IMG/VR virus record: IMGVR_UViG_2974628344_000001
Span: 60,329 to 124,328 of that record
DNA length: 64,000 bases
Source of the DNA: Streptomyces virus Wollford
Taxonomy: Duplodnaviria > Heunggongvirae > Uroviricota > Caudoviricetes
Direction: 5' to 3' (one strand)
This document shows, in pieces, positions 1-64,000 of the stretch (the stretch's first letter is position 1; the number at the start of each line of letters is the position of its first letter). The translations under genes were made by a program, and so were the position numbers. The notes under the pieces are model-generated. The model did not search any database. It saw only the letters and a program-made list of their open reading frames with translations, and had not been told where the DNA came from.

Positions 1-2470
1 CCGAACCGATATCATCACCAATACGAATCTCGTAGCGGACATGATTGGGGACTATCCTTACCACTCTGGTCTTGACCTTCTTCCTAAGCCGAAGAACGAA
101 GATCCGCAGGCTTTGCTCGAAAAGAAGGCTCGTGCCGGTCTAAAGGCTCTTGGTCTTGATGGGGACAAGAAGTACACTGAACGTCTCGAAGAAGAGCTAA
201 GCATTATCAAGCAGAAGGACTTCTCTGTCTACTTCATCATTGTAGGCAACATGATCAAGTGGGCTAAGGATCAGGGCATTCGTGTTGGTCCTGGCCGTGG
301 TTCTGCCGCCGGAAGCCTTGTGTGCTACACGCTGGGAATTACAGAAGTAGATCCGATCAAGTGGGGCCTGCTGTTTTTCCGATTTATTGACATTGGCCGT
401 GATGACTGGCCTGACATTGACGTTGACTTTGCTGACCGTGATCGTGATAAGGTCAAGCAGTATCTTCGTCGTCAGTACAAGCACGTGGCTGAGATTGCTA
501 CGATTAACAAGTTTCAGGGTAAGGCTGCCGTAAAGGCTGCTGCTCGTGTATTCCGAGTCCCGGTGGGAGAGGTCAACTCTGCTACAAAGGATGTAGACGC
601 ACCTGCCGATAAGCCTGACCTGTTCTTTGATCTATTTAGCAAGTCAGACAAGGGAAAGAAGTTCACCGAGAAGTATCCAGAGGTTCTTGAGCTTGCTCAC
701 CATCTCAGTGGACGTATTCAGTCAATGGGTAAGCACCCTGCTGGTATCGTAGTGGCGAAGGAAGAAATTTCTCGTTACGCACCAATCGAAACGGCAAAGG
801 ACCCCAACGACGCAAATGCGCCACGACTTCCTATCGTTGCTTATGACATGAACGAGGCGGCGGACATTGGGTTGATTAAGCTTGATGCCCTAGGTCTAAA
901 GACTCTGACTGTTATCGATGATACCCTTGCGATGATCAAGGATCGTACTGGTAAGGAAATCGATCTACATAAGATCAATCTGGAAGACCGAAGTGTATAC
1001 CAGATGCTTGCAGATGGTTACACCCTCGGTGTATTCCAGGCAGAAGGAAACACCTTCACCAAGTGGATTCTTGAGGCCGGTGCTAGTGAGTTCAACGATC
1101 TAGTCATTGGTACCTCAATCGCCCGTCCTGGTCCTCTAAACACCGTTGGTGTTAACTATAAGGCTAGGAAGAAGGGTAAGGAAAAGGTTGAGTATGACCA
1201 CTTCATCATGAAGAGGCACACGGAGGAAACTCTTGGTCTTATCATTTATCAGGAGCAGGTCATGCTTGCGATGACTGAGCTTGCCGGAATGTCAATGACA
1301 GAGGCAAACAAGGTCCGTAAGATCATCGGTAAGAAGCGAGATGCAAAGGAATTCGAGCAGTACAAGGACAAGTTCATTGAGGGGGCCAGCACGAAGGTTC
1401 ATCGTTCTGTAGCTGAAAAGCTATGGCACGATTTCGAGCAGCACGCAGGTTACTCATTTAACAAGTCTCACGCGGTTGTGTACTCCATGATCACGTACTG
1501 GACTGCTTGGTTGAAGAAGCATTATCCTCTGGAGTTTATGTGCGCTCTGCTCAGGAACGAAAAGGACACAAGTAAGAAGACTTCAAAGCTGACTGACTAT
1601 CTGATTGAGGCTAAGCGCCTGGGGATCAAGATCCTTCTTCCTCACGTAAACGCTTCTAAGGAGGAATTCAGCATTGAAGAAAATGCAATCAGGTTCGGTA
1701 TCACCAACGTAAAGTACATTCGTGGAAACACGGGTAAGAGGCTTCTGGAGCATGCTCCGTACGCCAACTACGCGGCGCTCTACGAAAAGGTCAATGAGAA
1801 GGGCAGTGGACTAACGTCCCGAGTCCTCACAGCCTTGAACGCGATTGGTGGAGCTGCATTCGAGGACAATCCTCGTACTGGACATGAGCGGGACAACTTC
1901 TACGAATATTTGATGATTCCTGCATTCGGGACTCAGAAGGTAATTCCTAGGGTCATGAATCAGTTCAGGACTCTGGACGAATATTCTGGCACCGGAGCCT
2001 TCGCTGTTCTTGCAATGGTCAAGGATGTTCGTAGAGGTGAAGGATGGGCGCGGGTGGAAATGGTTGATGAAACAGGTACGGCTGGTGTGTTCACCGATAA
2101 GGAAACTCCTATCGAAGCAGGCCAGATGTATGCTATCCTGGTATCTGACAACCGAGTCCACAGGTATGCTACGATGGATGAGTTGATCAGCAAGATCGAC
2201 ACACCGTTTGTCGAGTATCTGTATGCTAAGGACTACAGTGATATTCCTTCTGGAATGTACAAGGTTCTTAGCTTCCAACCATACAAGACAAAGGCAGGAA
2301 AGATGATGGCCTACACTGTTCTAGCTGATTCTGAAAAGGGTCTGCTTCCAGTGATGGCTTTCCCAACAACATTCCACAAGGCTTATGGTAAGTGCAAGCC
2401 CGGTGCAGTGATTGATCCTGTATTGAAGCAGACTCAAGAGGGCTCATTCTTTTTCGACAATATCCTATAA
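1..2470 (+). CDS. dnaE: DNA polymerase III alpha subunit (DnaE-like), C-terminal portion; 5' end cut by window start
   Basis: ORF open to window edge; translation contains Pol III alpha core motifs (GPGRGSAAGSLVCYTLGIT...WPDIDVDFAD) and C-terminal OB-like region. Confidence 0.85.
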   Translation, partial: RTDIITNTNLVADMIGDYPYHSGLDLLPKPKNEDPQALLEKKARAGLKALGLDGDKKYTERLEEELSIIKQKDFSVYFIIVGNMIKWAKDQGIRVGPGRGSAAGSLVCYTLGITEVDPIKWGLLFFRFIDIGRDDWPDIDVDFADRDRDKVKQYLRRQYKHVAEIATINKFQGKAAVKAAARVFRVPVGEVNSATKDVDAPADKPDLFFDLFSKSDKGKKFTEKYPEVLELAHHLSGRIQSMGKHPAGIVVAKEEISRYAPIETAKDPNDANAPRLPIVAYDMNEAADIGLIKLDALGLKTLTVIDDTLAMIKDRTGKEIDLHKINLEDRSVYQMLADGYTLGVFQAEGNTFTKWILEAGASEFNDLVIGTSIARPGPLNTVGVNYKARKKGKEKVEYDHFIMKRHTEETLGLIIYQEQVMLAMTELAGMSMTEANKVRKIIGKKRDAKEFEQYKDKFIEGASTKVHRSVAEKLWHDFEQHAGYSFNKSHAVVYSMITYWTAWLKKHYPLEFMCALLRNEKDTSKKTSKLTDYLIEAKRLGIKILLPHVNASKEEFSIEENAIRFGITNVKYIRGNTGKRLLEHAPYANYAALYEKVNEKGSGLTSRVLTALNAIGGAAFEDNPRTGHERDNFYEYLMIPAFGTQKVIPRVMNQFRTLDEYSGTGAFAVLAMVKDVRRGEGWARVEMVDETGTAGVFTDKETPIEAGQMYAILVSDNRVHRYATMDELISKIDTPFVEYLYAKDYSDIPSGMYKVLSFQPYKTKAGKMMAYTVLADSEKGLLPVMAFPTTFHKAYGKCKPGAVIDPVLKQTQEGSFFFDNIL

Positions 2471-2478
2471 GGAGTACA

Positions 2479-2676
2479 ATGGAAGAGGCAGTAAGGGCGG
2501 AGGATCTTCTTCGCCTACTGCTCCTTGTAAAGGGTGATATTGTAATCACCGCTGAGGAGCTTGGACGCGCAGTGAATGATCACACGCGCTATTCAGTGGG
2601 TCTAAGTCATGATCCGCTTAAGAAGGAATTCACATTTCACCTGATTGGAAACGATGAACGACCTGTCAATGACTGA
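2479..2676 (+). CDS. hypothetical protein
   Basis: 65-aa co-oriented ORF tightly packed between polymerase and MazG-like gene. Confidence 0.3.
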   Translation: MEEAVRAEDLLRLLLLVKGDIVITAEELGRAVNDHTRYSVGLSHDPLKKEFTFHLIGNDERPVND

Positions 2677-3004
2677 TTACCAGATGGCTGCCGCTGAGAC
2701 TGGCATCTATCCTGGGCATGGCGAAGCAACTACCGAGGCAATTGGATACACTGTTCTTGGCCTGGTGGGTGAAGCTGGCGAAATCGCCAATGGATTCAAG
2801 AAGTCCATTCGAGACGAGAATGGCGTAGTAACTGCGGAAAAGGCTCAGGCACTTGCAGCCGAGCTTGGAGATGTTCTCTGGTATGTTGCTAATCTAGCCA
2901 ATGAGCTAGGTTACCCACTAGAGCTTATTGCCAAGCAGAATCTACAGAAGCTAAAGTCTCGTCAAGCTCGTGGAGTAATTCAGGGTAGTGGCGACAACCG
3001 CTAA
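2645..3004 (+). CDS. MazG-like nucleoside triphosphate pyrophosphohydrolase
   Basis: 119 aa; paired EAGE...ELGDVLWY motifs typical of all-alpha NTP-PPase (MazG/HisE) fold. Confidence 0.65.
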   Translation: METMNDLSMTDYQMAAAETGIYPGHGEATTEAIGYTVLGLVGEAGEIANGFKKSIRDENGVVTAEKAQALAAELGDVLWYVANLANELGYPLELIAKQNLQKLKSRQARGVIQGSGDNR

Positions 3005-3168
3005 GAGCTGATATACTGGGTTCATGAGCACAGAAGCATATTTCCTCCGGGGAGTCGAAGAAGAACACCTATTGGTATTCCGAGGCGATGACCCGGAGGA
3101 AATTTTGTTTATTATTAAGCGGTTAGCCGCCTGCCGCGATAAGAAAATAAAGGCAATGGCAGAAAAAC

Positions 3169-4200
3169 TTGAAGAGGAATGGAATCAAAGAGAATATGGA
3201 AATCGAAGAGGAGATTCTGGCAAAGCTAAGCCCAAAAATTCTGGCAAGAGCTAAGATGGCCTCAGAGGTTGTTTTGGAAAAGCAGCCTACTCCAAGCACA
3301 GGACTTAATTCTGCATTGCGTGGAGGGCTAGGCTATGGCCGTCAGAGCCTTATTTGGGGAAGCAAGTCAGCAGGAAAGTCAACGTTCTGTCTAGGAACTA
3401 CTGCAATCGCTCAGTCATCCGGAAAGCGTGTGGCGTTCATTGACTCAGAGCAGTCATTCGACCCTTCTTGGGCTGCAAGACTGGGGGTTGATACAAGAAA
3501 GCTGATCTATACAGATGTAAAGACCATCGAAGATATGGTTGGAGCCGGTGTAGAGTTTATGAAGGCTGGTGTTGATCTTATTACAGTGGATTCAATCTCA
3601 GCACTTCTATCATCAGCCTACTTTGAGAAGGACAAGAAGGGCGATGAACTAAAGGATCTATCTGGTACTAAGCAGATTGGATCAGAGGCAAGAGAGCTTG
3701 CGAACGGCGTAAAGATGCTGAATTACGCCAACAAGAACACCGCGCTTGTTCTTATTTCTCAGGTAAGAAACAAGATTACAACTTATGGCGCAATGCATCA
3801 AGCGACCGGTGGTCATGCAGTAGACTTCTTTAGCAGTACTGTCATTAAGCTGTGGTCATCTGCCCGTGAGGCTGATCAAATTCAGGGTGAAATCTTCAAT
3901 GGAGACATGATCTTGAAGGAACCAATCGGACGAGAAGTGACTTGGAGCATTGACAAGAACAAGCTAGGTCCGCCTAACAAGACTGGCAGTTACAATCTCT
4001 TCTATGATGGATCATTCATCGGAATCGATAACCTTGGCGAAGCAATCGATCTAGCTATCGCTCTGGGCATTGTAGAAAAGAAGGGAAACTGGCTTTACTA
4101 CCAGGACATTAAGGAAAATGGTAAGGCTGGATTTACAGCCGTTCTACGTGCAAGCGAGGAGCTTTCTGCCAAGCTAATTGGGGAGGTAGAAAATGCATAA
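3169..4200 (+). CDS. RecA-like recombinase/ATPase (Sak4/RadA-like)
   Basis: Walker A GSKSAGKST, RecA-fold layout; real start may be the Met near 3250. Confidence 0.65.
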   Translation: MKRNGIKENMEIEEEILAKLSPKILARAKMASEVVLEKQPTPSTGLNSALRGGLGYGRQSLIWGSKSAGKSTFCLGTTAIAQSSGKRVAFIDSEQSFDPSWAARLGVDTRKLIYTDVKTIEDMVGAGVEFMKAGVDLITVDSISALLSSAYFEKDKKGDELKDLSGTKQIGSEARELANGVKMLNYANKNTALVLISQVRNKITTYGAMHQATGGHAVDFFSSTVIKLWSSAREADQIQGEIFNGDMILKEPIGREVTWSIDKNKLGPPNKTGSYNLFYDGSFIGIDNLGEAIDLAIALGIVEKKGNWLYYQDIKENGKAGFTAVLRASEELSAKLIGEVENA

Positions 4201-4393
4201 CCCGTTTGACGATGCTCCTGAGCCGAAGCAGAAGGCTGTATCTCCAGGAATCATCATTGAGGGTGATTTCAGATGTATGACATGTGGAGAGTCTGTTGAG
4301 ATAGCTGAGTTTTTGCCAGTCGACAAGATGCTTGGCTGGCTTTGCTCAGAAGGCCATAAGTCAATGATTGAAAACTTCACTCTAGGAATATAA
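4193..4393 (+). CDS. hypothetical zinc-ribbon protein
   Basis: 66 aa, CxxC...C..H pattern, overlaps stop of upstream gene. Confidence 0.35.
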   Translation: MHNPFDDAPEPKQKAVSPGIIIEGDFRCMTCGESVEIAEFLPVDKMLGWLCSEGHKSMIENFTLGI

Positions 4394-4713
4394 TGTCAGA
4401 GCTAAATGAAATCAAAAGAGACGGTGGCAAAGCTCAGAAGAATTCCGGTCGAGGAAAGATTCAAAAGGGTGATGCCAAGCTGGGACCTTTCTGTTACGAC
4501 ATTAAGGAGTATGCTAATTCATTCAGTGTCTCCAAGGAGGTCTGGGGCAAGGTTTGCACAGATGCCTTCCGATCTGGTAGGATGATACCGGCACTGAAAC
4601 TTGTACTGGGATCTGGTGACGCCAAGACTAGAGTCTGGGTTATCGGAGATAATATGTTTCACGAAATGCTAGAAGCTTGGGAGGAGAAATATGGTGAATC
4701 TAACGAGAATTGA
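4393..4713 (+). CDS. hypothetical protein
   Basis: 106-aa ORF, start overlaps upstream stop (ATGA). Confidence 0.35.
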   Translation: MSELNEIKRDGGKAQKNSGRGKIQKGDAKLGPFCYDIKEYANSFSVSKEVWGKVCTDAFRSGRMIPALKLVLGSGDAKTRVWVIGDNMFHEMLEAWEEKYGESNEN

Positions 4714-4903
4714 GTTTATTCGTCGTGATAACGGCGAGTGGATGGCCTATCAGAAGTTCGAGGACGGAGCTGAACAGGGAGGCCCGGTGGGCTATGAAGA
4801 GGCCCGACAAATCCTTTCATCCGCCTTTGGTGAAGATGAATATGGACCATTCACTATGGATCTAGTAAAGGAAAACAATGAAGCTGATAATCAGAGTTCC
4901 TGA
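4691..4903 (+). CDS. hypothetical protein
   Basis: 70-aa ORF in co-oriented tightly packed gene train. Confidence 0.3.
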   Translation: MVNLTRIEFIRRDNGEWMAYQKFEDGAEQGGPVGYEEARQILSSAFGEDEYGPFTMDLVKENNEADNQSS

Positions 4904-5063
4904 GCAGGTCTTTGAATACGAAATTCCAGAGTATGTAGCAGAGCGATATCGAGAGATGATGGCCGCTCCTCATGAAGATTGGGAGGAGACAGACTTCTGG
5001 GATACTTGGTCATCTGATACGTGGCCCGAAACATATTTGGAGGTAGAAGATGACTGCGAATGA
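4878..5063 (+). CDS. hypothetical acidic protein
   Basis: 61-aa ORF, acidic, in gene train. Confidence 0.3.
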   Translation: MKLIIRVPEQVFEYEIPEYVAERYREMMAAPHEDWEETDFWDTWSSDTWPETYLEVEDDCE

Positions 5064-5394
5064 GGAAAATCCCCTCGTTCTCATTTCAAAGATTTCCGAG
5101 TTCCAAGACGTTCATGAATTCATGGAAGACGAAGATCTTGACAGAGCGCTGCATTATGTCATTAAGCTGATGATGAAGCCAGATGTAAAAGATCCTCTAA
5201 AGGCGCAGCAGCTTATTATTCAACTGCAAGCGTATGCTGCCAAGTTTGCCATGATGGCCACGATCTATAGCACAATTAAGAAGGATCGCGGTGGAACAGT
5301 AAACGGAATGAAGAAGAATATCTACTACACAGCAGCCGCAGAATTGGATAAGGTCGTACAGTCCTTGAAGTATTCATTCAAGACTCACCTGTGA
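5050..5394 (+). CDS. hypothetical protein
   Basis: 114-aa ORF, overlaps neighbours by a few nt. Confidence 0.4.
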   Translation: MTANEENPLVLISKISEFQDVHEFMEDEDLDRALHYVIKLMMKPDVKDPLKAQQLIIQLQAYAAKFAMMATIYSTIKKDRGGTVNGMKKNIYYTAAAELDKVVQSLKYSFKTHL

Positions 5395-5421
5395 TATACT
5401 TGTATTCAACAAGAGAAATGG

Positions 5422-6201
5422 ATGAAAATGGCAACGGAACTGATTAAAACTGTACGGCTTGGAAAGAAGCTTTCTTTTGATACAAAGAAGTTCCTTTCTG
5501 TTATTGAGCAGGCTTATGTCAACTCAAGGCCGAAGAGTAGATATTCCAAGAAGGTTTCATTCTCTCCCTCTTCAATTGGCTATGGTGCTGGTACCTGTCC
5601 TAGGTACTGGTACCTAGCTTTTACTGGGGGAGAGTTTGTTGACACCTTTGACGGACTAAGTGTCGCCAATATGGCAAACGGTACAGCAGCACACGACCGA
5701 ATTGAAAAGCTTTTTGCTGATGCTGGCGTACTGGAAGAAGCAGAACGAGAGATTACCCATCAGAATCCCCCAATCAGGGGATTTGTTGATGTTATCGTGA
5801 ATTTTGAGGGAAAGAGAGTTGTTGGCGAGTTCAAGACTACTCGTCAGGAGTCTTACATTCATCGTGAGGCCAATGGAACAGCTATCGATTACCACAAGGT
5901 TCAAGTCCTTGTATACATGAAGGTTCTCGGTCTTGATGAGGGATTTGTTCTTTACGAGAACAAGAACACGCAGGAACTGTTCCTGGTCCCAGTAATCATG
6001 GACGAAGCCAATAAGGAATACACTGACTATATCTTCAATTGGATGAACGAGGTTAGAAACCTATGGGAGGCGGAAACCCTTCCTACTCGTCCATTTACAC
6101 AGAAGAGTAAGGCGTGCAAGTCATGTGCGCTATTTAATGTTTGTTGGAACGAATCTCCAGAAGGCGACATTGATTACGCACCATTGGGGGTGAGAAAGTA
6201 A
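5422..6201 (+). CDS. Cas4-like PD-(D/E)XK exonuclease with C-terminal Cys cluster
   Basis: N-terminal CPRYWY, DVIV...EFK nuclease core, C-terminal CKSCALFNVCW (Fe-S like) as in Cas4/RecB-family phage exonucleases. Confidence 0.6.
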   Translation: MKMATELIKTVRLGKKLSFDTKKFLSVIEQAYVNSRPKSRYSKKVSFSPSSIGYGAGTCPRYWYLAFTGGEFVDTFDGLSVANMANGTAAHDRIEKLFADAGVLEEAEREITHQNPPIRGFVDVIVNFEGKRVVGEFKTTRQESYIHREANGTAIDYHKVQVLVYMKVLGLDEGFVLYENKNTQELFLVPVIMDEANKEYTDYIFNWMNEVRNLWEAETLPTRPFTQKSKACKSCALFNVCWNESPEGDIDYAPLGVRK

Positions 6202-6483
6202 TTGATTTGCGCCTATGGAGAATGCGGCAACATGTTTGAGCCCAAGACTCATAATCAGAAGTTTTGTAGCTCAACATGTTGCCGTAAGGCGACCAACGCA
6301 CGAATTATGGAAAAGTATTACGCCAGACGTGATCGTAAAAGAGGAAAAATACGAACATGCTCTGAGTGCCCCACTGTCCTTTCCCGATACAATAGTTCAA
6401 ATAAGTGTGAAGGTTGTCAGGGAAAAGCCCGGCGGGATGAACGAGCGGAACTATTGGAGTTGATCGGAAATGCCTCTGTCTGA
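6202..6483 (+). CDS. hypothetical Cys-rich (zinc-finger) protein
   Basis: 93 aa with 4 CxxC pairs. Confidence 0.4.
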   Translation: MICAYGECGNMFEPKTHNQKFCSSTCCRKATNARIMEKYYARRDRKRGKIRTCSECPTVLSRYNSSNKCEGCQGKARRDERAELLELIGNASV

Positions 6484-7039
6484 TATACATAAGACAAGAG
6501 CACAGAAGGTCATGGGTATCGACTGCTCCACTAAAACCATCGCGTTTACCATCTTTGATGGAGAAAACTTCCACAAGTGTGGCGAAGTAAGCTTCAATGG
6601 ATCTACCGTATTTGAAAGAGCTTATGACGCACACGCAAAGACTTTGGCACTATATGAAGATTTTGATCCTGACTTTGTTGCTATTGAAGCTGCGATCATG
6701 GTAAGGAGCACATCAGTAGCCATTAAGATGGCATATGTATTTGGAGCTGTAATTGCCGCTCTTTTGAAGGGCGGAGCTAAGGTGATTGAAGTTCCACCTA
6801 TTTCTTGGCAATCATTCATTGGAAACAAGAATCTTACGAAAGCTGAGAAGGACGCGATAAAAGCTGAATTTCCTGGAAAATCTGCTAGTTGGTATCAGAA
6901 TAAGGGAAGACAGATCAGGAAGCAGCGAACCATTGACTTTGCCAAAAGAGAATTTGGCATTGAGCTTGAAAGTGATAACGTAGCTGACTCACTGGGAGTT
7001 GCCTGGTGGGCAGTTCAGAACAAGACTAAAAGGAGCTGA
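6470..7039 (+). CDS. RuvC-like Holliday junction resolvase (putative)
   Basis: N-terminal MGIDCSTKTIAFTIFDG...AIEAA resembles RuvC-fold resolvase catalytic start. Confidence 0.45.
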   Translation: MPLSDIHKTRAQKVMGIDCSTKTIAFTIFDGENFHKCGEVSFNGSTVFERAYDAHAKTLALYEDFDPDFVAIEAAIMVRSTSVAIKMAYVFGAVIAALLKGGAKVIEVPPISWQSFIGNKNLTKAEKDAIKAEFPGKSASWYQNKGRQIRKQRTIDFAKREFGIELESDNVADSLGVAWWAVQNKTKRS

Positions 7040-7040
7040 C

Positions 7041-7505
7041 ATGATAGTAGCGGGAACTGGACATAGAGATCTGAGGGACCGAGACTGGATTGCTAGCCAA
7101 ACGGAGAAGGCCCTCATCGATATGGGGGCCTCTCTTGTTTATGTTGGCATGGCCTCTGGCTTCGATCTGCTATTGGCTAAAATCTCTTGGGGTCTAGGTA
7201 TTCCATTCATTGCTGCAAAGCCCTGGAGGGGCCACAAGCCTCGTATAACTGATGAGTATGACTATGGCCGAGCGCTGCATTACGCTCAAGAGGTTGTTAA
7301 TGTAACTAGCTATGATGACTACCCTGGAGCATGGGTGTATGATGAGCGCAACAGGTTCATGGTTGACAAGTCAGATGCTTGTCTGGCAGTATTAGAGGCC
7401 GGACGTACTGGCGGAACATACAACTGCATGAAGTATGCTTCACGCAAGGGCAAGCCTGGGATAATCATTGATCCACTAATGAAGGAAGTGACAAAGATTG
7501 GCTAA
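7041..7505 (+). CDS. hypothetical Rossmann-like (SLOG/DprA-like) protein
   Basis: MIVAGTGHRDL... GxGxR motif; ORF in track starts 6999, internal Met 7041 more plausible. Confidence 0.3.
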   Translation: MIVAGTGHRDLRDRDWIASQTEKALIDMGASLVYVGMASGFDLLLAKISWGLGIPFIAAKPWRGHKPRITDEYDYGRALHYAQEVVNVTSYDDYPGAWVYDERNRFMVDKSDACLAVLEAGRTGGTYNCMKYASRKGKPGIIIDPLMKEVTKIG

Positions 7506-7648
7506 TCTTTATGAAAGCAAGACGTGGCTACAGGAGAAGTACAGAACGATGACTGCTAAGCAAATTGCTGATCTATGCGGCAAGTCAGAAATGACTATCA
7601 CTCGATGGCTTGCCAGGCATGGTATTCCAATCAGAAGGAGTCGTTGAT

Positions 7649-8269
7649 ATGATCAAGATCGGGATGACTGGTGCTCATGGTACTGGTAAAACATCAATGG
7701 CTCAGGCTATGACAGAAAGCCCGGCGTTTAAGGATTTCGTCCTTGTGCCTTCTTCTGCTCGTCAAATTAAAGAGTATGGATATCCCATCAATAGGGAAGC
7801 AACAGAACTAAGTCAGTTGCTCGTTCCAATTCTCAGAATGGTAGACGAGCATGAGGCAATGACAAATCCTCAGAACACTCTGTATAAGCATGGAATCATC
7901 TCTGATCGAACACTGATCGACTCTCTTGCCTATACATATTATCAGAATGAAAAAGTATGGGACAACGGCGCTCTCGTTGAGAATGTAACTCGAAGACTGA
8001 CAGAGATGCACATGTCAACATATCACTTCGTTCTTTACTTCCCAGTTTACTGGGATCTGGAAGCAGATGGAGTTAGAGATCCAGACGAAGATTACCGAGT
8101 CAAAATTGATGACTACGTAATCCAGGCGCTAGAACTTCTTGGTGTCCCATACTTCACAGTTCCAGACGTTAATCCTTCTGAAAGGGTTGACTGGTTTGTT
8201 GAAGAGATTCAGCAGATCTATGCAGAGGCGGAACGCAGATATCGAAGGCGCTTTGGCGATCTGCTATAA
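7649..8269 (+). CDS. P-loop NTPase (AAA_28/NadR-kinase-like)
   Basis: MIKIGMTGAHGTGKTS Walker A right at N-terminus. Confidence 0.55.
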   Translation: MIKIGMTGAHGTGKTSMAQAMTESPAFKDFVLVPSSARQIKEYGYPINREATELSQLLVPILRMVDEHEAMTNPQNTLYKHGIISDRTLIDSLAYTYYQNEKVWDNGALVENVTRRLTEMHMSTYHFVLYFPVYWDLEADGVRDPDEDYRVKIDDYVIQALELLGVPYFTVPDVNPSERVDWFVEEIQQIYAEAERRYRRRFGDLL

Positions 8270-8291
8270 TAAATCTTGAAAGTGAGGAAAC

Positions 8292-8618
8292 ATGGGAACC
8301 GTTAGACGCTTTAGGCAAAAGGCTGAAAAGAATCCTGATTCATGGTGGCAGTCAGGTGCTTATGGTGGTACGCCGCACATTGTGCCAGCATTTGAATTTG
8401 AATTTGAGGGAGAGACGATCTACCCGAAGGCTTTGATCAAGTTCAAGAACACCAGAGGAACATTCAAGTTCCGCTGTGTGGCAACCAACATCCATACTGG
8501 AAAGACATGGATCGATTGCATCAATGCTGACACAGGAGAATGGAAGTCATTTTATGTTGAAAAGCTCAAGGGACCTGTGAAGCCTCGTAAGACACGTAGG
8601 AGGAGAAAGGTTGCCTAA
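8292..8618 (+). CDS. hypothetical protein with basic C-terminus
   Basis: 108-aa ORF; KPRKTRRRRK tail. Confidence 0.35.
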   Translation: MGTVRRFRQKAEKNPDSWWQSGAYGGTPHIVPAFEFEFEGETIYPKALIKFKNTRGTFKFRCVATNIHTGKTWIDCINADTGEWKSFYVEKLKGPVKPRKTRRRRKVA

Positions 8619-9135
8619 AGAGCTAGAGCAGATCGACAGAATTGAAAGAATGAATGATGTTGTAACTGCTCATCTAAAGGGCGACAATCCAACTCAGATT
8701 GCTAAGCTTACTGGTCTAAAGCGCGCCGAGGTGCTTCAATACCTTGACGAATGGAAGTCCATAGCTCAGAACAATAAGACAATTCAGGCGCGTGCCCAAG
8801 AAGCCATTACCTCAATGGATGAGCATTACAATATGATCATCCGTGAGCTGTGGGAAACAATGGAGCAAGCAGACCTGAACAATGATCTTAAAACAAAGGC
8901 ATCTGTGCTGAAAAGCCTGGCAGATGTTGAAGGCAAGAGAGTCGATCTCTTGCAGAAGGCAGGTCTTCTAGACAATCAGCAAATTGGTGATGAAGTTGCG
9001 GAAATGGAAAAGAAGCATGAAATCCTCATCAACATCTTGAGAGATGTTACATCTGATTGTCCACACTGCAAGGTTGAAGTAGCAAGAAGGCTTTCCACAG
9101 TCACCGGCCAAACAGAGACGATTGTCGTCAACTAA
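8611..9135 (+). CDS. putative terminase small subunit / HTH DNA-binding protein
   Basis: 174 aa immediately upstream of large terminase; HTH-like segment NPTQIAKLTGLKRAEVLQYL. Confidence 0.35.
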   Translation: MPKELEQIDRIERMNDVVTAHLKGDNPTQIAKLTGLKRAEVLQYLDEWKSIAQNNKTIQARAQEAITSMDEHYNMIIRELWETMEQADLNNDLKTKASVLKSLADVEGKRVDLLQKAGLLDNQQIGDEVAEMEKKHEILINILRDVTSDCPHCKVEVARRLSTVTGQTETIVVN

Positions 9136-9137
9136 TT

Positions 9138-9194
9138 AAATCCTATATCCTTTCATGATATACTGTTCAATATGAAAGGATATAGGATTTTTTA
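9138..9194 (+). terminator. Rho-independent terminator (long perfect inverted repeat + T-run)
   Basis: aaatcctatatcctttcat ... atgaaaggatataggattt tttt. Confidence 0.6.
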
Positions 9195-11015
9195 ATGCCA
9201 GCAGATTTTACTGAGTTTTTCAATGCTCTCTCCGATGAGGATTTCGAAGAGATTCCTGTTGATATTGAGACTTTCGTACAGAGCCAAGACTACTTGGGAA
9301 TGCCTCACCTGTCCGAATATCAATATCAGCTTATTCGTGCCTCCAGTCAAATCTATAAGGAGAGCACGCTTTACAACATTTACGAGGCACAAAAGGCCCG
9401 GCGCAGATGGGAAGAGACATGCAATGAAGTAATTGCATGTCTAGGTAAGGGAAGTGGTAAGGACTTCACATCTACCATTGCCTGTGCCTATATCGTCTAT
9501 CTATTGCTATGTCTTCGTAATCCGGCAAAGTACTTTGGAAAGCCGGTGGGAGACAGCATTGATATCTTGAATATTGCTATTAACGCAGCACAGGCAAACA
9601 ACGTCTTCTTCAAGGGGTTTAAGAGCCGTATCGAAGGCTCACCTTGGTTTGTAGGAAAGTTCACCACTAAGGCGGGTCACATTGCTTTCGATAAAAACGT
9701 CAATGTCTACTCAGGCCACTCAGAGCGTGAAGCCTGGGAGGGCTATAACCTGATCTATTGCGTACTTGACGAGATCTCTGGTTTCGCCATCGACAATACT
9801 TCTGGAAACGAACAGGCTAAGACTGCTGATGCCGTTTATAAGATGTATCGAGCATCTGTCGACTCAAGATTCCCGGCGGAAGGCAAGGTAGTTCTTCTAT
9901 CATTCCCTCGATTCAAGAATGACTTTATCTCTCAGAGATACGATGCAGTAGTTGCTGAAAAGCAGGTGGTTGAAAGAAGTCACACATTCAAGCTTGATCC
10001 AGATCTTCCCGATGAAATTGAAGAAAATAAGTTCAGCATCGCATGGGAAGAGGATCATATTATTTCTTATACCATTCCACGTGTTTATGCTCTAAAGCGT
10101 CCAACATGGGAAGTGAACCCTACAAAGAAGATCACTGACTTCACTAGAGCATTCTTCACTGATCCTGTTGACGCATTGTCTAGATTCGCATGCATGCCGC
10201 CAGACGCAATTGACGCATTCTTCAAGGACAAGGAGAAGGTTGAATCTTCATTCTGCCGACAAAATCCAATTGATGAGGATGGAACGTACTCTCCTGACTT
10301 TGTTCCAAAGGAGGGTGTGCGTTACTATGTCCATGTTGACTTGGCGCAGAAGCACGACCGGTGTGCAGTTGCCCTTGCCCATGTAGAGAAGTTTGTTCAA
10401 AAGAAGATTGGTGGCGAACTAAATGAAGTGCTTCCATTTGTAGTAGTAGATGCTGTACGCTGGTGGACACCTAAGCCTGGTCATGATGTTGACTTTGCCG
10501 ACGTAAGAGAGTATATTACTGGATTGAAGCGCAGAGGTTTCGACCTTCGCCTAGTAACATTTGACCGATGGAACTCTAATGATCAAATGAAGTATTTGCG
10601 CGGTGTAGGAATCAATTCAGAAGTGCTTTCCGTAGCAAAGAAGCATTATGAAGATCTTAGCTGGGTAGTGTATGATCAAAGACTCATCGGTCCTGATGCT
10701 GGTGTTCTTCGCAGAGAGCTGCTACAGTTGAGGATCATGCCCAACGACAAGATCGATCACCCAAGAACTGGATCAAAGGACTTGGCTGACGCTGTCTGCG
10801 GCGCTGTTCACAATGCAATTACACATACTCCTCGCGAAGACAATGCTGTTATTGAAGTGCAGACTTATCAGACTCTTCGACGTGCTGAAATCAAGGCTCG
10901 TGAGGAAGAGCTTGACAGCCAGCGAGAACGTGATAATGTGATTATAGCTCCACGTGAGAGACGAGAGATGCCAGATGACATTCAAGAATATCTCACGAAG
11001 CTAGAAATTATCTAA
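9195..11015 (+). CDS. terL: terminase large subunit
   Basis: Walker A GKGSGKDFT, Walker B VLDEISG, C-terminal RNaseH-like nuclease region; 606 aa. Confidence 0.85.
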   Translation: MPADFTEFFNALSDEDFEEIPVDIETFVQSQDYLGMPHLSEYQYQLIRASSQIYKESTLYNIYEAQKARRRWEETCNEVIACLGKGSGKDFTSTIACAYIVYLLLCLRNPAKYFGKPVGDSIDILNIAINAAQANNVFFKGFKSRIEGSPWFVGKFTTKAGHIAFDKNVNVYSGHSEREAWEGYNLIYCVLDEISGFAIDNTSGNEQAKTADAVYKMYRASVDSRFPAEGKVVLLSFPRFKNDFISQRYDAVVAEKQVVERSHTFKLDPDLPDEIEENKFSIAWEEDHIISYTIPRVYALKRPTWEVNPTKKITDFTRAFFTDPVDALSRFACMPPDAIDAFFKDKEKVESSFCRQNPIDEDGTYSPDFVPKEGVRYYVHVDLAQKHDRCAVALAHVEKFVQKKIGGELNEVLPFVVVDAVRWWTPKPGHDVDFADVREYITGLKRRGFDLRLVTFDRWNSNDQMKYLRGVGINSEVLSVAKKHYEDLSWVVYDQRLIGPDAGVLRRELLQLRIMPNDKIDHPRTGSKDLADAVCGAVHNAITHTPREDNAVIEVQTYQTLRRAEIKAREEELDSQRERDNVIIAPRERREMPDDIQEYLTKLEII

Positions 11016-11028
11016 GGAAAGGCATGCC

Positions 11029-11550
11029 GTGGCAATCTTAAAGCCTAATCGAAAGGAGATTGTTCGGGCCCTTACTGATCGTGATGGACTCATTTGCCAG
11101 TACCCTGGCTGTGTGTTACCCTTCACGAAGGATAATGGTCCGACAATCGACCACTGGTTTCCATTAAGCGCCGGTGGAACTTGGGATTTAGAAAATCTCA
11201 AGCTTATGCACAAGAAGTGTAATGCCGCTAAGGGAGACAAGATCCCTCTTGACGACGGAACCCTTCCTGTGGTAGAAAGAAAGCCGAGAGTAAATCGTGC
11301 TCTCAAGCGTGCTGAGCGTCCAGTAATTTGTGAGTCCTGTCAGTCAGGTCGCCTGCTTGGACCAGATGAAGAATGCGCAAAGTGCGGCAGTGGACCAATG
11401 CCACCAACTTACCCTCAATGGGCTAAGGTAAAGCCAAACGAATGTCCTCACGAGGGCATCTGGTGGTGCTGGTGCTGTATGTCTGGTATCATCGAAAGAG
11501 TACCAGCAAGCAAGTATGTATTTAATGACGGTGAGCCGGGTATCGACTGA
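11029..11550 (+). CDS. HNH endonuclease
   Basis: DHWFPLSAGGTWDLENLKLMHKKCNAAKGD HNH core plus C-terminal Cys cluster; adjacent to terminase. Confidence 0.8.
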   Translation: MAILKPNRKEIVRALTDRDGLICQYPGCVLPFTKDNGPTIDHWFPLSAGGTWDLENLKLMHKKCNAAKGDKIPLDDGTLPVVERKPRVNRALKRAERPVICESCQSGRLLGPDEECAKCGSGPMPPTYPQWAKVKPNECPHEGIWWCWCCMSGIIERVPASKYVFNDGEPGID

Positions 11551-11573
11551 TACCCGGCCCCGGGAAGGATAAA

Positions 11574-12191
11574 ATGTCAACTACAGCAATGTTGCTCATC
11601 GTTGATCGTTCTGGTAGCATGGCTAGCATCCAGATGGAAGCAGAGCAAGCGCTCAATGACTTCCTGTCCAGTCAGAAGGAACTACCTGGACGATGTGGTA
11701 TTCATGTGGTACAGTTCGATGGACAGGTTGAAGATCTGTTTGGACCGCTGCCTCTGGCTGATGCACCTGAGATCAAGATTGTACCTCGCGGAATGACTGC
11801 ACTACTTGACGCAATTGGCAAGTCTGTGACAGAATTCAGACAGACAATGGACCATTTGCCGGTGGATAAGCGACTTGTCGTTATTCTCACCGATGGTCTT
11901 GAGAATGTTTCTCAGGAGTGGGAAGTAAATGCAGTCAATAAGCTGATCAATGAGTCAAGGGAACTTGGTTACGAGTTCATCTTCCTTGCTGCAAATCAGG
12001 ATGCGATTGCAACCGGTGCTCAGATGGGCATTCCAACAGCTTCAAGTCTAACCTTTGCGGCAAGTCCTGCTGGTGTACGTGGTCTTGGTAAGACAATGGA
12101 CGCGTATGTCACCAATTATCGCGCAGGCAAGGCTGCTCAGTTTACTGATCAAGATCGGCAGACAGCGAGCGGCTTGACAGACGAAGACTGA
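11574..12191 (+). CDS. von Willebrand factor A (vWA) domain protein
   Basis: LLIVDRSGSM MIDAS motif, TDGLEN, 205 aa. Confidence 0.7.
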   Translation: MSTTAMLLIVDRSGSMASIQMEAEQALNDFLSSQKELPGRCGIHVVQFDGQVEDLFGPLPLADAPEIKIVPRGMTALLDAIGKSVTEFRQTMDHLPVDKRLVVILTDGLENVSQEWEVNAVNKLINESRELGYEFIFLAANQDAIATGAQMGIPTASSLTFAASPAGVRGLGKTMDAYVTNYRAGKAAQFTDQDRQTASGLTDED

Positions 12192-12297
12192 TCTGTTAAA
12201 GTAGTAAATGTGGGTCGAAGGGCTCGGTCGGTTATCTTACATTGGAATCAGATCGCCATTAAATTGGCACCCGACTCCCAACACTTATCCACATTAT

Positions 12298-12371
12298 GCG
12301 GATGTAGTTTAATGGTAAAACCCCTGCCTTCCAAGCAGACGACGGGAGTTCGATTCTCCTCATCCGCTCCA
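12298..12371 (+). tRNA. tRNA-Gly (UCC), CCA encoded
   Basis: cloverleaf by hand: acceptor gcggatg/catccgc, loop cuUCCaa, T-arm gggagTTCGATTctcct, 3' cca. Confidence 0.8.
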
Positions 12372-12500
12372 TAGACCCGGATTCGCCTCTGTCATCTTTT
12401 GTGATATGCTACCGGCGAGATGTAGTCTAGAATGCATCTCGGTATCTGACCCGGATACGTTAAGAGAGCGCCAGGCTCTACAACTGGCAGGGTAACACAT

Positions 12501-12573
12501 TCCCCATTGGTGTAACTGGCAACACAGCAGACTCTGACTCTGTCGTTCCTAGTTCGAATCTAGGGTGGGGAGC
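12501..12573 (+). tRNA. tRNA-Gln (CUG)
   Basis: acceptor tccccat/gtgggga, anticodon loop cuCUGac, T-arm cctagTTCGAATctagg. Confidence 0.6.
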
Positions 12574-12804
12574 TGGTCCGACTTTACGATATCGGCGGAA
12601 ATAATCGAATCGGAACGCACGCAATAACCTAGGTAAAGGTGCGGAATGAGGAGAGGAAATATGCGGGAAGCGATGGGTAAAACCTCCTCGGACCGACAAT
12701 TTGCGGCCTAGTTGCAGGCCAGAATAGAACAATGGATTTCCCTGGGTTAGGCGCTTACGCCGTTCATTGTTTGAATTCAAAGGGGTCACGCCCAAGCAAC
12801 TTAT

Positions 12805-12876
12805 GCGTCCTTAGTGTAATGGTTTGCACACGAGCTTCCAAACCTCTTAGAGTGGGTTCGATTCCTACAGGACGTG
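12805..12876 (+). tRNA. tRNA-Trp (CCA)-like, weak anticodon stem
   Basis: acceptor gcgtcct/aggacgt, loop uuCCAaa, T-arm gtgggTTCGATTcctac; only 3 bp of anticodon stem pair. Confidence 0.45.
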
Positions 12877-12883
12877 CTTTGAA

Positions 12884-12916
12884 TAAAACCCCGGTGTCTA
12901 ATAGCACCGGGGTTTA
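12884..12916 (+). terminator. Rho-independent terminator
   Basis: aaaaccccggtg tctaata gcaccggggttt. Confidence 0.65.
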
Positions 12917-12930
12917 GCATTAGGAGACAA

Positions 12931-13377
12931 ATGGGATACTACACTAGATATCAATTAGAAATCGTAAGAGACAGTGAAAGAGCCAACGATCTCATTGACG
13001 ATGCTGAGAATGTCACAATTCCTGGAAGCTACGATCTGAATCTATCTAGATTGATCAATGGCAATTACGATACCATGAAGTGGTATGACTGGGAAAAGGA
13101 CATGGCATCTCTATCAAGAGATTGGCCAAACGTCCTCTTTGCTCTAAGTGGAGAGGGCGAAGAGCCTGGTGATCTCTGGAAGGCTTGGGTAAGAAACGGT
13201 AAGGTCATTAAGGTTCAAGGTAGAATCGTCTACGATGTACCCGACCTTGACAAGGTGCTTCCAGTCAACGATACTGTGGAAAAGGAATACAAGGCACAGA
13301 AGAAGGCAGAGCTTCAAGCCACCATTATGGATCTTGAGAACAGGTTGGCGAAGCTAAAGGGACTATCTAAGGATTGA
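12931..13377 (+). CDS. hypothetical protein (C-terminal coiled coil)
   Basis: 148-aa ORF after terminator. Confidence 0.45.
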   Translation: MGYYTRYQLEIVRDSERANDLIDDAENVTIPGSYDLNLSRLINGNYDTMKWYDWEKDMASLSRDWPNVLFALSGEGEEPGDLWKAWVRNGKVIKVQGRIVYDVPDLDKVLPVNDTVEKEYKAQKKAELQATIMDLENRLAKLKGLSKD

Positions 13378-13378
13378 A

Positions 13379-13537
13379 ATGGCACTAGTTGGAACTGGCA
13401 ATACTTGTTGGTTTCAGCGATGTGGCAATGCTCCAATTCACCGAATTAGATATCATAATAAAACTGTGATGGTTTGCAATAAGCACAAGAATCTCGATGG
13501 ATTAGGATGTTTGCCAAGTCGCAGACGACCAAAGTGA
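13379..13537 (+). CDS. small Cys-rich zinc-ribbon protein
   Basis: 52-aa ORF not in track (below 60 aa): MALVGTGNTCWFQRCGNAPIHRIRYHNKTVMVCNKHKN... Confidence 0.3.
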   Translation: MALVGTGNTCWFQRCGNAPIHRIRYHNKTVMVCNKHKNLDGLGCLPSRRRPK

Positions 13538-13609
13538 TTGAGAAATTTGCTTGATATCCGAATATCCTTTACTCTAGTTATGACCTTTTAAGGTCAATCT
13601 TTAACTGGG

Positions 13610-14605
13610 GTGAAGGATATGGTCGATAGACCACCCACAGAACAAATGCCTTCCAGAAAGAGAAGAGAAGGCATTGACCTAGAGGCCATTGTTGCAGCCG
13701 TTAATGCACAAGTTATTGCAGAACGAGATGTTATTTCTATTCCTGGCCCTAAAGGTGAAAAGGGTGATAAAGGTGAAGACGGTCCGCAAGGAGAATCAGG
13801 AAAGTCTGCCTGGAAAGAATGGATTGACGCAGGCAATTCTGGAGATGCCAGAGAGTTTCTGAATGCTCTCACTGGACCAATGGGTCCTCAAGGAATCGAA
13901 GGTCCGCAAGGACCACGCGGTGAACCTGGAAGAGATGGAACATCTGTAAAGGGTGAAACAGGCCCAAAGGGTGAAAGAGGAGATCCAGGACCAGTTGGAA
14001 TGACTGGACCTCAAGGTGTCCAGGGCCCTCCAGGCGAATCAATCATTGGTCCAAAGGGAGATCAGGGGCCGCAAGGAATTCAAGGCGTGCCTGGTCCTGT
14101 AGGCCCAGAAGGATCACAGGGTATTCAAGGACCAATTGGACCTCCGGGACCCAAAGGTGACCAAGGAATTCAGGGCCTAAAGGGCGATAAGGGAGATTCC
14201 GGCATTCAGGGAATTCCTGGCCCACAAGGCTTGAAGGGTGATCAAGGTATAGCTGGCCCAAGTGGATCAAAGGGTGACAAGGGTGACCCTGCTACTGTAT
14301 ACTCAGATGGACAGGCAAGAACGAATGTCAAGATCATCACCGGAAAGGTGTTGACAGATGCCACCGGAAAGTTTACAGTAGATCTATCAGGTGCTGGACT
14401 TACAACGATCTATTCAGCTACGGCGACTGCTGCTGCAACGGATGCGACAGCGGCCGGTGTTGGAATGGTCAGCATTCAGACCTTGACAACTACCTCTCTA
14501 GTAGGTACAGTAGTAAGAGCATCACAACTAAGTGTTCTTGGTATCCTATCTGTAACACTTGTTGGATCTGGAAGAAATGTCTACTACACCGTAATAGGAA
14601 GTTGA
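13610..14605 (+). CDS. collagen-like (Gly-X-Y repeat) structural protein, probable tail fibre
   Basis: about 70 uninterrupted G-X-Y triplets ([19 protein letters not shown]...) followed by a non-collagen Thr/Ala-rich C-terminal domain. Confidence 0.85.
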
Positions 14606-14675
14606 CACGATCTGCTGGGTCTGCTAAGATTAAGTACAACGCAGCAAGCAAACATCACACATTGGTTGCTGCTAT

Positions 14676-14747
14676 CAGGCACGGGGAAGATGGTAATCCG
14701 TTGGCTTTGGAAGCCTAAGACACTCGGTTCGATTCCGAGGTGCCTGA
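14676..14747 (+). tRNA. tRNA-Pro (UGG)
   Basis: acceptor caggcac/gtgcctg, loop uuUGGaa, T-arm ctcggTTCGATTccgag. Confidence 0.65.
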
Positions 14748-14771
14748 CCGAATGCAGTTCCTAGGGGCTGC

Positions 14772-14850
14772 ACGTCCTGCGGGCGCGATGATTGGAATGG
14801 TAAGGTGACGTCCTGCCATCAAGGTTCAACTCCTTGCGCGTCGCGAACTG
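14772..14850 (+). tRNA. tRNA-like element (T-arm caaggTTCAACTccttg); acceptor pairing not resolved by eye
   Basis: canonical T-loop at 14823-14833 inside ORF-free stretch between two tRNAs. Confidence 0.3.
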
Positions 14851-14876
14851 GGTGTGATACGATAACTCACAACAAC

Positions 14877-14947
14877 TGGTACTAGTGTATGGGGAAGCAC
14901 GAGACATTTGGGATGTTTTAGGCGGAGTTCGAGTCTCCGGTACCGGA
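14877..14947 (+). tRNA. tRNA-Pro (UGG) second copy (G37)
   Basis: acceptor ctggtac/gtaccgg, anticodon stem agaca/tgttt, loop uuUGGga, T-arm cggagTTCGAGTctccg. Confidence 0.55.
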
Positions 14948-14949
14948 CA

Positions 14950-15015
14950 ATTTGGGTCGAATGGGATACGGTTATCACTCAATGGATAATAGGTTCGATT
15001 CCTATCGCTGGGTTC
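14950..15015 (+). tRNA. tRNA-like element (T-arm ataggTTCGATTcctat), 5' half not resolved
   Basis: T-loop at 14993-15003; no matching acceptor found by eye. Confidence 0.25.
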
Positions 15016-15110
15016 GCCTGGTAGATACAAGTCATCTGAGATTGTGTGTGGTAGGATGACATTAAGGACTACACACTCTCCGTTCCCGCCTTATACCTAA
15101 AGGAATTACC

Positions 15111-15632
15111 ATGACAGTACTTCTGAGAACGATTCATGGCTCTCATTTGTATGGCCTAGCTCATGCAGATTCCGACAAAGACATTTACGAAGTAATTGCT
15201 ACCAGTCGGACTAAGCGTAAGCGAAACATTAAGCAAACCATTTCTGATGGAGTTGACAAGACAGTAGTCGATATGTCAACATTTATGAGAATGGTTGATG
15301 AATGCGTACCTCAAGCACTTGAAGCGCTATGGACGCCGGTAGCTGAGATCGACAAGATCCACGAATTCCGGACACAATATCGAGTGAATCGCGCCAAGAT
15401 GAAAGATGTGTACGTACGAACTGCCCTTAACTTTGCTAAGGGTGATGGGGTAAAGCAGAAGAAGCACGCAGTGCGATTGCTGCTGAATCTTGGTCACACT
15501 TTGGAGTTTGGAAAGTTCAATCCTCGATTGGATGCAATGGATAAGATCATTATCAATGCATCTGTCGGAGACGCGGGAAAGTATGATGCCGTGTTCGACG
15601 CTCTAATTGATGAGGTCGGCCGGTGGATATGA
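15111..15632 (+). CDS. small Pol-beta-superfamily nucleotidyltransferase (putative)
   Basis: N-terminal hGSHLYGLAHADSDKDIY = GS-x9-13-DxD nucleotidyltransferase signature; 173 aa. Confidence 0.45.
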   Translation: MTVLLRTIHGSHLYGLAHADSDKDIYEVIATSRTKRKRNIKQTISDGVDKTVVDMSTFMRMVDECVPQALEALWTPVAEIDKIHEFRTQYRVNRAKMKDVYVRTALNFAKGDGVKQKKHAVRLLLNLGHTLEFGKFNPRLDAMDKIIINASVGDAGKYDAVFDALIDEVGRWI

Positions 15633-15641
15633 TCCCACCAC

Positions 15642-15718
15642 TGGGGCGTATACCCTCTGTCTGATAAACAGTTGAAAGGTTAAGTGGTCACATGTGGGTT
15701 CAACTCCCACCGTCCCAA
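15642..15718 (+). tRNA. tRNA-like (possible Ile GAU), atypical D region
   Basis: acceptor tggggcg/cgtccca, stem-loop ctgt-cuGAUaa-acag, T-arm gtgggTTCAACTcccac; D arm too short, extra 22 nt before T arm. Confidence 0.35.
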
Positions 15719-15755
15719 CTGGTCTCCTTGGTGAGACAATAACGAAAATAGAATC

Positions 15756-17570
15756 ATGGTGGAACTCAACAAGACACATTCAAAAGAACTTGTGAGCCGC
15801 CCCAGCTCAGACCTAGAGCCCAGCTCTAGGTCTTTTAGGCTTTTCAATGCCAAGCATAGGGGCGTATTTAAGCATGTCTCAGGGGGAGCAAGACTGAGCT
15901 TGACAAGTCTTGTTGACTGGTTGACCGTAGCTGACTACAAAATTGAGATTGCTAAGGCTAAGCATGATGGCAACTTCGAGAAGGCACGTAAGCTACGAAA
16001 TGAACAAATGCAGGCGGCACAACCACGCAGGAAGCGTTTTTACATTGCTTCTGCTGGTGTTCTAGCCGGTCTGACGTACCTTGTCAGTAAGATGGGTGGA
16101 GTCGTCCTCGGGGCGGTGCTAGTAGCTATGCTTGTGTACTTTGTCATTACAGCAATGAATAATAAGTCATTTGTGTTTGGTGAAGAAGCAGAAGAGGAAT
16201 CTCTAACAGAACCATTTCCTATTGCTGATGCTCGAAACAGAGATGAAGCAATTGAATGTCTGCGCAGGGCGCTTATTGCAGAAGGTCTGACTCCAAGAAC
16301 TATTCTTGATCCAACTAGATATGATTGGGGATGGGAATTTACGGTCGTCCTTCGCAAGGGAAAGCCTGATGATGTACAGGCAAAGGCAAAGGAAATGGAA
16401 ACTCTGATGAGACTTCCAACTGATGGAATGCTTATTGCAGCAACTCGTTTCCGTGCAGAGATCATCATCAGACTTATGGAAAGAGACCCATTTGAAAATA
16501 TGGTTGCACTTCCAAAGGCTGAGCCTCTTAGCAGAACGATCAATAGCAAGTACAAGATTGCACAGAGAATGGATGGCGTTCCTCTAGAGCTGTCATTGCT
16601 TAGAAATCATGCAGTCATTATCGCCGCGCCCGGTGGTGGTAAGTCCATGTTCATGAGAGCACTAGCAGAAATTACTACTAGCTGCAAAGACTGCGTGACA
16701 TGGGACATTGATGCTGCTGGTAACGGTCTTGAAGTCTTTGGAGATGCTGTTTCCAGGCGAGGCAGGACTGATGAGGAAATTGAAGAAATGCTAGCCGAGG
16801 CTTTGGAGTACACGAAGATTCGTGCAAAGAAGCTGACGAAGCTACGCATGGGAGATAATTGGCGTCCAAGCCCTGAGCATCCAGCTATTGTGATCTTTAT
16901 TGATGAGTTTATCCAGCTCAGCAGAAAGGCGAAGGATCTTGCTATTGAGATCATTCGTAACGGACGAAAGTCTGCAATCACAGTAATTCTGGCCGCGCAG
17001 GAAGCAACGAAGGATGCTCTTGGTGCTGCTATTGCCAATGGAATTTCCATTAAGATCATGTTTGCTTCTCGTCACGCAGATATCACTTTGGTATTTGGTG
17101 AAGGTTCAATCAGTCAAGGATGGCGTCCAGACAAGCTACATCCTGCTTCCGGTGATGATCCAGAAGATGCAGGTAAGTGTTACATTATGGGCGGCGGATC
17201 AAGAGAGCCTTATCTATATAAGGCATATCCAATCGAGCCTGATACTGCTATTGAGATAGGTGATGAAAGAGCCGGTGCAGGAATGCCAGAGCTTGACAAG
17301 GATACCTACCTTGATGTTACAGTGACAGACACAACAGACCGAGTGCTTCTTGAAAACATCATTGATGTGTTTGAGAACTTTGACGAACACGACTGGTTGC
17401 CTGCCAAGATCCTAATCTCTGAACTACGAGGTTACGGACACAACTTGACAGCACGTCAGTTGCATGAGATTCTTGGTGATACCGGTCGAGACAGCCGTAT
17501 CTGGGAAGGTTCCAAGTACAAGGTCGCCGGTTACTTTAGAAAGAACATCGAGAAGCAACTGGAGCAATAA
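15756..17570 (+). CDS. FtsK/SpoIIIE-like DNA translocase ATPase with N-terminal membrane segments
   Basis: two hydrophobic helices near N-terminus; Walker A AAPGGGKS, Walker B VIFIDEF; 604 aa. Confidence 0.65.
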   Translation: MVELNKTHSKELVSRPSSDLEPSSRSFRLFNAKHRGVFKHVSGGARLSLTSLVDWLTVADYKIEIAKAKHDGNFEKARKLRNEQMQAAQPRRKRFYIASAGVLAGLTYLVSKMGGVVLGAVLVAMLVYFVITAMNNKSFVFGEEAEEESLTEPFPIADARNRDEAIECLRRALIAEGLTPRTILDPTRYDWGWEFTVVLRKGKPDDVQAKAKEMETLMRLPTDGMLIAATRFRAEIIIRLMERDPFENMVALPKAEPLSRTINSKYKIAQRMDGVPLELSLLRNHAVIIAAPGGGKSMFMRALAEITTSCKDCVTWDIDAAGNGLEVFGDAVSRRGRTDEEIEEMLAEALEYTKIRAKKLTKLRMGDNWRPSPEHPAIVIFIDEFIQLSRKAKDLAIEIIRNGRKSAITVILAAQEATKDALGAAIANGISIKIMFASRHADITLVFGEGSISQGWRPDKLHPASGDDPEDAGKCYIMGGGSREPYLYKAYPIEPDTAIEIGDERAGAGMPELDKDTYLDVTVTDTTDRVLLENIIDVFENFDEHDWLPAKILISELRGYGHNLTARQLHEILGDTGRDSRIWEGSKYKVAGYFRKNIEKQLEQ

Positions 17571-17785
17571 TGGAAATGTTGATGGTTGGCCCGGTGTTCC
17601 TGTGGGGTCTGGTCAGTCTCTTTCTTGTAAAGAAGAAGGGCAGGCAGTGGCCAGACCTTATTTGGGGAATTCTCGGTGGACTTATTGTCGCCAAGCTATT
17701 TCCGCAAACCGTAGACAGCGTATTTAACCTGTTTAGCGGTGCATGGGATGCCATTGTCAGTGTCTTCAACAGTGTTAGTGGTTGA
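17570..17785 (+). CDS. small membrane protein (2 TM)
   Basis: 71 aa, two hydrophobic helices, start overlaps upstream stop (TAATGG). Confidence 0.4.
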   Translation: MEMLMVGPVFLWGLVSLFLVKKKGRQWPDLIWGILGGLIVAKLFPQTVDSVFNLFSGAWDAIVSVFNSVSG

Positions 17786-17833
17786 CAGATTGTCTGACAC
17801 GTTGTAAGCTTTAGCTAAAGGTCTTCGGACCGA

Positions 17834-17907
17834 GCGCCTGTAGCATATTAGGTAGATGCGCCAGTCTTATATACTGGAGAAAGCGGGTTCAAATCCCGCC
17901 GGGCGTA
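17834..17907 (+). tRNA. tRNA-Ile (UAU)
   Basis: acceptor gcgcctg/cgggcgt, D gcat/atgc, anticodon stem ccagt/actgg, loop cuUAUau, T-arm gcgggTTCAAATcccgc. Confidence 0.75.
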
Positions 17908-17934
17908 CTTGTACTGTTAATTGAGAGGATCAGT

Positions 17935-18102
17935 ATGGCTCTTTCTAATTTGTTTCCTGTGGGAACGCGAGTGAAGGTTACTCGTGGATCTTTTAAGAAC
18001 AAGCGGGGACGGGTTGAAAAGCTTGGCCCTGGAAAGATCGTCGTCCTTGACGATGGAACACCATTGTACGGTTTCAGCGATGAAATGGTAAAGGCGGTAT
18101 GA
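17935..18102 (+). CDS. KOW-like small protein (paralogue family)
   Basis: 55 aa not in track; VGTRVKVTRGSFKNKRGRVEKLG = KOW/SH3-like motif. Confidence 0.45.
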   Translation: MALSNLFPVGTRVKVTRGSFKNKRGRVEKLGPGKIVVLDDGTPLYGFSDEMVKAV

Positions 18103-18309
18103 TGGAAAACAAGGAACAACTAGAAGAGGGAACAAAGATTCTCATTGGCCGTGAGAAGGCTAAGGCCGAGGTCTTTTCCCTTGGAACAAATCCAGATCTC
18201 ATCAAGGCTCTTATGCTTGATGGAGCGCATGAGGGATCAGTTATGCATGTTGTACTTAAGCAAGTACAGCTTGACAACTGAACACCGGGCCTGATATAGT
18301 CAGGCTATT

Positions 18310-18394
18310 GGCGGGTAAGCGATTGGTTAGCAGTCGTGTTGGAAGCACGATAAGGGTGTTAAAGCCCGGCAGAGTTCGATTCTCTGGCCCGCCG
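18310..18394 (+). tRNA. tRNA-Ser (GGA), long variable arm
   Basis: acceptor ggcgggt/gcccgcc, loop uuGGAag, extra arm, T-arm cagagTTCGATTctctg. Confidence 0.75.
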
Positions 18395-18405
18395 CTGGAG
18401 GTGCT

Positions 18406-18633
18406 ATGATTATCTGTGGAGACATGGTTAGAGTAAAGCACAACCGTGAGAATGTTGATCCTGCTTATTACGGTAAGCGTGGTCGGGTTCACAAGCGTAC
18501 TCGATTTCTTAAGAGGCTCGGTGCCGGTGAGTACGAAATTATGTTCTTCGAAAAGGATCTAAATCATCCAATTATGGGTGTAATGGGAGGATTCCTTGAA
18601 GAGGATCTAGAAGTTGTTGGCGGTAAGTGCTGA
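18406..18633 (+). CDS. KOW-like small protein (paralogue family)
   Basis: GDMVRVKHNR...YYGKRGRVHKR motif. Confidence 0.45.
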   Translation: MIICGDMVRVKHNRENVDPAYYGKRGRVHKRTRFLKRLGAGEYEIMFFEKDLNHPIMGVMGGFLEEDLEVVGGKC

Positions 18634-18642
18634 CAGCTTTAT

Positions 18643-18730
18643 GGAAGTGTTAACGTTGGCAGCGTGGAAGGCTCTTGAAAAGCCTACGGTATAGTGATAT
18701 ACCGCGTGAGTTCGAATCTCACCACTTCCG
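18643..18730 (+). tRNA. tRNA-Ser (UGA), long variable arm
   Basis: acceptor ggaagtg/cacttcc, loop cuUGAaa, extra arm, T-arm gtgagTTCGAATctcac. Confidence 0.75.
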
Positions 18731-18733
18731 CTT

Positions 18734-18764
18734 AGTCCGGTGCATAATAGCACCGGACTTTTTC
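18734..18764 (+). terminator. Rho-independent terminator
   Basis: agtccggtgc ataata gcaccggact ttttc. Confidence 0.7.
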
Positions 18765-18923
18765 ATAGGAGCACTATGCTAGGAAAAGGAAAGAAGCAAA
18801 AGGACTGCTATCACATCAATGTGAGATCAATTCACGGTGATGAGATTATCCACAGTGGATACAAGCGGGCCTACTGCTACGATTGCGAACGATATCTACA
18901 AACATTGCCACCGAAAGGGCGAA

Positions 18924-19112
18924 ATGGCTAAGTCAAAGAAAGAGCTGGAAGCCCAGCTAAAGACTTTCCAGAAGGACGTTTCAAAGTACGAAGCCCTTAG
19001 AGATAAGGCATTAAAGGATGGAAATAAGAAAAAGGCTGCCGATTATGCAATGGCTGTAGCCGGACTCAAGAATTCCATCAAGGAAATCGGAACACAACTA
19101 AGGAATATGTGA
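18924..19112 (+). CDS. small basic coiled-coil protein
   Basis: MAKSKKELEAQLKTFQKDV...; internal Met of track ORF 18837..19112. Confidence 0.35.
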   Translation: MAKSKKELEAQLKTFQKDVSKYEALRDKALKDGNKKKAADYAMAVAGLKNSIKEIGTQLRNM

Positions 19113-19501
19113 ACGCTGTACTCATTGGCGTTCTGCTGCATTTTGTTGGTGACTATCTAATCCAGACAGATTGGATGGCCCAATTGAAGACAAAGAGGTG
19201 GGCTCCTGCAATTCTTCACGGAATTACTTATGGTGCTCCATTTCTTTTCGTCACGCAGTCATGGCTAGCTCTACTAGTCATCATCGGAACGCATATCGTA
19301 ATTGACCATTATCGCCTGGCTCGTCATGTAGTCTGGGCGAAAAACCAATTCGCTCCGCGCGAATTCAGATATTCTTGGGCCGAAGGCAGCAAGACGGGGT
19401 ACAGAGATGATGCACCTGTCTGGCTCACCACATGGCTCATGATCATCGCTGACAATACAATACATGTTGCTATCAACACTCTAGCCATCCTCTACCTATG
19501 A
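19109..19501 (+). CDS. integral membrane protein (3-4 TM)
   Basis: 130 aa, multiple hydrophobic helices. Confidence 0.45.
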   Translation: MNAVLIGVLLHFVGDYLIQTDWMAQLKTKRWAPAILHGITYGAPFLFVTQSWLALLVIIGTHIVIDHYRLARHVVWAKNQFAPREFRYSWAEGSKTGYRDDAPVWLTTWLMIIADNTIHVAINTLAILYL

Positions 19502-19504
19502 GGG

Positions 19505-19590
19505 TGGCTTTTGTCATGTCACGATCTTGTCACTGTCATGACACTCTGATGACATGTCACGGTTGTCATGACACTTTTGTCACGGCCTCT
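19505..19590 (+). promoter_or_regulatory. array of TGTCATGACA-type palindromes/half-sites (candidate operator or origin element)
   Basis: ttgtcatgtcac / ttgtcactgtcatgacac / tgatgacatgtcac / ttgtcatgacac / tgtcacgg within 80 bp. Confidence 0.5.
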
Positions 19591-19735
19591 GTTGTGTGTT
19601 GTAACAAATTAGAAAATGCGGCAGGCGTCAGGGTGCCACTGTCATTTCTTCAATTCGTCATGGCCGCGCGGCGGCCCGGCGGCGGGGTTACGTCTTTGCG
19701 GTTCTCCATATATCTAAGAGATGCAAGGAGAGGAG

Positions 19736-19764
19736 TTGACAGAACTACAGAGACCTGTTAAGGT
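19736..19764 (+). promoter_or_regulatory. sigma-A-like promoter TTGACA-N17-TAAGGT
   Basis: matches promoter family seen at least 12 times in window; followed by 85-bp AT-rich tract. Confidence 0.45.
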
Positions 19765-19849
19765 AAATTATACTGGGAAAAGATAAAAGAAGAAGATAAG
19801 TGAAATCGATTTGAAAATCGATACAAGATAATATATTAGGATAATATAT

Positions 19850-20128
19850 ATGAAACTGTTTGAGCTGCACAGAGATGTAGATGCATCAGGAGTCAGCGGT
19901 ACTGGCATCGTTGCTCAAGGTGTACAGTTTGACAACGGACAGTGTGCTATGTCATGGTTGTCTCAGTGGACCTCAGTCGCCTTGTATCCAGATATTGAAA
20001 CGCTGGAAGCGATTCATGGACACAACGGCAACACTCGTGTAGTATGGCTAGAAGAAGAACTGGACTTCCACACTCCCCTTGATCCAGATGTTCGGGCAAA
20101 GCTTGTGGAAAAATACTCTAAGGACTGA
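19850..20128 (+). CDS. hypothetical protein
   Basis: 92-aa ORF after AT-rich leader. Confidence 0.4.
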   Translation: MKLFELHRDVDASGVSGTGIVAQGVQFDNGQCAMSWLSQWTSVALYPDIETLEAIHGHNGNTRVVWLEEELDFHTPLDPDVRAKLVEKYSKD

Positions 20129-20294
20129 CATGTTCAATGGTTTTGGTGACTTCCTTGACACGATGAACAAGAGTATGGCACAGTGGGAAGCAGAGCAAGA
20201 GAAGATCCGAGAAGCATTTGCGGCCGGTGTAGAGGTTGAGTTCGAAGATGGTGAAGTACGAGAGTACGGACCGTTTGACAAGCCCTCTCCTTGA
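20129..20294 (+). CDS. hypothetical acidic protein
   Basis: internal Met of track ORF 20079..20294 (MFNGFGDFLDTMNKSMAQWEAEQEK...). Confidence 0.3.
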
Positions 20295-20425
20295 TGCTAA
20301 TGTAGTTTTAGGTGGTCAGCCATAAGGCGGTAACGTTGAATTGGCCCGCTGCCTATGAATGGTCGGCAAGCAGGTAAATGAGGAACACAGGAGCTTGAGC
20401 AACAACCCCTCTACCATTCAATCTT

Positions 20426-20502
20426 GGCCTATGGGACTGCTAGGTTGTGGTCACCGCCCTGTCAAGGCGGATATCAGGCGGGTTCGATTCCCGTATAGGT
20501 CG
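20426..20502 (+). tRNA. tRNA-Asp (GUC)
   Basis: acceptor ggcctat/ataggtc, anticodon stem ccgcc/ggcgg, loop cuGUCaa, T-arm gcgggTTCGATTcccgt. Confidence 0.65.
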
Positions 20503-20522
20503 CTCTTGTAATCAATCTAAGG

Positions 20523-20747
20523 ATGACTATGGCTAAGACATTCGAAGTGAATGGCACTTACAAGGTTGGCAAGGACGTTCGTCCGTTTTCCAATCTGTAT
20601 ATGGCGGATTCTGCTTCTGCTGCTGAGAAGTTTGCTAAGAAGGAGTTCGAGAAGGAATGCCATCACTATGGCGTGCCTCGTGGTACAAAGCTAAATGTCA
20701 CAAATTCTAGGCCGATCTCAGAAGCAGAGATCAAGCGTAGGAAGTAA
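20523..20747 (+). CDS. hypothetical protein
   Basis: 74-aa ORF between tRNAs. Confidence 0.4.
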   Translation: MTMAKTFEVNGTYKVGKDVRPFSNLYMADSASAAEKFAKKEFEKECHHYGVPRGTKLNVTNSRPISEAEIKRRK

Positions 20748-20767
20748 TAAATGCGCTTCGGCGCTAT

Positions 20768-20839
20768 CCCGGCGTGGTGAACTGGTTATCATGCTTGTCT
20801 GTCGAACAAGAGTAGAGGGTTCAATTCCCTTCGTCGGGG
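20768..20839 (+). tRNA. tRNA-Asp (GUC)-like second copy (G37)
   Basis: acceptor cccggcg/cgtcggg, D gtga/tcat, stem cttgt/acaag, loop cuGUCga, T-arm gagggTTCAATTccctt. Confidence 0.5.
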
Positions 20840-21060
20840 CTTTGAGGGTCGAATGATTATCGGTTATCTGTCTATGAAACAGACTGAAACACGGTTCGAA
20901 TCCGTGGATTGCTTTGGCGCTAGGTTTACGGTCGATATCAACAACTTATCCTCATACAACTTAATTCGGGCCGAAGAAGTTCGATTATCTTACACTGCAA
21001 ATATAAGATCGATCTTCACCAACTTGCCCGATCTTTTCATTTCTACGGAAGGATCAAAGG
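20840..21060 (+). ncRNA. candidate structured ncRNA (Y-RNA/YrlA-like?) upstream of Ro60 gene
   Basis: 220 nt with no convincing ORF; contains tRNA-like T-arm cacggTTCGAATccgtg (20888-20905) without full cloverleaf; track ORF 20853..21083 is low-complexity. Confidence 0.3.
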
Positions 21061-21396
21061 TTGGACACCGAAGCACGCATTGAACGCTTCAAGCAGCTAT
21101 GGCAGTCTGGCGATAGCTATTGGGCAGAAGACATTGTTGACGAGATCAATGAGTCTCTTGCTGATGATGAATTCAAGCTAAGGCATGTAGATCAAATTGA
21201 GGAAGATACTTCCCGGTGGATGGATCACATGCTTGACATTGTTGAGATTGACGAAGGTGTCTTTGTTGGAGTACGCTGGGACAGCGGTAAGACAGAGATG
21301 CAAGAGAATATGTACGAAGACGACAATGTCTATCTACTTGAACGTGTAGAACGAGTTGTTACCACTGTTGAGTGGAATGACGTAAAGACTGTCTAA
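21061..21396 (+). CDS. hypothetical acidic protein
   Basis: 111 aa, Asp/Glu-rich, directly upstream of Ro60 gene. Confidence 0.5.
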   Translation: MDTEARIERFKQLWQSGDSYWAEDIVDEINESLADDEFKLRHVDQIEEDTSRWMDHMLDIVEIDEGVFVGVRWDSGKTEMQENMYEDDNVYLLERVERVVTTVEWNDVKTV

Positions 21397-21431
21397 AATC
21401 AAATGCCCTACGAGGGCCGGAAAGGAAAGAA

Positions 21432-23060
21432 ATGTCCAACGCACTAACTAATGCCGCAAAGGCAACCAACAAGACTTCTCAGTCAATGAAGGCCAAGGAT
21501 GGACAGGTCAAGAACAACGCTGGTGGATTCGTCTTCCAGGTTTCTGATCAGTCACGCCTGGAGCGCTTCTTGATTCTAGGAACTGATGGAGGAACGTATT
21601 ACGTCTCTGAGGTTAACCATACTCAGTCAAACGTGAACTTCCTCAATGAGTTCATTGCTCGTGATGAGGCTAATGTGCTGAACACAATCGTTGATGTATC
21701 TGTCAATGGTCGTGCGTACAAGCAGTCTCCAGCCCTATTTGCTCTGGCTTCTGTCATTGTCAACGGCAAGGACAAGCAGGCAGTTAAGGCTGTATTCAAC
21801 AAGGTCGTAAGGACTGCTACTCATCTCTACGAGGTGGTTAACTATCTTAACGAGCTTGGTGGATGGGGTCGTGCAAAGCGTGAGATCGTAGCTGGTTGGT
21901 TCGATAAGGAAGCTGATAAGCTTGCTTATCAGGCAGTCAAGTATCGTTCCCGTACCTTTGGTGGAAACACCTGGACGCTACGAGACGTAATGCGAAAGGC
22001 TCACCCACAGAACGTCGACACGTCTGTTGCTGATTTCGTTCTAGGCAAGGAGCGCGATGCTACTGATAACCTTCGGGTTATTGAGGGCTTCAAGCTTATG
22101 CAGAAGGCGGAGTCTGTAGAGAGTGTTCATGCAGTTCTGCGGGATTACGAGATGCTTTCTTGGGAGACAATTCCAACGCAGTTCCTCACGGATGCTAGTG
22201 TTTGGAAGCGACTCTTCGCAAATGGTCAGCTTCGTGGTCAGGCTGCTGTTCGAAACATTACTCGCCTTGCGCGCATTGGTGCTTTCAAGGACATGCAGTT
22301 TGCTGCAAGCTTCGCCAGTCAGCTAACGAATGAGGAAATGATTCGTCAGTCTCGACTGCACCCAATTAACTTCCTCAACGCTGCTGTTGTTTATGCAGAA
22401 GGTCAGGTGGATCGAAAGAACATCTGGGGCGAACGTGTAAAGAACTGGGAGACTGAGGCCGTTATTGTCGATGCAATCGATGAGGCGTTCCACAAGTCAT
22501 TCAAGACCATTGAGCCAGCCGGTAAGAGGACGATGCTAGCCATCGACTGTTCCGGATCAATGAGTACACAGGCTATGGGTCTCGACCTAAGCTGTGCACA
22601 AGTTGCTGGTGCTATGGCGATGACCATTGCACGTACTGAGCCAGCTCACATCCTTCGTGGCTTTTCAAGCGCGGGATACAACTGGCGTGATAGCGGTATG
22701 GCCGAACTAAAGATTACTGGTCGCAGCTCTCTTGCTCAGGCAATGAGTGCAATGCGTGCGGTAAACTGGGGCGGTACAGACTGTTCACTGCCAATGACGT
22801 GGGCTCTTGAGAATGGTGTAGAAGTTGACACCTTCGTTGTTCTAACGGATAACGAAACATGGGCTGGAAAGATTCACCCATTCCAGGCTCTCAAGAACTA
22901 TCGTAAGAGCACAGGTATTGATGCACGACTTGCTGTTCTAGGAGTCGCTTCAACTCCATTCACTATTGCTGACCCAAGTGATAGTGGAATGATGGACTTC
23001 GTTGGCTTTGATAGCAACGCTCCACGTGTTCTAGCAGATTTTTCCGCCGGTCGAATCTGA
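21432..23060 (+). CDS. rsr: Ro60/Rsr orthologue (TROVE domain + C-terminal vWA)
   Basis: N-terminal NNAGGFVFQVSDQSRLERFLILGTDGGTYY TROVE signature; C-terminal LAIDCSGSM MIDAS (vWA); 542 aa. Confidence 0.85.
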   Translation: MSNALTNAAKATNKTSQSMKAKDGQVKNNAGGFVFQVSDQSRLERFLILGTDGGTYYVSEVNHTQSNVNFLNEFIARDEANVLNTIVDVSVNGRAYKQSPALFALASVIVNGKDKQAVKAVFNKVVRTATHLYEVVNYLNELGGWGRAKREIVAGWFDKEADKLAYQAVKYRSRTFGGNTWTLRDVMRKAHPQNVDTSVADFVLGKERDATDNLRVIEGFKLMQKAESVESVHAVLRDYEMLSWETIPTQFLTDASVWKRLFANGQLRGQAAVRNITRLARIGAFKDMQFAASFASQLTNEEMIRQSRLHPINFLNAAVVYAEGQVDRKNIWGERVKNWETEAVIVDAIDEAFHKSFKTIEPAGKRTMLAIDCSGSMSTQAMGLDLSCAQVAGAMAMTIARTEPAHILRGFSSAGYNWRDSGMAELKITGRSSLAQAMSAMRAVNWGGTDCSLPMTWALENGVEVDTFVVLTDNETWAGKIHPFQALKNYRKSTGIDARLAVLGVASTPFTIADPSDSGMMDFVGFDSNAPRVLADFSAGRI

Positions 23061-23061
23061 G

Positions 23062-23090
23062 CAAAGCCCCTCTTCGGAGGGGTTTTTTGC
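23062..23090 (+). terminator. Rho-independent terminator
   Basis: gcaaagcccctc ttcg gaggggtttttt. Confidence 0.75.
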
Positions 23091-23102
23091 TATACTTGAC
23101 AG

Positions 23103-23243
23103 ATGATTAGTAAAGAAGAACGAAAGCAATTGAAGCTAGCAAGATCAAAGGCAGAGCTAGTAAGAACTGTGACAAGCATCTTTCAGATGATTATTGCATC
23201 TGCCACTCTCATCATTCTGGTGTACGTAAACTTCATGCGTTGA
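23103..23243 (+). CDS. small membrane peptide
   Basis: 46-aa ORF not in track; hydrophobic C-terminal helix IIASATLIILVYV. Confidence 0.25.
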   Translation: MISKEERKQLKLARSKAELVRTVTSIFQMIIASATLIILVYVNFMR

Positions 23244-23268
23244 CAAGCTGAGCGAGATGCGATAGCTT
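23240..23268 (+). promoter_or_regulatory. promoter TTGACA-N17-TAGCTT
   Basis: member of recurrent promoter family. Confidence 0.35.
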
Positions 23269-23414
23269 AGAGACATGAACAGCAACGAGCCAGGTGTAAC
23301 GCTCTCAAGCCTATTGCGAATGATCTTCAAGAGATCTGTTAAAGTTCGCCCGGCGGTGATAGAGTCAACCTGTGGCCATTGTAAGACTAAATACAATATT
23401 AACGTAGGACATAT

Positions 23415-23681
23415 GTGTCCCTACATCAAAGACCTATACTCCAAATTGGGGGAGCGATGACAGAGCACAAGTACGAAACTCGAACCTACCGCTTTGAAGG
23501 AACACATAAGCTCGCAGACGAAGTTGCACATCTTGCAATTACAAATGACTGTCGAGTAAGCACACGTACTGCTTCTGGAATGCTTCGAAAGAAGAAGCAT
23601 CTCTTTGTAGTGTTTGGTGCCGTGGCTCGTCTTGAGCGTTTCGAAACGCAGATGGAAAAGGCGAAGGGACGGATTCAGTGA
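23415..23681 (+). CDS. hypothetical protein
   Basis: 88-aa ORF. Confidence 0.35.
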   Translation: MSLHQRPILQIGGAMTEHKYETRTYRFEGTHKLADEVAHLAITNDCRVSTRTASGMLRKKKHLFVVFGAVARLERFETQMEKAKGRIQ

Positions 23682-24022
23682 CATTCGAGAAGAAGTTCAA
23701 GCAGGCATTCAAGGACACTCGTAAGGCTGGCATTGTTGCTAAGATGCAGGTCTGGGAATGCTGCCGAGGATGCATTGGTAAGGAAAAGCTTGGGATGACC
23801 TCTGACAATGATCCATATGTTTACACGTATGCTGGTCAGGGATCAAGGGTCAAGTTCGATGGTGATTCCGTAATGTACGCTGACAATGGTCATTCTGTTT
23901 CTCACATCTATGTTTACCACGGAAATGGCGGCGGCGAAAAGTTCACAGAGGTTGCCAAGTCCCTCGGTCTTGATGTAGAGTGGGACGGAGACAAGTGGTC
24001 AGCAATCGTAGTGAAGGTGTGA
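23678..24022 (+). CDS. hypothetical protein
   Basis: 114-aa ORF, start overlaps upstream stop. Confidence 0.45.
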   Translation: MTFEKKFKQAFKDTRKAGIVAKMQVWECCRGCIGKEKLGMTSDNDPYVYTYAGQGSRVKFDGDSVMYADNGHSVSHIYVYHGNGGGEKFTEVAKSLGLDVEWDGDKWSAIVVKV

Positions 24023-24023
24023 G

Positions 24024-24341
24024 ATGAAGCTCTGTCCCATCTGTGACAATGAGAAGCCTCTCAATGAATTTGGCAGGCAGGTCACTAATCCTGCTAAGTT
24101 CTACAAGTGGTGTCGCGACTGTCGTCTGACACTGATTCGTAAGAAGAAGAACAATTACGATGAAGGTCGACAGCTTCGGTCAAAGACTGTTCAGCTAAGA
24201 AAGCTGACTGACGCTCAAGTTGCAGAGGTCAAGCTTCTTGCCGAATGGAAGACTCCATATACTGAGATTGCTCAGCAGTACGGTGTATCTGCAACTACAA
24301 TTTCAAGGGTCGTAAACAGAGGTTATGCAAACGTTTACTGA
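24024..24341 (+). CDS. zinc-ribbon + helix-turn-helix DNA-binding protein
   Basis: N-terminal CPICDN...CRDC; C-terminal IAQQYGVSATTISRVVNRG HTH. Confidence 0.45.
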   Translation: MKLCPICDNEKPLNEFGRQVTNPAKFYKWCRDCRLTLIRKKKNNYDEGRQLRSKTVQLRKLTDAQVAEVKLLAEWKTPYTEIAQQYGVSATTISRVVNRGYANVY

Positions 24342-24567
24342 CATGACTGGTCGTCCGCTTAATGTGGGCGATCGTGTCATTTTTGCCAGGCCACAAGGTG
24401 GCAACTCAAAGGGTGGCATGCTAGACTCTGGAACGATAACCAAGATCAGCAAGGACTCTGGGGTGATCTCCATCCGTGTTGACAACGGTCCCAAGTCTAG
24501 GTATGGTAGAAGGACAGTTGCCACTCCGTGGCACGAAAGAAAGTTCTATAAGCTGGAGGACCAATGA
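24325..24567 (+). CDS. KOW-like small protein (paralogue family)
   Basis: VGDRVIFARPQGGNSKGGMLDSGTITKI motif. Confidence 0.4.
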   Translation: MQTFTDMTGRPLNVGDRVIFARPQGGNSKGGMLDSGTITKISKDSGVISIRVDNGPKSRYGRRTVATPWHERKFYKLEDQ

Positions 24568-24675
24568 TAAGGATCTCAGAAGCATACTTTGACGATGCAA
24601 GCGGCCTGGTGCTAGTAAAGACCAAGAGTGGTTCCTATGCAACGTATGTTTCAACAGATACAGTAGAAGAAGAAC

Positions 24676-25152
24676 TTGAGCGTTACAGAATTCGTAGCGA
24701 CATTTCTACGGTTGTTGCCTCCTCTCTTAAGCGTCTCATTGGATTCCTTGGGAGGCAGAGTGTCTAATAGCTGGTTTCATGCCGTAAGCAGCTCTCGTAA
24801 GTGGGGCGGAAAGCCAGAAGACTACCTAGCTATCCATGAATGGATTGATGGATCAAAGGCTCATTTTGGTGATGCTCGTCACCGGGCCTTGCGTCATCAC
24901 ACAGAAGGATGCTGGGAGGCTGAGAGGGTCTTCGGACCGACTCTCACGGTAATGAAGAAAAACGGCATGGGTTCCCATCAGGTTCCTGTTAGAGAAATTG
25001 CAGAGCAGCACGTTTTCGAGGATCTAGGGCGCATCCCTAGCCTTGCTGACTGGCTAGAATGCATGACTCTCAAGACTTGGATGGGTGGCAAGATCAAGAA
25101 GTTTCTAGGACGCGAGGACGTTCTAAACAACGTTGTTAAGGATGCTAAGTGA
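24676..25152 (+). CDS. hypothetical protein
   Basis: 158-aa ORF; true start uncertain (overlaps 24564..24767). Confidence 0.35.
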   Translation: MSVTEFVATFLRLLPPLLSVSLDSLGGRVSNSWFHAVSSSRKWGGKPEDYLAIHEWIDGSKAHFGDARHRALRHHTEGCWEAERVFGPTLTVMKKNGMGSHQVPVREIAEQHVFEDLGRIPSLADWLECMTLKTWMGGKIKKFLGREDVLNNVVKDAK

Positions 25153-25694
25153 GCGAAGTAGAAGAAGTAACGGGACGCCCTATTACGGGTGATCGTCAGT
25201 ATGCCTCAAGCCATATGGTTGAACAGCGCGATCCGCGTGAGTTTGTTGAGGCAATGGATGCAGTACTTGCGCATCCTAATGTAGTTGCTGTAAAGTGGAC
25301 TCAGTACACACCGGGCTTTAATGACGGAGAGCCATGCACCTTTGATGGTCATTCTCCAGAGGTTAAGCTTGTCGGTTTTCCGAATCCAGATGGAAGTGTT
25401 GAGCTGGAGTCTGGCGATTATCTAGATGATTCAGAGGATGGCACATGGCTATCTGAGTATGATCTCTATGATTATCGAAACGAGGCCGGTGAGAGAGATT
25501 ACCGCAATGGTAAGCGAGTCTATGAAGTAGGTGGACTCAACACCAAGGAAGTCTCCGAACTGCTAGGAAACTTCGAGGCTGTTGTAACAAGTGGTGCACA
25601 TGACGTATGGATGAATACCAACTTTGGTGATCCTGCGGAAGTTGTTGCCACGACCGAGGGCTTTGAAGTAGAATACTACGAGTGCGGCTACTGA
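25149..25694 (+). CDS. hypothetical acidic protein
   Basis: 181-aa ORF, overlapping stop/start. Confidence 0.45.
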   Translation: MSEVEEVTGRPITGDRQYASSHMVEQRDPREFVEAMDAVLAHPNVVAVKWTQYTPGFNDGEPCTFDGHSPEVKLVGFPNPDGSVELESGDYLDDSEDGTWLSEYDLYDYRNEAGERDYRNGKRVYEVGGLNTKEVSELLGNFEAVVTSGAHDVWMNTNFGDPAEVVATTEGFEVEYYECGY

Positions 25695-25888
25695 GGAGTT
25701 ACATGCCTGTTGACAAGGTAGATGCTGAGCGCATCCTAGACGTTCTGACCAGTCATGTTGACGGAGACTGGAACGATGGACTAGAGTGTTACGTATCAGC
25801 AAGTCACGATGGTGAAACGCTGAAGGTCACTGTTACTGACGACGATGAGAAGAAGAAGGTTTTCTATCTCACCGTTGAAAGTGACTGA
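25682..25888 (+). CDS. hypothetical protein
   Basis: 68-aa ORF. Confidence 0.35.
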   Translation: MRLLRSYMPVDKVDAERILDVLTSHVDGDWNDGLECYVSASHDGETLKVTVTDDDEKKKVFYLTVESD

Positions 25889-25929
25889 TCGTTAGAATCT
25901 CTATTGTAGTACAATAGACACCGAAGGAG

Positions 25930-26250
25930 GTGTTACTATTGGCTTACATTGAGATTAACAGCTTCCACTTCGATACTGAAACTGGAAACATCATTGTACA
26001 GTTCTCCAGACCAGTCAATGTCTCATATGATGTTGAAGAGATGTCTGGAGAAGCATATGAAGTTCTAGAGGGAGAGCTGTTTCTTGACGCAAACAGTCAG
26101 GTCATTGGAAATTGGTGGCCCGCGTCCCTTGACGGTGAGATTGAACAAGGACAGTCAGGAAGACAGCAAGGTCAGACAAGAGATGTAGTTCCTGAGACTC
26201 CATTGCAGGATGTTCCAACATCTGATGAAGTTCCTCAGCCTGAACTATGA
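25930..26250 (+). CDS. hypothetical protein
   Basis: 106-aa ORF with Gln-rich C-terminus. Confidence 0.4.
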   Translation: MLLLAYIEINSFHFDTETGNIIVQFSRPVNVSYDVEEMSGEAYEVLEGELFLDANSQVIGNWWPASLDGEIEQGQSGRQQGQTRDVVPETPLQDVPTSDEVPQPEL

Positions 26251-26252
26251 GC

Positions 26253-26281
26253 TTGACACAGTAGCCTACTCACTGTAGACT
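26253..26281 (+). promoter_or_regulatory. promoter TTGACA-N17-TAGACT
   Basis: recurrent promoter family; precedes tRNA-Glu. Confidence 0.4.
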
Positions 26282-26325
26282 GGTTACACAGCGCAGGACG
26301 GAGCGCAGCAACTTAATCCGTTCAT

Positions 26326-26396
26326 GCCCCTATAGTCTAAGGGTAGGATACAAGATTCTCAATCTTGTGGTCGGAGTTCAACTCTCCGTAGGGGTA
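26326..26396 (+). tRNA. tRNA-Glu (CUC)
   Basis: acceptor gccccta/taggggt, stem caaga/tcttg, loop uuCUCaa, T-arm cggagTTCAACTctccg. Confidence 0.75.
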
Positions 26397-26397
26397 C

Positions 26398-26649
26398 GTG
26401 CCAGCAAAGATACCAACCCAAATAGAAGCAAGAATAGTAGTGGCCATTTTAGCAGGAGTAATTGGTGCACTACTCTCAAGCTTTCTCATGATGGGATGTA
26501 TCGCTGAGACAAATGAAACAAGCAAAATGAAGTCCTGCGTCTCAAAAGGTTACGAATGGGTAAACGCGCCCGGCGGGCCAGAATGCAGAAAGCCTCACCT
26601 TGACACCATAGTACAACCAAGCTATAGTAGTACCAGTAAGCCAGAGTAA
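26398..26649 (+). CDS. small secreted/membrane protein
   Basis: 83 aa, N-terminal hydrophobic helix then Cys. Confidence 0.4.
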   Translation: MPAKIPTQIEARIVVAILAGVIGALLSSFLMMGCIAETNETSKMKSCVSKGYEWVNAPGGPECRKPHLDTIVQPSYSSTSKPE

Positions 26650-26673
26650 GTCCTCACGAAGTCACATCAGAAG

Positions 26674-26931
26674 TTGACAAGAGGAGGCACGATGGATTAC
26701 GATGAGTACATGAAGCGGTACGAAGGCTTCAAGCAGTGCGAGCGATGTGGGAAGTATGACATGCCGCCTACGAGATGGCCTAACAAGTACAGCTACAGAA
26801 TGGATTACAGCATGGTCTGTGATGGAATTCCTACATGGGGTCCTGATCCATTCGCAGAAGAGATTCATGGCGATCACTCTGATTACTTCATGTGTGATGG
26901 TGAGCGTTATGAATCTGGTCAGGATATCTGA
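26674..26931 (+). CDS. Cys-rich hypothetical protein
   Basis: 85-aa ORF CERCGKYD...C..C. Confidence 0.4.
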   Translation: MTRGGTMDYDEYMKRYEGFKQCERCGKYDMPPTRWPNKYSYRMDYSMVCDGIPTWGPDPFAEEIHGDHSDYFMCDGERYESGQDI

Positions 26932-26947
26932 CAGCCCGTAAGGGCAA

Positions 26948-27019
26948 AGCCCCCATCGTCTAGTGGCTAGGATCTGAGACTTTCAATCTCAAGGGGAGGG
27001 TTCAATTCCCTCTGGGGGT
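26948..27019 (+). tRNA. tRNA-Glu (UUC)
   Basis: acceptor gccccca/tgggggt, stem tgaga/tctca, loop cuUUCaa, T-arm gagggTTCAATTccctc. Confidence 0.8.
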
Positions 27020-27088
27020 ACGTGGGCCGTGACGCAACAAACTCTTTAAGAGAAAATCCTATGGCGTACGCATAGGAACACGGCTTAT

Positions 27089-27161
27089 GCGGGTGTCGTC
27101 TAGCGGCAAAGGCTCCTGCCTTACAAGCAGGTAATCGGAGGTTCGAGTCCTCTCACCCGTA
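27089..27161 (+). tRNA. tRNA-Val (UAC)
   Basis: acceptor gcgggtg/cacccgt, stem cctgc/gcagg, loop cuUACaa, T-arm ggaggTTCGAGTcctct. Confidence 0.8.
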
Positions 27162-27162
27162 C

Positions 27163-27327
27163 GTGAGATATAAAAAGGGAACACGAATTCAATTCGTTGA
27201 AGGTGGCCTAAGAGGTAAAAAGGGCAGGGTTGTTCGATGGGATAGCCCCGGTGTTCATAGAGTTGTTTTAGATGAACTTCCAGATAAGGAATTCATCGCT
27301 CAAACTCACAGATTCATGAAGATTTAG
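27163..27327 (+). CDS. KOW-like small protein (GTG start)
   Basis: 54 aa not in track; GTRIQFVEGGLRGKKGRVVRWD motif. Confidence 0.35.
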   Translation: MRYKKGTRIQFVEGGLRGKKGRVVRWDSPGVHRVVLDELPDKEFIAQTHRFMKI

Positions 27328-27419
27328 TAATAAACGCAATAAACAAAGTTCCTGTTCAAGAGTAAACTTCGTAGGAGCCTGGCAAAAGCCATAAGGTGAC
27401 CGCAAGAGGTTTATTCTTT

Positions 27420-27497
27420 GGGTCTGACAGGTGTGACGTTACTGAAAGCCGACAATGGACCGGTAACGGATAGTGGGTTCGACTCCCACCAGATCCA
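27420..27497 (+). tRNA. tRNA-like element, 78 nt, anticodon arm ambiguous
   Basis: acceptor gggtctg/cagatcc, T-arm gtgggTTCGACTcccac; interior does not fold into a clean D/anticodon pair by eye. Confidence 0.35.
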
Positions 27498-27606
27498 CGC
27501 TGGAGAATTGAAAGTCTTGAAAAGTTGGTCACTCAGTAGAGATTGTTTCACATGCAGGTCTAACCAGCCTCCATGCCGGGCTCAAATCCGGATTCTTCGT
27601 TAACTT

Positions 27607-27681
27607 GCTCCCATAGCCCAACTGGCAGGAGGCACAAGGCTTAGACCCTTGGTAGTGTCGGTTCGAATCCGACTGGGAGTA
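27607..27681 (+). tRNA. tRNA-Leu (UAG), short variable arm
   Basis: acceptor gctccca/tgggagt, stem caagg/ccttg, loop cuUAGac, T-arm gtcggTTCGAATccgac. Confidence 0.6.
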
Positions 27682-27686
27682 CGCAA

Positions 27687-27761
27687 GCCCGCGTAGGCAA
27701 ATTTGGCAAAGCCGTCGGATTTAGGCTCCGGAATTTGCGAGTTCGAGTCTCGCCGTGGGTA
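27687..27761 (+). tRNA. tRNA with UAG anticodon (second copy, G37)
   Basis: acceptor gcccgcg/cgtgggt, stem tcgga/tccgg, loop uuUAGgc, T-arm gcgagTTCGAGTctcgc. Confidence 0.5.
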
Positions 27762-27762
27762 C

Positions 27763-27812
27763 TTTGAGAATACTCGCGATATTCTCAAATGCATATCAGG
27801 TCGCTCCTGATA
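27763..27812 (+). promoter_or_regulatory. two tandem perfect hairpins between tRNAs
   Basis: tttgagaata ctcgcg atattctcaaa then atatcagg tcgctc ctgatat. Confidence 0.4.
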
Positions 27813-27814
27813 TG

Positions 27815-27941
27815 AGGAATGTAGTTTAATGGCAAAACCGCGAAATGCAATGTCGAACGAGAAGTGCTGCTGAGCTAAAGGCGGGTCTTCTACTAGTAGA
27901 TAACAGAGTAGCAGTTGTGGGTTCGAATCCCGCCATTCCGC
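27815..27941 (+). tRNA. tRNA-like with about 55-nt insertion between D arm and T arm (interrupted or pseudo tRNA)
   Basis: 5' part aggaatg-ta-gttt-aatggca-aaac matches tRNA-Gly 12298 D-arm; 3' part gtgggTTCGAATcccgc-cattccg; 75 nt intervening. Confidence 0.3.
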
Positions 27942-28085
27942 TAGCCTGCACTAAATAGTCGGGTATAAGTCGGCAAAGGAGTGTACAATCCTGACCCGCT
28001 TCCCACAAAGTTCCTTGCAAGGTCTATTTAGTTATAGGGTGAGAGCGTCTTGGCAGGTTCCGGCTCATAACAGGAACCTCCACAA

Positions 28086-28157
28086 GGTCCTTTGGCAGAG
28101 ATGGTAATGCACTCGGTTGAAGCCCGAGATATTGCGGTTCGATTCCGCAGGGGACCA
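28086..28157 (+). tRNA. tRNA-Phe (GAA)
   Basis: acceptor ggtcctt/ggggacc, stem ctcgg/ccgag, loop uuGAAgc, T-arm tgcggTTCGATTccgca. Confidence 0.8.
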
Positions 28158-28205
28158 CTAGGGTTGAAGTTTGACAGATTATTTCAACCCATGTATACTT
28201 ACCAT

Positions 28206-28649
28206 ATGAAGACATGTACTGTATGTGGTAAGGAGAAGGACTCAGATTCATTCGCGTTTAGAAATAAAGCGAAGGGAATCCGACGAGCACAATGTAAATC
28301 TTGCATGAGTGATTACGACAAGTCTAAATATCAGACTCCTGAACGAAAGCAAGCAATCAAGGAGAATGATGCAAGAAGACGACAAGAACTGATTGACAGA
28401 GTTTGGGCAATTAAAAACAACGCCTCATGTGCAGACTGTGGCTATTCAAATCCAATAGCTCTAGAGTTTGACCATCTTCCTCAATTTCAGAAGAGTTACA
28501 ATGTCTCTGAGATGGTTGACAGAAGGTTCGCCTGGAGTAAGATTGAAGAAGAGATAGCCAAGTGCGAGATAGTCTGTGCAAACTGTCATAAGATTCGAAC
28601 TCATACAAGAGACCCACGAAGGGTCAGAAATATTACAGTAGCTTGTTGA
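28206..28649 (+). CDS. HNH homing-type endonuclease
   Basis: MKTCTVCG... zinc ribbon N-term, C-terminal DHLPQFQK...CANCH HNH core; paralogue of 36056..36514; track ORF start 28092 overlaps tRNA-Phe and is rejected. Confidence 0.75.
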   Translation: MKTCTVCGKEKDSDSFAFRNKAKGIRRAQCKSCMSDYDKSKYQTPERKQAIKENDARRRQELIDRVWAIKNNASCADCGYSNPIALEFDHLPQFQKSYNVSEMVDRRFAWSKIEEEIAKCEIVCANCHKIRTHTRDPRRVRNITVAC

Positions 28650-28674
28650 CTCAGTTCGATTCTGAGGGGGACCA
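28650..28674 (+). other. orphan tRNA 3' fragment (T-arm + acceptor 3' strand) duplicating end of tRNA-Phe
   Basis: ctcagTTCGATTctgag ggggacc a versus tgcggTTCGATTccgca ggggacc a at 28135-28157; begins 1 nt after HNH stop. Confidence 0.55.
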
Positions 28675-28747
28675 CAATGAGTAGGTAAGGAACGGTTCGA
28701 TTCCGTGTTTCCCGGGTTGGTGTATGGCGCATAGACCTGCTCAGTAT

Positions 28748-28818
28748 TCCGCAGTGGTGAAATGGTATCACATGGCCTTGCCAAGGCTAAAGCGCGAGTT
28801 CGATTCTCGTCTGCGGGA
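28748..28818 (+). tRNA. tRNA-Gly (GCC)
   Basis: acceptor tccgcag/ctgcggg, D gtga/tcac, stem tggcc/ggcta, loop uuGCCaa, T-arm gcgagTTCGATTctcgt. Confidence 0.7.
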
Positions 28819-28821
28819 CTG

Positions 28822-28920
28822 GTGAATGTAAATGGAGGTAGTATGGTTCGATTCCATACGGCCGGTGGCCCGGTATAAAAAGTTAGCTACTGCCCAAGGT
28901 TCGATTCCTTGACATTCACT
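28822..28920 (+). other. aberrant 99-nt tRNA-like element with two T-arm hairpins
   Basis: 8-bp closing stem gtgaatgt/acattcac enclosing tatggTTCGATTccata, ggccggtggcccgg hairpin and caaggTTCGATTccttg. Confidence 0.3.
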
Positions 28921-28924
28921 TAAT

Positions 28925-28997
28925 GCCTCTGTAGAGTAATGGATAACTCAACAGCCTTCTAAGCTGAAAATTGCAGGTTCGAATCCTGTCAGGGGTA
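28925..28997 (+). tRNA. tRNA-Arg (UCU)
   Basis: acceptor gcctctg/caggggt, loop cuUCUaa, T-arm gcaggTTCGAATcctgt. Confidence 0.75.
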
Positions 28998-29017
28998 CTT
29001 TCTACAATGGAGACACC

Positions 29018-29203
29018 ATGCCTGTAACGATGACTGAGCTATTTCTGGCCGGTGTGATTGAGCACCACGGAATAGAACCAAATGGCGAAGCTCTAATTAA
29101 GATCAATTGGGATGTTCTTCGTGAGTATAACTATGATCTCTATGTACATATGCGGGCGGCGGAGATTGACGCCGACCTAGATGGTGATACAATGGAGTCA
29201 TGA
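29018..29203 (+). CDS. hypothetical protein
   Basis: 61-aa ORF. Confidence 0.35.
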   Translation: MPVTMTELFLAGVIEHHGIEPNGEALIKINWDVLREYNYDLYVHMRAAEIDADLDGDTMES

Positions 29204-29353
29204 ATACGTACGAAGTAACTGTATCCCTATTGGTTACAGTGGAAGCACCTGATGAGTCAGACGCAAGAGAAGCCGTTCAAGATGCATTTGACGTTGGCGA
29301 GTTCTGCGGTCTTGATGTAAAGGATGTAGAGGTTGAGATCATTGAATCTTGAT
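29201..29353 (+). CDS. hypothetical acidic small protein
   Basis: 50-aa ORF not in track, start overlaps upstream stop. Confidence 0.3.
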
Positions 29354-29521
29354 TTCAACACTCTGGCAAAGATGACTGACTCAGATGATATTGAGTTCAT
29401 GATGAAATGCACATTCTGTACAGAACCAGCAACTACAGAGTTGACAGTAAAGGTTGGACCTGATATGGTAGTACCAATGCCGAGCTGCGAAAGCTGTAGG
29501 GCAGATGGCTGAAAGGCCAAT

Positions 29522-29593
29522 GGGCGATTAGTGTTAATGGTAGCACGAGTGACTTGCAATCACTTAGAGCGGGTTCGAACCCCGCATTGTCCA
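29522..29593 (+). tRNA. tRNA-Ala (UGC)
   Basis: acceptor gggcgat/attgtcc (G3:U70), stem agtga/tcact, loop cuUGCaa, T-arm gcgggTTCGAACcccgc. Confidence 0.8.
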
Positions 29594-29687
29594 CGCGATG
29601 AGTTAGGCCAGTACAGCTGCAATTTGAACAATTGCGGTGTCTAACGGTAGAAAACCTGGCGAACTTCCTGCGCAGGAGGTGAAGTAA

Positions 29688-29762
29688 ATGCGAGAAGGTA
29701 GTGTACTTTGGACGATTGTTGCGATTCTCGCAATCGTCGCCCTACTAATTTTCATTCTTTAA
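29688..29762 (+). CDS. 24-aa hydrophobic micro-peptide (speculative)
   Basis: MREGSVLWTIVAILAIVALLIFIL between two tRNAs, GGT-rich upstream. Confidence 0.15.
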   Translation: MREGSVLWTIVAILAIVALLIFIL

Positions 29763-29825
29763 GATTTTGGCTGGCCGGTACGAACCCCATCGTATCCTTT
29801 GCCCGAGGGTTAGGGACCAGCGCTT

Positions 29826-29898
29826 GATCCGGTAGCTCAGTCTGGCCGAGCGGAGGGCTCTTAACCCTTGGACGTGAGTTCGAATCTCACTCGGATCA
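29826..29898 (+). tRNA. tRNA-Lys (CUU)
   Basis: acceptor gatccgg/tcggatc, D gctc/gagc, stem gaggg/ccctt, loop cuCUUaa, T-arm gtgagTTCGAATctcac. Confidence 0.8.
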
Positions 29899-29905
29899 CA
29901 TAAAC

Positions 29906-29934
29906 CACCCGGCCCCTTGTGGGCCGGGTTTATT
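29906..29934 (+). terminator. Rho-independent terminator
   Basis: cacccggccc cttgt gggccgggtttatt. Confidence 0.65.
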
Positions 29935-29953
29935 CATATGTTACAATGTCTAT

Positions 29954-30508
29954 ATGACTACACCAAAGAAGTACACACCAAAGCCCGGTGACATTGGGCT
30001 CACCCGGATTGGTGGTCTAACAGGAGTCCTAGTGGGTCTAGGACAATTTATCATTAGAGATGCAAGTCGATACACCCATGTGTTTGTTGTATTGGATGAT
30101 GACACCGTTCTAGAGGCCATGCCAGGCGGAGCGATCATCAGTCCACTTAGCAAGTATGCTGGAACTACCAAGTATGGAAGCCCGGTGGCAGCGTACCTTG
30201 ATATCAAGTTGACAGCAGAGCAGCGAACACGTATCGTAGAAGAAGCTAGACAGCTCGTAGGAACGCCGTACAGCTTCCTTGACTATGTTGCCTTGGCTCT
30301 GGAAAGATTTGGTCTTAGCTGGAAGAGACTTGAGAACTATGTAGCTTCTACTAAGCATATGATCTGTTCTCAGCTAGCTGACGAGGTATACAAGAGAGCT
30401 GGCGTTCATCTGTTTGAAGATGGTAGACTGTCTCAGAAGGTCACTCCTGGTGATCTTACCTACGTTGGAATGGACCAGCGATATGAAGAAGAACTGCCTG
30501 GGCTGTAA
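29954..30508 (+). CDS. hypothetical protein
   Basis: 184-aa ORF. Confidence 0.5.
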   Translation: MTTPKKYTPKPGDIGLTRIGGLTGVLVGLGQFIIRDASRYTHVFVVLDDDTVLEAMPGGAIISPLSKYAGTTKYGSPVAAYLDIKLTAEQRTRIVEEARQLVGTPYSFLDYVALALERFGLSWKRLENYVASTKHMICSQLADEVYKRAGVHLFEDGRLSQKVTPGDLTYVGMDQRYEEELPGL

Positions 30509-30671
30509 GAAGGACAAGCCTGTCAGTGATTTTGGTACGACTGGCAACGCGAGGGCCTTGTGCTCCAAGTGTCGATCTGCTAGAGTAGTTACCAACAAGA
30601 AGTCCGGTGGCAAGGGTTTTGCTGATGCTATTGGAGACTTCTTCGATGGGATCGGTGATCTGTTCTCTTGA
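30414..30671 (+). CDS. zinc-ribbon small protein
   Basis: CLGCKK...CSKCRS; overlaps end of previous ORF in another frame, start uncertain. Confidence 0.3.
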   Translation: MKMVDCLRRSLLVILPTLEWTSDMKKNCLGCKKDKPVSDFGTTGNARALCSKCRSARVVTNKKSGGKGFADAIGDFFDGIGDLFS

Positions 30672-30696
30672 CAAGAACTCAACTACTTGCTAAGCT
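30668..30696 (+). promoter_or_regulatory. promoter TTGACA-N17-TAAGCT
   Basis: recurrent promoter family. Confidence 0.35.
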
Positions 30697-30861
30697 TGAA
30701 CACAAGCTGAAGATGGCAAAGCGAAACATGTCAGCCGCTAATCAGCGAGACGATCGCGTAGCAATACGTGGCTTTGCTGTAGAAGTAAATGATACAAACA
30801 GCTTTATTCAAGAACTCAAGAGACTCAAAAGTCTCGATTAGTAAATGCCCGAAAGGGCTAT

Positions 30862-30938
30862 TCTCACGATACACCTGTGTGGCTTGGTGTAGCAGACTGT
30901 TAATCTGCCGGTCGTAGGTTCGACTCCTACCGTGAGAG
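30862..30938 (+). tRNA. tRNA-Asn (GUU)
   Basis: acceptor tctcacg/cgtgaga, stem gcaga/tctgc, loop cuGUUaa, T-arm gtaggTTCGACTcctac. Confidence 0.65.
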
Positions 30939-31070
30939 CTGGCCGCCAAAGCTAGAGGAGATAGCTACTTCTAGCAAGGATAAACCGGATGATAGATCAT
31001 AGTTTTCTAGATAAGCTGTGGTTGAAGACAAGGTGGAAACCCGGAGGCAAACCGGGGCACGGCCAACCAC

Positions 31071-31099
31071 TTGACACAGTAGCTATCACGCACTAGGAT
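31071..31099 (+). promoter_or_regulatory. promoter TTGACA-N17-TAGGAT
   Basis: 7 nt upstream of small ORF 31107..31274 (leaderless-type spacing). Confidence 0.4.
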
Positions 31100-31106
31100 G
31101 GGAACA

Positions 31107-31274
31107 TGAACGAAATCGAAGCGTGGCTTCTGAACATCGAAGGCGTCCCTACCTGGAAGGGCCTCTACCGAGAAGAGGCTGTAGTGGCGAATAACGAGGT
31201 CTGGGTTTGGTTCAAGATCGATGGAGGTCAATGGGCTCTCCAGCGGCCACAGTGGATCGTTATTCCTGACTGAC
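31107..31274 (+). CDS. hypothetical small protein
   Basis: 55-aa ORF not in track: MNEIEAWLLNIEGVPTWKGLYREEAVVANNEVWVWFKIDGGQWALQRPQWIVIPD. Confidence 0.35.
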
Positions 31275-31472
31275 TTAGCTCATGGCACGTAGATTCTAAG
31301 ATCGAAGGGGTTTTACGTCTTTTCAAATCCCGGCGTCGAAGATGAAGAACAGTTTAGCGGCTGTACTTGTACAAGAGGAAGACGTTGAGTACAATCGTGC
31401 TAGAGTAAAAGAAGCTGACGGACAGCTTAGAGCAAGAGACCTCGCTCAAAGAGGGAGTGCTGCATCCGACTA

Positions 31473-31545
31473 TGGCCTATAGCTTAATTGGCAGAGCGGT
31501 TGGTTGTTACCCAATCTGGTGCAGGTTCGAGTCCTGCTAGGTCAG
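31473..31545 (+). tRNA. tRNA-Asn (GUU)-like second copy; 3' CUCCA follows
   Basis: acceptor tggccta/taggtca, stem gttgg/ccaat, loop uuGUUac, T-arm gcaggTTCGAGTcctgc. Confidence 0.5.
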
Positions 31546-31573
31546 CTCCAACAATGGCTAACAAAGGAAACAA

Positions 31574-32443
31574 ATGGCATATCTGGTATTCGCCATCATC
31601 ATGGTGGTAATTATCCTCGGCGGTGCAGTTGGTTATCTGTTCACTAAGGATAAGCTAGGTGTACTAGTAGCTGTTGGTGGCGTAGCGGTACTAGGTGCTG
31701 TATCATTTATTTGGTCCATCACCAGTGTCGATAGTCGTAGCGTTGGTATCCAGACCTCATTCAATCGATACCAGGGAACACTTGACAGTGGTTTCCAGCT
31801 AACGGCTCCTTGGACAGAGCACGAAGACTTTACTACCCGTATTCAGTACCTTGATCTAGATGGTGAGAAGTGGTCCGATGGAGCACCTGTCACTTTTAAG
31901 GGCGGCGGTCGTGGTGTTGTCTTTGCTACTCCTCGCTGGAAGATTGACGAGGACTCTGCTGGTAAGCTTTGGAACAAGTACAAGACTTTCGACAATGTTC
32001 GGGATCAGCTTGTCCGTTCCTCAGTAAAGGATTCATTCCGAGCTGTGCTTACTGGCTATACTCCTAATGAGGCTCGTGAGAATGTTCGCGAGATCACTAT
32101 GGCAGTAGAAAAGGATCTGGCCAAGACCCTTACTGATGATGGTATCAAGATCGACTCCATCAGCATTAAGGACATTAAGCTTGACGACCGCACACAGTCT
32201 TCACTAGACAAGATTGTTCAGGCCAACAACGATATTGAGCGTGCTCGTGCCGAGCAGGAGCGTGCAAAGATCGATGCTGAGACCCTGAAGATCAAGGAGA
32301 AGGCTGGTAACCTGTCTGATGGTGGTCTTATGGACAAGTGCCTGACCATGATGGACAAGTGGGACGTCAAGAAGAACGGTAACCTGCCTGCTGGCTTTAG
32401 CTGCAATGGTTCTGGTGCTCCGTTCACCGTCACTAACAAGTAA
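31574..32443 (+). CDS. SPFH/band-7 (prohibitin/HflK-like) membrane protein
   Basis: N-terminal TM helix, SPFH core (QTSFNRYQGTLDSGFQLTAPW...), C-terminal coiled coil. Confidence 0.65.
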   Translation: MAYLVFAIIMVVIILGGAVGYLFTKDKLGVLVAVGGVAVLGAVSFIWSITSVDSRSVGIQTSFNRYQGTLDSGFQLTAPWTEHEDFTTRIQYLDLDGEKWSDGAPVTFKGGGRGVVFATPRWKIDEDSAGKLWNKYKTFDNVRDQLVRSSVKDSFRAVLTGYTPNEARENVREITMAVEKDLAKTLTDDGIKIDSISIKDIKLDDRTQSSLDKIVQANNDIERARAEQERAKIDAETLKIKEKAGNLSDGGLMDKCLTMMDKWDVKKNGNLPAGFSCNGSGAPFTVTNK

Positions 32444-32448
32444 TGTCA

Positions 32449-32472
32449 TGCCGCCCTTCGGGGCGGCTTTTG
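32449..32472 (+). terminator. Rho-independent terminator
   Basis: gccgccc ttcg gggcggctttt. Confidence 0.75.
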
Positions 32473-32499
32473 GCAGTTAGAGGCCCGGCGCAGAAGATG

Positions 32500-32528
32500 T
32501 TGACACGACTCCTTGCCTCTAGTAGAGT
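32500..32528 (+). promoter_or_regulatory. promoter TTGACA-N17-TAGAGTAGTA
   Basis: exact copy of the consensus seen at 33498, 35851, 46876. Confidence 0.5.
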
Positions 32529-32596
32529 AGTACATATCAACAAGCAAACAACTAGAAAATGTGTTATCCTTTAATACACAATTAAAGGAGCCGCAC

Positions 32597-32764
32597 ATGA
32601 TTAAGTTTGCTAAGAGTCTCAAGCCTGGTGACGTGACAATGTATGGACGTGTGGTTGCGAATCAGGTACTATGGACTAACAACACTGTTCAGCTAACGAT
32701 TGCAGAACAGAGCGAGAACGTTTACCTTAAGAAGTATAAGATCGTTCGGACTAACAAAGGATAA
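32597..32764 (+). CDS. KOW-like small protein
   Basis: MIKFAKSLKPGDVTMYGRVVANQVLW; internal Met of track ORF 32561. Confidence 0.4.
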   Translation: MIKFAKSLKPGDVTMYGRVVANQVLWTNNTVQLTIAEQSENVYLKKYKIVRTNKG

Positions 32765-32767
32765 GAA

Positions 32768-33154
32768 TTGAGCATCGAAGACGACATTGCCAAGGAGATT
32801 GCAGGCGAAGCTGAGGCTGAGGCTGCTTCTGGTAAGTCATGGAAGCGTATTGCCGCTGAGTCCGCCTGGAAGTTTTCCAGGGAAAAGGGTTATCCTGCCT
32901 TCAAGGCTGGTGTAAAGTTCCTTTACGCTCAGGGTAAGGATCTCAAGAACAAGCCCACAAAGCCCGGCGACAAGAAGGCATCTGCCCTTCGTCCTGGTGA
33001 TGTAACTGTTCTTGGTCAGGTTTCTGAGTCCAAGAAGGACCCTATTGCCAGAGGTCAGTATCAGATCTCATTCATCTCCTCACGAGGAGTTGTTGTTGAG
33101 ACTGTTCCTGGCAACAAGAAGTTTGGCGTTGTAGAGCGTCGACAGGTTAAGTGA
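32768..33154 (+). CDS. hypothetical protein with KOW-like C-terminal half
   Basis: LRPGDVTVLGQVSESKKDPIARGQY resembles neighbours. Confidence 0.45.
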   Translation: MSIEDDIAKEIAGEAEAEAASGKSWKRIAAESAWKFSREKGYPAFKAGVKFLYAQGKDLKNKPTKPGDKKASALRPGDVTVLGQVSESKKDPIARGQYQISFISSRGVVVETVPGNKKFGVVERRQVK

Positions 33155-33174
33155 TCATCGGCCTCCGGGCCTAA

Positions 33175-33246
33175 GTTCCTGTAGTTTAATGGAAAGAACT
33201 GACGCCTCCTAAGCGTCCAATCCCAGTTCGAGTCTGGGCAGGAACA
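33175..33246 (+). tRNA. tRNA-Arg (CCU)
   Basis: acceptor gttcctg/caggaac, stem gacgc/gcgtc, loop cuCCUaa, T-arm cccagTTCGAGTctggg. Confidence 0.8.
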
Positions 33247-33247
33247 C

Positions 33248-33496
33248 ATGGACGATAAAATGTATATAGTGATTCAGTGGGCAGACAATGATGATCCCGA
33301 TGATCCGACTTATTACGAGTATCTAGGGGTTGCTATGTCAGAGGACCGCGCAAATGATTTCATGAAGTCATTCAATCCTGGACCAGGATGGGATAAGACT
33401 GATGAATTTGAGTGGCGATGGAGCGAAAAGAATCAATACGGCTGGACCCGTTGGGCTGAGACAGGCTTGTTTGTAGAAGCTGTCAACGTTCTTTGA
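33248..33496 (+). CDS. hypothetical protein
   Basis: 82-aa ORF. Confidence 0.4.
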   Translation: MDDKMYIVIQWADNDDPDDPTYYEYLGVAMSEDRANDFMKSFNPGPGWDKTDEFEWRWSEKNQYGWTRWAETGLFVEAVNVL

Positions 33497-33497
33497 G

Positions 33498-33526
33498 TTG
33501 ACAGATCGGCCCAGTGGGAGTAGAGT
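33498..33526 (+). promoter_or_regulatory. promoter TTGACA-N17-TAGAGTAGT
   Basis: consensus copy. Confidence 0.5.
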
Positions 33527-33577
33527 AGTTAACAGATCGACAGTGAGCGTCTTAAGTACACACACTGGAGGTTAAAA

Positions 33578-33731
33578 TGAAGGTATGGTTGGTAGTTGCA
33601 GAGTGTGAGTGCAACTGGTATGGCGGCGAAGAAATCAAAAAGGCTTTCGATTCAGAAGAAAAGGCGAAGGACTACATTGCCAAGCACAAGGATGGCAAGT
33701 GGTTTTACACTTCTGAACTGGAGGTCGAATA
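33578..33731 (+). CDS. hypothetical small protein
   Basis: 50-aa ORF MKVWLVVAECECNWYGGEEIKKAFDSEEKAKDYIAKHKDGKWFYTSELEVE. Confidence 0.3.
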
Positions 33732-33746
33732 AGCCGAAAGGCTTCT

Positions 33747-33822
33747 GGGGTTGTAGCTCAATTGGAAGAGCAGTTCAATGGCATTGAACAGGTTGTGGGT
33801 TCGAGTCCCATCTTCTCCACCA
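33747..33822 (+). tRNA. tRNA-Ala (GGC)-like with poorly paired acceptor; CCA encoded
   Basis: D gctc/gagc, stem gttca/tgaac, loop auGGCau, T-arm gtgggTTCGAGTcccat, 3' ...a cca; 5' ggggttg does not pair with 3' cttctcc. Confidence 0.35.
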
Positions 33823-34070
33823 GTTTTTATCAGTTTTCTCCACTAGTTACCTGAAAACTGAACGAGGCAGGTTCTAGCAGACCTTATTGGATGCAAGGTA
33901 TAGCCCGTATACCCCTTGCAAAGAACAGACTACATGTGCTAGCATGGTTCTTATGCGGCGAAGGGTTAGTCACCCTGACCTAGCTTTTATATCGAGGCCC
34001 TAAGCCTCAAGCCTAGCCTAATAGGAACAGCCGCTGATGAAGTTGGCACTCATCGGTGAGGTTGTGTAAG

Positions 34071-34143
34071 CTCCGGTAGCTCAGTTGGTAGAGCAGTTGA
34101 CTCTTAATCATCAGGTCCACGGTTCGAGTCCGTGTCGGAGTAC
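34071..34143 (+). tRNA. tRNA-Lys (CUU)-like (anticodon stem 4/5)
   Basis: acceptor gctccgg/tcggagt, D gctc/gagc, loop cuCUUaa, T-arm cacggTTCGAGTccgtg. Confidence 0.55.
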
Positions 34144-34267
34144 AAAGCGATTATGCATGATCGCTCAATCGTATTGGGGTTCGATTCCCTCTGGTGAAAC
34201 AATACGGTGTAATTGAGCAGGAAAAGGCGGTCCCATTATGCGGGATGCTGTCTAGCCTCTCTCTTAT

Positions 34268-34344
34268 GATTCGGTAGCTCAATCTGGTTGCAGCGGCAGG
34301 CTCTTAACCTGTGTCTTATGTGGGTTCAAATCCCACCCGAATCA
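34268..34344 (+). tRNA. tRNA-Lys (CUU)
   Basis: acceptor gattcgg/ccgaatc, stem gcagg/cctgt, loop cuCUUaa, T-arm gtgggTTCAAATcccac. Confidence 0.65.
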
Positions 34345-34528
34345 CGTTTGGAAGCAGGCAAGCACACACCCCACGACTAGCCCAGAAGCCTGTGTAAGCT
34401 AGTCCGGCATAGAAGCGGCGCAGACAAGGGAAGGGCCGCCAGGTGGGAGTACCGCTACAGTGTGGCGATTGTAGTAGGCACAAGGGATGAGACCACCAGC
34501 CAACATTTATTCAAATCTCTGGGGAGCT

Positions 34529-34699
34529 ATGGCTAACAACAAGGTATGGAAGGTCGGAGACAAGGTAAAGTCTAACGACAACAAGTACAGTGGCAAGGTT
34601 GTTGAGATTATCAACGAGACGCATGTAAATGTAAACGTTGACGGACATGGCAAGATGCAATTTCGTAATAGAGAGCTGAAGCGCCAGTTTGGTGGCTGA
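34529..34699 (+). CDS. KOW-like small protein
   Basis: VGDKVKSNDNKYSGKVVEI motif. Confidence 0.45.
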   Translation: MANNKVWKVGDKVKSNDNKYSGKVVEIINETHVNVNVDGHGKMQFRNRELKRQFGG

Positions 34700-34706
34700 T
34701 GCCCAA

Positions 34707-34779
34707 GATTCCTTAGCTCAGTTGGTAGAGCAGCGGACTTTTAATCCGAAGCGCGTCAGTTCGAGTCTGACAGGAATCA
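34707..34779 (+). tRNA. tRNA-Lys (UUU)
   Basis: acceptor gattcct/aggaatc, D gctc/gagc, loop cuUUUaa, T-arm gtcagTTCGAGTctgac. Confidence 0.8.
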
Positions 34780-34807
34780 CGTAAGAAAGGTGTAAAGCCT
34801 TATTTAT

Positions 34808-34880
34808 CCCTCTGTGGCGCAACGGATAGCGCAGCGGTCTTCGAAGTCGTTGGTTGGGGGTTCGAATCCCTCCAGAGGGG
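34808..34880 (+). tRNA. tRNA-Arg (UCG)
   Basis: acceptor ccctctg/cagaggg, D gcgc/gcgc, loop cuUCGaa, T-arm gggggTTCGAATccctc. Confidence 0.7.
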
Positions 34881-35057
34881 CCTTGACATAGCCAGACTGG
34901 CATGTCAGTATGTAAGAGAGCACACGGACAAGGCTTTGGCGGATGAGAGTAGTTCAAGCGGTGGTAACTTAAATGCCCACTTAATGATGCTCAACAAGCC
35001 GGTGGGATGCGAGTGGTGATGCTCTCTTTTGATATTCAATCCTATTCAAGGAGTAAC

Positions 35058-35849
35058 ATGGGATTCCTTCCCCGTAAGAAGAAGGCTTTTATTCCGGCGA
35101 AGAATCTGTCAGCCAAGAAGACTGTTTCTCTGACTCCGATCGAGTCTGGTAAGCCTGCTGCAAATGTCAGCCTTATCAAGCAAAACGGCGTGAACTTCGA
35201 GAAGAAGGTCAACAGCGCTGTTAGTCTCCAGAAGGACATGGGCGTTGCAAATCGATTCGATGTTATCGGTCTGATCGATGAGTCATACTCAATGGACGAT
35301 CTGTTTGACAACGGAACTGTTCAGGAGATCACCGAGCGTATTCTTGCTTGGACTGCTGGAGTTGATGCTGACGGAATGGCCCCGGTGGGAGGATTTGCCT
35401 CCGGTTTCGAATGGCATGGAGAAATTGACCTAAGCAACGTTATGGGTTGTGCCTCTACCTGGAACACCTGGGGCGGAACTGATCTAACTGCTGGTCTTCG
35501 CGAAGCCTTTGAGGTTGCCAAGGGCGCTGACAACCCTGTTTATCTGTTCATTGTCACCGATGGTGCTCCGAACGACCGACAGGCTGTCATCGACCTTATC
35601 GCTCAGATGAGTGAGTACCCGATCTTCATCAAGATTGTCCTTGTTGGTGATGATCCGCAGGGCAAGAAGTTCGTTGAGTACCTTGACGATCTTGAGAAGC
35701 ACGAGCCTGGTCGTCGTCTCTTCGACAACACTGACGCTCAGCACATCCGTGACGCCTCTCGTGTCAGCGATGACGATTTCAACAAGGCGATGACGGAGGA
35801 AGTTCCTTCTGCGATTGACGCAATGCGTCAGGTTGGTCTGGTCGTCTGA
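35058..35849 (+). CDS. vWA domain protein (TerY/TerF-like)
   Basis: IGLIDESYSMDD MIDAS motif, FIVTDGAPND; internal Met of track ORF 35007. Confidence 0.6.
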   Translation: MGFLPRKKKAFIPAKNLSAKKTVSLTPIESGKPAANVSLIKQNGVNFEKKVNSAVSLQKDMGVANRFDVIGLIDESYSMDDLFDNGTVQEITERILAWTAGVDADGMAPVGGFASGFEWHGEIDLSNVMGCASTWNTWGGTDLTAGLREAFEVAKGADNPVYLFIVTDGAPNDRQAVIDLIAQMSEYPIFIKIVLVGDDPQGKKFVEYLDDLEKHEPGRRLFDNTDAQHIRDASRVSDDDFNKAMTEEVPSAIDAMRQVGLVV

Positions 35850-35850
35850 T

Positions 35851-35879
35851 TTGACAAGCGCTGCTTGATCCTGTAGAGT
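35851..35879 (+). promoter_or_regulatory. promoter TTGACA-N17-TAGAGTAAT
   Basis: consensus copy, precedes tRNA-Met. Confidence 0.5.
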
Positions 35880-35907
35880 AATTACTACAGAAGCCCGAAA
35901 GGGCAAT

Positions 35908-35979
35908 GGCTCGGTAGTGAAACGGCTATCACGCTTCGCTCATAACGAAGTATTTCGGGTTCGAGTCCCGGCTGAGCTA
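35908..35979 (+). tRNA. tRNA-Met/Ile2 (CAU)
   Basis: acceptor ggctcgg/ctgagct, D gtga/tcac, stem cttcg/cgaag, loop cuCAUaa, T-arm tcgggTTCGAGTcccgg. Confidence 0.75.
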
Positions 35980-35981
35980 CA

Positions 35982-36022
35982 AAGCGGATTAGTGAAACGG
36001 TATCACGCGAGGCTCATAATCT
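35982..36022 (+). other. 5' half of a CAU-type tRNA (acceptor + D-arm + partial anticodon arm)
   Basis: gcggatt ag tgaa acggta tcac g cgaggCTCATAAtctgc; no T-arm follows, HNH gene starts 34 nt later. Confidence 0.4.
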
Positions 36023-36055
36023 GCTTCATAATATGAGTCAAGATACAATGGCTTT

Positions 36056-36514
36056 ATGAAGACGTGTATCAAGTGTAAGAATTCACTAGAGCTTAGTGCA
36101 TTCAGCAAGAATGCTGCTAAGAAGGATGGTCTCCAGAACACATGCAAGGAATGTCGTAAGGCATACCAGAAGACATGGTATAAGGAGAATTCAACTGTCC
36201 ACAAACAAAGAGTTTACTCATCCAGAAACCTGATTAAGCAGTGGGTTTACGATTATCTAGCAAGTCATCCCTGCGTTGACTGTGGAGAATCAAGAATTCC
36301 ATGCCTAGACTTTGACCATCGAGACCCATCAGAAAAGTCATTCAATATTGGTGGTCTTGGAGCTTCAATCAATGGGCTTGACAGGGTGAAGGCTGAGGTA
36401 CTAAAATGTGACGTACGATGTTCAAACTGCCACAGAGTAAGAACGGCTGAACAGTTTGGATGGTACGCATTCACGATGCAGGATGGTGGAGGTAGTTCCA
36501 TGTCGGGCTCATAA
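36056..36514 (+). CDS. HNH homing-type endonuclease
   Basis: MKTCIKCK... zinc ribbon, C-terminal DFDHRDP...CSNCH HNH; C-terminal 9 residues (GGGSSMSGS) read into tRNA-like sequence. Confidence 0.75.
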   Translation: MKTCIKCKNSLELSAFSKNAAKKDGLQNTCKECRKAYQKTWYKENSTVHKQRVYSSRNLIKQWVYDYLASHPCVDCGESRIPCLDFDHRDPSEKSFNIGGLGASINGLDRVKAEVLKCDVRCSNCHRVRTAEQFGWYAFTMQDGGGSSMSGS

Positions 36515-36545
36515 CCCGAAGACCCCAGTGCGACTCTGGGTCCTG
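36484..36545 (+). other. D-armless tRNA-like element with CAU loop and non-canonical T-loop TGCGACT
   Basis: tcgggCTCATAAcccga ... cccagTGCGACTctggg tcctgcc; overlaps 3' end of HNH ORF. Confidence 0.3.
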
Positions 36546-36723
36546 CCACTATGAAAAAGCAATGCCGAATAGGTAGGAAAATCACCATTGATGGTGTAAC
36601 ATTTCCTAAGAGGTGTCTACTCGCTGTGCATGGAGAAGACGTAGCTCATTATGATGGCGATGAATGGTTCATCACTTTTGAGAAGATTAATCCAGATTCT
36701 GAAAGTTCAGTAGTCGTTTACGA

Positions 36724-36930
36724 GTGATTCCTGTTCGAATCAGGGTCCGCCCCCACTTACTTGGAGACAACATGGCTTGCTTTGAAGTTGATGAAGAACT
36801 GGTTGCCAAGAGGGCAGCCGAGATGCTACGATATTTCAAGAGTCAGGAAGCAAAGAAGAAGATGCTGGAGATAGCACGAGAGCTTCCAGAGGTCGCCAAG
36901 GTAGACTACATTTCACTTATGTCAAAGTGA
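36724..36930 (+). CDS. hypothetical protein
   Basis: 68-aa ORF. Confidence 0.35.
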   Translation: MIPVRIRVRPHLLGDNMACFEVDEELVAKRAAEMLRYFKSQEAKKKMLEIARELPEVAKVDYISLMSK

Positions 36931-37128
36931 TAGTGAAAGGAAGCATCATAAAGATGCGATACGATTAATCTCCCTCTACTAACAGTAGAGGGAGGTGGAA
37001 AATGCCAGGACCAATGAGTCGTCCAGATGGTGTTCGCGAGAATGCCGAACAGCGCAAGGAGCGCGGACGAAAGATTATTGCCGGTAAGCCTGTTAAGACA
37101 GGCAAGACTGCGAAGAAGTGAGGTGTTC

Positions 37129-37314
37129 ATGGCTGATCGCTTCGTCAAGGATCTTGGCGAGGCCGATAGTGAAGAACATGCTTGGGCAATCTGTGTAGAA
37201 CTTAGGCAGAAAATGTCAAAGGGAGCAGTTGCTGAATTCAAGCGTAAGAATTACATCTTCAAGGCTCACAAGATTAAGAGCAGATGGCACGCCTGTCTGT
37301 TCCAGAAAACATGA
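37129..37314 (+). CDS. hypothetical protein
   Basis: MADRFVKDLGEADSEEHAW...; internal Met of track ORF 37027. Confidence 0.35.
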   Translation: MADRFVKDLGEADSEEHAWAICVELRQKMSKGAVAEFKRKNYIFKAHKIKSRWHACLFQKT

Positions 37315-37334
37315 TAAACGGCCTTCGGGCCTAA

Positions 37335-37417
37335 GCATGAGCGGCGAAGTTGGAGAGACGCGACGGTCTGTAAAACCGTTCCCTCTGGGTGAGTCAGTTC
37401 GAATCTGACCTCATGCA
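37335..37417 (+). tRNA. tRNA-Tyr (GUA), long variable arm
   Basis: acceptor gcatgag/ctcatgc, stem acggt/accgt, loop cuGUAaa, extra arm, T-arm gtcagTTCGAATctgac. Confidence 0.8.
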
Positions 37418-37419
37418 CG

Positions 37420-37607
37420 CAACAGGCAAAGTCATACCTTAACTAGCTAGGGGTCCTGGAGAAAAGTGACTAGCTGAGCGGGAAGCGATTCCCCTTCTGG
37501 GCTGACAACCGCGACTGTCAATCCGTGCGCGGCACACGGAAAAGCTATCGAGCTTACCCATGAGGGCGACGGTCCAAAATGCGTAAACTCGATAGCATGC
37601 CCCATCT
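37420..37607 (+). ncRNA. structured non-coding spacer (unknown RNA) with 9-bp and 5-bp perfect stems
   Basis: no ORF; gctatcgag...ctcgatagc inverted repeat (37543-37595), ccgcg...cgcgg stem, gggaAGCGATTcccc T-arm-like hairpin. Confidence 0.3.
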
Positions 37608-37679
37608 GCATGTAAGCCAGGGATAAGCTAGGCGGGCCTGTAAAGCCCTACCTCGTTGGTTCGAATCCAACTACATGCA
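37608..37679 (+). tRNA. tRNA-Tyr (GUA)-like, short variable arm
   Basis: acceptor gcatgta/tacatgc, stem gggc/gccc, loop cuGUAaa, T-arm gttggTTCGAATccaac. Confidence 0.5.
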
Positions 37680-37681
37680 CT

Positions 37682-37754
37682 GTGACGTAAGCCGAGCGGT
37701 TAAGGCACTTGGTTGTGACCCAAGGTTTGGCGGGTTCGACTCCCGTACGTCACC
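37682..37754 (+). tRNA. tRNA-His (GUG)
   Basis: acceptor gtgacgt/acgtcac, stem cttgg/ccaag, loop uuGUGac, T-arm gcgggTTCGACTcccgt. Confidence 0.8.
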
Positions 37755-37756
37755 CC

Positions 37757-37828
37757 GGGCATGTAGCTCAGTTGGTAGAGCACTGGTGTGAAGTACCAGG
37801 CGCGAGGGTTCGATTCCCTACTTGCCCA
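37757..37828 (+). tRNA. tRNA-Phe (GAA)-like second copy (G37, one acceptor mismatch)
   Basis: acceptor gggcatg/cttgccc, D gctc/gagc, stem ctggt/accag, loop guGAAgu, T-arm gagggTTCGATTcccta. Confidence 0.5.
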
Positions 37829-37829
37829 C

Positions 37830-38159
37830 ATGAAAAGAATGAGAATAGTGGCCGGTGCTGCTATGCTTCTCGTTCTTGTTGGTTGCAATAGCGATAACAA
37901 GGATAATCTTACCAATAGAGATAAGGCGTATGTTCATACGTTGAGAGAAGAGATCACTGGCGTAAAGGAAATGTCCGATGGAAAGCTTATTGCTATAGGA
38001 CATGAAGCCTGTGCATCTTCTGACAACGGAGATGATTTTGGCCAGGTGGTTGACAAGGTCAGTTCATACGATCTGACTCATAGCGACTCTGCATATCTTA
38101 TCGGAGCCGCATTCATGGCTTACTGCCCTGAAAATCTAGAATTTGGATCTGGGAGATAA
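37830..38159 (+). CDS. lipoprotein
   Basis: MKRMRIVAGAAMLLVLVGCNSD lipobox LVGC; track start 37788 overlaps tRNA and is rejected. Confidence 0.55.
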   Translation: MKRMRIVAGAAMLLVLVGCNSDNKDNLTNRDKAYVHTLREEITGVKEMSDGKLIAIGHEACASSDNGDDFGQVVDKVSSYDLTHSDSAYLIGAAFMAYCPENLEFGSGR

Positions 38160-38160
38160 G

Positions 38161-38412
38161 ATGCAGATCGGTTTTGAATACATTGAAGGCGAAGGTCCAT
38201 TTACTGTAGTTGGATTCATTGGTGATAGCTTCAATCCTTTGAAGCAGCCGTTTGAACTTCACTATCATGATGGATTTGCTGAGCTAGTGGTGATCACAGA
38301 TGACTATGTAGCTTATGCAACTGGAGAGTATAATAGAGGCATTGGGGTTCTCAATGCGGGCGAAACCGGTCAACTTATCTTCAATCTTGTCAACGAGCTT
38401 GACAAGGAATGA
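38161..38412 (+). CDS. hypothetical protein
   Basis: MQIGFEYIEGEGPF...; 83 aa. Confidence 0.4.
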   Translation: MQIGFEYIEGEGPFTVVGFIGDSFNPLKQPFELHYHDGFAELVVITDDYVAYATGEYNRGIGVLNAGETGQLIFNLVNELDKE

Positions 38413-38434
38413 TGACTACTGTAATGTAGTTAAT

Positions 38435-38509
38435 GGCGCTGTTGTAGAGAGTTTCTGCCGGTAGTCTGCAAAACTACTTGATTAGAGGGTGCGACTCCCT
38501 CCAGTGCTT
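38435..38509 (+). tRNA. tRNA-Cys (GCA)-like with non-canonical T-loop TGCGACT
   Basis: acceptor ggcgctg/cagtgct, stem gtagt/actac, loop cuGCAaa, T-arm gagggTGCGACTccctc (G at position 55). Confidence 0.4.
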
Positions 38510-38555
38510 CGAAGCCTTTAGGAAACCGTTGGGCTGCTGGACAACGGAACCACTT

Positions 38556-38630
38556 GCCGGATTAGCTCATTTGGTGTAGAGCGGCGCTCTTGTAAAGCGC
38601 AGGCGATCGGTTCGAAACCGATATCCGGCT
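38556..38630 (+). tRNA. tRNA-Thr (UGU)
   Basis: acceptor gccggat/atccggc, D gctc/gagc, stem gcgct/agcgc, loop cuUGUaa, T-arm atcggTTCGAAAccgat. Confidence 0.8.
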
Positions 38631-38722
38631 CAATGGAGGACCAACCTAGGGAGAATGCAACCGAACTAGGCAATGGGAATTCAGGACGGTCTAGTACCTA
38701 GTTGCAGGGGAACGGCCTTTAT

Positions 38723-38794
38723 GCCCCCATAGTGCTAGTGGTAACACGGTATCTTGGTAAGATACTATCGTCAGTTCGATTCTGACTGGGGGAT
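38723..38794 (+). tRNA. tRNA-Thr (GGU) with G1-A72 mismatch
   Basis: acceptor gccccca/tggggga, stem gtatc/gatac, loop uuGGUaa, T-arm gtcagTTCGATTctgac. Confidence 0.7.
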
Positions 38795-38812
38795 CTGGAA
38801 GGGTGTGATTTC

Positions 38813-38905
38813 ATGTACAGGCTAAAGGCTCTAGTAGCAAGACTTAAGCCACATCTGCCAACAATTCTTGCTTGGTGGAAGACCCGTAAGAACAGGACTC
38901 GATAA
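38813..38905 (+). CDS. 30-aa basic micro-ORF (speculative)
   Basis: MYRLKALVARLKPHLPTILAWWKTRKNRTR between tRNAs. Confidence 0.15.
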   Translation: MYRLKALVARLKPHLPTILAWWKTRKNRTR

Positions 38906-38913
38906 GAGTCTAT

Positions 38914-38985
38914 CTCTCCATAGGCTAATGGATAAACCAGAAGACTACGAATCTTCTATTGTCGGTTCGAGTCCGGCTGGAGAGA
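38914..38985 (+). tRNA. tRNA-Arg (ACG)
   Basis: acceptor ctctcca/tggagag, stem gaaga/tcttc, loop cuACGaa, T-arm gtcggTTCGAGTccggc. Confidence 0.75.
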
Positions 38986-38987
38986 CT

Positions 38988-39024
38988 GGCCGGTGCTTAT
39001 TGCACCGGCCTTACTTTATGTTTA
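38988..39024 (+). terminator. Rho-independent terminator
   Basis: ggccggtgc ttatt gcaccggcc ttactttatgttt. Confidence 0.7.
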
Positions 39025-39036
39025 AGGTGATTTAAC

Positions 39037-39180
39037 ATGTGTGAAATCGAACGGTGGGAAGGTGAAGGAGGAAAGTCCACCAAGACACCTTGCATCTTTC
39101 ATGGTAAAGAATACAAACAACACGACTTCTATTATGGTGATCAATGCCGTAGATGCGGAGTCTGGAAGGATGAAGATTGA
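39037..39180 (+). CDS. Cys-rich small protein
   Basis: 47-aa ORF MCEIERWEGEGGKSTKTPCIFHGKEYKQHDFYYGDQCRRCGVWKDED. Confidence 0.3.
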   Translation: MCEIERWEGEGGKSTKTPCIFHGKEYKQHDFYYGDQCRRCGVWKDED

Positions 39181-39734
39181 AGATCTTCTATGATACAGAA
39201 TTTTATGAAACTGGGCCAGAGGAGCCAATTAGGTTCATCAGTCTCGGCGCGGTGCGTGAGGATGGCGAACGACTCTACCTGATCACGAACAACCTCTATA
39301 CGCTCAACAGAGCAAATGAAAATCCGTGGTTGAGGGAGAACGTCATCAGTCATTTGCCAGTAAAGCAGAACGGCGATGGAAGCCTCTCATGGGACACTCA
39401 GCACCCTGACTATTCAAGGGTTCTGCCCAACGAAGCGATTGCTGGATTGTGGAGAGACTTTGTGCTGGACTATGATGCCCACCACGACCTTGACAGGCCA
39501 GAGCTGTGGGCTTACTATGGTGCTTATGACCACGTGGTAGTCAGTCAGCTTTTTGGAAGAATGATTGACTTGCCAGAAGGCATGCCAATGTATACTATGG
39601 ATCTCAAGCAGCGTTGGCACAGAGAAGGAAGGCCACAACTGCCTGATCAAGAAGGCGCTGAGCACAACGCCCTTGACGATGCCATATGGAATAAGGTAGT
39701 ATCAGAGTATCTAGACGCTTATGGCGAAAGGTAA
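39177..39734 (+). CDS. DEDDh-family 3'-5' exonuclease (DnaQ/oligoribonuclease-like)
   Basis: Exo I FYDTEFYETG, Exo III AEHNALDDA (H-x4-D) motifs; 185 aa. Confidence 0.6.
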   Translation: MKIFYDTEFYETGPEEPIRFISLGAVREDGERLYLITNNLYTLNRANENPWLRENVISHLPVKQNGDGSLSWDTQHPDYSRVLPNEAIAGLWRDFVLDYDAHHDLDRPELWAYYGAYDHVVVSQLFGRMIDLPEGMPMYTMDLKQRWHREGRPQLPDQEGAEHNALDDAIWNKVVSEYLDAYGER

Positions 39735-39738
39735 TTAG

Positions 39739-40134
39739 ATGGGTGATCGTACCAATGTTGGCGTAGTTATGCGTAACAGCAATGGACAAGAAATGCTTGG
39801 AATCCTCTGGGTTTATTCACACTGGGGTCTGCCTGGCATCACTACTTCTGTTGCGAAGGCTCTTGACAACGCTAAGGGTCGATGGGATGATGACATGTAT
39901 GGGCAGCGAATCTTCGTTCAGTCCATCATGGAGGCCGGTGGCATGGAAGCTGACTCTGAGCTAGGCGGTGGACTAAGCTTCAATTTCATCGCTGACAATG
40001 AGCATAAGCTTTGGGTCGCTGACTTTTATGACCAAACAATGTATCTGTTCCCTCAGTACAGCGGAGGTCTTGACACACCGGAGCCTCTTGTAGTAACATC
40101 ATTTCAGAACTTCGTCACTAAGTATCTTAAGTGA
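39739..40134 (+). CDS. hypothetical protein
   Basis: 131-aa ORF. Confidence 0.45.
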   Translation: MGDRTNVGVVMRNSNGQEMLGILWVYSHWGLPGITTSVAKALDNAKGRWDDDMYGQRIFVQSIMEAGGMEADSELGGGLSFNFIADNEHKLWVADFYDQTMYLFPQYSGGLDTPEPLVVTSFQNFVTKYLK

Positions 40135-40339
40135 CGTAAGCCCTTCGGGGCTCTAGGGGATGTAATGGTTTCGACTGGCGCGGATAGCTTTAGTTTGCAG
40201 CCTGACATTGAGGAAATGTCATTAAAAAGCCTCAAACAAATAAATGCCAACTCTAACGTTGCATCTGCCTACGCCCTAGCGGCGTGATGGCCGGGCGGCA
40301 ACTGCCTAGGAACAGAAAGTTGCGAATGTTTGGCCCGGT

Positions 40340-40434
40340 GGGGATAAACACACTGTACAACCTGCTTGACACATGGCTGTGTATAGACTACTGTTAGATT
40401 CGTCAGGACGCGGGTTCGACTCCCGCCATCTCCA
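40340..40434 (+). tRNA. tRNA-like element (T-arm gcgggTTCGACTcccgc), about 95 nt if closed by ggggata/catctcc
   Basis: canonical T-arm 40410-40426; 5' boundary and anticodon unresolved. Confidence 0.25.
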
Positions 40435-40447
40435 CTTAAGGATCATC

Positions 40448-40762
40448 ATGAACTTGACAGGTCGCTCCACTATGGTAGACTTCGATCTGAGCGAGCAAGA
40501 CGCTAGAACGATCCAGAAGAGCATGCGAACTGGACTTGTGACTCTCAAGGTTACTAGGGTTCAGATAAGTTATACATATGGCGCGGTGCTAGTTGGTCTT
40601 GATCGTAATCCTGGTCCTCATTACAAGGTAAGGGTATCAGGATATCGAATGAAGGCTGGCATGAAGCAACGTGATACTGTTGTTCAGCACAGCTATCTCA
40701 ATCCTGATCTCCCTGACTGGCTAGAACAAATGGTTGTTGACAATGCTCCCAACTGGTACTAG
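40448..40762 (+). CDS. hypothetical protein
   Basis: internal Met (MNLTGRSTMVDFDL...) of track ORF 40373, whose 5' part overlaps tRNA-like element. Confidence 0.4.
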   Translation: MNLTGRSTMVDFDLSEQDARTIQKSMRTGLVTLKVTRVQISYTYGAVLVGLDRNPGPHYKVRVSGYRMKAGMKQRDTVVQHSYLNPDLPDWLEQMVVDNAPNWY

Positions 40763-40771
40763 GATGTAAAC

Positions 40772-40996
40772 ATGCCGAAATGGATGCGACTTCCGGGAAC
40801 GGATAAGGAGGCCAGTCTTAGTGACAGGGTTGGCTCTGCCTTTGAAAATGGTTATGGCGATGAAGGGCCTCTGGCCAGGGGAATCGTCATCGGAGGATGT
40901 ATTTTTCTCCCTCTATTGATTACTGCTGGCGCCTTTGGTGGCGCTGCGTATGGACTCTGGAGACTTGCCGAATGGCTCTGGACTATGATAGCCTGA
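40772..40996 (+). CDS. small membrane protein
   Basis: 74 aa, Gly/Ala-rich hydrophobic helices. Confidence 0.4.
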   Translation: MPKWMRLPGTDKEASLSDRVGSAFENGYGDEGPLARGIVIGGCIFLPLLITAGAFGGAAYGLWRLAEWLWTMIA

Positions 40997-41047
40997 TGAA
41001 GAAGTGGATGGAAACAATCCGCAGGATCGAACAGCGTAAGGATTGAA

Positions 41048-41452
41048 ATGCGTACCAAAACAGTTACTAAGCTGGTGCGTAATCTCACGCAAAAGGAATA
41101 CAGTCAGTGCAAGTCTCTGAACTTTCGCTATGATGGCTGTATGATGTATGATCTTCCCTGGTCCAAGAAGGCTTTTCCAAATGACGCCAGGGTTGTCATG
41201 ATCAAGGATGCTCAAACAGACTTGCTCATCGCATGGTGTCTTGCGTATCCAAACAACTCAGGTGACAACTTCATCACTCAGTATTACACTAGAGTGAAGT
41301 TCCGTAACATGGGCTATGGAAGCCGTCTAATCTTTCACGTAAGAAAGTTTGCTCCAAGTCCAGTAGTAATGCCGCACGATCCAAATAGTCGTGCATTCTT
41401 CCGTAAGCACGAAGACAAGATCACTGTCCGTGCTTCTCACTCACTTTACTGA
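41048..41452 (+). CDS. GNAT-family acetyltransferase (putative)
   Basis: RNMGYGSRLI resembles GNAT motif A (Q/R-x-x-G-x-G/A). Confidence 0.45.
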   Translation: MRTKTVTKLVRNLTQKEYSQCKSLNFRYDGCMMYDLPWSKKAFPNDARVVMIKDAQTDLLIAWCLAYPNNSGDNFITQYYTRVKFRNMGYGSRLIFHVRKFAPSPVVMPHDPNSRAFFRKHEDKITVRASHSLY

Positions 41453-41462
41453 AAGGCCCAAA

Positions 41463-41678
41463 ATGGCTAAGCGTGTCAAGGCTCTTGAGCTTCGTTCCAC
41501 CGACCGTGACAACTTCTTCAACCTCTACGTTTCTGGTGTTTGGAAGGGTCTCGTTGAGACCAGCAAGGTCGGCCGTAAGACCAACTTCCGCGTTCACGGT
41601 GCAAAGCGTAACTTCGAGGACTTCACCGGCACCAAGAAGGACTTTGAGGCTTTTGCCAAGGATCGCTTCTCCAACTGA
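41463..41678 (+). CDS. hypothetical basic protein
   Basis: MAKRVKALELRSTDRDNFFNLYVSGVWKG... Confidence 0.4.
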   Translation: MAKRVKALELRSTDRDNFFNLYVSGVWKGLVETSKVGRKTNFRVHGAKRNFEDFTGTKKDFEAFAKDRFSN

Positions 41679-41687
41679 GAGGTAACG

Positions 41688-41942
41688 ATGTTTGACAGAC
41701 TTGTAAGGAGTTATGACTACTCTTGCAATGCCTGTCCGGTGATTGTAGATGGCTTCCTGATTAGCGGGGAGCCTTTCTATTTCCGCCTCCGTCATGGTGT
41801 TGCTAGGCTTGTTCTAGAAGACACAAAACGCGCGGCGGTAATGAATGCAATCGATGGTCTAGATGGTACATGTAGCAATGAGCAATTCAAGCAAATGTTC
41901 ATGCGACTCTACCTTGAGATCATCACAAAGGACCCGGCGTAA
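41688..41942 (+). CDS. hypothetical protein
   Basis: 84-aa ORF. Confidence 0.4.
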   Translation: MFDRLVRSYDYSCNACPVIVDGFLISGEPFYFRLRHGVARLVLEDTKRAAVMNAIDGLDGTCSNEQFKQMFMRLYLEIITKDPA

Positions 41943-42017
41943 AAGACAATATCAATTAGACTTCATAATCTTCCTCCTGCTATACTATAACTGCCTAATC
42001 CATCAGAGGCAGGAGGA

Positions 42018-42473
42018 TTGAATATGGACTTTGTGGAACACCTAGGTTACCAATACCTCTCTGATCTTCTGACGGAAATCCGAATGGGCCAGCAGAGATT
42101 GGAGGATAGAATGGCAGACCTAACAACTGAGGTTGCAAACCTCCGCGATGCGGTATCAGGCGTAAGTGCAAGAGTTGATGCCCTTGTTGGCCCTCTTGCG
42201 GATGCCGTTAGAGAGGCACAGGATGCTCTAGCAGCCGAGCGTGAGGCCGCTGAGGCATTGCGTGTAGCTGAGGATCAGGAAGACGTAGAGCAGAATGCTG
42301 CATTGCAGGACGCTCAGACTCGTCTCGATTCAGCGCTTGCTCAGGCATCTGACGCAGCCGATCAGATCAGTGCAGAAACAGCACGTCTGAATGAGGTTGC
42401 AAAGCCAGCAGAGGCAGAACAGCCTAGCGAACCAACACCAGACCAGCCTTCTGGTCCCGGTACAGAACTCTGA
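42018..42473 (+). CDS. Ala/Glu-rich coiled-coil protein
   Basis: 151 aa, long heptad-like AEA repeats. Confidence 0.45.
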   Translation: MNMDFVEHLGYQYLSDLLTEIRMGQQRLEDRMADLTTEVANLRDAVSGVSARVDALVGPLADAVREAQDALAAEREAAEALRVAEDQEDVEQNAALQDAQTRLDSALAQASDAADQISAETARLNEVAKPAEAEQPSEPTPDQPSGPGTEL

Positions 42474-42584
42474 TAAAGAGTCTTGACAGCCAGCTTAATA
42501 AATATTAAGCTGGCTGTCGCATGCCAGGGAAGTTCTTTGGTAAGAACAGTCTCTCTATAGTGTCATTTGACTGTGCACGGTCTC

Positions 42585-42613
42585 TTGACACCTCTTAGTA
42601 GCGCTGCTAAGAT
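42585..42613 (+). promoter_or_regulatory. promoter TTGACA-N17-TAAGAT
   Basis: recurrent family. Confidence 0.35.
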
Positions 42614-42657
42614 GACAGAGTAGAAAGGTTGGAGGTTCGATTCCTCCCCCTGGCCCT
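42595..42657 (+). tRNA. tRNA-like fragment (T-arm ggaggTTCGATTcctcc)
   Basis: T-loop 42631-42647; no complete cloverleaf found. Confidence 0.25.
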
Positions 42658-42689
42658 ACAATCTTGGCCCCAAGAGGCAACTAATGGTC

Positions 42690-42794
42690 ACCGGGATGCA
42701 TACCGCCCATTGGTCCTTATCTGGGTACCACGTTTATGCAACCGACGGGTTGAGCCCATAAATAATGGGGCAGGTTCAAATCCTGCTGGGGTCT
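42690..42794 (+). other. tRNA-like 3' module (T-arm gcaggTTCAAATcctgc + acceptor tggggtc) on an over-long (about 129 nt) element
   Basis: nearest complementary 5' strand ggcccca lies 129 nt upstream. Confidence 0.25.
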
Positions 42795-42835
42795 CTATGA
42801 AAATATATGAGCCTGGTTAAGTAGCTTGACAAGCT

Positions 42836-42864
42836 ACACTACAACAACTAGGATGTGATGTATG
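42836..42864 (+). promoter_or_regulatory. promoter TTGACA-N17-TAGGAT
   Basis: recurrent family; 8 nt before ATG 42862 (leaderless-type). Confidence 0.4.
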
Positions 42865-43146
42865 GCTACTGGCAAGGAGCGAGGCTTTAAGGAATGGAAG
42901 GGTTCCAAGAACTTCCGTCGTAGCGCTCGCAACTACACCGAGTCCGACACCGTTGGCAAGGCTAAGAAGAAGAACACCCGTAAGTGGTGTAAGGGTAAGG
43001 AAGGACGTAAGCACGTTCTTGCTCTGTACAACAAGTACACTTTGATCTACAATCGCAAGTGTGTGAATTGCGGTAAGGAAATGTGGGGTCCTCTCAACCG
43101 CGAGGATTTCGATTTCGTAGAGAAGCGCTGGGAAGACTTCCACTGA
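42862..43146 (+). CDS. basic zinc-ribbon protein
   Basis: 94 aa, Lys/Arg-rich, CVNCGK. Confidence 0.45.
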   Translation: MATGKERGFKEWKGSKNFRRSARNYTESDTVGKAKKKNTRKWCKGKEGRKHVLALYNKYTLIYNRKCVNCGKEMWGPLNREDFDFVEKRWEDFH

Positions 43147-43331
43147 TGCAAATGAAGATGTACGCTATTGCCTGTGACCAAGCAGAAGCTATCAAAAACT
43201 GCTACACAGGCAAGTACACTAACCAACCATTTTGGCCAGATCATAAGACTCTGGTCCCATATCTAGAAAAGGCTAAGGAAGAGAATCCTGGCCTTCCACT
43301 AAAGATCTTTGTCATTAAGGTGAGTGGATAA
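43146..43331 (+). CDS. hypothetical protein
   Basis: MQMKMYAIACDQAEAIKN... Confidence 0.35.
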   Translation: MQMKMYAIACDQAEAIKNCYTGKYTNQPFWPDHKTLVPYLEKAKEENPGLPLKIFVIKVSG

Positions 43332-43333
43332 AA

Positions 43334-43597
43334 TTGGCCGGTAACAAGAACAGCCGTAAGAAGTGGCTTTGTCTGGACTGTGGCGTTGACACAGGAAAGA
43401 TTGGCGAACACTTTTTTCTCGACATGAACGTCTGGTCCTTGACGGGACTTGGACACGAAGGTATGCTCTGTGTAGCAGATGTTGAGAAGCGACTCGGCAG
43501 GCGTCTTGTTCCGGCCGATTTTACGTCTGCCTACATCAACCGCTTGAACAACGGGTTCAAGTCTGCTAGGCTGGTCTCACGAATCAAGGGGAACTAG
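43334..43597 (+). CDS. zinc-ribbon protein
   Basis: LCLDCGVDTGK... Confidence 0.4.
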   Translation: MAGNKNSRKKWLCLDCGVDTGKIGEHFFLDMNVWSLTGLGHEGMLCVADVEKRLGRRLVPADFTSAYINRLNNGFKSARLVSRIKGN

Positions 43598-43813
43598 ATG
43601 ATTACATGGTATTGGCTTGACGCAGCGCCAGAGGCCGTGGCATACTTCAAAAAGAAGAAAGCCGTGAAGGTGAACACCATCAATGGCATTGAAATTTGGA
43701 GAGATGCTTTCGGCTACTCTCGGCTCATAAAAGAGTCTGATGGCAAGATTCAAATCAGCTCTCATGACTTCCTGTCAATCAAGGAAGCAACTAACGCAAT
43801 TAACGATATGTAA
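43598..43813 (+). CDS. hypothetical protein
   Basis: 71-aa ORF. Confidence 0.4.
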   Translation: MITWYWLDAAPEAVAYFKKKKAVKVNTINGIEIWRDAFGYSRLIKESDGKIQISSHDFLSIKEATNAINDM

Positions 43814-43825
43814 ACAGGAGGACCG

Positions 43826-44893
43826 ATGAAGTTCACCAAGATTTTCTCACATGAGCTGCTTGATGAGATGATCTCTGAGGGATACGTCCGGGTGCAAACT
43901 CATCCGGTCCTGCCTCTCAAGATTCTCAATTACAGCGAGAAGACTCAGTTCGCCGGAAAGTGGAACGAGTGCACGCTTAACTGTCGTGGCACGATCGTTG
44001 ACTTTGATGGCAATCTGATCGCTCGTCCTTTCATGAAGTTCTTCAATCTTGGTGATTCTCAGTCAGCACAACTCGACTGGGATGCGCCTGTTGAGGTGAC
44101 AGATAAGAAGGACGGATCTATGGGAGTTCTGTACTCCTATGGTGGTCAGATGGCGATTGCCACGCGTGGTTCATTCATGTCAGATCAGGCAATTCATGCG
44201 ACTCGTGTTCTTAACGAGCGCTACAGCCACATTCAGTTCGTATCAGACTACACATTCATCTTTGAGATCGTTTATCCTGAGAACAGGATTGTTCTGGACT
44301 ACGGTTCAATGGACGATCTGATTCTTCTGGGAGCGGTTCACAAGGAGTATGGCTACGTCTGTGGTCCTGTAGAGGCTCAGGCAATTGTAAATTGGGACGG
44401 GCCGGTGACGGAGGTCTTCAATTACCACTCTTTGCGTGAGGCTGCTGTAGCAGATTACCGTAAGAATGCAGAGGGTTTCGTAGTCCGTTCTGGCAACAAG
44501 ATGGTTAAGATCAAGCAGGCAGATTACGTTGAGTTGCACCGCATGATCTCCATGCTTTCTGAGCGTTCTGTATGGAGTCAGCTTTCCCAGGGAAAGACCA
44601 TTCTGGAGATTTGTGAGGCTCTGCCTGACGAGTTTCACCAGTTCGTCAAGGATGTTGGTGGAGAGTTGCTGCGGCAGTTCCGTGACACTGAGATCCTTGT
44701 GTGGGACCACTTCAATGCGTTGATTGAGAGTCTTCCTAGTGATTTCTCTCGGCGTGACTTCGCAATGAAGGCAAACGGAGTGGATCTTTACCGTTCTCAC
44801 ATGTTCAACCTGCTTGACGGGAAGAGCATCGATGAGCTAGTCTGGAAGCAGTTGAAGCCAGAGGCTAAGAAAGAGGATGGTTACCCGCAGTGA
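43826..44893 (+). CDS. ATP-dependent RNA ligase (Rnl-type nucleotidyltransferase)
   Basis: motif I K-x-D-G (VTDKKDGSM) of covalent nucleotidyltransferases; 355 aa; adjacent to Pnkp. Confidence 0.6.
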   Translation: MKFTKIFSHELLDEMISEGYVRVQTHPVLPLKILNYSEKTQFAGKWNECTLNCRGTIVDFDGNLIARPFMKFFNLGDSQSAQLDWDAPVEVTDKKDGSMGVLYSYGGQMAIATRGSFMSDQAIHATRVLNERYSHIQFVSDYTFIFEIVYPENRIVLDYGSMDDLILLGAVHKEYGYVCGPVEAQAIVNWDGPVTEVFNYHSLREAAVADYRKNAEGFVVRSGNKMVKIKQADYVELHRMISMLSERSVWSQLSQGKTILEICEALPDEFHQFVKDVGGELLRQFRDTEILVWDHFNALIESLPSDFSRRDFAMKANGVDLYRSHMFNLLDGKSIDELVWKQLKPEAKKEDGYPQ

Positions 44894-45180
44894 AAGCAAA
44901 TGAAGCGTGGCGCAAAGATCCTCGTCGTCGTGTGCTGGCAAGGCGTCTCTGTTCAAAGAGGGCTCGGCTGTACAAAATGATGATCGAGGATCTTGAGCGC
45001 GCAGAGCGTGCCCTTCGAATGATTCGAGAAACAGGCGAAGAAATTCCTAATGCCTACAATGGCTATCGGGCAATCAGCCTTTACTCTGACATTCAAGAGG
45101 CAAAGAGGAAGTACGATCACTGGAACAATCCCACAGATGCCCTGATTGGGAATCTTGCTGCATTTGGAGAGGGTGCATGA
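44890..45180 (+). CDS. hypothetical protein
   Basis: 96-aa ORF. Confidence 0.4.
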   Translation: MKANEAWRKDPRRRVLARRLCSKRARLYKMMIEDLERAERALRMIRETGEEIPNAYNGYRAISLYSDIQEAKRKYDHWNNPTDALIGNLAAFGEGA

Positions 45181-45368
45181 ATCCTAGAAAGATGGCTGCT
45201 GATGCAGTCAAGAACAAGAAGTGTGTCAAGCTTAATGCTTATGTCGGATGCGGCAAGTCTATTGATCCTGACACTGAGTTTAATGACCAAACATCAGCAC
45301 AGGAATATATGATCACCGGCCTGTGTCAGTCTTGTCAGGACAGATTCTATGGTGATCTCGATGAGTGA
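45177..45368 (+). CDS. Cys-rich small protein
   Basis: 63 aa. Confidence 0.35.
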   Translation: MNPRKMAADAVKNKKCVKLNAYVGCGKSIDPDTEFNDQTSAQEYMITGLCQSCQDRFYGDLDE

Positions 45369-45540
45369 AGCCATTAGCTTTGCAGGAGGAGTAGTGGTTG
45401 GTCTTCTAGCAGGGCTTGTCATTGGGTGTACAGCTCTTATATATGGATTCATTGATGGGTTGACAAACATCGATGGTCCGCCTAAGATGGGTATCATCCA
45501 AGACTGGAAGAATCGAAGGGCTTACAAGAAGGGTAAGTGA
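45349..45540 (+). CDS. small membrane protein
   Basis: 63 aa, one TM. Confidence 0.35.
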   Translation: MVISMSEAISFAGGVVVGLLAGLVIGCTALIYGFIDGLTNIDGPPKMGIIQDWKNRRAYKKGK

Positions 45541-46427
45541 TGCAGCTTCTCATTCTCCGGGGTATTCCCGGTTGTGGAAAGAGCACTTGGGCCCACGAGT
45601 GGCTTAAGGAAAATCCGAACGGCGTTCGTGTCAATCGAGACGACATTCGTATGCAGCTCTTTGGCCGAGAGGTCGGAGTAGATGAGCAGCTTGTTACTCG
45701 GATTGAGCATTCAATGGTTGATGGCGCGCTAGCGCAAGGTTACTCAGTCATTGTTGATGACACAAACATCCGTCACAAGTACATCAAGGAATTTGTTAAG
45801 ATCGGGCAGCGCTTTGGTGCTAATGTCTCAGTGAAGCAGTTCGATGTTTCTGTTGAAACTGCCATTGAGCGTAACAGCGCTCGTGCTGCGGCCGGTGGTC
45901 GAGATGTTCCTGAGTCTGTTATTCGTAAGATGCATCAGTCAATGAAGTCTAGTGGAGTCTTCACTGATTTCCACACGACTGTTACGGCTGTTCGTCAGTA
46001 TGAGCGTCCTGACAATGCAGAGATGGTCTACCTATTTGACATTGATGGCACGCTTGCTGAGATGAACGATCGTGATCCCTTCTACTGGAAGGGTGTTGGC
46101 AATGATGATCCGCGTCGACAAGTGATTCTTACTGCTCAGGCTCACGCCAAGGCAGGATATAAGATCATCGTCATGAGTGGACGAGATGGCTCATGTCGCA
46201 ATGAAACAATCGCTTGGCTGGACCTATACGACATTCCTTTCTCAGAATTGCACATGCGTGCTGAGGGAGACATGCGTAAGGATTCTATCGTCAAGCAAGA
46301 GCTGTTTGATCAGCACATCCGTGACATTTACGATGTTGTGGCTGTGTACGATGATCGTCAGCAAGTTGTTGACATGTGGCGTGCAATGGGCATAGACTGT
46401 TTCCAGGTAGCACCCGGAAACTTCTGA
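45537..46427 (+). CDS. pnk: bifunctional polynucleotide 5'-kinase / 3'-phosphatase (T4 Pnkp-like)
   Basis: N-terminal P-loop GIPGCGKST + RDD; C-terminal HAD phosphatase motif FDIDGTLA ... GRD. Confidence 0.8.
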   Translation: MMQLLILRGIPGCGKSTWAHEWLKENPNGVRVNRDDIRMQLFGREVGVDEQLVTRIEHSMVDGALAQGYSVIVDDTNIRHKYIKEFVKIGQRFGANVSVKQFDVSVETAIERNSARAAAGGRDVPESVIRKMHQSMKSSGVFTDFHTTVTAVRQYERPDNAEMVYLFDIDGTLAEMNDRDPFYWKGVGNDDPRRQVILTAQAHAKAGYKIIVMSGRDGSCRNETIAWLDLYDIPFSELHMRAEGDMRKDSIVKQELFDQHIRDIYDVVAVYDDRQQVVDMWRAMGIDCFQVAPGNF

Positions 46428-46460
46428 CAAAAGGGAGCTTCGGCTCCCTTTTGTTGTTTG
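46428..46460 (+). terminator. Rho-independent terminator
   Basis: aaagggagc ttcg gctcccttttgttgttt. Confidence 0.75.
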
Positions 46461-46467
46461 GAGACAT

Positions 46468-46656
46468 ATGGAAATCATAGGAATGATCGCAGTCACATTG
46501 TTTTTTGGTTGGCTGGCGCTCATGGGAATTGCAATCAATATGATTCCTGCTGAGATGAATGGATACCAAAGAATTGCTGCTCTGGCATGGACTGCCGGAT
46601 GGGTATATCTTTGGTGGATCGTAGTAGGAACTAATATACAAGTGACGGTGGGATGA
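46468..46656 (+). CDS. small membrane protein (2 TM)
   Basis: 62 aa. Confidence 0.4.
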   Translation: MEIIGMIAVTLFFGWLALMGIAINMIPAEMNGYQRIAALAWTAGWVYLWWIVVGTNIQVTVG

Positions 46657-46889
46657 TGTACGCTAATCCAGAAAAGTTTGAATTTATCACTGTATGGGAG
46701 TCTGGATTCAGAAAGTGGTCTGTTCTTGGCGTTGAAAACAATGGACAAGAGCAGATTATTAAGGGCGGATTCAGCAGCAAGATCCTGGCACAGTACTGGA
46801 TGGATGAATATCTAAACAGATACGTAAAGGAACACATGTTCCCCCACGATCTTGATGAGTTCGAGTTCGAGTACCTTGACGGCGAGTGA
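46653..46889 (+). CDS. hypothetical protein
   Basis: 78-aa ORF. Confidence 0.4.
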   Translation: MMYANPEKFEFITVWESGFRKWSVLGVENNGQEQIIKGGFSSKILAQYWMDEYLNRYVKEHMFPHDLDEFEFEYLDGE

Positions 46890-46904
46890 CGACTACGATA
46901 GAGT
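46876..46904 (+). promoter_or_regulatory. promoter TTGACG-N17-TAGAGTAGT
   Basis: consensus copy overlapping end of upstream ORF. Confidence 0.45.
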
Positions 46905-46933
46905 AGTACCAACAACAAAGACGAAGGGTCGAA

Positions 46934-47326
46934 ATGAACAAGCTGACTAATTTCGCTGTGTCATCCGTTGTCGTTGGTGGTCTTGCCTTCGGTTTGGTAG
47001 GATGCAACAACGATGCTCCTGATGATTTTCAGAAGCGGTGTGACAAGGCAAATGGTAAGGTAATGCGCGAGGACGATTTCGAGGGCGAAACTCTCGGAAT
47101 GGCTCCAGTTGCTTTTGTTGCTGGTAAGGGCGGCGGCGGAAGTCGTGGCGGATCTGGCTCAAAGAGCGGCGGTTCAAAGTCCAGCAAGGGGTCTAAGTCC
47201 AAGGGCCTTGGCATGGGGAGCGGAGAAAACAGCAAGCCGAAGCCGAAGAAGAGTAAGAAGTCCAAGAAGCATGACAATGAGTGGATCTGTGTCAAGAATG
47301 ACGAGATCCTTTTCGAAGAGGACTGA
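46934..47326 (+). CDS. lipoprotein with Gly/Ser/Lys-rich low-complexity region
   Basis: signal + LVGCNND lipobox; GGGGSRGGSGSKSGGSKSSKGSKSKG. Confidence 0.5.
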   Translation: MNKLTNFAVSSVVVGGLAFGLVGCNNDAPDDFQKRCDKANGKVMREDDFEGETLGMAPVAFVAGKGGGGSRGGSGSKSGGSKSSKGSKSKGLGMGSGENSKPKPKKSKKSKKHDNEWICVKNDEILFEED

Positions 47327-47329
47327 TAC

Positions 47330-47728
47330 ATGGGTTTGATGGACTTTTTGACCGGTGTGGGTAATCCAATGAGCGCAACTTCCCGCGCCGGTCGAAAGCT
47401 GGAAAACGAAGCACTTCGATGGGCATGTAATAGGTGCAAGCTTCACACGCCCTATTACGTACGCATGGAGATTGCTGATAGCTATAAGGCTACGTATAGT
47501 GGAACAAATCCTGATGGCTATGTGTACATGGAGTACGTCTTCACAAAGAAGACTCGGATTCACAAGATTCCGATGACTGCTCATGGCGCACGAGCCAATC
47601 AGATTTACTACTACTACAATGGTGAAATCACTTCAAAGCGTCCCAAGAATTACCTGACTAGCAAGCAGCTAAAGCAGCTTGAGGACAGGATTATGCGGGA
47701 ATGCTCTGAGGGGTTCACCTTCGATTGA
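47330..47728 (+). CDS. hypothetical protein
   Basis: 132-aa ORF. Confidence 0.45.
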   Translation: MGLMDFLTGVGNPMSATSRAGRKLENEALRWACNRCKLHTPYYVRMEIADSYKATYSGTNPDGYVYMEYVFTKKTRIHKIPMTAHGARANQIYYYYNGEITSKRPKNYLTSKQLKQLEDRIMRECSEGFTFD

Positions 47729-47747
47729 TTAAAGGCCGAAAGGCCCG

Positions 47748-47820
47748 GCGCTTGTAGGCAAATGGCAAAGCCACTGGACTTAAAATCCGGAGTATGAGAG
47801 TTCGAATCTCTCCAGGCGCA
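47748..47820 (+). tRNA. tRNA-Leu (UAA), short variable arm
   Basis: acceptor gcgcttg/caggcgc, stem ctgga/tccgg, loop cuUAAaa, T-arm gagagTTCGAATctctc. Confidence 0.65.
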
Positions 47821-47821
47821 C

Positions 47822-47986
47822 ATGGCAAGTTACAAAGAGGGCGATAAGGTGGAGTTCATCCGAGGCCCATACGATGGCAAAAGAGGAACAATCAAGTTCG
47901 TCACAGCTCACGGCAAGTTGCTTGTTGACTTGAAGGACGGCAGTGATGTATACTCAAATTCAGAGGATGTGAAGAAGGTTGGCTAA
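47822..47986 (+). CDS. KOW-like small protein
   Basis: EGDKVEFIRGPYDGKRGTIKFV. Confidence 0.45.
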   Translation: MASYKEGDKVEFIRGPYDGKRGTIKFVTAHGKLLVDLKDGSDVYSNSEDVKKVG

Positions 47987-47996
47987 GCTAGGCGAC

Positions 47997-48131
47997 ATGG
48001 TCACTGTGAAGAAGACTGCTATGCTTGCTAAGGTTATTGGCAAGTCTGAGGTCTTTGGCAAGGTGACTTACGAAGTTGAACAGCTTAACGGCAGACGAGT
48101 TACAGTAAAGCAGAACGAGATCAAGGAATGA
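47997..48131 (+). CDS. KOW-like small protein
   Basis: 44 aa. Confidence 0.3.
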   Translation: MVTVKKTAMLAKVIGKSEVFGKVTYEVEQLNGRRVTVKQNEIKE

Positions 48132-48137
48132 TCTCTA

Positions 48138-48219
48138 GCGCCTATGGTGGAATGGCAGACACACTAGACTGAGACTCTAGGCTCGAAAGGGCGTCCGGGT
48201 TCAAGTCCCGGTAGGCGTA
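48138..48219 (+). tRNA. tRNA-Leu (GAG), long variable arm
   Basis: acceptor gcgccta/taggcgt, stem ctaga/tctag, loop cuGAGac, extra arm, T-arm ccgggTTCAAGTcccgg. Confidence 0.8.
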
Positions 48220-48220
48220 C

Positions 48221-48424
48221 ATGGTATATCTAAGAGTTGGCGGTTGGGCAATGGTTGTAGAAGATCATTGGATCGGACCAGTCAACTATAAGAATAAGTA
48301 TGGCCGAGTTGTTATGATGACCAGGAAAAAGATCGTTATTGACTTTCCTGGTCATAAGCAATTTGAAGACATTCCGAGGATAAAGGTGGTTGCCTATCAG
48401 CCGCCTAATAAGGAGATAACATGA
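48221..48424 (+). CDS. KOW-like small protein
   Basis: NKYGRVVMMTRKKIVIDF. Confidence 0.4.
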   Translation: MVYLRVGGWAMVVEDHWIGPVNYKNKYGRVVMMTRKKIVIDFPGHKQFEDIPRIKVVAYQPPNKEIT

Positions 48425-48537
48425 GCTGGTGGGCAATTGTTCTGATCACTCTTGGATCACTTGGTCTCGCCTTGTTCGGACTTTTCATATGGGCAATGAT
48501 TCGTGTGGCAAAGTCTCCTGGTAACTGGTCACTATAA
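48421..48537 (+). CDS. small membrane peptide
   Basis: 38-aa ORF MSWWAIVLITLGSLGLALFGLFIWAMIRVAKSPGNWSL. Confidence 0.3.
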   Translation: MSWWAIVLITLGSLGLALFGLFIWAMIRVAKSPGNWSL

Positions 48538-48548
48538 TAAGGAGAAAT

Positions 48549-48770
48549 GTGGATAAGGAACTAAAGAAGTTCGTTGACTCTCTCAAGGATGTTGGCAGCA
48601 TGACGCTAGACGCTCTTGAGATTGCACTTCTTGCCCGTAAGGCTGATCCTGCTCAGCGTAAGGCTGCCGAAGCATATGTCTCTATGTTTGAGGAGCAGCG
48701 AGGCAAGATCAAGACTCAGGAAGACTGGAAGAGGCTTTACAACGGCGTGAAGAAGCGTCTAACTGTTTGA
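48549..48770 (+). CDS. hypothetical protein
   Basis: 73-aa ORF. Confidence 0.4.
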   Translation: MDKELKKFVDSLKDVGSMTLDALEIALLARKADPAQRKAAEAYVSMFEEQRGKIKTQEDWKRLYNGVKKRLTV

Positions 48771-48796
48771 AAAATAGGAGTGGCAACACTCCACCA

Positions 48797-48867
48797 GCCC
48801 GCTTAGTTCAATGGTAGAACGCCTGCACGACACGCAGGGAACGGGAGTTCAATTCTCTCAGCGGGTA
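48797..48867 (+). tRNA. tRNA-Val (GAC)-like (C33 in loop; anticodon uncertain)
   Basis: acceptor gcccgct/agcgggt, D gttc/gaac, stem cctgc/gcagg, loop acGACac, T-arm gggagTTCAATTctctc. Confidence 0.5.
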
Positions 48868-48890
48868 CTCCATCGACCGAAGGGTTTCAA

Positions 48891-49328
48891 ATGAATCTCA
48901 TTCGCGCCGAGCGCCTTGCGCGCGATCTCATGTGGGAGTACGATCTCTTTACCAGAGGTTGGGACTTTGGTTGGAATCGTATGGTGAAGACATACGGAAC
49001 AACTTACCACGTTCAAAAGATGATCAAGCTGTCAAAGACCTGCACTCCGAATCTAACAGAGGATCAGGTTGACAACGTAATTCGTCATGAAATTGCACAC
49101 GCTTTGGTCGGGCCGGGACATGGTCATAATGCTGTATGGCGTGCTAAGGCAATTGAGATTGGCTGCACAGGAAATACCTGTGAGAATTACAAGCCTGCTA
49201 CTCCAAAGTGGAAGGCTGTTTGTCCTGATGGGCATACTGCGGGAACGCGCTATCGCCGCCCGGCGAAGACGAGAGTCCTTGTTTGCACTGTTCATCGTAA
49301 GCAAGTAGATTGGGTAGCAAATGTCTAA
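48891..49328 (+). CDS. SprT-like zinc metalloprotease domain protein
   Basis: IRHEIAHALVGPGHGHN (HExxH + downstream His), C-terminal Cys cluster. Confidence 0.55.
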   Translation: MNLIRAERLARDLMWEYDLFTRGWDFGWNRMVKTYGTTYHVQKMIKLSKTCTPNLTEDQVDNVIRHEIAHALVGPGHGHNAVWRAKAIEIGCTGNTCENYKPATPKWKAVCPDGHTAGTRYRRPAKTRVLVCTVHRKQVDWVANV

Positions 49329-49521
49329 TGGAGAAGTAAAGGTCGCTATGATTGCTGCATCAGTGTTCATTACATTGTTCGCAGCAGTTGGAGTCAGCGT
49401 CAACTACAATGATTATCTAAAGAATCAGACTGCTCAGAAGTGTATTGCTTCTGGCAAGATCTGGGGCGAGGACGCTTGTGTTGACAACGTAGAAGATCTC
49501 AAGTATATTGATAATGACTGA
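49321..49521 (+). CDS. small membrane protein
   Basis: 66 aa, N-terminal TM. Confidence 0.4.
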   Translation: MSNGEVKVAMIAASVFITLFAAVGVSVNYNDYLKNQTAQKCIASGKIWGEDACVDNVEDLKYIDND

Positions 49522-49543
49522 ACGAGACAACGTTAGGAACTAA

Positions 49544-49789
49544 ATGCATTCTTCACGACACCCTCTGGCTGGTCAGACTGTGACTGTTAAGTCTGGTCCT
49601 TATGCCGGTCAGTCATATAAGATCGAAGACTGGTTTGACCGAGTGGTTGGAAAGTCCTGGAAGGATCTGGCTTTTCGTAATCATGGCGCTGCTACAAAGT
49701 ACGCGCAGAGCGGTCAGCCAAACAACGATGAGGTTGTTTACGGTAAAATCGGCTGGAGTGGAGAGGCTATCAACGTAGTCCATCTCTGA
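49544..49789 (+). CDS. KOW-like small protein
   Basis: AGQTVTVKSGPYAGQSYKIEDW. Confidence 0.4.
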   Translation: MHSSRHPLAGQTVTVKSGPYAGQSYKIEDWFDRVVGKSWKDLAFRNHGAATKYAQSGQPNNDEVVYGKIGWSGEAINVVHL

Positions 49790-49814
49790 TGCCAAGCCAT
49801 CTTATGATGGCCCT

Positions 49815-49891
49815 GTCCCTGTAGCAGAATCAGGCAGATGCGCCGGTCTCAAAAACCGGGTCTTATGTGGGTTCGAGTCCCACCAGGGATA
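49815..49891 (+). tRNA. tRNA-Leu (CAA)
   Basis: acceptor gtccctg/cagggat, stem ccggt/accgg, loop cuCAAaa, T-arm gtgggTTCGAGTcccac. Confidence 0.6.
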
Positions 49892-49906
49892 CTTTGAAGG
49901 AGGAAT

Positions 49907-50134
49907 ATGCTACCTGAGCTGTCAACTCCCCCAAATGGATATACGTGGGAGCTTAAGGAGTCAAATGGTGATCCACTGTTTGGCGACATGAAGGGAATGA
50001 CTTACGAAATTTATCTTCGTAAGGACAACAAGATCGTAGAACGTCGGGGAGTATTTGTCCCTGAGAATCGAATGGATGAACTTCCACAATTCATCAAAGG
50101 AATGGAAGAGAGTCTACGTCTCACTCTTAAGTGA
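49907..50134 (+). CDS. hypothetical protein
   Basis: 75-aa ORF. Confidence 0.4.
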   Translation: MLPELSTPPNGYTWELKESNGDPLFGDMKGMTYEIYLRKDNKIVERRGVFVPENRMDELPQFIKGMEESLRLTLK

Positions 50135-50140
50135 GATTTT

Positions 50141-50229
50141 GGAAGTGTGGCTGAGAGGCTTAAGGCACCAGTTTGCTAAACTGGCGAGTGAATAAAGTAG
50201 CTCCGCAGGTTCAAATCCTGTCACTTCCG
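50141..50229 (+). tRNA. tRNA-Ser (GCU), long variable arm
   Basis: acceptor ggaagtg/cacttcc, stem ccagt/actgg, loop uuGCUaa, extra arm, T-arm gcaggTTCAAATcctgt. Confidence 0.8.
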
Positions 50230-50233
50230 CTTA

Positions 50234-50264
50234 TAGAGGGAAGACTTGTTCTTCCCTCTTTTTG
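50234..50264 (+). terminator. Rho-independent terminator
   Basis: agagggaag acttgtt cttccctctttttg. Confidence 0.75.
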
Positions 50265-50424
50265 TTGCCACGATCTAGTCGATCTGCTAAGATCTTAGTA
50301 GGAGGCAAGATGTTTTACATTAACTGCTCTCACTGTGGTCCGCACTACAGCGATGATGACTACATGGAGAATGGAGTTTGTGGACCGTGCATCCTCGTGG
50401 AAATTACTGAAGAGTTGGGATTGT

Positions 50425-50634
50425 ATGAATCAAAAGACAAGGTGGATTAAGCCTGGTTCTCGCATTATGGACCTGGCTTATATGTATGACAAGAGTGGCA
50501 ATGTCCACACTGGTGAGGCTCTATTGCTAGCGCTACTCCTGCATGCCAAAGGAAAGACAAAGCGCGGTGTCAAGGAGCTTCAAGAAGTAAGCAAGATTAT
50601 GAAGGACCCGAATCTACCAAAGGACAAGAAGTGA
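50425..50634 (+). CDS. hypothetical protein
   Basis: MNQKTRWIKPGSRIMD...; internal Met of track ORF 50335. Confidence 0.35.
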   Translation: MNQKTRWIKPGSRIMDLAYMYDKSGNVHTGEALLLALLLHAKGKTKRGVKELQEVSKIMKDPNLPKDKK

Positions 50635-51014
50635 TTTACAGCGTTCTTCCCGAGAAGGTCACCTATCTTGAGTGGCATTACATTGACATGGAAGAGTTTG
50701 TCAAGAATCTGTATGGTCAGGAATGGGAAGGCGCAGCCGCTCTAGGCTTTCCTGCCCAGGACACCTACCATGACTTTGACGTCACTGGCGGTCAGGTGTA
50801 TGATGGCATCAATGACGAAGGCGAAGAGGTCAATGCTCTTTGGATGGATGAAGGTCACACCTTCGATCAAGCCAAGGCTGTGATTGAAAAGTTCAAGACT
50901 GAGGGCATGCCTCGCGAAGAGTTTGCTGACCCTGGTGCTGAACTGATGCTAAACTGGCTTTGTCATGAGGGTCACATTCCTGCGGGCAAGTACCGCATTA
51001 TCGTTTGGTGGTGA
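50631..51014 (+). CDS. hypothetical acidic protein (paralogue of 51005..51295)
   Basis: shared C-terminal ...GHIPAGKYRIIVWW versus ...EILPSGKYLVEVCW. Confidence 0.45.
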   Translation: MIYSVLPEKVTYLEWHYIDMEEFVKNLYGQEWEGAAALGFPAQDTYHDFDVTGGQVYDGINDEGEEVNALWMDEGHTFDQAKAVIEKFKTEGMPREEFADPGAELMLNWLCHEGHIPAGKYRIIVWW

Positions 51015-51295
51015 CAATGTTTAATCCGAAGCGCGAAGTGTACTACACCATTGATGCATTCGATCTGAACGAACTTGTTGAGAGCGAGTTTGGAACTGCT
51101 TGGGACTTCGTGGCCGCAGAAGAATGCAGCAATGACAGTGCTCATGTGATTCATCCTGATCTTAATGGTCTGGGTGAGGACGGAACTGAGGATGCAGAGG
51201 GAATGCAATATGCTTCTGCAAGGGACGTCATTGGTGAACTTGTGAAGCGAGAGATTCTTCCTTCTGGTAAGTATCTCGTGGAGGTTTGCTGGTAA
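51005..51295 (+). CDS. hypothetical acidic protein (paralogue)
   Basis: see 50631..51014. Confidence 0.45.
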   Translation: MVVTMFNPKREVYYTIDAFDLNELVESEFGTAWDFVAAEECSNDSAHVIHPDLNGLGEDGTEDAEGMQYASARDVIGELVKREILPSGKYLVEVCW

Positions 51296-51528
51296 TGGGT
51301 TGGGGATCAGGAACGCGCTACTTTGACTATCCTCTAGACCTCATGTTAGAGTGTGTCCCAGAAGAAAAGCGCAAGGAAGTCATTGAGAAGCTTTATCAAT
51401 TCATCAGAGATGGTGACTGGGACACAGTAAACGAGTCAGCATACTTCGACTTGCTTGTCGAATATGACATTGATAGCTATGGGGTCTATGCTGATGAATA
51501 TGAGAACGAGACAGAGGAACCTTGGTAA
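51286..51528 (+). CDS. hypothetical acidic protein
   Basis: 80-aa ORF. Confidence 0.4.
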   Translation: MLVMGWGSGTRYFDYPLDLMLECVPEEKRKEVIEKLYQFIRDGDWDTVNESAYFDLLVEYDIDSYGVYADEYENETEEPW

Positions 51529-51913
51529 GTGTAAGTGTGGTCGGAATAAGCTAACCGGCCACCTTCGTACCTACAACGGTTATGACAAGAATCTTTGTCC
51601 ACAGTGCAATGCAGAAAGAATGATTTATGAAATCACGGGTCGTACTCCTGCTAACCATCTTGATAGCAATCGGAGTGCTGGGCAATCTGACTCTGATGCT
51701 TGCACTGAATGAGGCAAAGGACTCATTCGTAAAGGAAATATCAATTGACTTACAGTGAGATGCGCATCGATATGCGCATTCGGCATATAACAACTGGCCT
51801 CAAGGCAACCATTGGAAAGATTGAAGGTGGAAAGTTCACATATGTCGATGAAAAAGGACGGACCCGCACACTCGACCGATACTATGCAGGTGAGTGGGAG
51901 CGGATCATATAAC

Positions 51914-52270
51914 ATGGACACCGGTCTTTCTAAGAAGGACCGGTCATTCCTGTCTCTCGCTATGGAACTGTCTGCTAATTCAAATATGAAGCAGAAGCAT
52001 GGCGCGGTGATTGTTAGGTCTGGTCGGGTTCTGTCTCGTGGATGGAACACTTTGAAGAACGATCCTAACAATATCAGTGATGAGCACATTGAGCGGTTCT
52101 GCTCTGTGCATGCCGAAGCAATGGCCATCGCCCGATGCAAGAAGGCCGCTGGAGCAATTATTTATATCGCTCGTAACAAGGATGGCAAGGCTGTTTTTTC
52201 AAAGCCCTGTGACGCCTGTGAGCGATCCATCCTTCTTGCTGGCATTAAGCGTGTGGTCTACACAGGTTGA
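51914..52270 (+). CDS. deoxycytidylate (dCMP)/cytidine deaminase
   Basis: zinc-binding HAEAMAI ... PCDACERSI motifs; internal Met of track ORF 51812. Confidence 0.75.
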   Translation: MDTGLSKKDRSFLSLAMELSANSNMKQKHGAVIVRSGRVLSRGWNTLKNDPNNISDEHIERFCSVHAEAMAIARCKKAAGAIIYIARNKDGKAVFSKPCDACERSILLAGIKRVVYTG

Positions 52271-52324
52271 CTCTTCGATCATCGCTGTGTTAATGTTGTA
52301 CTAACAACGAACGAAGGGAACATC

Positions 52325-53095
52325 ATGGCTAAGATCATGATCGCTGGTGACTGGCATGGCGACACTGTTCATGCTCGTAAGACTGTCCGACGTGCGGATG
52401 CTATGGGTGTTCGTAAGATCATGCAGGTTGGTGACTTTGGTTACTGGGAGCATGACGAGGATGGTGTCACTTATCTTGACGCTCTGAATGAGGAGTGTCG
52501 GAAGTATGGCATCAAGGTTTACTTTGTTGCCGGTAACCATGAGAATTGGGATCGACTCGACTGGCTTGAGAAGAACAATCCCAAGACTTACAATGGACTG
52601 ACAATTATCCGAAGTCACATTCGTTACACCGGGCGAGTTAACCGGTGGCGATTTGACGACAGATGGTTCCAGGCTGTTGGTGGTGCCGTTTCAATTGACA
52701 AGAATCGGCGTAAGCTTGGTAAGACTTGGTGGGCTCAGGAGGCTGTTCCTGAGCGAGTCGTTAAGAGTCTTGAGATTCATGGCAATCAGTCTGATATTCT
52801 TCTGACTCACGACTGCCCAACTCATGCACCATTCGGTTTCCGGTTGAAGGACGATCCTGATTCAACAGCTCATCGTCAGCTTATGGACAGGGTTGGCCGT
52901 GTGGTCCGTCCTACATTGTGGTTTCACGGTCACTATCACACGTGGATGGAGAATTATCCATTTGCTCATCAGCTTGGAGAGGCCAGCGTTTACGGCCTTG
53001 AGATGAACGGGATGTTCTACAACTACTGTGTTCTTGACACGGACAACCTCTCTGTTCAGACTGCAACTGGAAAGATCAACCATCTGCTTGCTTGA
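52325..53095 (+). CDS. calcineurin-like metallophosphoesterase
   Basis: GDWHGD, GDFGYW, GNHEN, HGHYH motif series. Confidence 0.7.
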   Translation: MAKIMIAGDWHGDTVHARKTVRRADAMGVRKIMQVGDFGYWEHDEDGVTYLDALNEECRKYGIKVYFVAGNHENWDRLDWLEKNNPKTYNGLTIIRSHIRYTGRVNRWRFDDRWFQAVGGAVSIDKNRRKLGKTWWAQEAVPERVVKSLEIHGNQSDILLTHDCPTHAPFGFRLKDDPDSTAHRQLMDRVGRVVRPTLWFHGHYHTWMENYPFAHQLGEASVYGLEMNGMFYNYCVLDTDNLSVQTATGKINHLLA

Positions 53096-53181
53096 TCCGC
53101 CTCATAAACAAGTCTGTGCTATTCTTTTAGAGAATTCTTCAAGAATGCGCAGACTTGGAGAGAAGGAGGTGAAAGTAAGAA

Positions 53182-53547
53182 ATGGCAAATGACAAGGATT
53201 ACCAGTACCGTAGCTCTCAGGACGTTGTTGCTCCCCACCTAGATCCACTAGCAGATGAGGATGCAAAGCGTGCAGAGGAAGCCGGTGTTAAGGACTCAGC
53301 TTTTGTTGACTATGAGCAGGCTCTAGACAACTACCAGTCTCGTCCAGATGTTGAAACTCTTGCAGCACGTCGTGCACGTGAGGGTGGATGGAAGTTTGAA
53401 GATGCGGCTTTCCGTCGCTCCACTGAAAAGGACGAACTAACTGGTGGTGGTGTTGTTACAACTGATGACGCTACTGCAAAGAAGACCGAGCAGCAGAATG
53501 AAGTCAAGGACACCAATTCAGCACCAGCTCGTAAGTCAAGCAAGTAA
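53182..53547 (+). CDS. hypothetical charged protein
   Basis: 121-aa ORF, Asp/Glu/Lys-rich. Confidence 0.4.
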   Translation: MANDKDYQYRSSQDVVAPHLDPLADEDAKRAEEAGVKDSAFVDYEQALDNYQSRPDVETLAARRAREGGWKFEDAAFRRSTEKDELTGGGVVTTDDATAKKTEQQNEVKDTNSAPARKSSK

Positions 53548-53636
53548 TCAGACTTTGTAGTACAATTGAACAGGAGGGATCTTCCTTCCTGTTCTTTTGT
53601 ATCTAACAAACAAATAAGCACTATCTAAGGAAAAAT

Positions 53637-53876
53637 ATGTCTGTTGTTCTGGATTACAATTCAGTCGAAGCATTCGTCACTGAGCAGCGCAAGCTAAAGA
53701 ATGACGTTCGCTGGGATGGCTGGACACTTGTTTTCTTCCGCAAGAGTCGCAATTTCTCAGGTTGGAGTAAGCCTAATGGGGCCTACCGCAACAACAACTG
53801 GGGTTTTGAAACTCGTATCGCGGTGGGCAATGATGGGAAGTGGAGGGTACCTTCTCGCAATGTCCGGAATTCTTGA
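53637..53876 (+). CDS. hypothetical protein
   Basis: 79-aa ORF, 17-nt overlap with WhiB start. Confidence 0.35.
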   Translation: MSVVLDYNSVEAFVTEQRKLKNDVRWDGWTLVFFRKSRNFSGWSKPNGAYRNNNWGFETRIAVGNDGKWRVPSRNVRNS

Positions 53877-54171
53877 GCAGAGGGGCATAAGTCCGGAGGA
53901 AGTACAGTGGGAAGACTTGGCTCTATGTCGTGGTCTTCCCACTTCTTTCTTCTTCGAGACTTATGAAGAGGATAAAATCTCAGCCCGATACGTAGATGAA
54001 ATGTGCCTTCGCTGTCCAGTCATGAAGCAATGTGCAATGGCAGCTAAGGAGAACTCAGGATTCGGAGTTTGGGGCGGTGTTTATTGGAACGCTGCTAGGG
54101 TAGATAAGTATCGTAATGCCCATAAGACTCCGGAAACATGGGAGAGAATCAGAGAAAGGCTGGCGGAGTGA
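53860..54171 (+). CDS. whiB: WhiB-like Fe-S transcription factor
   Basis: CRGLPTSFFF ... CLRCPVMKQC four-Cys cluster and GVWGG turn; internal Met of track ORF 53701. Confidence 0.8.
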   Translation: MSGILEQRGISPEEVQWEDLALCRGLPTSFFFETYEEDKISARYVDEMCLRCPVMKQCAMAAKENSGFGVWGGVYWNAARVDKYRNAHKTPETWERIRERLAE

Positions 54172-54476
54172 GCGCAGAGAATGCATACGCTCTCTTGCAG
54201 ATAGAGAACGCCAGGAAGCTGTTCAGGGAATTTGTTTTTGAGCCTGGCACTGGATTCGTCTGTGACTTTGTTCAATACCCTGCAACGCAGCATGACGTTC
54301 CTAACTTCGCTCTGAGAGCCTACAGCAACACCTTTGACAATCTTTCACAGAAGAACAAGCTGTTGATCACCGAGCAGATCGGCAGCTTGATTCAGAAAAT
54401 CCGTTCTCTTGGTGTCAACTGTATTTTGGAGGTAGAGGATGCACCGGGAAAGCCAAGTGGTTCTGGTCGTCAGTGA
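54138..54476 (+). CDS. hypothetical protein
   Basis: 112-aa ORF. Confidence 0.4.
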   Translation: MGENQRKAGGVSAENAYALLQIENARKLFREFVFEPGTGFVCDFVQYPATQHDVPNFALRAYSNTFDNLSQKNKLLITEQIGSLIQKIRSLGVNCILEVEDAPGKPSGSGRQ

Positions 54477-54611
54477 AGGTGTTTACGGAATAATCACCCA
54501 GGTACATAGCTATATGTGCAAGGTGCAGTACTCTGTGGACGGAATTGAGTTTCACGAGTATTTCGATAATGATGACCTTGAAGTCATCGGAGAAATTGGA
54601 TATGAGGAGGA

Positions 54612-54842
54612 GTGAGCGAACTGGTTTGTCAAATCTGTGACAAGCAGAGGAATTCACTGGTTAATTACAAGTCAAGGCTTAATCCAGATATGGAATTCAT
54701 GGCTTGCTCTCCGTGTGCAAGTGGTGAAATCGAGCCTCGATGGCTTGTAATTCTTATGGCTCGTTCTGGAACTGATGTGAGCCGGTGGGTAGAGAATCGT
54801 CTTTACTATGGAGACGACATTACATCAGACCATTTGAATTAA
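54612..54842 (+). CDS. zinc-ribbon small protein
   Basis: CQICDK...CSPCASGE. Confidence 0.4.
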   Translation: MSELVCQICDKQRNSLVNYKSRLNPDMEFMACSPCASGEIEPRWLVILMARSGTDVSRWVENRLYYGDDITSDHLN

Positions 54843-54848
54843 GCCATC

Positions 54849-54906
54849 AGGCCGGGTATACTAGCCAAGACTAGGGAACTATGGGGTTCGAATCCCTACC
54901 GGCCAC
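54849..54906 (+). other. truncated (about 58 nt) D-armless tRNA-like element
   Basis: acceptor aggccgg/ccggcca, 4-bp hairpin ctag-ccaaga-ctag, T-arm tggggTTCGAATcccta. Confidence 0.3.
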
Positions 54907-55176
54907 AATAAATCCCCTTGACGGGAGGAAAATGTACTTTGATGACGAATATTCAACGGCAGAATGCATAAAGGATCTCACAAAGAGCATTTGGATTACC
55001 ATTAAGCTCGTACTGAGATCAGAGGCAACTCCAGAAGAAATTGCTGGTGCTGCTGAGAGGGCTAAATTTCTACGCCTTTATCTAACTAGATATCACAACA
55101 AGAGAATGGCGACGCTCACTGACACAGAAGTTTGGCTTGCACAAGAGGTGGCCGAGGCCGTTGAAGATTTGATTGA

Positions 55177-55205
55177 TTGACTTTTAACTCATCAGTGATT
55201 ACAAT
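55177..55205 (+). promoter_or_regulatory. promoter TTGACT-N17-TACAAT
   Basis: canonical -35/-10 spacing; ATG 6 nt after -10 implies leaderless transcript. Confidence 0.5.
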
Positions 55206-55211
55206 TTGCAT

Positions 55212-55613
55212 ATGTCCAGAATATCTACAGCGTTTGTGAAGATGTACAAGCATCCCCTCGGTACTATCGAGGTGATGATTGCTGTTGGTCTTTTGGTTTC
55301 AGGATTGTATACGATGAGTTGGTTTTATGAACCTGCATCAACGACTCCCTTGGGTGTAGCTGTTGATTCAACCGCAGTGAGAATGAGTATTGGAGCATTT
55401 TATTCACTCTCCGCTCTGACTGTCATTTTTGGATCTGTTAGATCAAATGACGGCTGGCGTGCAAAAGGTTTGTTTGCTATTTCTCTGAGCTATGGGTTTA
55501 TGACATTGCTCAGATGGCTAACTATTGGAATTACTCCATTGACTTGGGTGTTCAGCCTTACTCTCATGTTCATCGTTGCATTCCTTTACTTTAGGATAAG
55601 GTTGCTGAGATGA
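55212..55613 (+). CDS. integral membrane protein (4 TM)
   Basis: four hydrophobic helices; holin-like size. Confidence 0.4.
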   Translation: MSRISTAFVKMYKHPLGTIEVMIAVGLLVSGLYTMSWFYEPASTTPLGVAVDSTAVRMSIGAFYSLSALTVIFGSVRSNDGWRAKGLFAISLSYGFMTLLRWLTIGITPLTWVFSLTLMFIVAFLYFRIRLLR

Positions 55614-55909
55614 TGCCCGAGATGACTACGGCTTGGATTGCCCTATTGGGAACGGTGCTGGGGGGTGTTGGACTTAAGTTTGTTGAACACTGGCTCAGTC
55701 GTAGCAAGGTACGGGATGACACAGCCGCTCAGCTTAGAAATGAGCTAAGGACTGAAATTCAGGGCCTCAAGCAGGAGCTGAACAATGTTGAAGCCGACCT
55801 AGACAAGTGGCGTGGAAAGTATTACGAATTGATGGACAACTTCATCAAGGTAAAGAGTGAGCTAGAAGCAGCCATGAGGCAGCTACAAAACAATCAACCC
55901 CCTGGCTAA
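55610..55909 (+). CDS. membrane-anchored coiled-coil protein
   Basis: N-terminal TM then coiled coil LRNELRTEIQGLKQELNNVEADLDKWRGKYYEL. Confidence 0.35.
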   Translation: MMPEMTTAWIALLGTVLGGVGLKFVEHWLSRSKVRDDTAAQLRNELRTEIQGLKQELNNVEADLDKWRGKYYELMDNFIKVKSELEAAMRQLQNNQPPG

Positions 55910-55942
55910 TGCTGGGGGTGTTGTGTTATAGTAAGGAGCAAT

Positions 55943-56134
55943 ATGCAAACAGTTGCGGAACGTCCGCTGAATAAGACAGAAGATCGTTGCGATAAGTGCA
56001 GCGCTCAGGCATTTGTAATTGCAGAGAAGGAAGATCTTGTACTTCTGTTCTGCGGGCATCATGGCAAGCAATACAAGCAATCACTTGAGGTAAAGGGATG
56101 GAGTCTACTAGACTTCACAGATGAGATCGGATGA
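55943..56134 (+). CDS. zinc-ribbon small protein
   Basis: CDKCSAQ...CGHH. Confidence 0.35.
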   Translation: MQTVAERPLNKTEDRCDKCSAQAFVIAEKEDLVLLFCGHHGKQYKQSLEVKGWSLLDFTDEIG

Positions 56135-56137
56135 TCA

Positions 56138-56353
56138 ATGGGCTACATAGAAGTATGGGTAGATGAAGAGGAATTCGAAGACGACTTCCTTGACGCTCTA
56201 CAGAGTGGCGAGTATGATGAACATGTAAGACGCCGAGCCGAAATGCTTGGACTAGATGTTTCTATAGCTCAGAAGTTTCACGAGCTGCTGCATCCGCAGG
56301 GCACGTTGACAATCGAGCGGTGCAGAGAGTATCCTTGTAACGAAGCCACCTGA
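56138..56353 (+). CDS. hypothetical acidic protein
   Basis: 71-aa ORF. Confidence 0.35.
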   Translation: MGYIEVWVDEEEFEDDFLDALQSGEYDEHVRRRAEMLGLDVSIAQKFHELLHPQGTLTIERCREYPCNEAT

Positions 56354-56366
56354 TGAAAGGTAAGTA

Positions 56367-56780
56367 ATGGAAATCGGAGATATTGTAATTCTTGCCAACG
56401 ACCCTGATGCCGGAAGTGGCTGGGAGGGTCTTATGTGCGAGGTTACTGAGATTAACGAATCCAGGGGTGGATATACATGGGTACGACCTTTTAGCAATCG
56501 ACCTGATGGATTCAAGAAGGCTCCATTCTTCTGGAAGACAAGGAATATGCAGACAAGAAGGATCGAAGATCCTGGCCCTGCAAAGGGTGCTCTAGCTATG
56601 ATTGTTGTCCCCCAGGAAGAAATTGACAGCAATCCCAATCTTGCAAAGTGGCAGGGATTTGAAGCCACTGTAGAAAGGGTTGATGGTAGCATGGTCAGAA
56701 TTCGTGCCCTGTCTCCTCGCCCTGATGGAAACAAGATACTTTCCTTTTATTGGGAAAAGAAGTGGCTCATCTTCGAATGA
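56367..56780 (+). CDS. tandem-duplicated KOW/SH3-like protein
   Basis: two repeats each ending RP(D/F)...RPDG(F/N)K... FxWxK. Confidence 0.45.
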   Translation: MEIGDIVILANDPDAGSGWEGLMCEVTEINESRGGYTWVRPFSNRPDGFKKAPFFWKTRNMQTRRIEDPGPAKGALAMIVVPQEEIDSNPNLAKWQGFEATVERVDGSMVRIRALSPRPDGNKILSFYWEKKWLIFE

Positions 56781-56800
56781 GTCTCGCCCTTCGGGGCTAT

Positions 56801-56875
56801 TCCCCCGTGGTCTGCTGGCATGGCCCACCTGACTTTGAATCAGGTTGTTCGTAGGTTCGATTCCTGCCGGGGGAG
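56801..56875 (+). tRNA. tRNA-Gln (UUG)
   Basis: acceptor tcccccg/cggggga, stem cctga/tcagg, loop cuUUGaa, T-arm gtaggTTCGATTcctgc. Confidence 0.7.
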
Positions 56876-56896
56876 CTTTTAATTGGAGGAGATAAT

Positions 56897-57142
56897 ATGG
56901 CTGCACAGTTCAGCTTTAATGATCCAAACGGTAAGCCTGTAAACAAGGTCGACTACGTAAAGGTAAAGAACGCACCTCGTAATCTAAGTGAGTGGAATGG
57001 TGTAGTGGCAATGGTCATGAGCGTCCCTCTTACAGATCGTACAGTTCTTCTTTCAATTGAGAAGAACAAGCCAAAGAATTACGACCAGCGAATTGTCTAC
57101 ATTTCAACTCAGTACCTATATCTTGAGAAGAAGAGGACTTGA
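56897..57142 (+). CDS. small protein (KOW/SH3-like family)
   Basis: 81-aa ORF. Confidence 0.4.
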   Translation: MAAQFSFNDPNGKPVNKVDYVKVKNAPRNLSEWNGVVAMVMSVPLTDRTVLLSIEKNKPKNYDQRIVYISTQYLYLEKKRT

Positions 57143-57152
57143 TTTGGAAGAC

Positions 57153-57347
57153 ATGGCAGGCAATAAGATCCAGGGTGATAGCATCGTTGAGTTGTACCAT
57201 GAAGGCCCCTGGAACGGCTTTAGAGCAAAGGTTTTAAAGCACCGGGGCAAGAGCATGGTATGGCTTTCTCCATTAGAGCCTAGGCCAGATGGCAACGGTA
57301 TGAGCAAGTTCGTATGGCCACTAAACAGCTTGACGGTGGTCAGCTAA
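57153..57347 (+). CDS. KOW/SH3-like small protein (single-repeat paralogue of 56367)
   Basis: LSPLEPRPDGNGMSKFVWP matches repeat of 56367..56780. Confidence 0.4.
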   Translation: MAGNKIQGDSIVELYHEGPWNGFRAKVLKHRGKSMVWLSPLEPRPDGNGMSKFVWPLNSLTVVS

Positions 57348-57379
57348 TCAACTACTATGGAGGTAGTTGAAAGGAAGAT

Positions 57380-57607
57380 ATGGAACAGTACAGACTGACA
57401 GTAGACGGAGCAGTTCTAGACTCAGATAAGGCAGCAATTCGAAGTCTTAATATGGGAATGGCACTGCTTCTTTCTATTTTGATGGATGAAATCGAAGAGC
57501 CTGATCACTACACAAAGCAGGCTTTCATGGTGACAACTCAGCTACATGACGCTGTTGCTATGTATCTTGAGAGGCATGGTGAATGGGACCTCTCACCAGA
57601 GAGCTAA
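57380..57607 (+). CDS. hypothetical protein
   Basis: 75-aa ORF. Confidence 0.35.
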   Translation: MEQYRLTVDGAVLDSDKAAIRSLNMGMALLLSILMDEIEEPDHYTKQAFMVTTQLHDAVAMYLERHGEWDLSPES

Positions 57608-57843
57608 AGGCTCTGTTTGATCAAAAGGGTTATCGATGGAGAGTTGATGGCAAACTAAAGAAGCCAACGCTCAAGGATATTGATAACGCATTAGAGAAGA
57701 TCACTGAGAAAATGGCCAATGAACCTGTGGGAACATGGGTATATGTTGGCCGTTTGATCGTTGTCAAGGATGCTGATGGTATGCTTGACGTATATGTACA
57801 TCACGGAACAATTGAAGAGGAAAGTGCGAACGCTAGTCAATAA
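57583..57843 (+). CDS. hypothetical protein
   Basis: 86-aa ORF. Confidence 0.35.
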   Translation: MGPLTRELKALFDQKGYRWRVDGKLKKPTLKDIDNALEKITEKMANEPVGTWVYVGRLIVVKDADGMLDVYVHHGTIEEESANASQ

Positions 57844-57873
57844 GCTTCGCAGATTCATCTACGAAGGAATACA

Positions 57874-58302
57874 ATGAATTCATATCAGTACGAATTTCCC
57901 TACACCGACTTTTTCAATGCAGACAGCTCTGCTATTGATGTGATTTTCTACAATAAGGAGGATCGCAGGCTTGCCGTTCTGTTCAATCATGGAACTGTTT
58001 CTGTTTACTCCGAGGTCGGCGTAGATGAATTCAATAAGCTTCACTCAGCCCTGAGTGTTGGTGTTTATTACAATCGATACATCAAGGGCCGCTACATTTC
58101 CGAGAACTGGGGAGACAGGGTTAAGTTCTACAAGCAGGTAGAAAAGAAGCCTCTTAACGAGCATCCTGCGTATGCTCCAGTTGTTGAAGAAAAGCCCGGC
58201 GATGTAAATGTGACTGTTAACATTTATGTCAATGGTAATCCAGAGGACATTGCAAGGGCTGTCGAACGTCTTGCTCCGTCATTCCGAGCAATGAAGAGGT
58301 GA
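57874..58302 (+). CDS. hypothetical protein
   Basis: 142-aa ORF. Confidence 0.45.
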   Translation: MNSYQYEFPYTDFFNADSSAIDVIFYNKEDRRLAVLFNHGTVSVYSEVGVDEFNKLHSALSVGVYYNRYIKGRYISENWGDRVKFYKQVEKKPLNEHPAYAPVVEEKPGDVNVTVNIYVNGNPEDIARAVERLAPSFRAMKR

Positions 58303-58303
58303 A

Positions 58304-58600
58304 ATGATAAAGGTAAACAATCTGCATGATCTGGTAAGCAACACAGATAAGGCTGTCGTTGTTTTCTCCGCTCCAGATTGGTGTGTACCTTGTCAAAGAC
58401 TGCAACCACATCTTGAGAAGCTGGCTGAGAAGCTTGACTATCCTGTCGTGTATGTAGACATTGACAAGGCAGAGGAAATTAGGGATGAGTACGGCATCAT
58501 GTCTGTACCGCGCATTTTTGAATTCGCCAACGGCGATCCTGTGCGTGAATTGACTGGTCGTACAGTCATCGCTCTTGAGAGGGAACTAGCCGCTGAGTGA
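58304..58600 (+). CDS. trx: thioredoxin
   Basis: active site WCVPCQRL (CxxC), thioredoxin-length (98 aa). Confidence 0.75.
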   Translation: MIKVNNLHDLVSNTDKAVVVFSAPDWCVPCQRLQPHLEKLAEKLDYPVVYVDIDKAEEIRDEYGIMSVPRIFEFANGDPVRELTGRTVIALERELAAE

Positions 58601-58620
58601 TCAGCGGCTTTTCTCATAGG

Positions 58621-58649
58621 TTGACACCTAATCAGCTCAGGCGTAAGGT
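58621..58649 (+). promoter_or_regulatory. promoter TTGACA-N17-TAAGGT
   Basis: recurrent family. Confidence 0.35.
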
Positions 58650-58889
58650 GTATATACACGAACTTACAAGGAGATGATCACAGTGACGTGTGCTCAGTGT
58701 GGTGGCGAATGTGATGAATCAGTATGCTTTGAGACATTTGCTGACAAGGTGAAGAGACTGTTCTTTTGCAGTGTTGCACATCGTACCGCCTGGTTCTTTG
58801 GGTGGATGTAATGAGAATTGTTTTAATAGGAGGGGTCATACTATGGCTCCTTCTTATTCTTTTAATTTGCAGGTGGACTTATGTGACCA

Positions 58890-59390
58890 GTGAAAGGCGA
58901 AGTAATGGGTCCAAGAGTAAATCCAATCATTCAGTTCGTTGGTGAGCATTACTATCTCTCCAACTTCTACACCGCGCCAGTCAAACTTGGCAATCTCACA
59001 TTCAAAACCAATGAGGCTGCATTTCAGGCATCTAAGTATAAGGCTATGATTGGGACACAACAAGAACAGTATGCATTCATTGCAGCAATTCTTGACTGTG
59101 ATACGCCCGGTGAGACTAAGAAGCTTGGCAAGAATGTGAGCATCGACCTTGACAAGTGGGAGCAAATCAAGGTACGTTGTATGAGGGATGTTGTTAAGGC
59201 CAAGTTCGATCAAAACGATGACTTGAGAATCAAGCTCATTGAAACCGGCGCTGCTCTGCTAGTCGAAGGAAACGACTGGGGAGATAAGTTCTGGGGCCGG
59301 TGTGATGGAAAGGGTCTCAACATCCTTGGTTCTATCCTAATGGAACTAAGAGGCTACTATTTCTGGAAGGAATACCAGAGTATATGGTGA
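58890..59390 (+). CDS. NADAR-domain protein (YbiA-like; candidate ADP-ribose-nucleotide glycohydrolase)
   Basis: FVGEHYYLSNFY ... GDKFWG motifs of NADAR/DUF1768 fold. Confidence 0.65.
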   Translation: MKGEVMGPRVNPIIQFVGEHYYLSNFYTAPVKLGNLTFKTNEAAFQASKYKAMIGTQQEQYAFIAAILDCDTPGETKKLGKNVSIDLDKWEQIKVRCMRDVVKAKFDQNDDLRIKLIETGAALLVEGNDWGDKFWGRCDGKGLNILGSILMELRGYYFWKEYQSIW

Positions 59391-59887
59391 ACGTACTAAG
59401 AGACATTCGTAAGATGCGTGATCTTCCTGATGCTGAGGTTTCTGGTAGATTCGCTGGTCTTGTTGATGCCTATGTCAAGGGATTGAACGATCCCAAGAAC
59501 AACAAGGGCAATCCTGGTATGGGCTCTGTGCCCAGTAGAAGGGTCAGCAAGATTAAGAGAAAGAAGGGGCAGCTAACTCCCTCAGAGATTCTTTTTGCAA
59601 TGCATGGAGCGCTCTGGAAGATTGGCTGGACACAAGGTGTGCTACGAGACAACGAAGGTCGGATGTGCCTTCGAGGCGCATTAATCTACATGAATCTTAA
59701 GGGTCATGTGCACCCTGATGACTTGAACATTGTTGCTGAGTATCTGCACAATGAGACCCGGCGCAAGAATGGTGACAGTCGTCAGTACAATTTCATCTAT
59801 TGGAACAACGATCCTAAGCGCACACTAGGAGATGTTCTTAAGCTTCTGGAGGATTGCAAGAACCGTGCCAAGCTCGCAGGAGAATGA
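59384..59887 (+). CDS. hypothetical protein
   Basis: 167-aa ORF. Confidence 0.45.
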   Translation: MVNVLRDIRKMRDLPDAEVSGRFAGLVDAYVKGLNDPKNNKGNPGMGSVPSRRVSKIKRKKGQLTPSEILFAMHGALWKIGWTQGVLRDNEGRMCLRGALIYMNLKGHVHPDDLNIVAEYLHNETRRKNGDSRQYNFIYWNNDPKRTLGDVLKLLEDCKNRAKLAGE

Positions 59888-60266
59888 GGATGCTGCCGCA
59901 GTAGTAGAAAGAATTACTGCGGCACTCAATCAGATTGCCGAATCCTTTGAGAGACTAAGTCTCATTGAAGCTTCTTTTGCAGATATAAGGGAGGTGATGG
60001 AAACGGCAGTGGATATCAGACACAATGAATATCCTATGAGAGACGGCTATGGAACCTATTGGTATGATCCAAGTGGATTCCATGCTGACTCTGAGGGCGA
60101 ATGCTTTATGTGCAAGAATCTGACAAGCAGAATTGATATTGACTATCATGGCTACTTCTGCGACTCACATGATTGCAATGAGGCAGTCAGAAAGGAGTTG
60201 GAGCGCCTTAACGGTGGTCCAGAGGAAACAGATGAAAATCGGAATAGAAGTCAGAACGATCAATAA
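59832..60266 (+). CDS. hypothetical Cys/His-rich protein
   Basis: 144-aa ORF; FMCKN...HGYFCDSHDCN. Confidence 0.4.
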   Translation: MFLSFWRIARTVPSSQENEDAAAVVERITAALNQIAESFERLSLIEASFADIREVMETAVDIRHNEYPMRDGYGTYWYDPSGFHADSEGECFMCKNLTSRIDIDYHGYFCDSHDCNEAVRKELERLNGGPEETDENRNRSQNDQ

Positions 60267-60459
60267 GACTTCTTACTACTCAGATCTTCTAGACATGTCT
60301 GGCAAGACTGAGGAGGAGATTGCCACGATCATCAGCGATATTGAATCAATTCTTGATGGGGTGGCGAGTGACAGCGGTCTTACTATTTTGATGGACGGCA
60401 GAAGGTATGCCTTCCCGCCTAGTGCAATCGAATATGCAACAACATACGAGGCTGATTGA
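60234..60459 (+). CDS. hypothetical protein
   Basis: MKIGIEVRTINKTSYYS...; internal Met of track ORF 60133. Confidence 0.3.
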
Positions 60460-60485
60460 CAAAACCATATGTTCTGATCTAGCAT
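60456..60485 (+). promoter_or_regulatory. promoter TTGACA-N18-TAGCAT
   Basis: recurrent family. Confidence 0.3.
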
Positions 60486-60494
60486 GAGAACATT

Positions 60495-60731
60495 ATGAGA
60501 TATACAATCGTAAAGGAGCCTCTTAAAAGAGGTAGAACGGTGGAAGGCTACAACTGGTGCATCCTTGATACTAAGGTCAACAGAGTAGTCTTTCGCCATT
60601 CTAATGAATTCAAAGCTGAGTTCATCAAAGACACCTTCAATGACGCAAATGTAAGCAGTCGATTCGAGTATGAATTGCCAGGCGATGAAACCATTGAAGA
60701 CCTAGATGATTCAGCATTTCAAGGGGAATGA
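60495..60731 (+). CDS. hypothetical protein
   Basis: 78-aa ORF. Confidence 0.4.
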   Translation: MRYTIVKEPLKRGRTVEGYNWCILDTKVNRVVFRHSNEFKAEFIKDTFNDANVSSRFEYELPGDETIEDLDDSAFQGE

Positions 60732-61010
60732 ATGCTGGAGAAATTGGCCTGGCGATATTTGGCCCGGCGCATGGAAGTCCATCGTAAGTCTGGTAGACAC
60801 CATGAAGCAGACCATATAAGAGCAGCACTAGCAACCCAAATACAGAAGCAGTGTGCGCTTTGCTGCGTATTGGAGAATACAGACTGGCTGGCATGGGCAA
60901 CACGTTTTGATCCAACAGCCAATGAATGCAAGGACAACGAGCTATATGCAAGTATTGTTGCAGATGAATCCCGGTTTGGAGATGTGGTTCGGAGAAGTGG
61001 TCTGGACTGA
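60732..61010 (+). CDS. hypothetical protein
   Basis: 92-aa ORF; last + strand gene before repeat tract. Confidence 0.4.
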   Translation: MLEKLAWRYLARRMEVHRKSGRHHEADHIRAALATQIQKQCALCCVLENTDWLAWATRFDPTANECKDNELYASIVADESRFGDVVRRSGLD

Positions 61011-61079
61011 CGAATGGGATTGGGATGAAGAGGACCGGCTTAGTGCTGGTCCTTTCCCATTTTATTGAACATGTTCAAA

Positions 61080-61150
61080 TTCCATAGATTTTTAGTCAGT
61101 GGCCGATTTTTTAGTCACGACATGATCCAATAGATTTTTAGTCACAAAAC
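61080..61150. repeat. three direct repeats AGATTTTTAGTCA(C)
   Basis: tccatagatttttagtcagtggccgattttttagtcacgacatgatccaatagatttttagtcacaaaacg. Confidence 0.6.
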
Positions 61151-61169
61151 GCCCGGCGGCTAGAGTTCC

Positions 61170-62045
61170 TTGTATCATATAAGACTCATAGACATAACCA
61201 TATAAGACAGACTAAACAGAAAGCCCTACAAGCCCTTGTAATAAAGAAGGCATAGTCAGAGACACCAATCATTTAAAGCATTGTGAGAAGTGAACGTAGG
61301 CATGCTAGTGGCCTTGTTGAGAGCACTATATAAGACGTGTTCATAGTGGATAGAAGAAGGAAGTGTCAACCAATGGTTGTCAACTTATCCACAGCCTGTG
61401 GATAACTTTCTGAGATTCACATTTAATCTTCTATTGATACACTAACTAAAAGATAGTGTGTAATGATTGGGGTAATTGAACGCGTTCAAAAAGCACATTT
61501 CCTTACATTCATAGGTAAGAAGGGGGTTCCAGCCTTAGAATCACAGCCAAAATAGCCAGCCAGCCTAATAAACTATGGATTCAAGGGCATAATGGGCCTC
61601 TAAAAACCAGCAAAAATAGCCCCAAAACCTATGAAATCTGTCAATAATCGGCCCAAATCCTTAGAAAACACGGCATTTCTGCACATTTTTGGATGCATTC
61701 GTAAAGGGCATGCCAGATAGACCTTAGAATCATAGCTATGCATGCCTATTTTGCCTTCGATTCGTAAGTCAGCCCACTATGACAGCCAAAGTATGCAGCC
61801 ATGCTATACAGCCTGAGTATCTGATTGAATATTCAGACAAGACATGTTGGTTGTAGTCTTATATGGGGAATTAAAGCCCGGTGGGTATATATGCTTTGTT
61901 CTATGTCTTATATAGAAGGACACCTAACACCACCGGCCAACAATCTCTCCTTGTCCTATGTCTTATATCGTAAAACAGAAGAAGCCTCCCAAAAGCGGGA
62001 GGCTTTGTTTGCTTTCAGCTTGGATATGTCTTATATAAGACAGCA
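61170..62045. repeat. dispersed short repeats (TCTTATAT/ATATAAGAC at least 7 copies; CCTTAGAATCA 3 copies; CATTCGTAAA 4 copies) in ORF-poor tract
   Basis: tatgtcttatata at 61900, 61960, 62020; atataagac at 61182, 61204, 61327; ccttagaatca at 61532, 61715; cattcgtaaa at 61697, 62097, 62144. Confidence 0.55.
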
Positions 62046-62383
62046 GCAATAAATGATCTTCAATTCTAATTGGTAAATCGCCCGGGTTTTCAGGCTCATT
62101 CGTAAAGACGCTTGATCAAATATCGCTGGGAAATTTTGGACTCATTCGTAAACGGGAAAAATTCGGACATGATGGGTCAAATCAAAATATAGATGTACAG
62201 TGATGATGTTAGTTAGGGTAGGTAATGAACCGGGGCGGTCATCTTCGATGACATTGAAAGGTTCCTGGGCTGCTGCCGACCATCAGCTATTTAACCCCTT
62301 GCCCGACTGGACTGATAGGGGGCCCAGGAACACACCTTACTACCCTACTACAATAGTGTAACAAGGCAGTCGCTCTGTGTCAA

Positions 62384-62587
62384 TCACCACTCAAGTTCGT
62401 TCTGCACACAGTAGTGAGAGACGAAGGGGACTACCCACTGCTCATTGAGCAACGATCCCTTGACGGGAAGGACAAGGACACGGTCCTTGGAGTTGAACTC
62501 CATTCGATCTCCGTCGATGTTCTCGAAGATCAGTTCGGCTCGACGGTCATCCTCAAGCACGATGACAGTAATGCGCTTAGAAGCCAT
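62384..62587 (-). CDS. hypothetical protein (minus strand)
   Basis: 67-aa ORF; first of the minus-strand, higher-GC block. Confidence 0.4.
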   Translation of the reverse strand: MASKRITVIVLEDDRRAELIFENIDGDRMEFNSKDRVLVLPVKGSLLNEQWVVPFVSHYCVQNELEW

Positions 62588-62695
62588 TAGGTTCCTTCCC
62601 TAGTTGCTTGATACTAGTCTAACAGAGTAGAAGGGGAGTGTCTACCACCGGGCCAAAATAACCGGGGCGGCTAGCGGGCTTTCGCCCGCTGCCTG

Positions 62696-62845
62696 TCAGT
62701 CCTCTTCGCCAAGATCCTTCAACTTGGCAGTTGCTACCTCGTAGACACCCTTCCAGGGCTCGTAGTAGTCCTTGGGCTTCCTGTTGCCCATCGCAACCTG
62801 ACACGAAGCACGAATCAGGCGAAGCTGTTCTACGGTGAACTCCAT
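62696..62845 (-). CDS. hypothetical small protein (minus strand)
   Basis: 49-aa ORF not in track: MEFTVEQLRLIRASCQVAMGNRKPKDYYEPWKGVYEVATAKLKDLGEED. Confidence 0.35.
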   Translation of the reverse strand: MEFTVEQLRLIRASCQVAMGNRKPKDYYEPWKGVYEVATAKLKDLGEED

Positions 62846-62954
62846 GTTTCCTCCTTGGCTGGTAATCAGAGTCTATCAGAACGACACGAGGGTGTCTAGC
62901 CTTTTTCTATTTGACCGGGGCGGCCAAAAGGGCCCCCGAAGGGGCCCTAGTGAC

Positions 62955-63956
62955 TCAGGCAGCCAGAGCCAGACTCAGCACTGCCTTACGGATCTTGTTC
63001 TTGTCAGAGTTGGTGACCGGGTCGAAACCACTCGCCGCAGCGAACAGGTTATCCACGTTGCCGTTACGCGGCATACGGTACCAGTCCAGACGCTCCGTCA
63101 TGGCATTCAGCGCACCGGCCATCGTGCCAGCCAGAGACAGAGTGGTCTTGGGACCGTCACCAGTGTCGGTGAAGATGCCCATGAGCAGGTCACGCTTGTT
63201 GTCCCACTTGACCTGAGAGCCCTTGACGTTCTCCTTGGGACGCTCGCCGTACACCATCTTGATCAGCTCATCGAACTGATTCTTGGTGCACTCAGTGCGG
63301 AACAGTTCGTTCATCTCGCGCTCGAACTCATCCGCGTAGGCGAAGGTGATGTTCAGCGCCTCCCGCGCGGCGGCCATGCGTCCCTCGATAGTCTGAGTGT
63401 GGCGCATCTTGAACGTCTGCTTCACACCGTTACGGAGTGCGAAATTCAGCGTGTTCTGACACACGACACGGACCGGAGTGACACTCGCCTGAACCGCGAG
63501 AGAACCGTCGTGGGAGGTGTTGACCAGCAGATACATGTTGGTCACGTCGGAGTCACCAACCAGAACCTCTCGGCCGATACGCAGAGATCCGAAGACCTGC
63601 GTACCTTCCTTGATAGAACCGGCAGTCTCCCACGTTCCACCACCCGCGAGGATACCGTCACCAAAGGCGAACAGCTCCTCATTCTGCACCACCTTGTACC
63701 GCTCCGCCACGATGCCGAGGCTGTCAGCCTCCTGATCGAACGGGTTGGTACGGATCACCTCGAACATGTTCTTGGAGGTGCGTCCCTTGCGCTCCAGCGG
63801 CTCCAGTCGGACGTTCCAGTCGGACAGGTGGGCCAGACGAAGCATCTCGGAGGTGGTGAGTTCACCTTCGAAGACGGTGCCGAGGTTGTGCCACGCAGGC
63901 TCCAGACGAGAAGCGAACGCGACCTGACCACGGGTACCGATTTCAAGACCGTGCAT
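62955..63956 (-). CDS. DUF932-like phage/plasmid-related protein
   Basis: N-terminal MHGLEIGTRGQVAFASRLEPAWHNLGTVF...LSDWNVRLEPL resembles TIGR03299/DUF932 N-terminus; + strand ORF 62835..63968 is its antisense shadow. Confidence 0.5.
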   Translation of the reverse strand: MHGLEIGTRGQVAFASRLEPAWHNLGTVFEGELTTSEMLRLAHLSDWNVRLEPLERKGRTSKNMFEVIRTNPFDQEADSLGIVAERYKVVQNEELFAFGDGILAGGGTWETAGSIKEGTQVFGSLRIGREVLVGDSDVTNMYLLVNTSHDGSLAVQASVTPVRVVCQNTLNFALRNGVKQTFKMRHTQTIEGRMAAAREALNITFAYADEFEREMNELFRTECTKNQFDELIKMVYGERPKENVKGSQVKWDNKRDLLMGIFTDTGDGPKTTLSLAGTMAGALNAMTERLDWYRMPRNGNVDNLFAAASGFDPVTNSDKNKIRKAVLSLALAA

Positions 63957-64000
63957 TTGTACTCCTAGTGTAGGTGTTTCTTCTAGCTTACTTGCACGGA

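Follow-up and report, generated by a model that had tools for sequence, protein, structure and literature searches.

The tRNA island of Streptomyces phage Wofford holds 44 tRNA genes, one tmRNA gene, four Y-RNA-like genes and five well-supported non-canonical tRNA-like genes, and we consider it fairly likely that the island constitutes a module for host-independent translation and RNA maintenance. The window, meaning the whole 64,000-nucleotide stretch of DNA that we analyzed, is 100% identical to this phage (MH576968/NC_048722), a 133-kb siphovirus of the BE-type cluster. The 44 tRNAs, the tmRNA, the Rnl1-type ligase, Pnkp, RlaP, Ro60 and the DEDDh exonuclease are all annotated in the deposited record, and the proposed anti-defense role is also published. 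In 2018, the tRNAs of Wofford's cluster were explained by codon fit or by countering tRNA cleavage (PMC5764925), and in 2021 a counter-defense model combining phage tRNAs, RNA repair and TROVE was put forward for large phages generally (PMC7824862). This part of the finding is real but known. The interesting part of the island is its unannotated RNAs. About ten unannotated structured RNAs are present in the region, and new among them are four conserved Y-RNA-like genes, a conserved D-arm-less tRNA-like gene (E3), an RNA made of the tmRNA tRNA-like domain only, and three long-arm tRNA-like RNAs.

The tRNA gene set

ARAGORN called 43 tRNAs and one tmRNA, all on the + strand, from 12298 to 56876, and Rfam confirmed this set. 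At E ≤ 1, Rfam added a tRNA-Tyr at 37608-37679 and tRNA-like matches at 15642-15718, 27420-27500 and 27815-27941; the deposited record lists 44 tRNAs plus the tmRNA. The tRNA genes are as follows (ARAGORN and Rfam unless stated otherwise).

12298..12371, +, Gly(UCC), encodes CCA
12501..12573, +, Gln(CUG)
12805..12877, +, Trp(CCA)
14676..14749, +, Pro(UGG) copy 1
14876..14948, +, Pro(UGG) copy 2
17834..17908, +, Ile(UAU)
18310..18395, +, Ser(GGA) (ARAGORN; annotated)
18643..18731, +, Ser(UGA) (ARAGORN; annotated)
20426..20503, +, Asp(GUC) copy 1, extended D-arm (ARAGORN; low Rfam score, 35 bits)
20768..20840, +, Asp(GUC) copy 2
26326..26397, +, Glu(CUC)
26949..27021, +, Glu(UUC)
27089..27162, +, Val(UAC)
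27607..27682, +, Leu(UAG) copy 1
27687..27762, +, Leu(UAG) copy 2
28086..28158, +, Phe(GAA) copy 1
28748..28819, +, Gly(GCC)
28925..28998, +, Arg(UCU), canonical
29522..29594, +, Ala(UGC)
29826..29899, +, Lys(CUU) copy 1
30862..30939, +, Asn(GUU) copy 1, extended D-arm (ARAGORN; low Rfam score, 31 bits)
31473..31546, +, Asn(GUU) copy 2
33175..33247, +, Arg(CCU), canonical
33747..33822, +, Ala(GGC), encodes CCA
34070..34143, +, Lys(CUU) copy 2
34268..34345, +, Lys(CUU) copy 3
34707..34780, +, Lys(UUU)
34808..34882, +, Arg(UCG)
35908..35980, +, Met(CAU) copy 1
36477..36549, +, Met(CAU) copy 2, into which the 3' end of HNH gene gp171 extends (ARAGORN, Rfam; annotated)
37335..37418, +, Tyr(GUA) copy 1
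37608..37679, +, Tyr(GUA) copy 2, missed by ARAGORN (annotation; Rfam 35.3 bits; fold)
37682..37756, +, His(GUG)
37757..37829, +, Phe(GAA) copy 2
38435..38510, +, Cys(GCA) (ARAGORN; annotated)
38556..38631, +, Thr(UGU)
38723..38795, +, Thr(GGU)
38914..38986, +, Arg(ACG)
47748..47821, +, Leu(UAA)
48138..48220, +, Leu(GAG)
48797..48868, +, Val(GAC)
49815..49892, +, Leu(CAA)
50141..50230, +, Ser(GCU)
56801..56876, +, Gln(UUG), last tRNA in the island

These 44 tRNAs carry 35 anticodons, cover all 20 amino acids and form a complete decoding set. The initial annotation had described a giant island of at least 45 tRNA or tRNA-like genes with near-full amino-acid coverage. Its lower bound holds, as an underestimate of the tally given above, and coverage by ARAGORN and Rfam is full. 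The Ile(UAU) gene that it reported is present, and so are the duplicated Asp, Asn, Pro, Tyr, Phe and Leu-UAG genes (two copies each) and Lys, which has four; Met is duplicated in addition. Just 2 of the 43 ARAGORN tRNAs, Gly(UCC) and Ala(GGC), encode CCA, and CCA-adding activity is therefore needed for the island tRNAs, presumably that of the host enzyme.

tRNA dosage and codon usage

Phage GC3 is 0.47 compared to a host G+C of ~72%, a 25-point gap, so the host tRNA pool would suit phage messages poorly. Across amino acids, tRNA gene number correlated with phage usage (Spearman rho 0.54, p=0.015; 0.59 counting E3). The duplicated NNY-box tRNAs serve heavily used codons (Asp 730, Asn 448, Phe 409 and Tyr 379 codons), and the single-copy ones serve 209 (His) and 130 (Cys). 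tRNA-Lys is the most over-supplied two-codon family, its 4 genes having 176 codons per gene compared to 354-435 for Ala, Gly, Val and Glu. Among phage Lys codons 94% are AAG, whose decoder Lys(CUU) is present in three copies. AAG is G-ending, and a high-GC host should favor it and read it well. Duplication of its decoders in spite of this fits replacement of the host pool, not a mere top-up for rare codons. tRNAs are also kept for codons that the phage hardly uses (TTA 6, ATA 25, AAA 40), an observation that simple demand leaves unaccounted for. By published tAI, BE capsid genes are better matched to the tRNAs of the phage than to those of the host (p=2.6e-8; PMC10690885). The computable data point mainly to tRNA supply.

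RNA-repair enzymes, exonuclease and Ro60

Five protein genes are embedded in the tRNA array.

15111..15632, +, gp107, RlaP-family Pol-beta nucleotidyltransferase, 173 aa (PF10127, 29.3 bits, cut-off 23)
21432..23060, +, gp125, Ro60, TROVE + vWA_Ro60 (PF05731 at 4e-35; PF25045 at 1.5e-59)
39177..39734, +, gp189, DEDDh exonuclease (PF16473, Rv2179c-like, 34.9 bits, cut-off 27)
43826..44893, +, gp202, Rnl1-type RNA ligase (PF09511 RNA_lig_T4_1 at 2.3e-15)
45540..46427, +, gp206, T4-type polynucleotide 5'-kinase/3'-phosphatase, Pnkp (AAA_33 kinase + HAD_PNKP phosphatase)

The initial annotation had named these as a small nucleotidyltransferase, Ro60, a DEDDh exonuclease, an Rnl-type ligase and a T4-like Pnkp, and Pfam found the corresponding domains at the positions it gave, except that Pnkp is annotated as starting at 45540 instead of 45537. 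The best solved relatives of gp202 are T4 Rnl1 structures (2c5u/5tt6, E 6e-14), with motifs I (KxDG), III (E), IV (EG) and V (KxK) aligned, which identifies it as an RNA ligase, not a DNA ligase. The match is confined to the nucleotidyltransferase domain (residues 49-257), and no similarity was found between the C-terminal region and the tRNA-specificity domain of T4 Rnl1. RefSeq lists gp202 as a tail-fiber attachment catalyst, an annotation that T4 Rnl1 also bears. gp206 matched 4xrp Pnkp1 (3e-46) and T4 Pnk (1ltq, 2e-43) over its full length, shares the kinase-phosphatase architecture of the latter, and carries GIPGCGKST and DIDGTL motifs.

gp107 has the hGS...SDKD motif; it is short (173 aa vs the 249-position RlaP Pfam model), its score is modest (29 bits), and no solved relative was found by sequence. 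Its gene lies 28 kb away from the ligase gene, not adjoining it. In vitro, the RlaP family adds 1-2 nucleotides to 3' ends of damaged RNA (PMC12776372), and RlaP has been proposed to counter ribotoxins that excise nucleotides, e.g. RloC. We infer the tRNA-repair activity of gp202, gp206 and gp107 from homology only. gp189 was deposited as a 'DnaQ-like DNA polymerase III subunit'; the characterized 3'-5' exoribonuclease Rv2179c (PDB 6s0m, 4oke, E about 1e-20) is much the nearer relative.

Y-RNA-like genes

Homologues of the Ro60 protein gp125 occur in 358 phage records. A motif scan for GNCGAA(N)G...GGUUAUC modules observed 4 where 0.59 were expected, and revealed four unannotated Y-RNA-like genes.

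12209..12293, +, Y-D, Y-RNA-like (UGUGGGUCGAAGGG...GGUUAUC...AUCCACA stem), island start
14951..15101, +, Y-C, YrlA-like (GGGUCGAAUGGGAUACGGUUAUC, long closing stem; T-arm 14989-15005)
20844..20955, +, Y-A, YrlA-like (GAGGGUCGAAUGAUUAUCGGUUAUC; T-arm 20890-20906)
20966..21031, +, Y-B, classic bulged-stem Y RNA (UCGGGCCGAAG...GAUUAUC...CACCAACUUGCCCGA), then a U-tract (also Rfam RF01656)

Alignments of these genes contained 5 covarying pairs each for Y-A (A6) and Y-C (A10), 3 for Y-B (A7), and 2 for Y-D (A9), whose 7-bp lower stem is invariant. Y-B gave a near-threshold match to RF01656 at 20962-21034 (37.1 bits, gathering 38; E 5.5e-5), and the Rfam YrlA model matched none of the four at E ≤ 10. 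Y-A (about 480-590 nt upstream) and Y-B sit just upstream of Ro60, and the other two of the four are more than 4 kb from it, Y-C ending 10 nt 5' of the RlaP start codon. Modules of this kind also occur in other phages, Bxz1 among them, for the most part no more than about 1.7 kb upstream of Ro60.

tmRNA and non-canonical tRNA-like genes

The tmRNA, which the initial annotation had overlooked, is accompanied by five unusual tRNA-like genes.

40156..40437, +, tmRNA, tag peptide ANSNVASAYALAA (ARAGORN; RF00023, 98.7 bits vs 47)
15642..15719, +, E3, D-arm-less tRNA-like gene, unannotated (Rfam tRNA, 30.3 bits; no ARAGORN call)
27420..27498, +, E1, tmRNA tRNA-like-domain-only RNA, unannotated (Rfam tmRNA model, 29.8-38.4 bits)
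27815..27941, +, E2, 127-nt tRNA-like RNA, unannotated (Rfam tRNA, 34.2 bits)
42523..42655, +, E4, 133-nt long-arm tRNA-like RNA, invariant hairpin CUAGUAGCGCUGCUAG
42666..42793, +, E5, 128-nt long-arm tRNA-like RNA, directly 3' of E4 (7/7 acceptor pairs, T-arm)

E3 reads CUGAUAA in its anticodon loop (anticodon GAU, Ile) and has discriminator A and C74. ARAGORN found no canonical tRNA-Ile(GAU) in the window, and E3 is the sole candidate decoder for 558 AUY codons. It covaries in two alignments. In A3 the anticodon loop is invariant above a covarying stem; in A8, of E3-type genes, 97.5% of cells are paired and 17/19 pairs show compensatory changes (0/500 shuffles). In relatives, E3 paralogues stand in the very slots of canonical tRNA-Arg genes: the Arg(UCU) slot (28925..28998) holds a D-arm-less version in five relatives, and the Arg(CCU) slot (33175..33247) does so in Yaboi.

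E1 parallels the ends of the phage tmRNA and looks like a tmRNA minus its middle, with invariant G3:U70 and A73, a T-arm and an 8-bp stem, and without the coding part. E2 has acceptor, D and T arms, and in place of the anticodon arm a conserved long arm (invariant GNCGAA, variable hairpin cap). E1 and E2 each occur in 83 phage records, E2 as a single copy per genome, and their alignments contained 7 (A1) and 6 (A2) covarying pairs. E4, with 11 covarying pairs (A4), occurs in 48 phage records, unannotated in all, and has UAGUAG...ACAGAGUAG in common with E2. E5 is 90-92% identical across three BE1-type loci.

Discussion

That the island is chiefly a layered counter-defense, with replacements for tRNAs cut by PrrC/RloC/VapC/PARIS/retron/Schlafen-type nucleases and repair by Pnkp, RlaP and Rnl1, is possible but rather doubtful. 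The initial annotation had offered this interpretation, which appears partly supported, its gene identifications being the part that holds. The T4-type healing and sealing pair and RlaP have intact catalytic motifs, RlaP has been proposed as a counter to nucleotide-excising ribotoxins such as RloC, the over-supplied tRNA-Lys is a classical nuclease target, and the phage decodes AAG, which its host should read well. The model is a legitimate hypothesis, not a new one, already stated for Wofford's cluster and for large phages (PMC5764925, PMC7824862). In other phages, tRNAs have been found experimentally to defeat tRNA-targeting defenses (PMC11555353, PMC11464382, PMC10264068), and anticodon-loop escape mutations support the model in mycobacteriophages. 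However, no Streptomyces tRNA-targeting nuclease was identified or tied to these phages, dosage tracks codon demand for most tRNAs, and the published tAI already accounts for the set by codon fit (PMC10690885). That same result and the 25-point GC gap favor pure codon compensation, in which the tRNAs top up host-rare codons and the 'repair' enzymes serve replication end processing, tail-fiber attachment and DNA proofreading, as the deposited name of gp189 and the RefSeq name of gp202 would suggest. We find this improbable, as the set is complete and not limited to A/U-ending codons, with three Lys(CUU) genes for AAG and tRNAs retained for the almost unused TTA, ATA and AAA. Moreover, gp189 is far nearer to a characterized exoribonuclease than to DnaQ, RlaP acts on RNA (PMC12776372), and Y-like RNAs accompany Ro60, all embedded with the enzymes in the tRNA array.

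E1-E5 and the E3-type genes might instead be degenerating pseudogenes of tRNAs or the tmRNA, without a function of their own, that remain from rapid turnover of the array promoted by HNH endonucleases. HNH genes are scattered among the tRNAs, one overlapping a tRNA, tRNA content varies among close relatives, the gaps hold several more isolated T-arm hairpins and short fragments, and E1 resembles a tmRNA with a deleted middle. Yet E1, E2 and E3 are fixed in position in 14/14 BE-type sequences (the window and 13 loci) with Ro60 identity down to 73%, compensatory changes preserve every helix in the alignments of E1-E4 and the E3 type, and conservation falls at the borders of E1. The invariant anticodon loop of E3 above its covarying stem, and the occurrence of E3-type Arg genes where the canonical gene of the same anticodon is not found, likewise make such decay quite unlikely.

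In the translation and RNA-maintenance module that we favor, Pnkp would, by homology, heal 2',3'-cyclic-phosphate/5'-OH ends on broken tRNAs, RlaP could restore a nucleotide lost at the 3' end of the break, Rnl1 would reseal it, and the tmRNA would release stalled ribosomes. Gene neighborhood and motifs suggest that Ro60 may load onto the four Y-RNA-like transcripts, nearby and elsewhere in the island, and deliver RNAs that are damaged or misfolded to an exoribonuclease, as in bacteria, whether host PNPase or the phage's Rv2179c-like enzyme. Since the same equipment would also blunt host tRNA-cleaving defenses, codon supply and damage tolerance would be two benefits of one module.

Identity of the island and its published record

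A 12-kb piece of the window was 100% identical to the genome of Streptomyces phage Wofford (MH576968 / NC_048722; 133,007 bp; host S. griseus ATCC 10137), and a further 106 records, from related Streptomyces phages, matched at lower identity. Record positions convert to window positions by subtracting 60,328. The deposit already annotates 44 tRNAs and one tmRNA, and at the coordinates given initially the genes that the initial annotation had read as RNA-repair and RNA-surveillance enzymes are entered as 'RNA ligase', 'polynucleotide kinase', 'nucleotidyltransferase', 'Ro-like RNA binding protein' and 'DnaQ-like DNA polymerase III subunit'. The Wofford island is the same system as the islands of the BE cluster, its own phage cluster, with >40 tRNAs, one tmRNA and ~49% G+C (PMC5764925, PMC10690885); the Ro-like, RNA ligase and polynucleotide kinase genes are annotated there as in Wofford, and we found no difference among the annotated genes.

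For BE1 phages, 43–48 tRNAs and one tmRNA have been reported, together with a G+C content ~20 points under that of the host (Hughes et al. 2018, PMC5764925), and the capsid genes of all BE phages have a tAI that fits the phage tRNAs better than the host tRNAs (deCarvalho et al. 2023, PMC10690885). A model for large phages combines tRNAs, RNA ligases, polynucleotide kinase/phosphatases, RlaP and TROVE with a tRNA-like partner, and holds that such genes let the phage survive when the translation machinery is attacked by the host (Iyer et al. 2021, PMC7824862); the initial annotation had arrived at the same model. Because the genome, its annotation (the tRNA count and the ligase, kinase and Ro assignments) and both the codon-fit and the counter-defence hypotheses have already been published, the island and its interpretation are known. 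Missing from the deposited BE-cluster records are four Y-RNA-like genes (Y-A to Y-D) and five tRNA-like RNAs (E1–E5), and the exoribonuclease is named there as a DnaQ-like polymerase subunit. What merits further work is the set of unannotated RNAs, above all the family of tRNA-like genes that lack a D-arm.

The tRNA set and codon use

From 12298 to 56876, ARAGORN called a tmRNA and 43 tRNAs, every one of them on the + strand, and Rfam agreed. A second tRNA-Tyr (37608-37679) is annotated and supported by Rfam. The near-complete amino-acid coverage claimed initially proved to be coverage of all 20 amino acids by 35 anticodons, and the anticodon duplications claimed with it are real; the tmRNA had been overlooked.

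40156-40437, + strand: tmRNA (RF00023, 98.7 bits against a cut-off of 47; ARAGORN tag ANSNVASAYALAA)

Over 10,471 codons, from 52 annotated genes in the window, GC3 was 0.47; the hosts of BE phages have 71–72% G+C (PMC10690885). The number of tRNA genes rose with amino-acid use (Spearman rho 0.54, p = 0.015). Among the two-codon NNY boxes, Asp, Asn, Phe and Tyr are heavily used and duplicated, and His and Cys are single. AAG accounts for 94% of Lys codons, and Lys(CUU) is present three times. The tRNA dosage, the NNY duplications and the threefold Lys(CUU) fit a supply matched to demand.

Other features of the set are what one would expect if it replaced the host pool, and a replacement set also makes the phage resilient when tRNAs are lost. 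The set is complete and not confined to A/U-ending codons, Lys tRNAs are in excess of Lys use, and decoders of TTA, ATA and AAA are kept though these codons are nearly unused. AAG should be decoded well by a high-GC host, and the phage set still covers it. Since this pattern suits host-pool replacement, we favour the reading of the island as a host-independent translation and RNA-maintenance module. Codon fit is the part of this reading that is seen directly; repair or counter-defence would be further roles predicted from the gene content. Phage tRNAs have been proven experimentally to defeat tRNA-targeting defences in other phages. For the Wofford island, codon supply is the better-documented benefit and counter-defence a putative one.

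Of the 43 ARAGORN tRNAs, Gly(UCC) and Ala(GGC) are the two that encode CCA, so the set depends on a CCA-adding activity; no CCA-adding enzyme was found among the island ORFs scanned against Pfam. The other 41 tRNAs end in N73-C74, an ending that they have in common with E1–E3. One Asp copy (20426-20503) and one Asn copy (30862-30939) have an extended 6-bp D-stem and score 31–35 bits in Rfam, far under their twins. The second tRNA-Tyr is also low (35 bits), and all three have GUN anticodons.

RNA-repair and exonuclease proteins

Pfam and comparison with solved structures bore out the initial assignments of the ligase, Pnkp, nucleotidyltransferase, Ro60 and exonuclease genes. The ligase gp202 matched PF09511 at 57.5 bits (cut-off 28.3), and its best solved relatives were the T4 Rnl1 structures 2c5u and 5tt6. 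Motifs I, III, IV and V aligned with 2c5u (K-K-D-G; the Glu of ...FEIV...; EGFV; VKIK), and in sequence comparison the similarity to T4 Rnl1 stopped at residue 257 of 355. The protein carries the hallmarks of an RNA ligase of the Rnl1 (T4 RNA ligase 1) family, with a putative role in joining 3'-OH and 5'-phosphate ends at breaks in tRNA anticodon loops. In gp206, AAA_33 covers residues 3–136 and HAD_PNKP residues 163–295, and full-length alignments were obtained with the bacterial RNA-repair Pnkp1 (4xrp, 3e-46) and with the T4 enzyme (1ltq, 2e-43). Its motifs GIPGCGKST (P-loop), RDD and DIDGTL (phosphatase DxDxT) mark it as a full-length T4-type Pnkp with an N-terminal P-loop 5'-kinase and a C-terminal HAD 3'-phosphatase, as initially proposed.

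The nucleotidyltransferase gp107 matched the RlaP family (PF10127) at 29.3 bits against a cut-off of 23, over profile positions 19–161 of 249. The protein is short and has the Pol-beta signature HGSHLYG...SDKD; a sequence search of the PDB returned no meaningful solved relative. RlaP has been shown to extend damaged 3' ends of RNA by one or two nucleotides, and T4 NrdC.11 is a member of the family. The family takes its name from genes that adjoin one for an RNA ligase; the gp107 gene (15111-15632), by contrast, lies 28 kb from the ligase gene (43826-44893), within the same tRNA island, and its immediate neighbours are Y-C and E3.

The DEDDh exonuclease gp189 (39177-39734) matched PF16473 at 34.9 bits (cut-off 27) and RNase_T at only 17.3 bits, under the cut-off of 24. 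Its closest solved relatives are 3'-5' exoribonucleases of the Rv2179c type (PDB 6s0m, 4e-21; 4oke, 9e-21), and the deposited name 'DnaQ-like DNA polymerase III subunit' is probably wrong. In RefSeq the protein is called 'Rnase H'. gp189 is better regarded as an exoribonuclease, and this lends strength to the view that the island takes part in RNA surveillance. A Pfam search of 20 more island ORFs for further RNA-repair domains returned only a GNAT acetyltransferase, Band-7, KTSC and DUFs.

Like the T4 set that counters the PrrC anticodon nuclease (Pnkp, Rnl1 and the RlaP NrdC.11), the Wofford genes specify a kinase-phosphatase that agrees in domain order and motifs, a ligase of the Rnl1 type in which every catalytic motif is present, and a nucleotidyltransferase of the RlaP family. 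The C-terminal domain of the Wofford ligase, in contrast, is unrelated by sequence to that of T4 Rnl1, from which the T4 enzyme derives its tRNA specificity, and the repair genes, unlike those of T4, are dispersed at 15.1, 43.8 and 45.5 kb within the tRNA array. T4 carries 8 tRNAs, as against the full set in Wofford, and it answers PrrC; for Wofford, neither a matching host nuclease nor an activator is known. The jumbo-phage kit (PMC7824862) has in common with Wofford the tRNAs, an RNA ligase, a polynucleotide kinase/phosphatase, RlaP and TROVE with a tRNA-like RNA partner. Unlike the jumbo phages and the bacterial rsr-yrlA-rtcBA operon (PMC7790460), Wofford is a 133-kb siphovirus and encodes Rnl1, not RtcB.

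Y-RNA-like genes beside Ro60

The Ro60 proposed initially, gp125, contains both the TROVE ring (PF05731, 122 bits) and the Ro60-vWA domain (PF25045, 201 bits). Ro60 proteins usually operate with Y RNAs as partners, and the deposited record annotates none. The YrlA model RF02553 found no match in the whole window at E<=1 and none in 14940-21100 at E<=10; the same model does detect YrlA beside Ro60 in mycobacteriophage Bxz1. Y-like RNAs came to light when a sweep for T-arm hairpins outside known genes was combined with a near-threshold match to RF01656 and a scan for GGUUAYC preceded by GNCGAA(N0-1)G, the motif of Chen et al. 2014 (PMC4201824). Four modules turned up in the scan (12214, 14956, 20848 and 20970), where 0.59 would be expected in shuffles. 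Each marks a candidate Y-RNA-like gene:

20844-20955, + strand: Y-A, motif at 20848; closing stem supported (covariation alignment A6)
20966-21031, + strand: Y-B, motif at 20970; stem supported (A7)
14951-15101, + strand: Y-C, motif at 14956 (A10); ends 10 nt before the RlaP start codon
12209-12293, + strand: Y-D, motif at 12214 (A9); opens the island

All four are kept at the same positions in relatives, with stems maintained by compensatory changes, and in each the motif sits close to the 5' end, in the stem that this end builds with the 3' end. On the Ro60 strand, Y-A and Y-B precede the gene by ~400–590 nt, an arrangement also seen in Bxz1. The YrlA model comprises a D-arm, a T-arm and a closed acceptor-like stem; of these, Y-A and Y-C have just the T-arm. 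The region of Y-B (20962-21034) matched RF01656, the family of the nematode stem-bulge RNAs, homologues of Y RNA, at 37.1 bits (gathering threshold 38; E 5.5e-5), and in a Nocardia genome RF01656 scored above threshold directly upstream of Ro60. Other Ro60-encoding phages contain one to four motif modules, mostly within ~1.7 kb upstream of Ro60. Together these features suggest that the Ro60 of these Streptomyces phages has Y-RNA-like candidate partners encoded beside its gene.

The C1 mycobacteriophages of the Bxz1 type are, like Wofford, large actinophages with ~30 or more tRNAs, a tmRNA and Ro60, which is 39–40% identical to that of Wofford and is accompanied by YrlA/YrlB (PMC4201824, PMC10264068). 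Bxz1 has two Y RNAs (GNCGA(A/G)...GGUUAYC) directly upstream of Ro60 on the same strand, whereas Wofford has four Y-like RNAs that Rfam YrlA does not match, two of them far from Ro60. Neither D-arm-less tRNAs nor E1, E2, E4 or E5 were found in the Bxz1 locus examined. The Y-like genes beside Ro60 bring a phage Ro60 RNP within reach of direct tests, in a phage-host pair that is open to genetics.

A family of D-arm-less tRNA-like genes

Downstream of the RlaP gene lies an unannotated tRNA-like RNA with the anticodon GAU:

15642-15719, + strand: E3, D-arm-less tRNA-like RNA; starts 10 nt after the RlaP stop codon

E3 has a 7-bp acceptor stem, a 5-bp T-stem with T-loop, and a 4-bp stem with the 7-nt anticodon loop CUGAUAA, which includes U33 and R37; its discriminator A73 is followed by C74, as in other phage tRNAs. 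It departs from the cloverleaf in that the D-arm is absent. After the acceptor stem come just three nucleotides (UAU) and then a 3-bp helix around the anticodon hairpin; UAAnGGA stands 3' of the hairpin, between it and the T-arm. Rfam aligns E3 with the D-arm deleted, and ARAGORN never calls E3-type genes. In alignments A3 and A8 all four helices covary, and the CUGAUAA loop is invariant among orthologues.

A strict regular-expression detector missed most E3-type members, and a covariance model was used instead. It found E3 in the window and in all 13 BE-type loci, as well as paralogues with loops reading CCU, UCG, UCU and ACG. Among 15 distinct members, 97.5% of cells were paired compared to 41–52% with shifted partners, 17 of the 19 pairs had compensatory changes and the covariation score was reached by none of 500 shuffles, figures that are somewhat inflated as the alignment was fitted to the model. 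E3-type genes in relatives include:

L141 (Yaboi): 16131-16209 and 20449-20527
L012: 20599-20674
L020: 20023-20099
L015: 12980-13057
L013: 19036-19110
L009: 15238-15312

In the related phage Yaboi, canonical tRNA-Arg(UCU) and tRNA-Arg(CCU) are both absent from a 48-kb stretch spanning its tRNA island, and the slots that these genes occupy in Wofford are filled by E3-type genes with the loops CUUCUAA and CUCCUAA (flanks 75–94% identical). The CUUCUAA gene is deposited as 'tRNA-Val(aac)', which is implausible. Across 14 BE-type sequences, the Arg(UCU) slot held the canonical gene in nine and a gene matching the model and uncalled by ARAGORN in five, never both; the loop CUUCUAA was read directly in two of these five (Yaboi and L009). 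E3-type Arg genes occupy canonical slots in Yaboi, L008, L009, L011 and L012. UCG/UCU complementarity was also seen within the 21-kb loci L012, L020 and L015, the latter two having no matching canonical gene. This slot-for-slot replacement is the strongest argument for E3-type genes as tRNAs, with charging and decoding as putative functions.

The window contains no canonical Ile(GAU) gene, which makes E3 the only candidate decoder of 558 AUY codons in Wofford. As an account of a missing Ile(GAU) throughout the cluster this proved only partly true: Yaboi and six other relatives carry both genes.

D-arm-less tRNAs occur in mitochondria. Bacteria and phages have tRNAs with an 8/4 or 9/3 cloverleaf (Mukai et al. 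2017, PMC5389517). E3-type genes resemble such non-canonical tRNAs in the 7-bp acceptor, the 5-bp T-arm, the 7-nt loop with U33 and purine 37, and in being missed by standard finders; they differ from the mitochondrial D-arm-less and the 8/4 and 9/3 tRNAs in the enclosing 3-bp helix and in the D-loop-like UAAnGGA 3' of the anticodon hairpin. No prior description of this architecture was found in the literature searched.

Further tRNA-like RNAs

Four other unannotated RNAs in the island keep parts of the tRNA fold:

27420-27498, + strand: E1, aligns to both ends of the tmRNA model
27815-27941, + strand: E2, long-arm tRNA-like RNA
42523-42655, + strand: E4, long-arm tRNA-like RNA
42666-42793, + strand: E5, long-arm tRNA-like RNA

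E1 has the alanine identity elements G3:U70 and A73, both invariant, and the same T-loop as the phage tmRNA. It lacks the coding part and the tag reading frame, and with 29.8–38.4 bits against the tmRNA model, below 47, it corresponds to the tRNA-like domain only. E1 is present in 83 phage genomes, and conservation ceases at its borders. It might bind SmpB or AlaRS.

In E2, E4 and E5 (~125 nt) the acceptor, D and T arms are present and the anticodon arm is replaced by a conserved long arm. The Ro60 genes of Chloroflexia, Polyangiaceae and some Actinomycetota are flanked by RNAs of this layout and size whose long arm contains YrlA motifs (for example L094 4230-4351, L123 4285-4408 and L128 6324-7013). 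These bacterial RNAs have an open-acceptor topology; most YrlA RNAs are described as circularly permuted, with a closed acceptor loop. E2 had itself suggested a Y RNA by its invariant GNCGAA, its position 4.75 kb downstream of Ro60 and the use of the same architecture beside bacterial Ro60, a candidacy that was downgraded once Y-like RNAs were found directly upstream of Ro60. In Mildred21, E2 is annotated as tRNA-Tyr. E2 as an intron-containing tRNA was rejected, as its insert has neither a 7-nt anticodon loop nor GUA in a U33 context and, at 55–70 nt, is shorter than a group I intron could be. A scan of viral contigs for the E2/E4 signature returned BE phages and two unrelated ordinary tRNAs (L044, L045).

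Further T-arm hairpins lie in intergenic gaps at 28823-28918, 54849-54905, 14781-14843, 36729-36745 and 28650-28666. Some are accompanied by a fitting acceptor stem, namely an element of 96 nt with two T-like hairpins, a mini-element of 57 nt and another element of 63 nt; the latter two are 91–98% identical in Yaboi. These hairpins may represent additional mimics or the remains of tRNAs.

Other genes in and near the island

ORFs at 12931-13377 (148 aa) and 13379-13537 (52 aa), unannotated in Wofford, correspond to Yaboi genes 106 and 107, and the protein of the larger one is 85% identical to its Yaboi counterpart. HNH endonuclease genes (28206-28649 and 36056-36514) lie inside the tRNA array, and gp171 overlaps tRNA-Met by 38 nt. 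The HNH genes may drive tRNA gain, loss and replacement between relatives. Other genes are embedded among the tRNAs:

31574-32443: Band-7/SPFH
35058-35849: vWA-TerF-like
41048-41452: GNAT acetyltransferase
52325-53095: calcineurin-like metallophosphoesterase
13619-14605: collagen-repeat

Between 61011 and 64000, a 1.37-kb stretch without an annotated gene is followed by a change to minus-strand genes, and G+C rises to 0.54. The window may here be nearing the long terminal repeat that has been described for BE-type phages.

Discussion

A joint reading of the unannotated RNAs, which we put forward tentatively and judge to fall just short of an even chance, takes the E3-type genes as working, aminoacylated decoding tRNAs with a rearranged core, and E1, E2, E4 and E5 as tRNA mimics that act as partners or decoys. 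The mimics would then engage SmpB, Ro60, nucleases or repair enzymes. The E3-type genes would form a structural class of tRNA undescribed in bacteria or their viruses and missed by standard finders, and E3 would be the sole tRNA-Ile(GAU) encoded by Wofford, reading 5% of all codons.

If E3-type genes are functional, phage tRNA censuses, and codon-adaptation or 'missing tRNA' analyses based on ARAGORN or tRNAscan-SE, would be systematically incomplete. It would also mean that a core architecture linked until now with mitochondria is acceptable to the synthetases, EF-Tu and ribosomes of bacteria.

What the first reader, a model, noticed from the sequence alone, without database searches (positions are those of the whole stretch)
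12574..12800. Second Y-RNA-like candidate: spacer closed by GGUCCGA...UCGGACC
A 230-nt ORF-free stretch inside the tRNA array begins ctGGTCCGAc (12574-12583). About 110 nt later it carries the exact complement cTCGGACCgac (12690-12700). UGGUCCGA is the conserved Ro-binding helix sequence of Y RNAs, and the element shares the 12-mer gcgggaagcgat with the unknown structured spacer at 37463. Only a spurious minus-strand ORF (12478..12795) overlaps it.
Basis: partly seen in the sequence, partly recalled or inferred. Interest (0 to 1): 0.55.

Follow-up and report, generated by a model that had tools for sequence, protein, structure and literature searches.

The report
tRNA-like phage RNA, not Y RNA

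Summary
The window is Streptomyces phage Wofford. GGUCCGA (12575-12581) and UCGGACC (12688-12694) do pair. They are helix P1 of a discrete 125-nt element (12575-12699) that starts 2 nt after the discriminator base of tRNA-Gln. A covariance model built only from distant relatives that lack GGUCCGA finds it full length (57 bits, E 6e-11), as the only hit in 64 kb. Across 27 distinct members 92% of cells pair, against 26-40% in slid controls, and 22 of 27 pairs show compensatory changes.

The Y-RNA reading fails. GGUCCGA is confined to one clade, and relatives with a conserved Ro gene have GGAACGU, GGACGC or CACACGC instead. There is no bulge, no CGAA motif and no Rfam Y_RNA or YrlA hit. The shared 12-mer is chance. 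A canonical Y-like RNA with GCCGAAG sits 400 nt upstream of the Ro gene.

The element has a 7-bp acceptor-like stem, a discriminator-like base and often CCA, and in some relatives it is flanked by tRNAs within 0-1 nt. Its 18-nt apical loop centre is always a palindrome (CCAUGG, CCUAGG or CGUACG), which points to kissing-loop self-pairing. Function is unknown. This is a new family of a known kind, comparable to T4 RNA C/D.

The parts
12575..12699 (+). The whole element: a ~125-nt structured RNA gene, member of a new family found in tRNA arrays of Streptomyces phages (Stanwilliamsviridae)
   Evidence: Covariance model R1 was built from 9 distant members, none of which has GGUCCGA. It matches 12575-12699 full length (model positions 1-138) at 57.1 bits, E 5.7e-11, and this is the only hit in the window at E<=10. 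The element is absent precisely as a unit in CeilingFan, Quaran19 and Starbow.
12575..12581 (+). P1 5' strand, GGUCCGA (acceptor-like closing stem)
   Evidence: Pairs with 12688-12694. P1 is 95.7% paired in 27 members, 5 of 7 pairs have changes on both sides, and only C5-G and G6-C are invariant.
12688..12694 (+). P1 3' strand, UCGGACC
12587..12612 (+). P2 hairpin: CGAU (12587-12590) pairs with AUCG (12609-12612) around an A-rich loop. It occupies the position of a tRNA D-arm.
   Evidence: Placed by the model alignment. This is the weakest helix, 80.6% paired, with 2 of 4 pairs changed on both sides (CAGA/UYUG in other clades).
12616..12643 (+). P3 hairpin: CGCAC (12616-12620) pairs with GUGCG (12639-12643), closing an 18-nt loop GCAAUAACCUAGGUAAAG (12621-12638)
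   Evidence: 100% paired in 27 members, and all 5 pairs have compensatory changes. The same covariation is visible (CUCAC/GUGAG, CACAC/GUGUG).
12627..12634 (+). Palindrome ACCUAGGU at the centre of the P3 loop; proposed kissing-loop self-pairing site
   Evidence: A scan that left the six central bases free returned 21 contigs: 19 with CCATGG, 1 with CCTAGG and 1 with CGTACG. All three are perfect palindromes. CCTAGG occurs in the two lineages whose genomes contain no CCATGG at all. The 8-bp self-duplex has -9.8 to -11.4 kcal/mol.
12672..12686 (+). P4 hairpin, short form: GA(U)GG - GUAAAA - CCUC. It occupies the T-arm position next to the P1 3' strand.
   Evidence: In other clades this is a 5-bp stem, a conserved UAU bulge and a 6-bp distal stem, with compensatory changes throughout. 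Anedea replaces it with GUCC-UACG-GGAC. Bmoc has the compensating pair change A-U to U-A. In Wofford it is truncated and imperfect.
12695..12699 (+). 3' tail G-ACA-A, in the position of a tRNA discriminator base plus CCA
   Evidence: Other clades have G-CCA (Genie2, L047, Anedea, L054) or A-CCA (Kenrey, L045, L026, L032, L041, L057, L061, L065). Only 2 of 36 tRNAs in the window encode CCA.
12501..12573 (+). tRNA-Gln(ctg), immediately upstream. Its discriminator base is 12572, so G12575 lies 2 nt after it.
   Evidence: ARAGORN and Rfam. The arrangement tRNA-Gln(ctg) followed by the element is the same in all BE-cluster phages examined and in L145.
12700..12804 (+).
   Evidence: It is retained when the first element is absent and is present in Kenrey. 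RNAalifold predicts 28 pairs, 11 of them with compensatory changes. No Rfam match.
12805..12877 (+). tRNA-Trp(cca), downstream end of the cluster
12174..12202 (+). Promoter-like site TTGACA-17-TAAAGT (with TG) upstream of tRNA-Gly. It is a candidate start of a transcript covering tRNA-Gly, tRNA-Gln, the element and tRNA-Trp.
   Evidence: Consensus scan, 10 of 12 matches. This is a consensus match only, not evidence of function.

Best explanation
Positions 12575-12699 encode a small non-coding RNA of an undescribed family that is confined to tRNA arrays of large Streptomyces phages.

Shown: four helices (P1 to P4) around a junction, in cloverleaf order. P1 is a 7-bp closing stem, followed by a discriminator-like base and, in most clades, CCA. 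P2 is a 4-bp stem. P3 is a 5-bp stem with a near-invariant 18-nt loop. P4 is a hairpin abutting the P1 3' strand. The gene lies 2 nt after the discriminator base of a tRNA. In relatives such as L057 it abuts tRNAs on both sides within 0-1 nt.

Inferred: the RNA is co-transcribed with the tRNAs. The tRNA-processing enzymes release it because P1 stacked on P4 imitates the acceptor/T minihelix. RNase P would cut at its own 5' end and at the 5' end of the next tRNA, and RNase Z or exonucleases would act on the 3' side.

Inferred from palindrome-preserving variation: the loop centre (ACCAUGGU, ACCUAGGU or ACGUACGU) pairs with the same loop of a second molecule, giving a kissing-loop homodimer.

The cellular role is not shown. 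My best guess is a stable tRNA-shaped decoy or scaffold within the phage's translation and RNA-repair toolkit (45 tRNAs, tmRNA, Ro with a Y RNA, RNA ligase, polynucleotide kinase). It is not a Ro-binding Y RNA.
For: Family and structure. Model R1, built from members without GGUCCGA, recovers the Wofford element full length at 57 bits. It finds exactly one copy in each member locus. On the 9 seed sequences 92.2% of cells pair and 16 of 27 pairs have double changes. Slid controls give 28-44% paired, and the covariation score is 0.52 against 0.03-0.08. On 27 distinct members 91.9% of cells pair, 22 of 27 pairs are compensatory, and slid controls give 26-40%.

Discrete gene. The element is deleted exactly as a unit in CeilingFan, Quaran19 and Starbow.

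tRNA slot. It starts 2 nt after the tRNA-Gln discriminator. In L057 it occupies 287-422, between tRNAs at 424-495 and 214-286. In L145 it abuts tRNA-Gln(ctg). A CCA tail is encoded in most clades, although only 2 of 36 phage tRNAs encode CCA.

Self-complementary loop. With the six central bases unconstrained, all 21 contigs returned have a palindrome: CCATGG 19, CCTAGG 1, CGTACG 1. The CCATGG to CCTAGG change is found in Wofford (0 CCATGG in 133 kb, 29 expected) and in Kenrey (0 in 50 kb, 10 expected). Their relatives keep CCATGG both in the loop and elsewhere in the genome. A single substitution would have removed the site, yet the double substitution that keeps the palindrome was taken both times.

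Distribution. There are no loop-pattern matches in 185,579 bacterial and archaeal genomes. All 48 blastn hits are Streptomyces phages.

Precedent. T4 rnaC and rnaD (139 and 119 nt) are small stable RNAs of unknown function. rnaD lies 1 nt after tRNA-Arg and rnaC 6 nt after rnaD, in the T4 tRNA cluster (PMC9697503).
Against: There are no expression or end-mapping data. Folding energy is not better than shuffles (z = -0.98). ARAGORN, even with introns allowed, finds no tRNA here. The Rfam tRNA model does not match it either. It has no T-loop (UUCRANY) or D-loop signature and no 7-nt anticodon loop. R1 hits none of the window's 43 tRNAs. 'tRNA-like' therefore rests on topology, position and the tail.

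P2 is weak (80.6% paired). In the Wofford clade P4 is truncated and the tail is ACA rather than CCA. Alignment A5 was fitted to the model, which favours pairing. The loop flanks (AAUAA...UAAA) were imposed by my search patterns, so their invariance is partly ascertainment. Members with different loops would have been missed.

The palindrome argument rests on three sequence variants, and transfer between co-infecting phages could reduce the number of independent events. The element is dispensable in nature, since several BE2 phages lack it. No function is demonstrated.
Confidence: 0.6

Rival explanations
1. It is a second Y RNA: the GGUCCGA/UCGGACC stem is bound by the phage Ro protein gp125.
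For: The phage encodes a Ro orthologue on the same strand. The 5' strand matches the vertebrate GGUCCGA exactly. Ro is reported to contact mainly the 5' strand (PMC4201824). Bacteria often have two or more Y RNAs, and bacterial Y RNAs mimic tRNA (PMC4201824). The C-G and G-C pairs of P1 are invariant in the family.
Against: GGUCCGA is absent from the orthologous elements of Genie2 and Kenrey, whose Ro proteins are 89% and 59% identical, and from L045, L047, L145 and others. There is no bulged C, no CGAA or GNCGAAN0-1G motif, and no T or D arm. No Rfam Y_RNA, sbRNA or YrlA hit was found at E<=10. The element is 8.7 kb from Ro, whereas published YrlA RNAs lie within 4 kb (PMC4201824). A canonical candidate with GCCGAAG and a bulged helix lies 400 nt upstream of Ro, and Kenrey has a YrlA-like hit upstream of its Ro gene. 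Phages of the CeilingFan type keep Ro but lack the element. GGTCCGA occurs at chance frequency in the window.
Confidence: 0.07
2. It is a decayed or intron-bearing tRNA gene, that is a pseudogene or an unconventional tRNA, with no function of its own.
For: It has a 7-bp closing stem, a discriminator-like base and CCA. Helix order is cloverleaf-like with 4-bp and 5-bp stems in the D and anticodon positions. It occupies a tRNA slot. The window holds another tRNA-like sequence with a 43-nt insertion at 27815-27941.
Against: A pseudogene would not keep four helices by compensatory change, nor an 18-nt loop nearly invariant across two phage subfamilies and soil metagenomes. No tRNA detector recognises it. 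Every loop is expanded, and no T-loop or D-loop motif is present.
Confidence: 0.08
3. It is a cis-acting processing or spacer element of the polycistronic tRNA transcript, for example an RNase III or RNase E entry site or a folding insulator, rather than a trans-acting RNA.
For: It lies inside a tRNA transcription unit with a promoter-like site upstream. The neighbouring spacers also hold conserved structured segments. The element is dispensable in some phages.
Against: A processing signal does not need a 125-140-nt four-helix architecture, an encoded CCA tail, or a loop whose palindromic character is preserved through three sequence variants. In L057 the flanking tRNAs abut it directly, so RNase P alone suffices for processing.
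Confidence: 0.15
4. The inverted repeat marks a small mobile DNA element (MITE-like), or the region encodes a small protein (ORF 12646-12711, 21 aa, preceded by a GGAG-rich stretch).
For: The element shows presence/absence polymorphism with clean edges. The ends form an inverted repeat. A Shine-Dalgarno-like GAGGAGAGG lies before the in-frame ATG at 12661, the sixth codon of the 12646-12711 ORF.
Against: There is one copy per genome and no target-site duplication. The terminal repeats covary instead of being conserved, which fits RNA pairing and not transposase binding. The ATG and the ORF are not conserved in Jay2Jay, Genie2 or the Loccivirinae type.
Confidence: 0.02

Closest known systems
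Bacteriophage T4 rnaC and rnaD (species 1 and species 2 stable RNAs)
   Same: They are small stable RNAs of 139 and 119 nt, encoded inside the phage tRNA gene cluster. rnaD lies 1 nt after tRNA-Arg and rnaC 6 nt after rnaD. Their function is still unknown (PMC9697503). From my own knowledge, they are co-processed with the tRNAs. Size, position and the likely mode of release match the element.
   Different: There is no detectable homology: R1 scores at most 5 bits on the T4 cluster with filters off. T4 rnaC carries a genuine T-arm (CCGGGUUCGAAUCCCGG), which this family lacks. No palindromic apical loop is known for the T4 RNAs.
Y RNAs: metazoan Y RNA and nematode sbRNA, bacterial and phage YrlA / Yrl
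   Same: The RNA is about 100-130 nt, its 5' and 3' ends pair in a terminal stem, the phage encodes Ro, and the Wofford clade spells the 5' strand GGUCCGA. YrlA RNAs also mimic tRNA (PMC4201824).
   Different: The Ro-binding sequence is not conserved in the family. There is no bulge, no CGAA motif and no T or D arms. The element is not adjacent to Ro and gives no Rfam hit. In YrlA the tRNA-like domain is internal and the ends form the Ro-binding stem. Here the ends themselves form the acceptor-like stem with a CCA tail.
tRNA, and tRNA-like domains such as that of tmRNA
   Same: It has a 7-bp terminal stem, a discriminator-like base and CCA, and a 5-bp helix next to the 3' strand (7+5 as in the acceptor/T minihelix). 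The four-helix order is cloverleaf-like. Its genomic slot lies between tRNAs.
   Different: It is 125-140 nt long, with an 18-nt 'anticodon' loop, a 17-nt 'D' loop and a ~28-nt 'variable' region. It has no conserved T-loop or D-loop nucleotides and is not detected by ARAGORN or RF00005. There is an extra nucleotide between P4 and P1, and a conserved 2-71 mismatch in the Loccivirinae-type members.
Kissing-loop dimerisation signals with palindromic loops (e.g. the HIV-1 DIS hairpin)
   Same: A 6-nt palindrome sits in an apical loop flanked by adenines, and variants are always palindromes. (The HIV-1 comparison is from my own knowledge.)
   Different: The context differs, since this is a phage small RNA rather than a viral genome. 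Dimerisation is only inferred from sequence variation and has not been measured.

Membership tests
Y RNA (metazoan Y RNA / sbRNA, Rfam RF00019, RF01656 and relatives) | Terminal stem formed by the 5' and 3' ends | tested here: met
   P1 is 12575-12581 paired with 12688-12694, and it is supported by covariation.
Y RNA (metazoan Y RNA / sbRNA, Rfam RF00019, RF01656 and relatives) | Conserved Ro-binding helix: GGUCCGA-type 5' strand with a bulged C, opposite a UUGACC-type 3' strand, conserved among homologues | tested here: not met
   The Wofford clade has the heptamer, but as a perfect duplex with no bulge. Homologues have GGAACGU, GGACGC, CACACGC, CUCGU, UUCGG or UGACGU.
Y RNA (metazoan Y RNA / sbRNA, Rfam RF00019, RF01656 and relatives) | Match to the family covariance models | tested here: not met
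   No Y-family hit at E<=10 in 12350-12950 or in three homologous loci. As a positive control, RF01656 hits 20962-21034 at 37.1 bits.
Y RNA (metazoan Y RNA / sbRNA, Rfam RF00019, RF01656 and relatives) | Physical binding to Ro60 | not testable with these tools
   This needs RIP or EMSA with gp125.
YrlA / phage Yrl (Rfam RF02553; PMC4201824, PMC12135203) | GNCGAAN0-1G / CGAA motif near the 5' end | tested here: not met
   The 5' end reads GGUCCGACUUUACG, with no CGAA. The internal UCGAAU at 12605-12610 is not conserved in relatives.
YrlA / phage Yrl (Rfam RF02553; PMC4201824, PMC12135203) | Internal tRNA-like domain with conserved T and D stem-loops | tested here: not met
   No GGUUCGAAUCC-type arm is present and RF02553 does not hit. 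RF02553 does hit upstream of the Kenrey Ro gene.
YrlA / phage Yrl (Rfam RF02553; PMC4201824, PMC12135203) | Encoded within about 4 kb of the Ro gene on the same strand | tested here: not met
   It is on the same strand, but its 3' end is 8.7 kb upstream of Ro (12699 against 21432). In Kenrey it lies about 7 kb downstream of Ro.
tRNA (RF00005) | 7-bp acceptor stem followed by a discriminator base (and CCA) | tested here: met
   P1 has 7 bp. The tail is G-CCA or A-CCA in most clades and G-ACA in Wofford.
tRNA (RF00005) | Canonical D-loop and T-loop nucleotides, a 7-nt anticodon loop, and detection by tRNA finders | tested here: not met
   ARAGORN with introns allowed finds no gene in 21 members. 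RF00005 gives no hit on the element. The loops are 17-18 nt long.
Small stable RNAs of phage tRNA clusters (T4 rnaC/rnaD type) | Non-tRNA RNA gene of 100-140 nt placed within a few nt of tRNA genes in a phage tRNA cluster | tested here: met
   It lies 2 nt after the tRNA-Gln discriminator. In L057 it lies 0-1 nt from tRNAs on both sides. The T4 arrangement is shown.
Small stable RNAs of phage tRNA clusters (T4 rnaC/rnaD type) | Sequence or structure homology to T4 rnaC/rnaD | tested here: not met
   R1 with filters off scores at most 5.2 bits on the T4 cluster. The resemblance is one of kind, not of family.
Small stable RNAs of phage tRNA clusters (T4 rnaC/rnaD type) | Accumulates as a stable processed RNA during infection | not testable with these tools
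   This needs RNA-seq or a Northern blot.

The most novel reading that the evidence does not exclude
A new class of phage-encoded, tRNA-shaped RNA is excised by the tRNA-processing machinery and then forms homodimers through a palindromic loop in the anticodon-arm position. The dimer would act as a tRNA-mimic decoy or scaffold, for example for a host tRNA-directed defence enzyme or a tRNA-binding factor. It would work alongside the phage's Ro/Y RNA, tmRNA and RNA-repair genes. More broadly, the tRNA arrays of these phages would be mixed operons of tRNAs and several unknown structured RNAs.
Probability: 0.35. Interest if true: 0.7.

Novelty: new variant of a known kind. Interest (0 to 1): 0.55.

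Why it matters
Large actinophages carry dozens of tRNAs, and their arrays are routinely annotated as tRNA genes plus empty spacers. Here one such spacer holds a conserved four-helix RNA gene with strong covariation, tRNA-like ends, and a loop whose self-complementarity is maintained through three sequence variants. Two of the lineages rewrote the loop while purging a restriction site from the whole genome.

This gives a directly testable case of RNA-RNA dimerisation in a phage small RNA. It also offers a modern counterpart to the T4 stable RNAs C and D, whose function has been unknown for decades. Finally, it corrects where the Ro partner RNA of these phages should be sought, which is next to the Ro gene.

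Tried and rejected
1. Rfam at E<=10 on the element and on three homologues gave nothing relevant.
2. Paralogue search in the window by blastn-short, nhmmer and covariance model found none. The 12-mer link to 37478 was rejected as chance.
3. MFE z-scores were uninformative (-0.39 and -0.98).
4. ARAGORN with introns and a lowered threshold found no tRNA.
5. Structure-aware MAFFT (qinsi, xinsi) is not installed. An automatic column-pair scan on a piecewise MAFFT alignment recovered only P3, because P1 and P4 were misaligned. I therefore built the structure by hand on a nearly gap-free subset.
6. Several long-range pairings were dropped because relatives do not keep them. These were UUUAC/GUAAA and AUCG/CGAU from the first RNAalifold run, and GUUGGGAA/UUCCUGAC from the Genie2 MFE. 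Bmoc, Anedea and Genie2 break them.
7. One search used a mis-specified pattern (8 free bases instead of 6) and gave only chance hits.
8. The genome-contig scan returned 0 hits, so there is no host-encoded counterpart with this loop.
9. The small-ORF and MITE readings were rejected (see rivals).
10. A CsrA-type sponge (many GGA motifs) and anti-Shine-Dalgarno mimicry (CCUCCU at 12683-12688) were considered. Both were dropped because the motifs are not conserved outside the Wofford clade.
Full report
Origin and setting. The window is Streptomyces phage Wofford (NC_048722.1, cluster BE, Stanwilliamsviridae). Window position equals record position minus 60328. The window holds 43 tRNA genes and a tmRNA; the whole record annotates 45 tRNAs. 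The finding lies in the 231-nt spacer between tRNA-Gln(ctg) (12501-12573) and tRNA-Trp(cca) (12805-12877). A promoter-like site (TTGACA-17-TAAAGT, 12174-12202) precedes tRNA-Gly at 12298. The deposited annotation lists no feature in the spacer.

Checking the observation. The heptamer alone is not remarkable. It occurs 3 times on the + strand and 4 times on the - strand of the window, about the expected number. Folding energy is not significant either, with z = -0.39 for the spacer and -0.98 for the element. The 12-mer shared with 37478-37489 is a chance-level match (E = 0.36). What makes the stem real is comparative evidence.

A discrete unit. An alignment of 12 related phages shows that the stretch from T12574 to A12699 (TGGTCCGA...CGGACCGACAA) is exactly absent in CeilingFan, Quaran19 and Starbow, while both flanks are retained. 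In Genie2 the stem reads GGAACGU/ACGUUCC, which is a multiple compensatory change. The inner hairpin CGCAC/GUGCG becomes CUCAC/GUGAG or CACAC/GUGUG. blastn finds the element in 48 phage records, all from Streptomyces phages. A weak partial match in Kenrey (subfamily Loccivirinae) lies after tRNA-Asn.

Widening the family. A scan of IMG/VR and metagenomes with the conserved loop motif produced divergent members: L026, L028, L032, L041, L045, L046, L047, L050, L054, L057, L061 and L065. The same loop pattern gave no hit in 185,579 bacterial and archaeal genomes, so the family appears to be phage-only. Nine Loccivirinae-type members align almost without gaps (A3). On that alignment I wrote a structure with P1 (7 bp, closing), P2 (4 bp), P3 (5 bp with an 18-nt loop) and P4a+P4b (5+6 bp with a conserved UAU bulge). 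It scores 92.2% paired cells, and 16 of 27 pairs have changes on both sides. The covariation score is 0.52, against 0.03-0.08 when the partners are slid by 1-3 columns. No shuffle of 500 reached the observed values.

A covariance model built from these nine sequences, none of which contains GGUCCGA, finds the Wofford element at 12575-12699. The match is full length, 57.1 bits, E 5.7e-11, and it is the only hit in the 64-kb window at E<=10. The model finds one copy in each member locus. On 27 distinct members 91.9% of cells pair, 22 of 27 pairs are compensatory, and slid controls give 26-40%. This alignment is fitted to the model, which favours pairing. The seed alignment, which was made by MAFFT alone, gives the same picture. 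P2 is the weakest helix at 80.6%.

Why it is not a Y RNA. The phage does encode a Ro orthologue, gp125 at window 21432-23060, and 115 Streptomyces phage records encode one. The prior was therefore reasonable, but the defining features fail.

- In P1 only the C-G and G-C pairs at positions 5-6 are invariant, and GGUCCGA is confined to the BE1/BE2 clade (14-16 of 27 members). Genie2 (Ro 89% identical) and Kenrey (Ro 59% identical) have quite different P1 sequences, as do the uncultured members.
- The helix is a perfect duplex without the bulged C.
- The CGAA / GNCGAAN0-1G motif that marks bacterial and phage Y RNAs (PMC4201824, PMC12135203) is absent.
- No Rfam Y_RNA, sbRNA or YrlA model matches at E<=10.
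- The element lies 8.7 kb upstream of Ro.

By contrast, 400 nt upstream of Ro, window 20962-21034 matches the stem-bulge RNA model RF01656 at 37.1 bits (gathering score 38, E 4.4e-5). From my own knowledge, stem-bulge RNAs are the nematode homologues of Y RNAs. That sequence reads UUCGGGCCGAAG...CAACUUGCCCGAUCU. It therefore carries GCCGAAG (a fit to GNCGAAN0-1G) and a GGGC[C]GA/UUGCCC bulged helix, and it folds with z = -2.8. In Kenrey a YrlA (RF02553) partial match lies about 700 nt upstream of Ro (28.4 bits, E 0.003). Phages of the CeilingFan type lack the element but keep Ro; SaltySpitoon is one example. Ro binding cannot be excluded without an experiment, and I put it at about 7%.

What it looks like instead. 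The element starts 2 nt after the discriminator base of a tRNA. In L057 it occupies 287-422, exactly between tRNAs at 424-495 and 214-286. In L145 it abuts tRNA-Gln(ctg). After the 7-bp P1 comes one base and then CCA in most clades: G-CCA in Genie2, L047, Anedea and L054, and A-CCA in the Loccivirinae type. The Wofford clade has G-ACA. This is notable because only 2 of 36 tRNA genes in the window encode CCA. P4a (5 bp) abuts the P1 3' strand with one intervening base, which gives a 7+5 stack like the acceptor/T minihelix. P2 and P3 sit where the D and anticodon arms would be.

It is not a tRNA by any detector. All its loops are expanded and the T-loop and D-loop signatures are missing. The closest precedent in kind is T4 rnaC and rnaD. 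These are 139- and 119-nt stable RNAs of unknown function in the T4 tRNA cluster. rnaD lies 1 nt after tRNA-Arg and rnaC 6 nt after rnaD (PMC9697503). The model does not match them, so the resemblance is analogy and not homology.

The palindromic loop. The 18-nt P3 loop is RYAAUAA-CCWWGG-UAAAR. Wofford, Elmer, Karimac and Kenrey have CCUAGG, and the rest have CCAUGG. The Wofford genome contains no CCATGG at all (29 expected) but 23 CCTAGG. A 50-kb piece of Kenrey also has none (10 expected). Relatives with CCAUGG in the loop have normal CCATGG counts. In two separate clades, therefore, purging of this restriction-type site coincided with a double substitution that keeps the loop self-complementary, although a single substitution would have sufficed.

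To avoid circularity I rescanned IMG/VR with the six central bases left free. All 21 contigs returned are family members, and the one new member (L145, 74.5 bits) has CGUACG, again a perfect palindrome. With the flanking A and U, the three variants form 8-bp self-duplexes of -9.8 to -11.4 kcal/mol. Adjacent bases cannot pair within one loop. A DNA-level explanation would not require symmetry at positions that tolerate change. The simplest reading is pairing between two copies of the loop, that is a kissing dimer. This is an inference. It rests on three variants, and the loop flanks were imposed by the search.

Mechanism proposed.
- Shown: the helices, the position in the array, the tail, and the preservation of the palindrome.
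- Inferred: co-transcription with the flanking tRNAs, release by RNase P and the 3' processing enzymes, and dimerisation through the loop.
- Speculative: a role as a tRNA-shaped decoy or scaffold within the phage's translation and RNA-repair set (tRNAs, tmRNA, Ro/Y RNA, RNA ligase, polynucleotide kinase).

Rivals considered were a cis-acting processing element (0.15), a decayed tRNA (0.08), a Y RNA (0.07) and a MITE or small ORF (0.02).

Positions 12700-12804 form a second, independent conserved structured segment. It has 28 predicted pairs, 11 of them compensatory, and it is retained when the first element is absent and is present in Kenrey. The Gly-Gln spacer (12372-12500) is likewise present or absent as a unit. 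These arrays therefore contain several non-tRNA structured RNAs.

Verdict. The Y-RNA label is not supported. The element is a new family of tRNA-like small RNA with a probable dimerisation loop. Interest 0.55; novelty: new variant of a known kind.

Noticed in passing
window 20962-21034 (+), about 400 nt upstream of the Ro gene (21432-23060): This is the likely genuine Y RNA of the phage. It hits Rfam RF01656 (stem-bulge RNA, which from my own knowledge is the nematode homologue of Y RNA) at 37.1 bits against a gathering score of 38, E 4.4e-5. It carries GCCGAAG (a fit to GNCGAAN0-1G) and a GGGC[C]GA/UUGCCC bulged helix, followed by a U-rich tail, and its MFE z-score is -2.8. It is not annotated in the record.
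   Followed up: partly
L053 (Kenrey) 13306-13366, about 700 nt upstream of its Ro gene (14063-15679): A partial YrlA (RF02553) match covers the tRNA-like T/D-arm domain (28.4 bits, E 0.003). The Ro-adjacent Y RNA is therefore a shared feature of these phages.
   Followed up: no
Whole Wofford genome (L021-L023) and Kenrey 50 kb (L053): Several 6-bp palindromes are completely absent. Wofford has 0 copies each of CCATGG, AGGCCT, CCGCGG, CTCGAG, CTGCAG, GAGCTC, GCCGGC and GGATCC, against 24-29 expected per site. Kenrey has 0 of CCATGG, AGATCT, AGGCCT, AGTACT, CAGCTG and others. This is a strong signature of restriction-site avoidance. Close relatives (LukeCage, Jay2Jay and others) still carry CCATGG.
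   Followed up: partly
window 12700-12804 (+): This is a second conserved structured RNA segment, between the element and tRNA-Trp. It contains the hairpins GGCCU..AGGCC and AACAAUGGA..UUCAUUGUU, the motif GGGGUCACGCCC, and an enclosing AGUUGC/GCAACU pairing. 11 of 28 predicted pairs are compensatory. It is also found in Kenrey before tRNA-Arg and has no Rfam match.
   Followed up: partly
window 12372-12500 (+), spacer between tRNA-Gly and tRNA-Gln: This 129-nt spacer is present or absent as a unit. It shrinks to 4-7 nt in Enygma, StarPlatinum and Daubenski. It contains a long hairpin (CGAGAUG...CAUCUCG) and a direct repeat GACCCGGAU. It may be yet another RNA module.
   Followed up: no
window 27815-27941 (+): Rfam gives a tRNA match of 127 nt (34.2 bits). 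It is either an interrupted tRNA or a tRNA-like element, and it is not annotated in the record.
   Followed up: partly
L061, 2399-2507 (-), immediately upstream of that contig's family member at 2235-2372: Model R1 gives a weak second match (20.6 bits, E 0.047) adjacent to the strong one. It could be a degenerate tandem copy.
   Followed up: no
window 12886-12917: A GC-rich hairpin (ACCCCGGUG...CACCGGGGU) lies just after tRNA-Trp. It probably ends the tRNA-Gly...tRNA-Trp unit. Its U-run is better on the minus strand, and it accounts for the weak Rfam sRNA hits on the minus strand.
   Followed up: no
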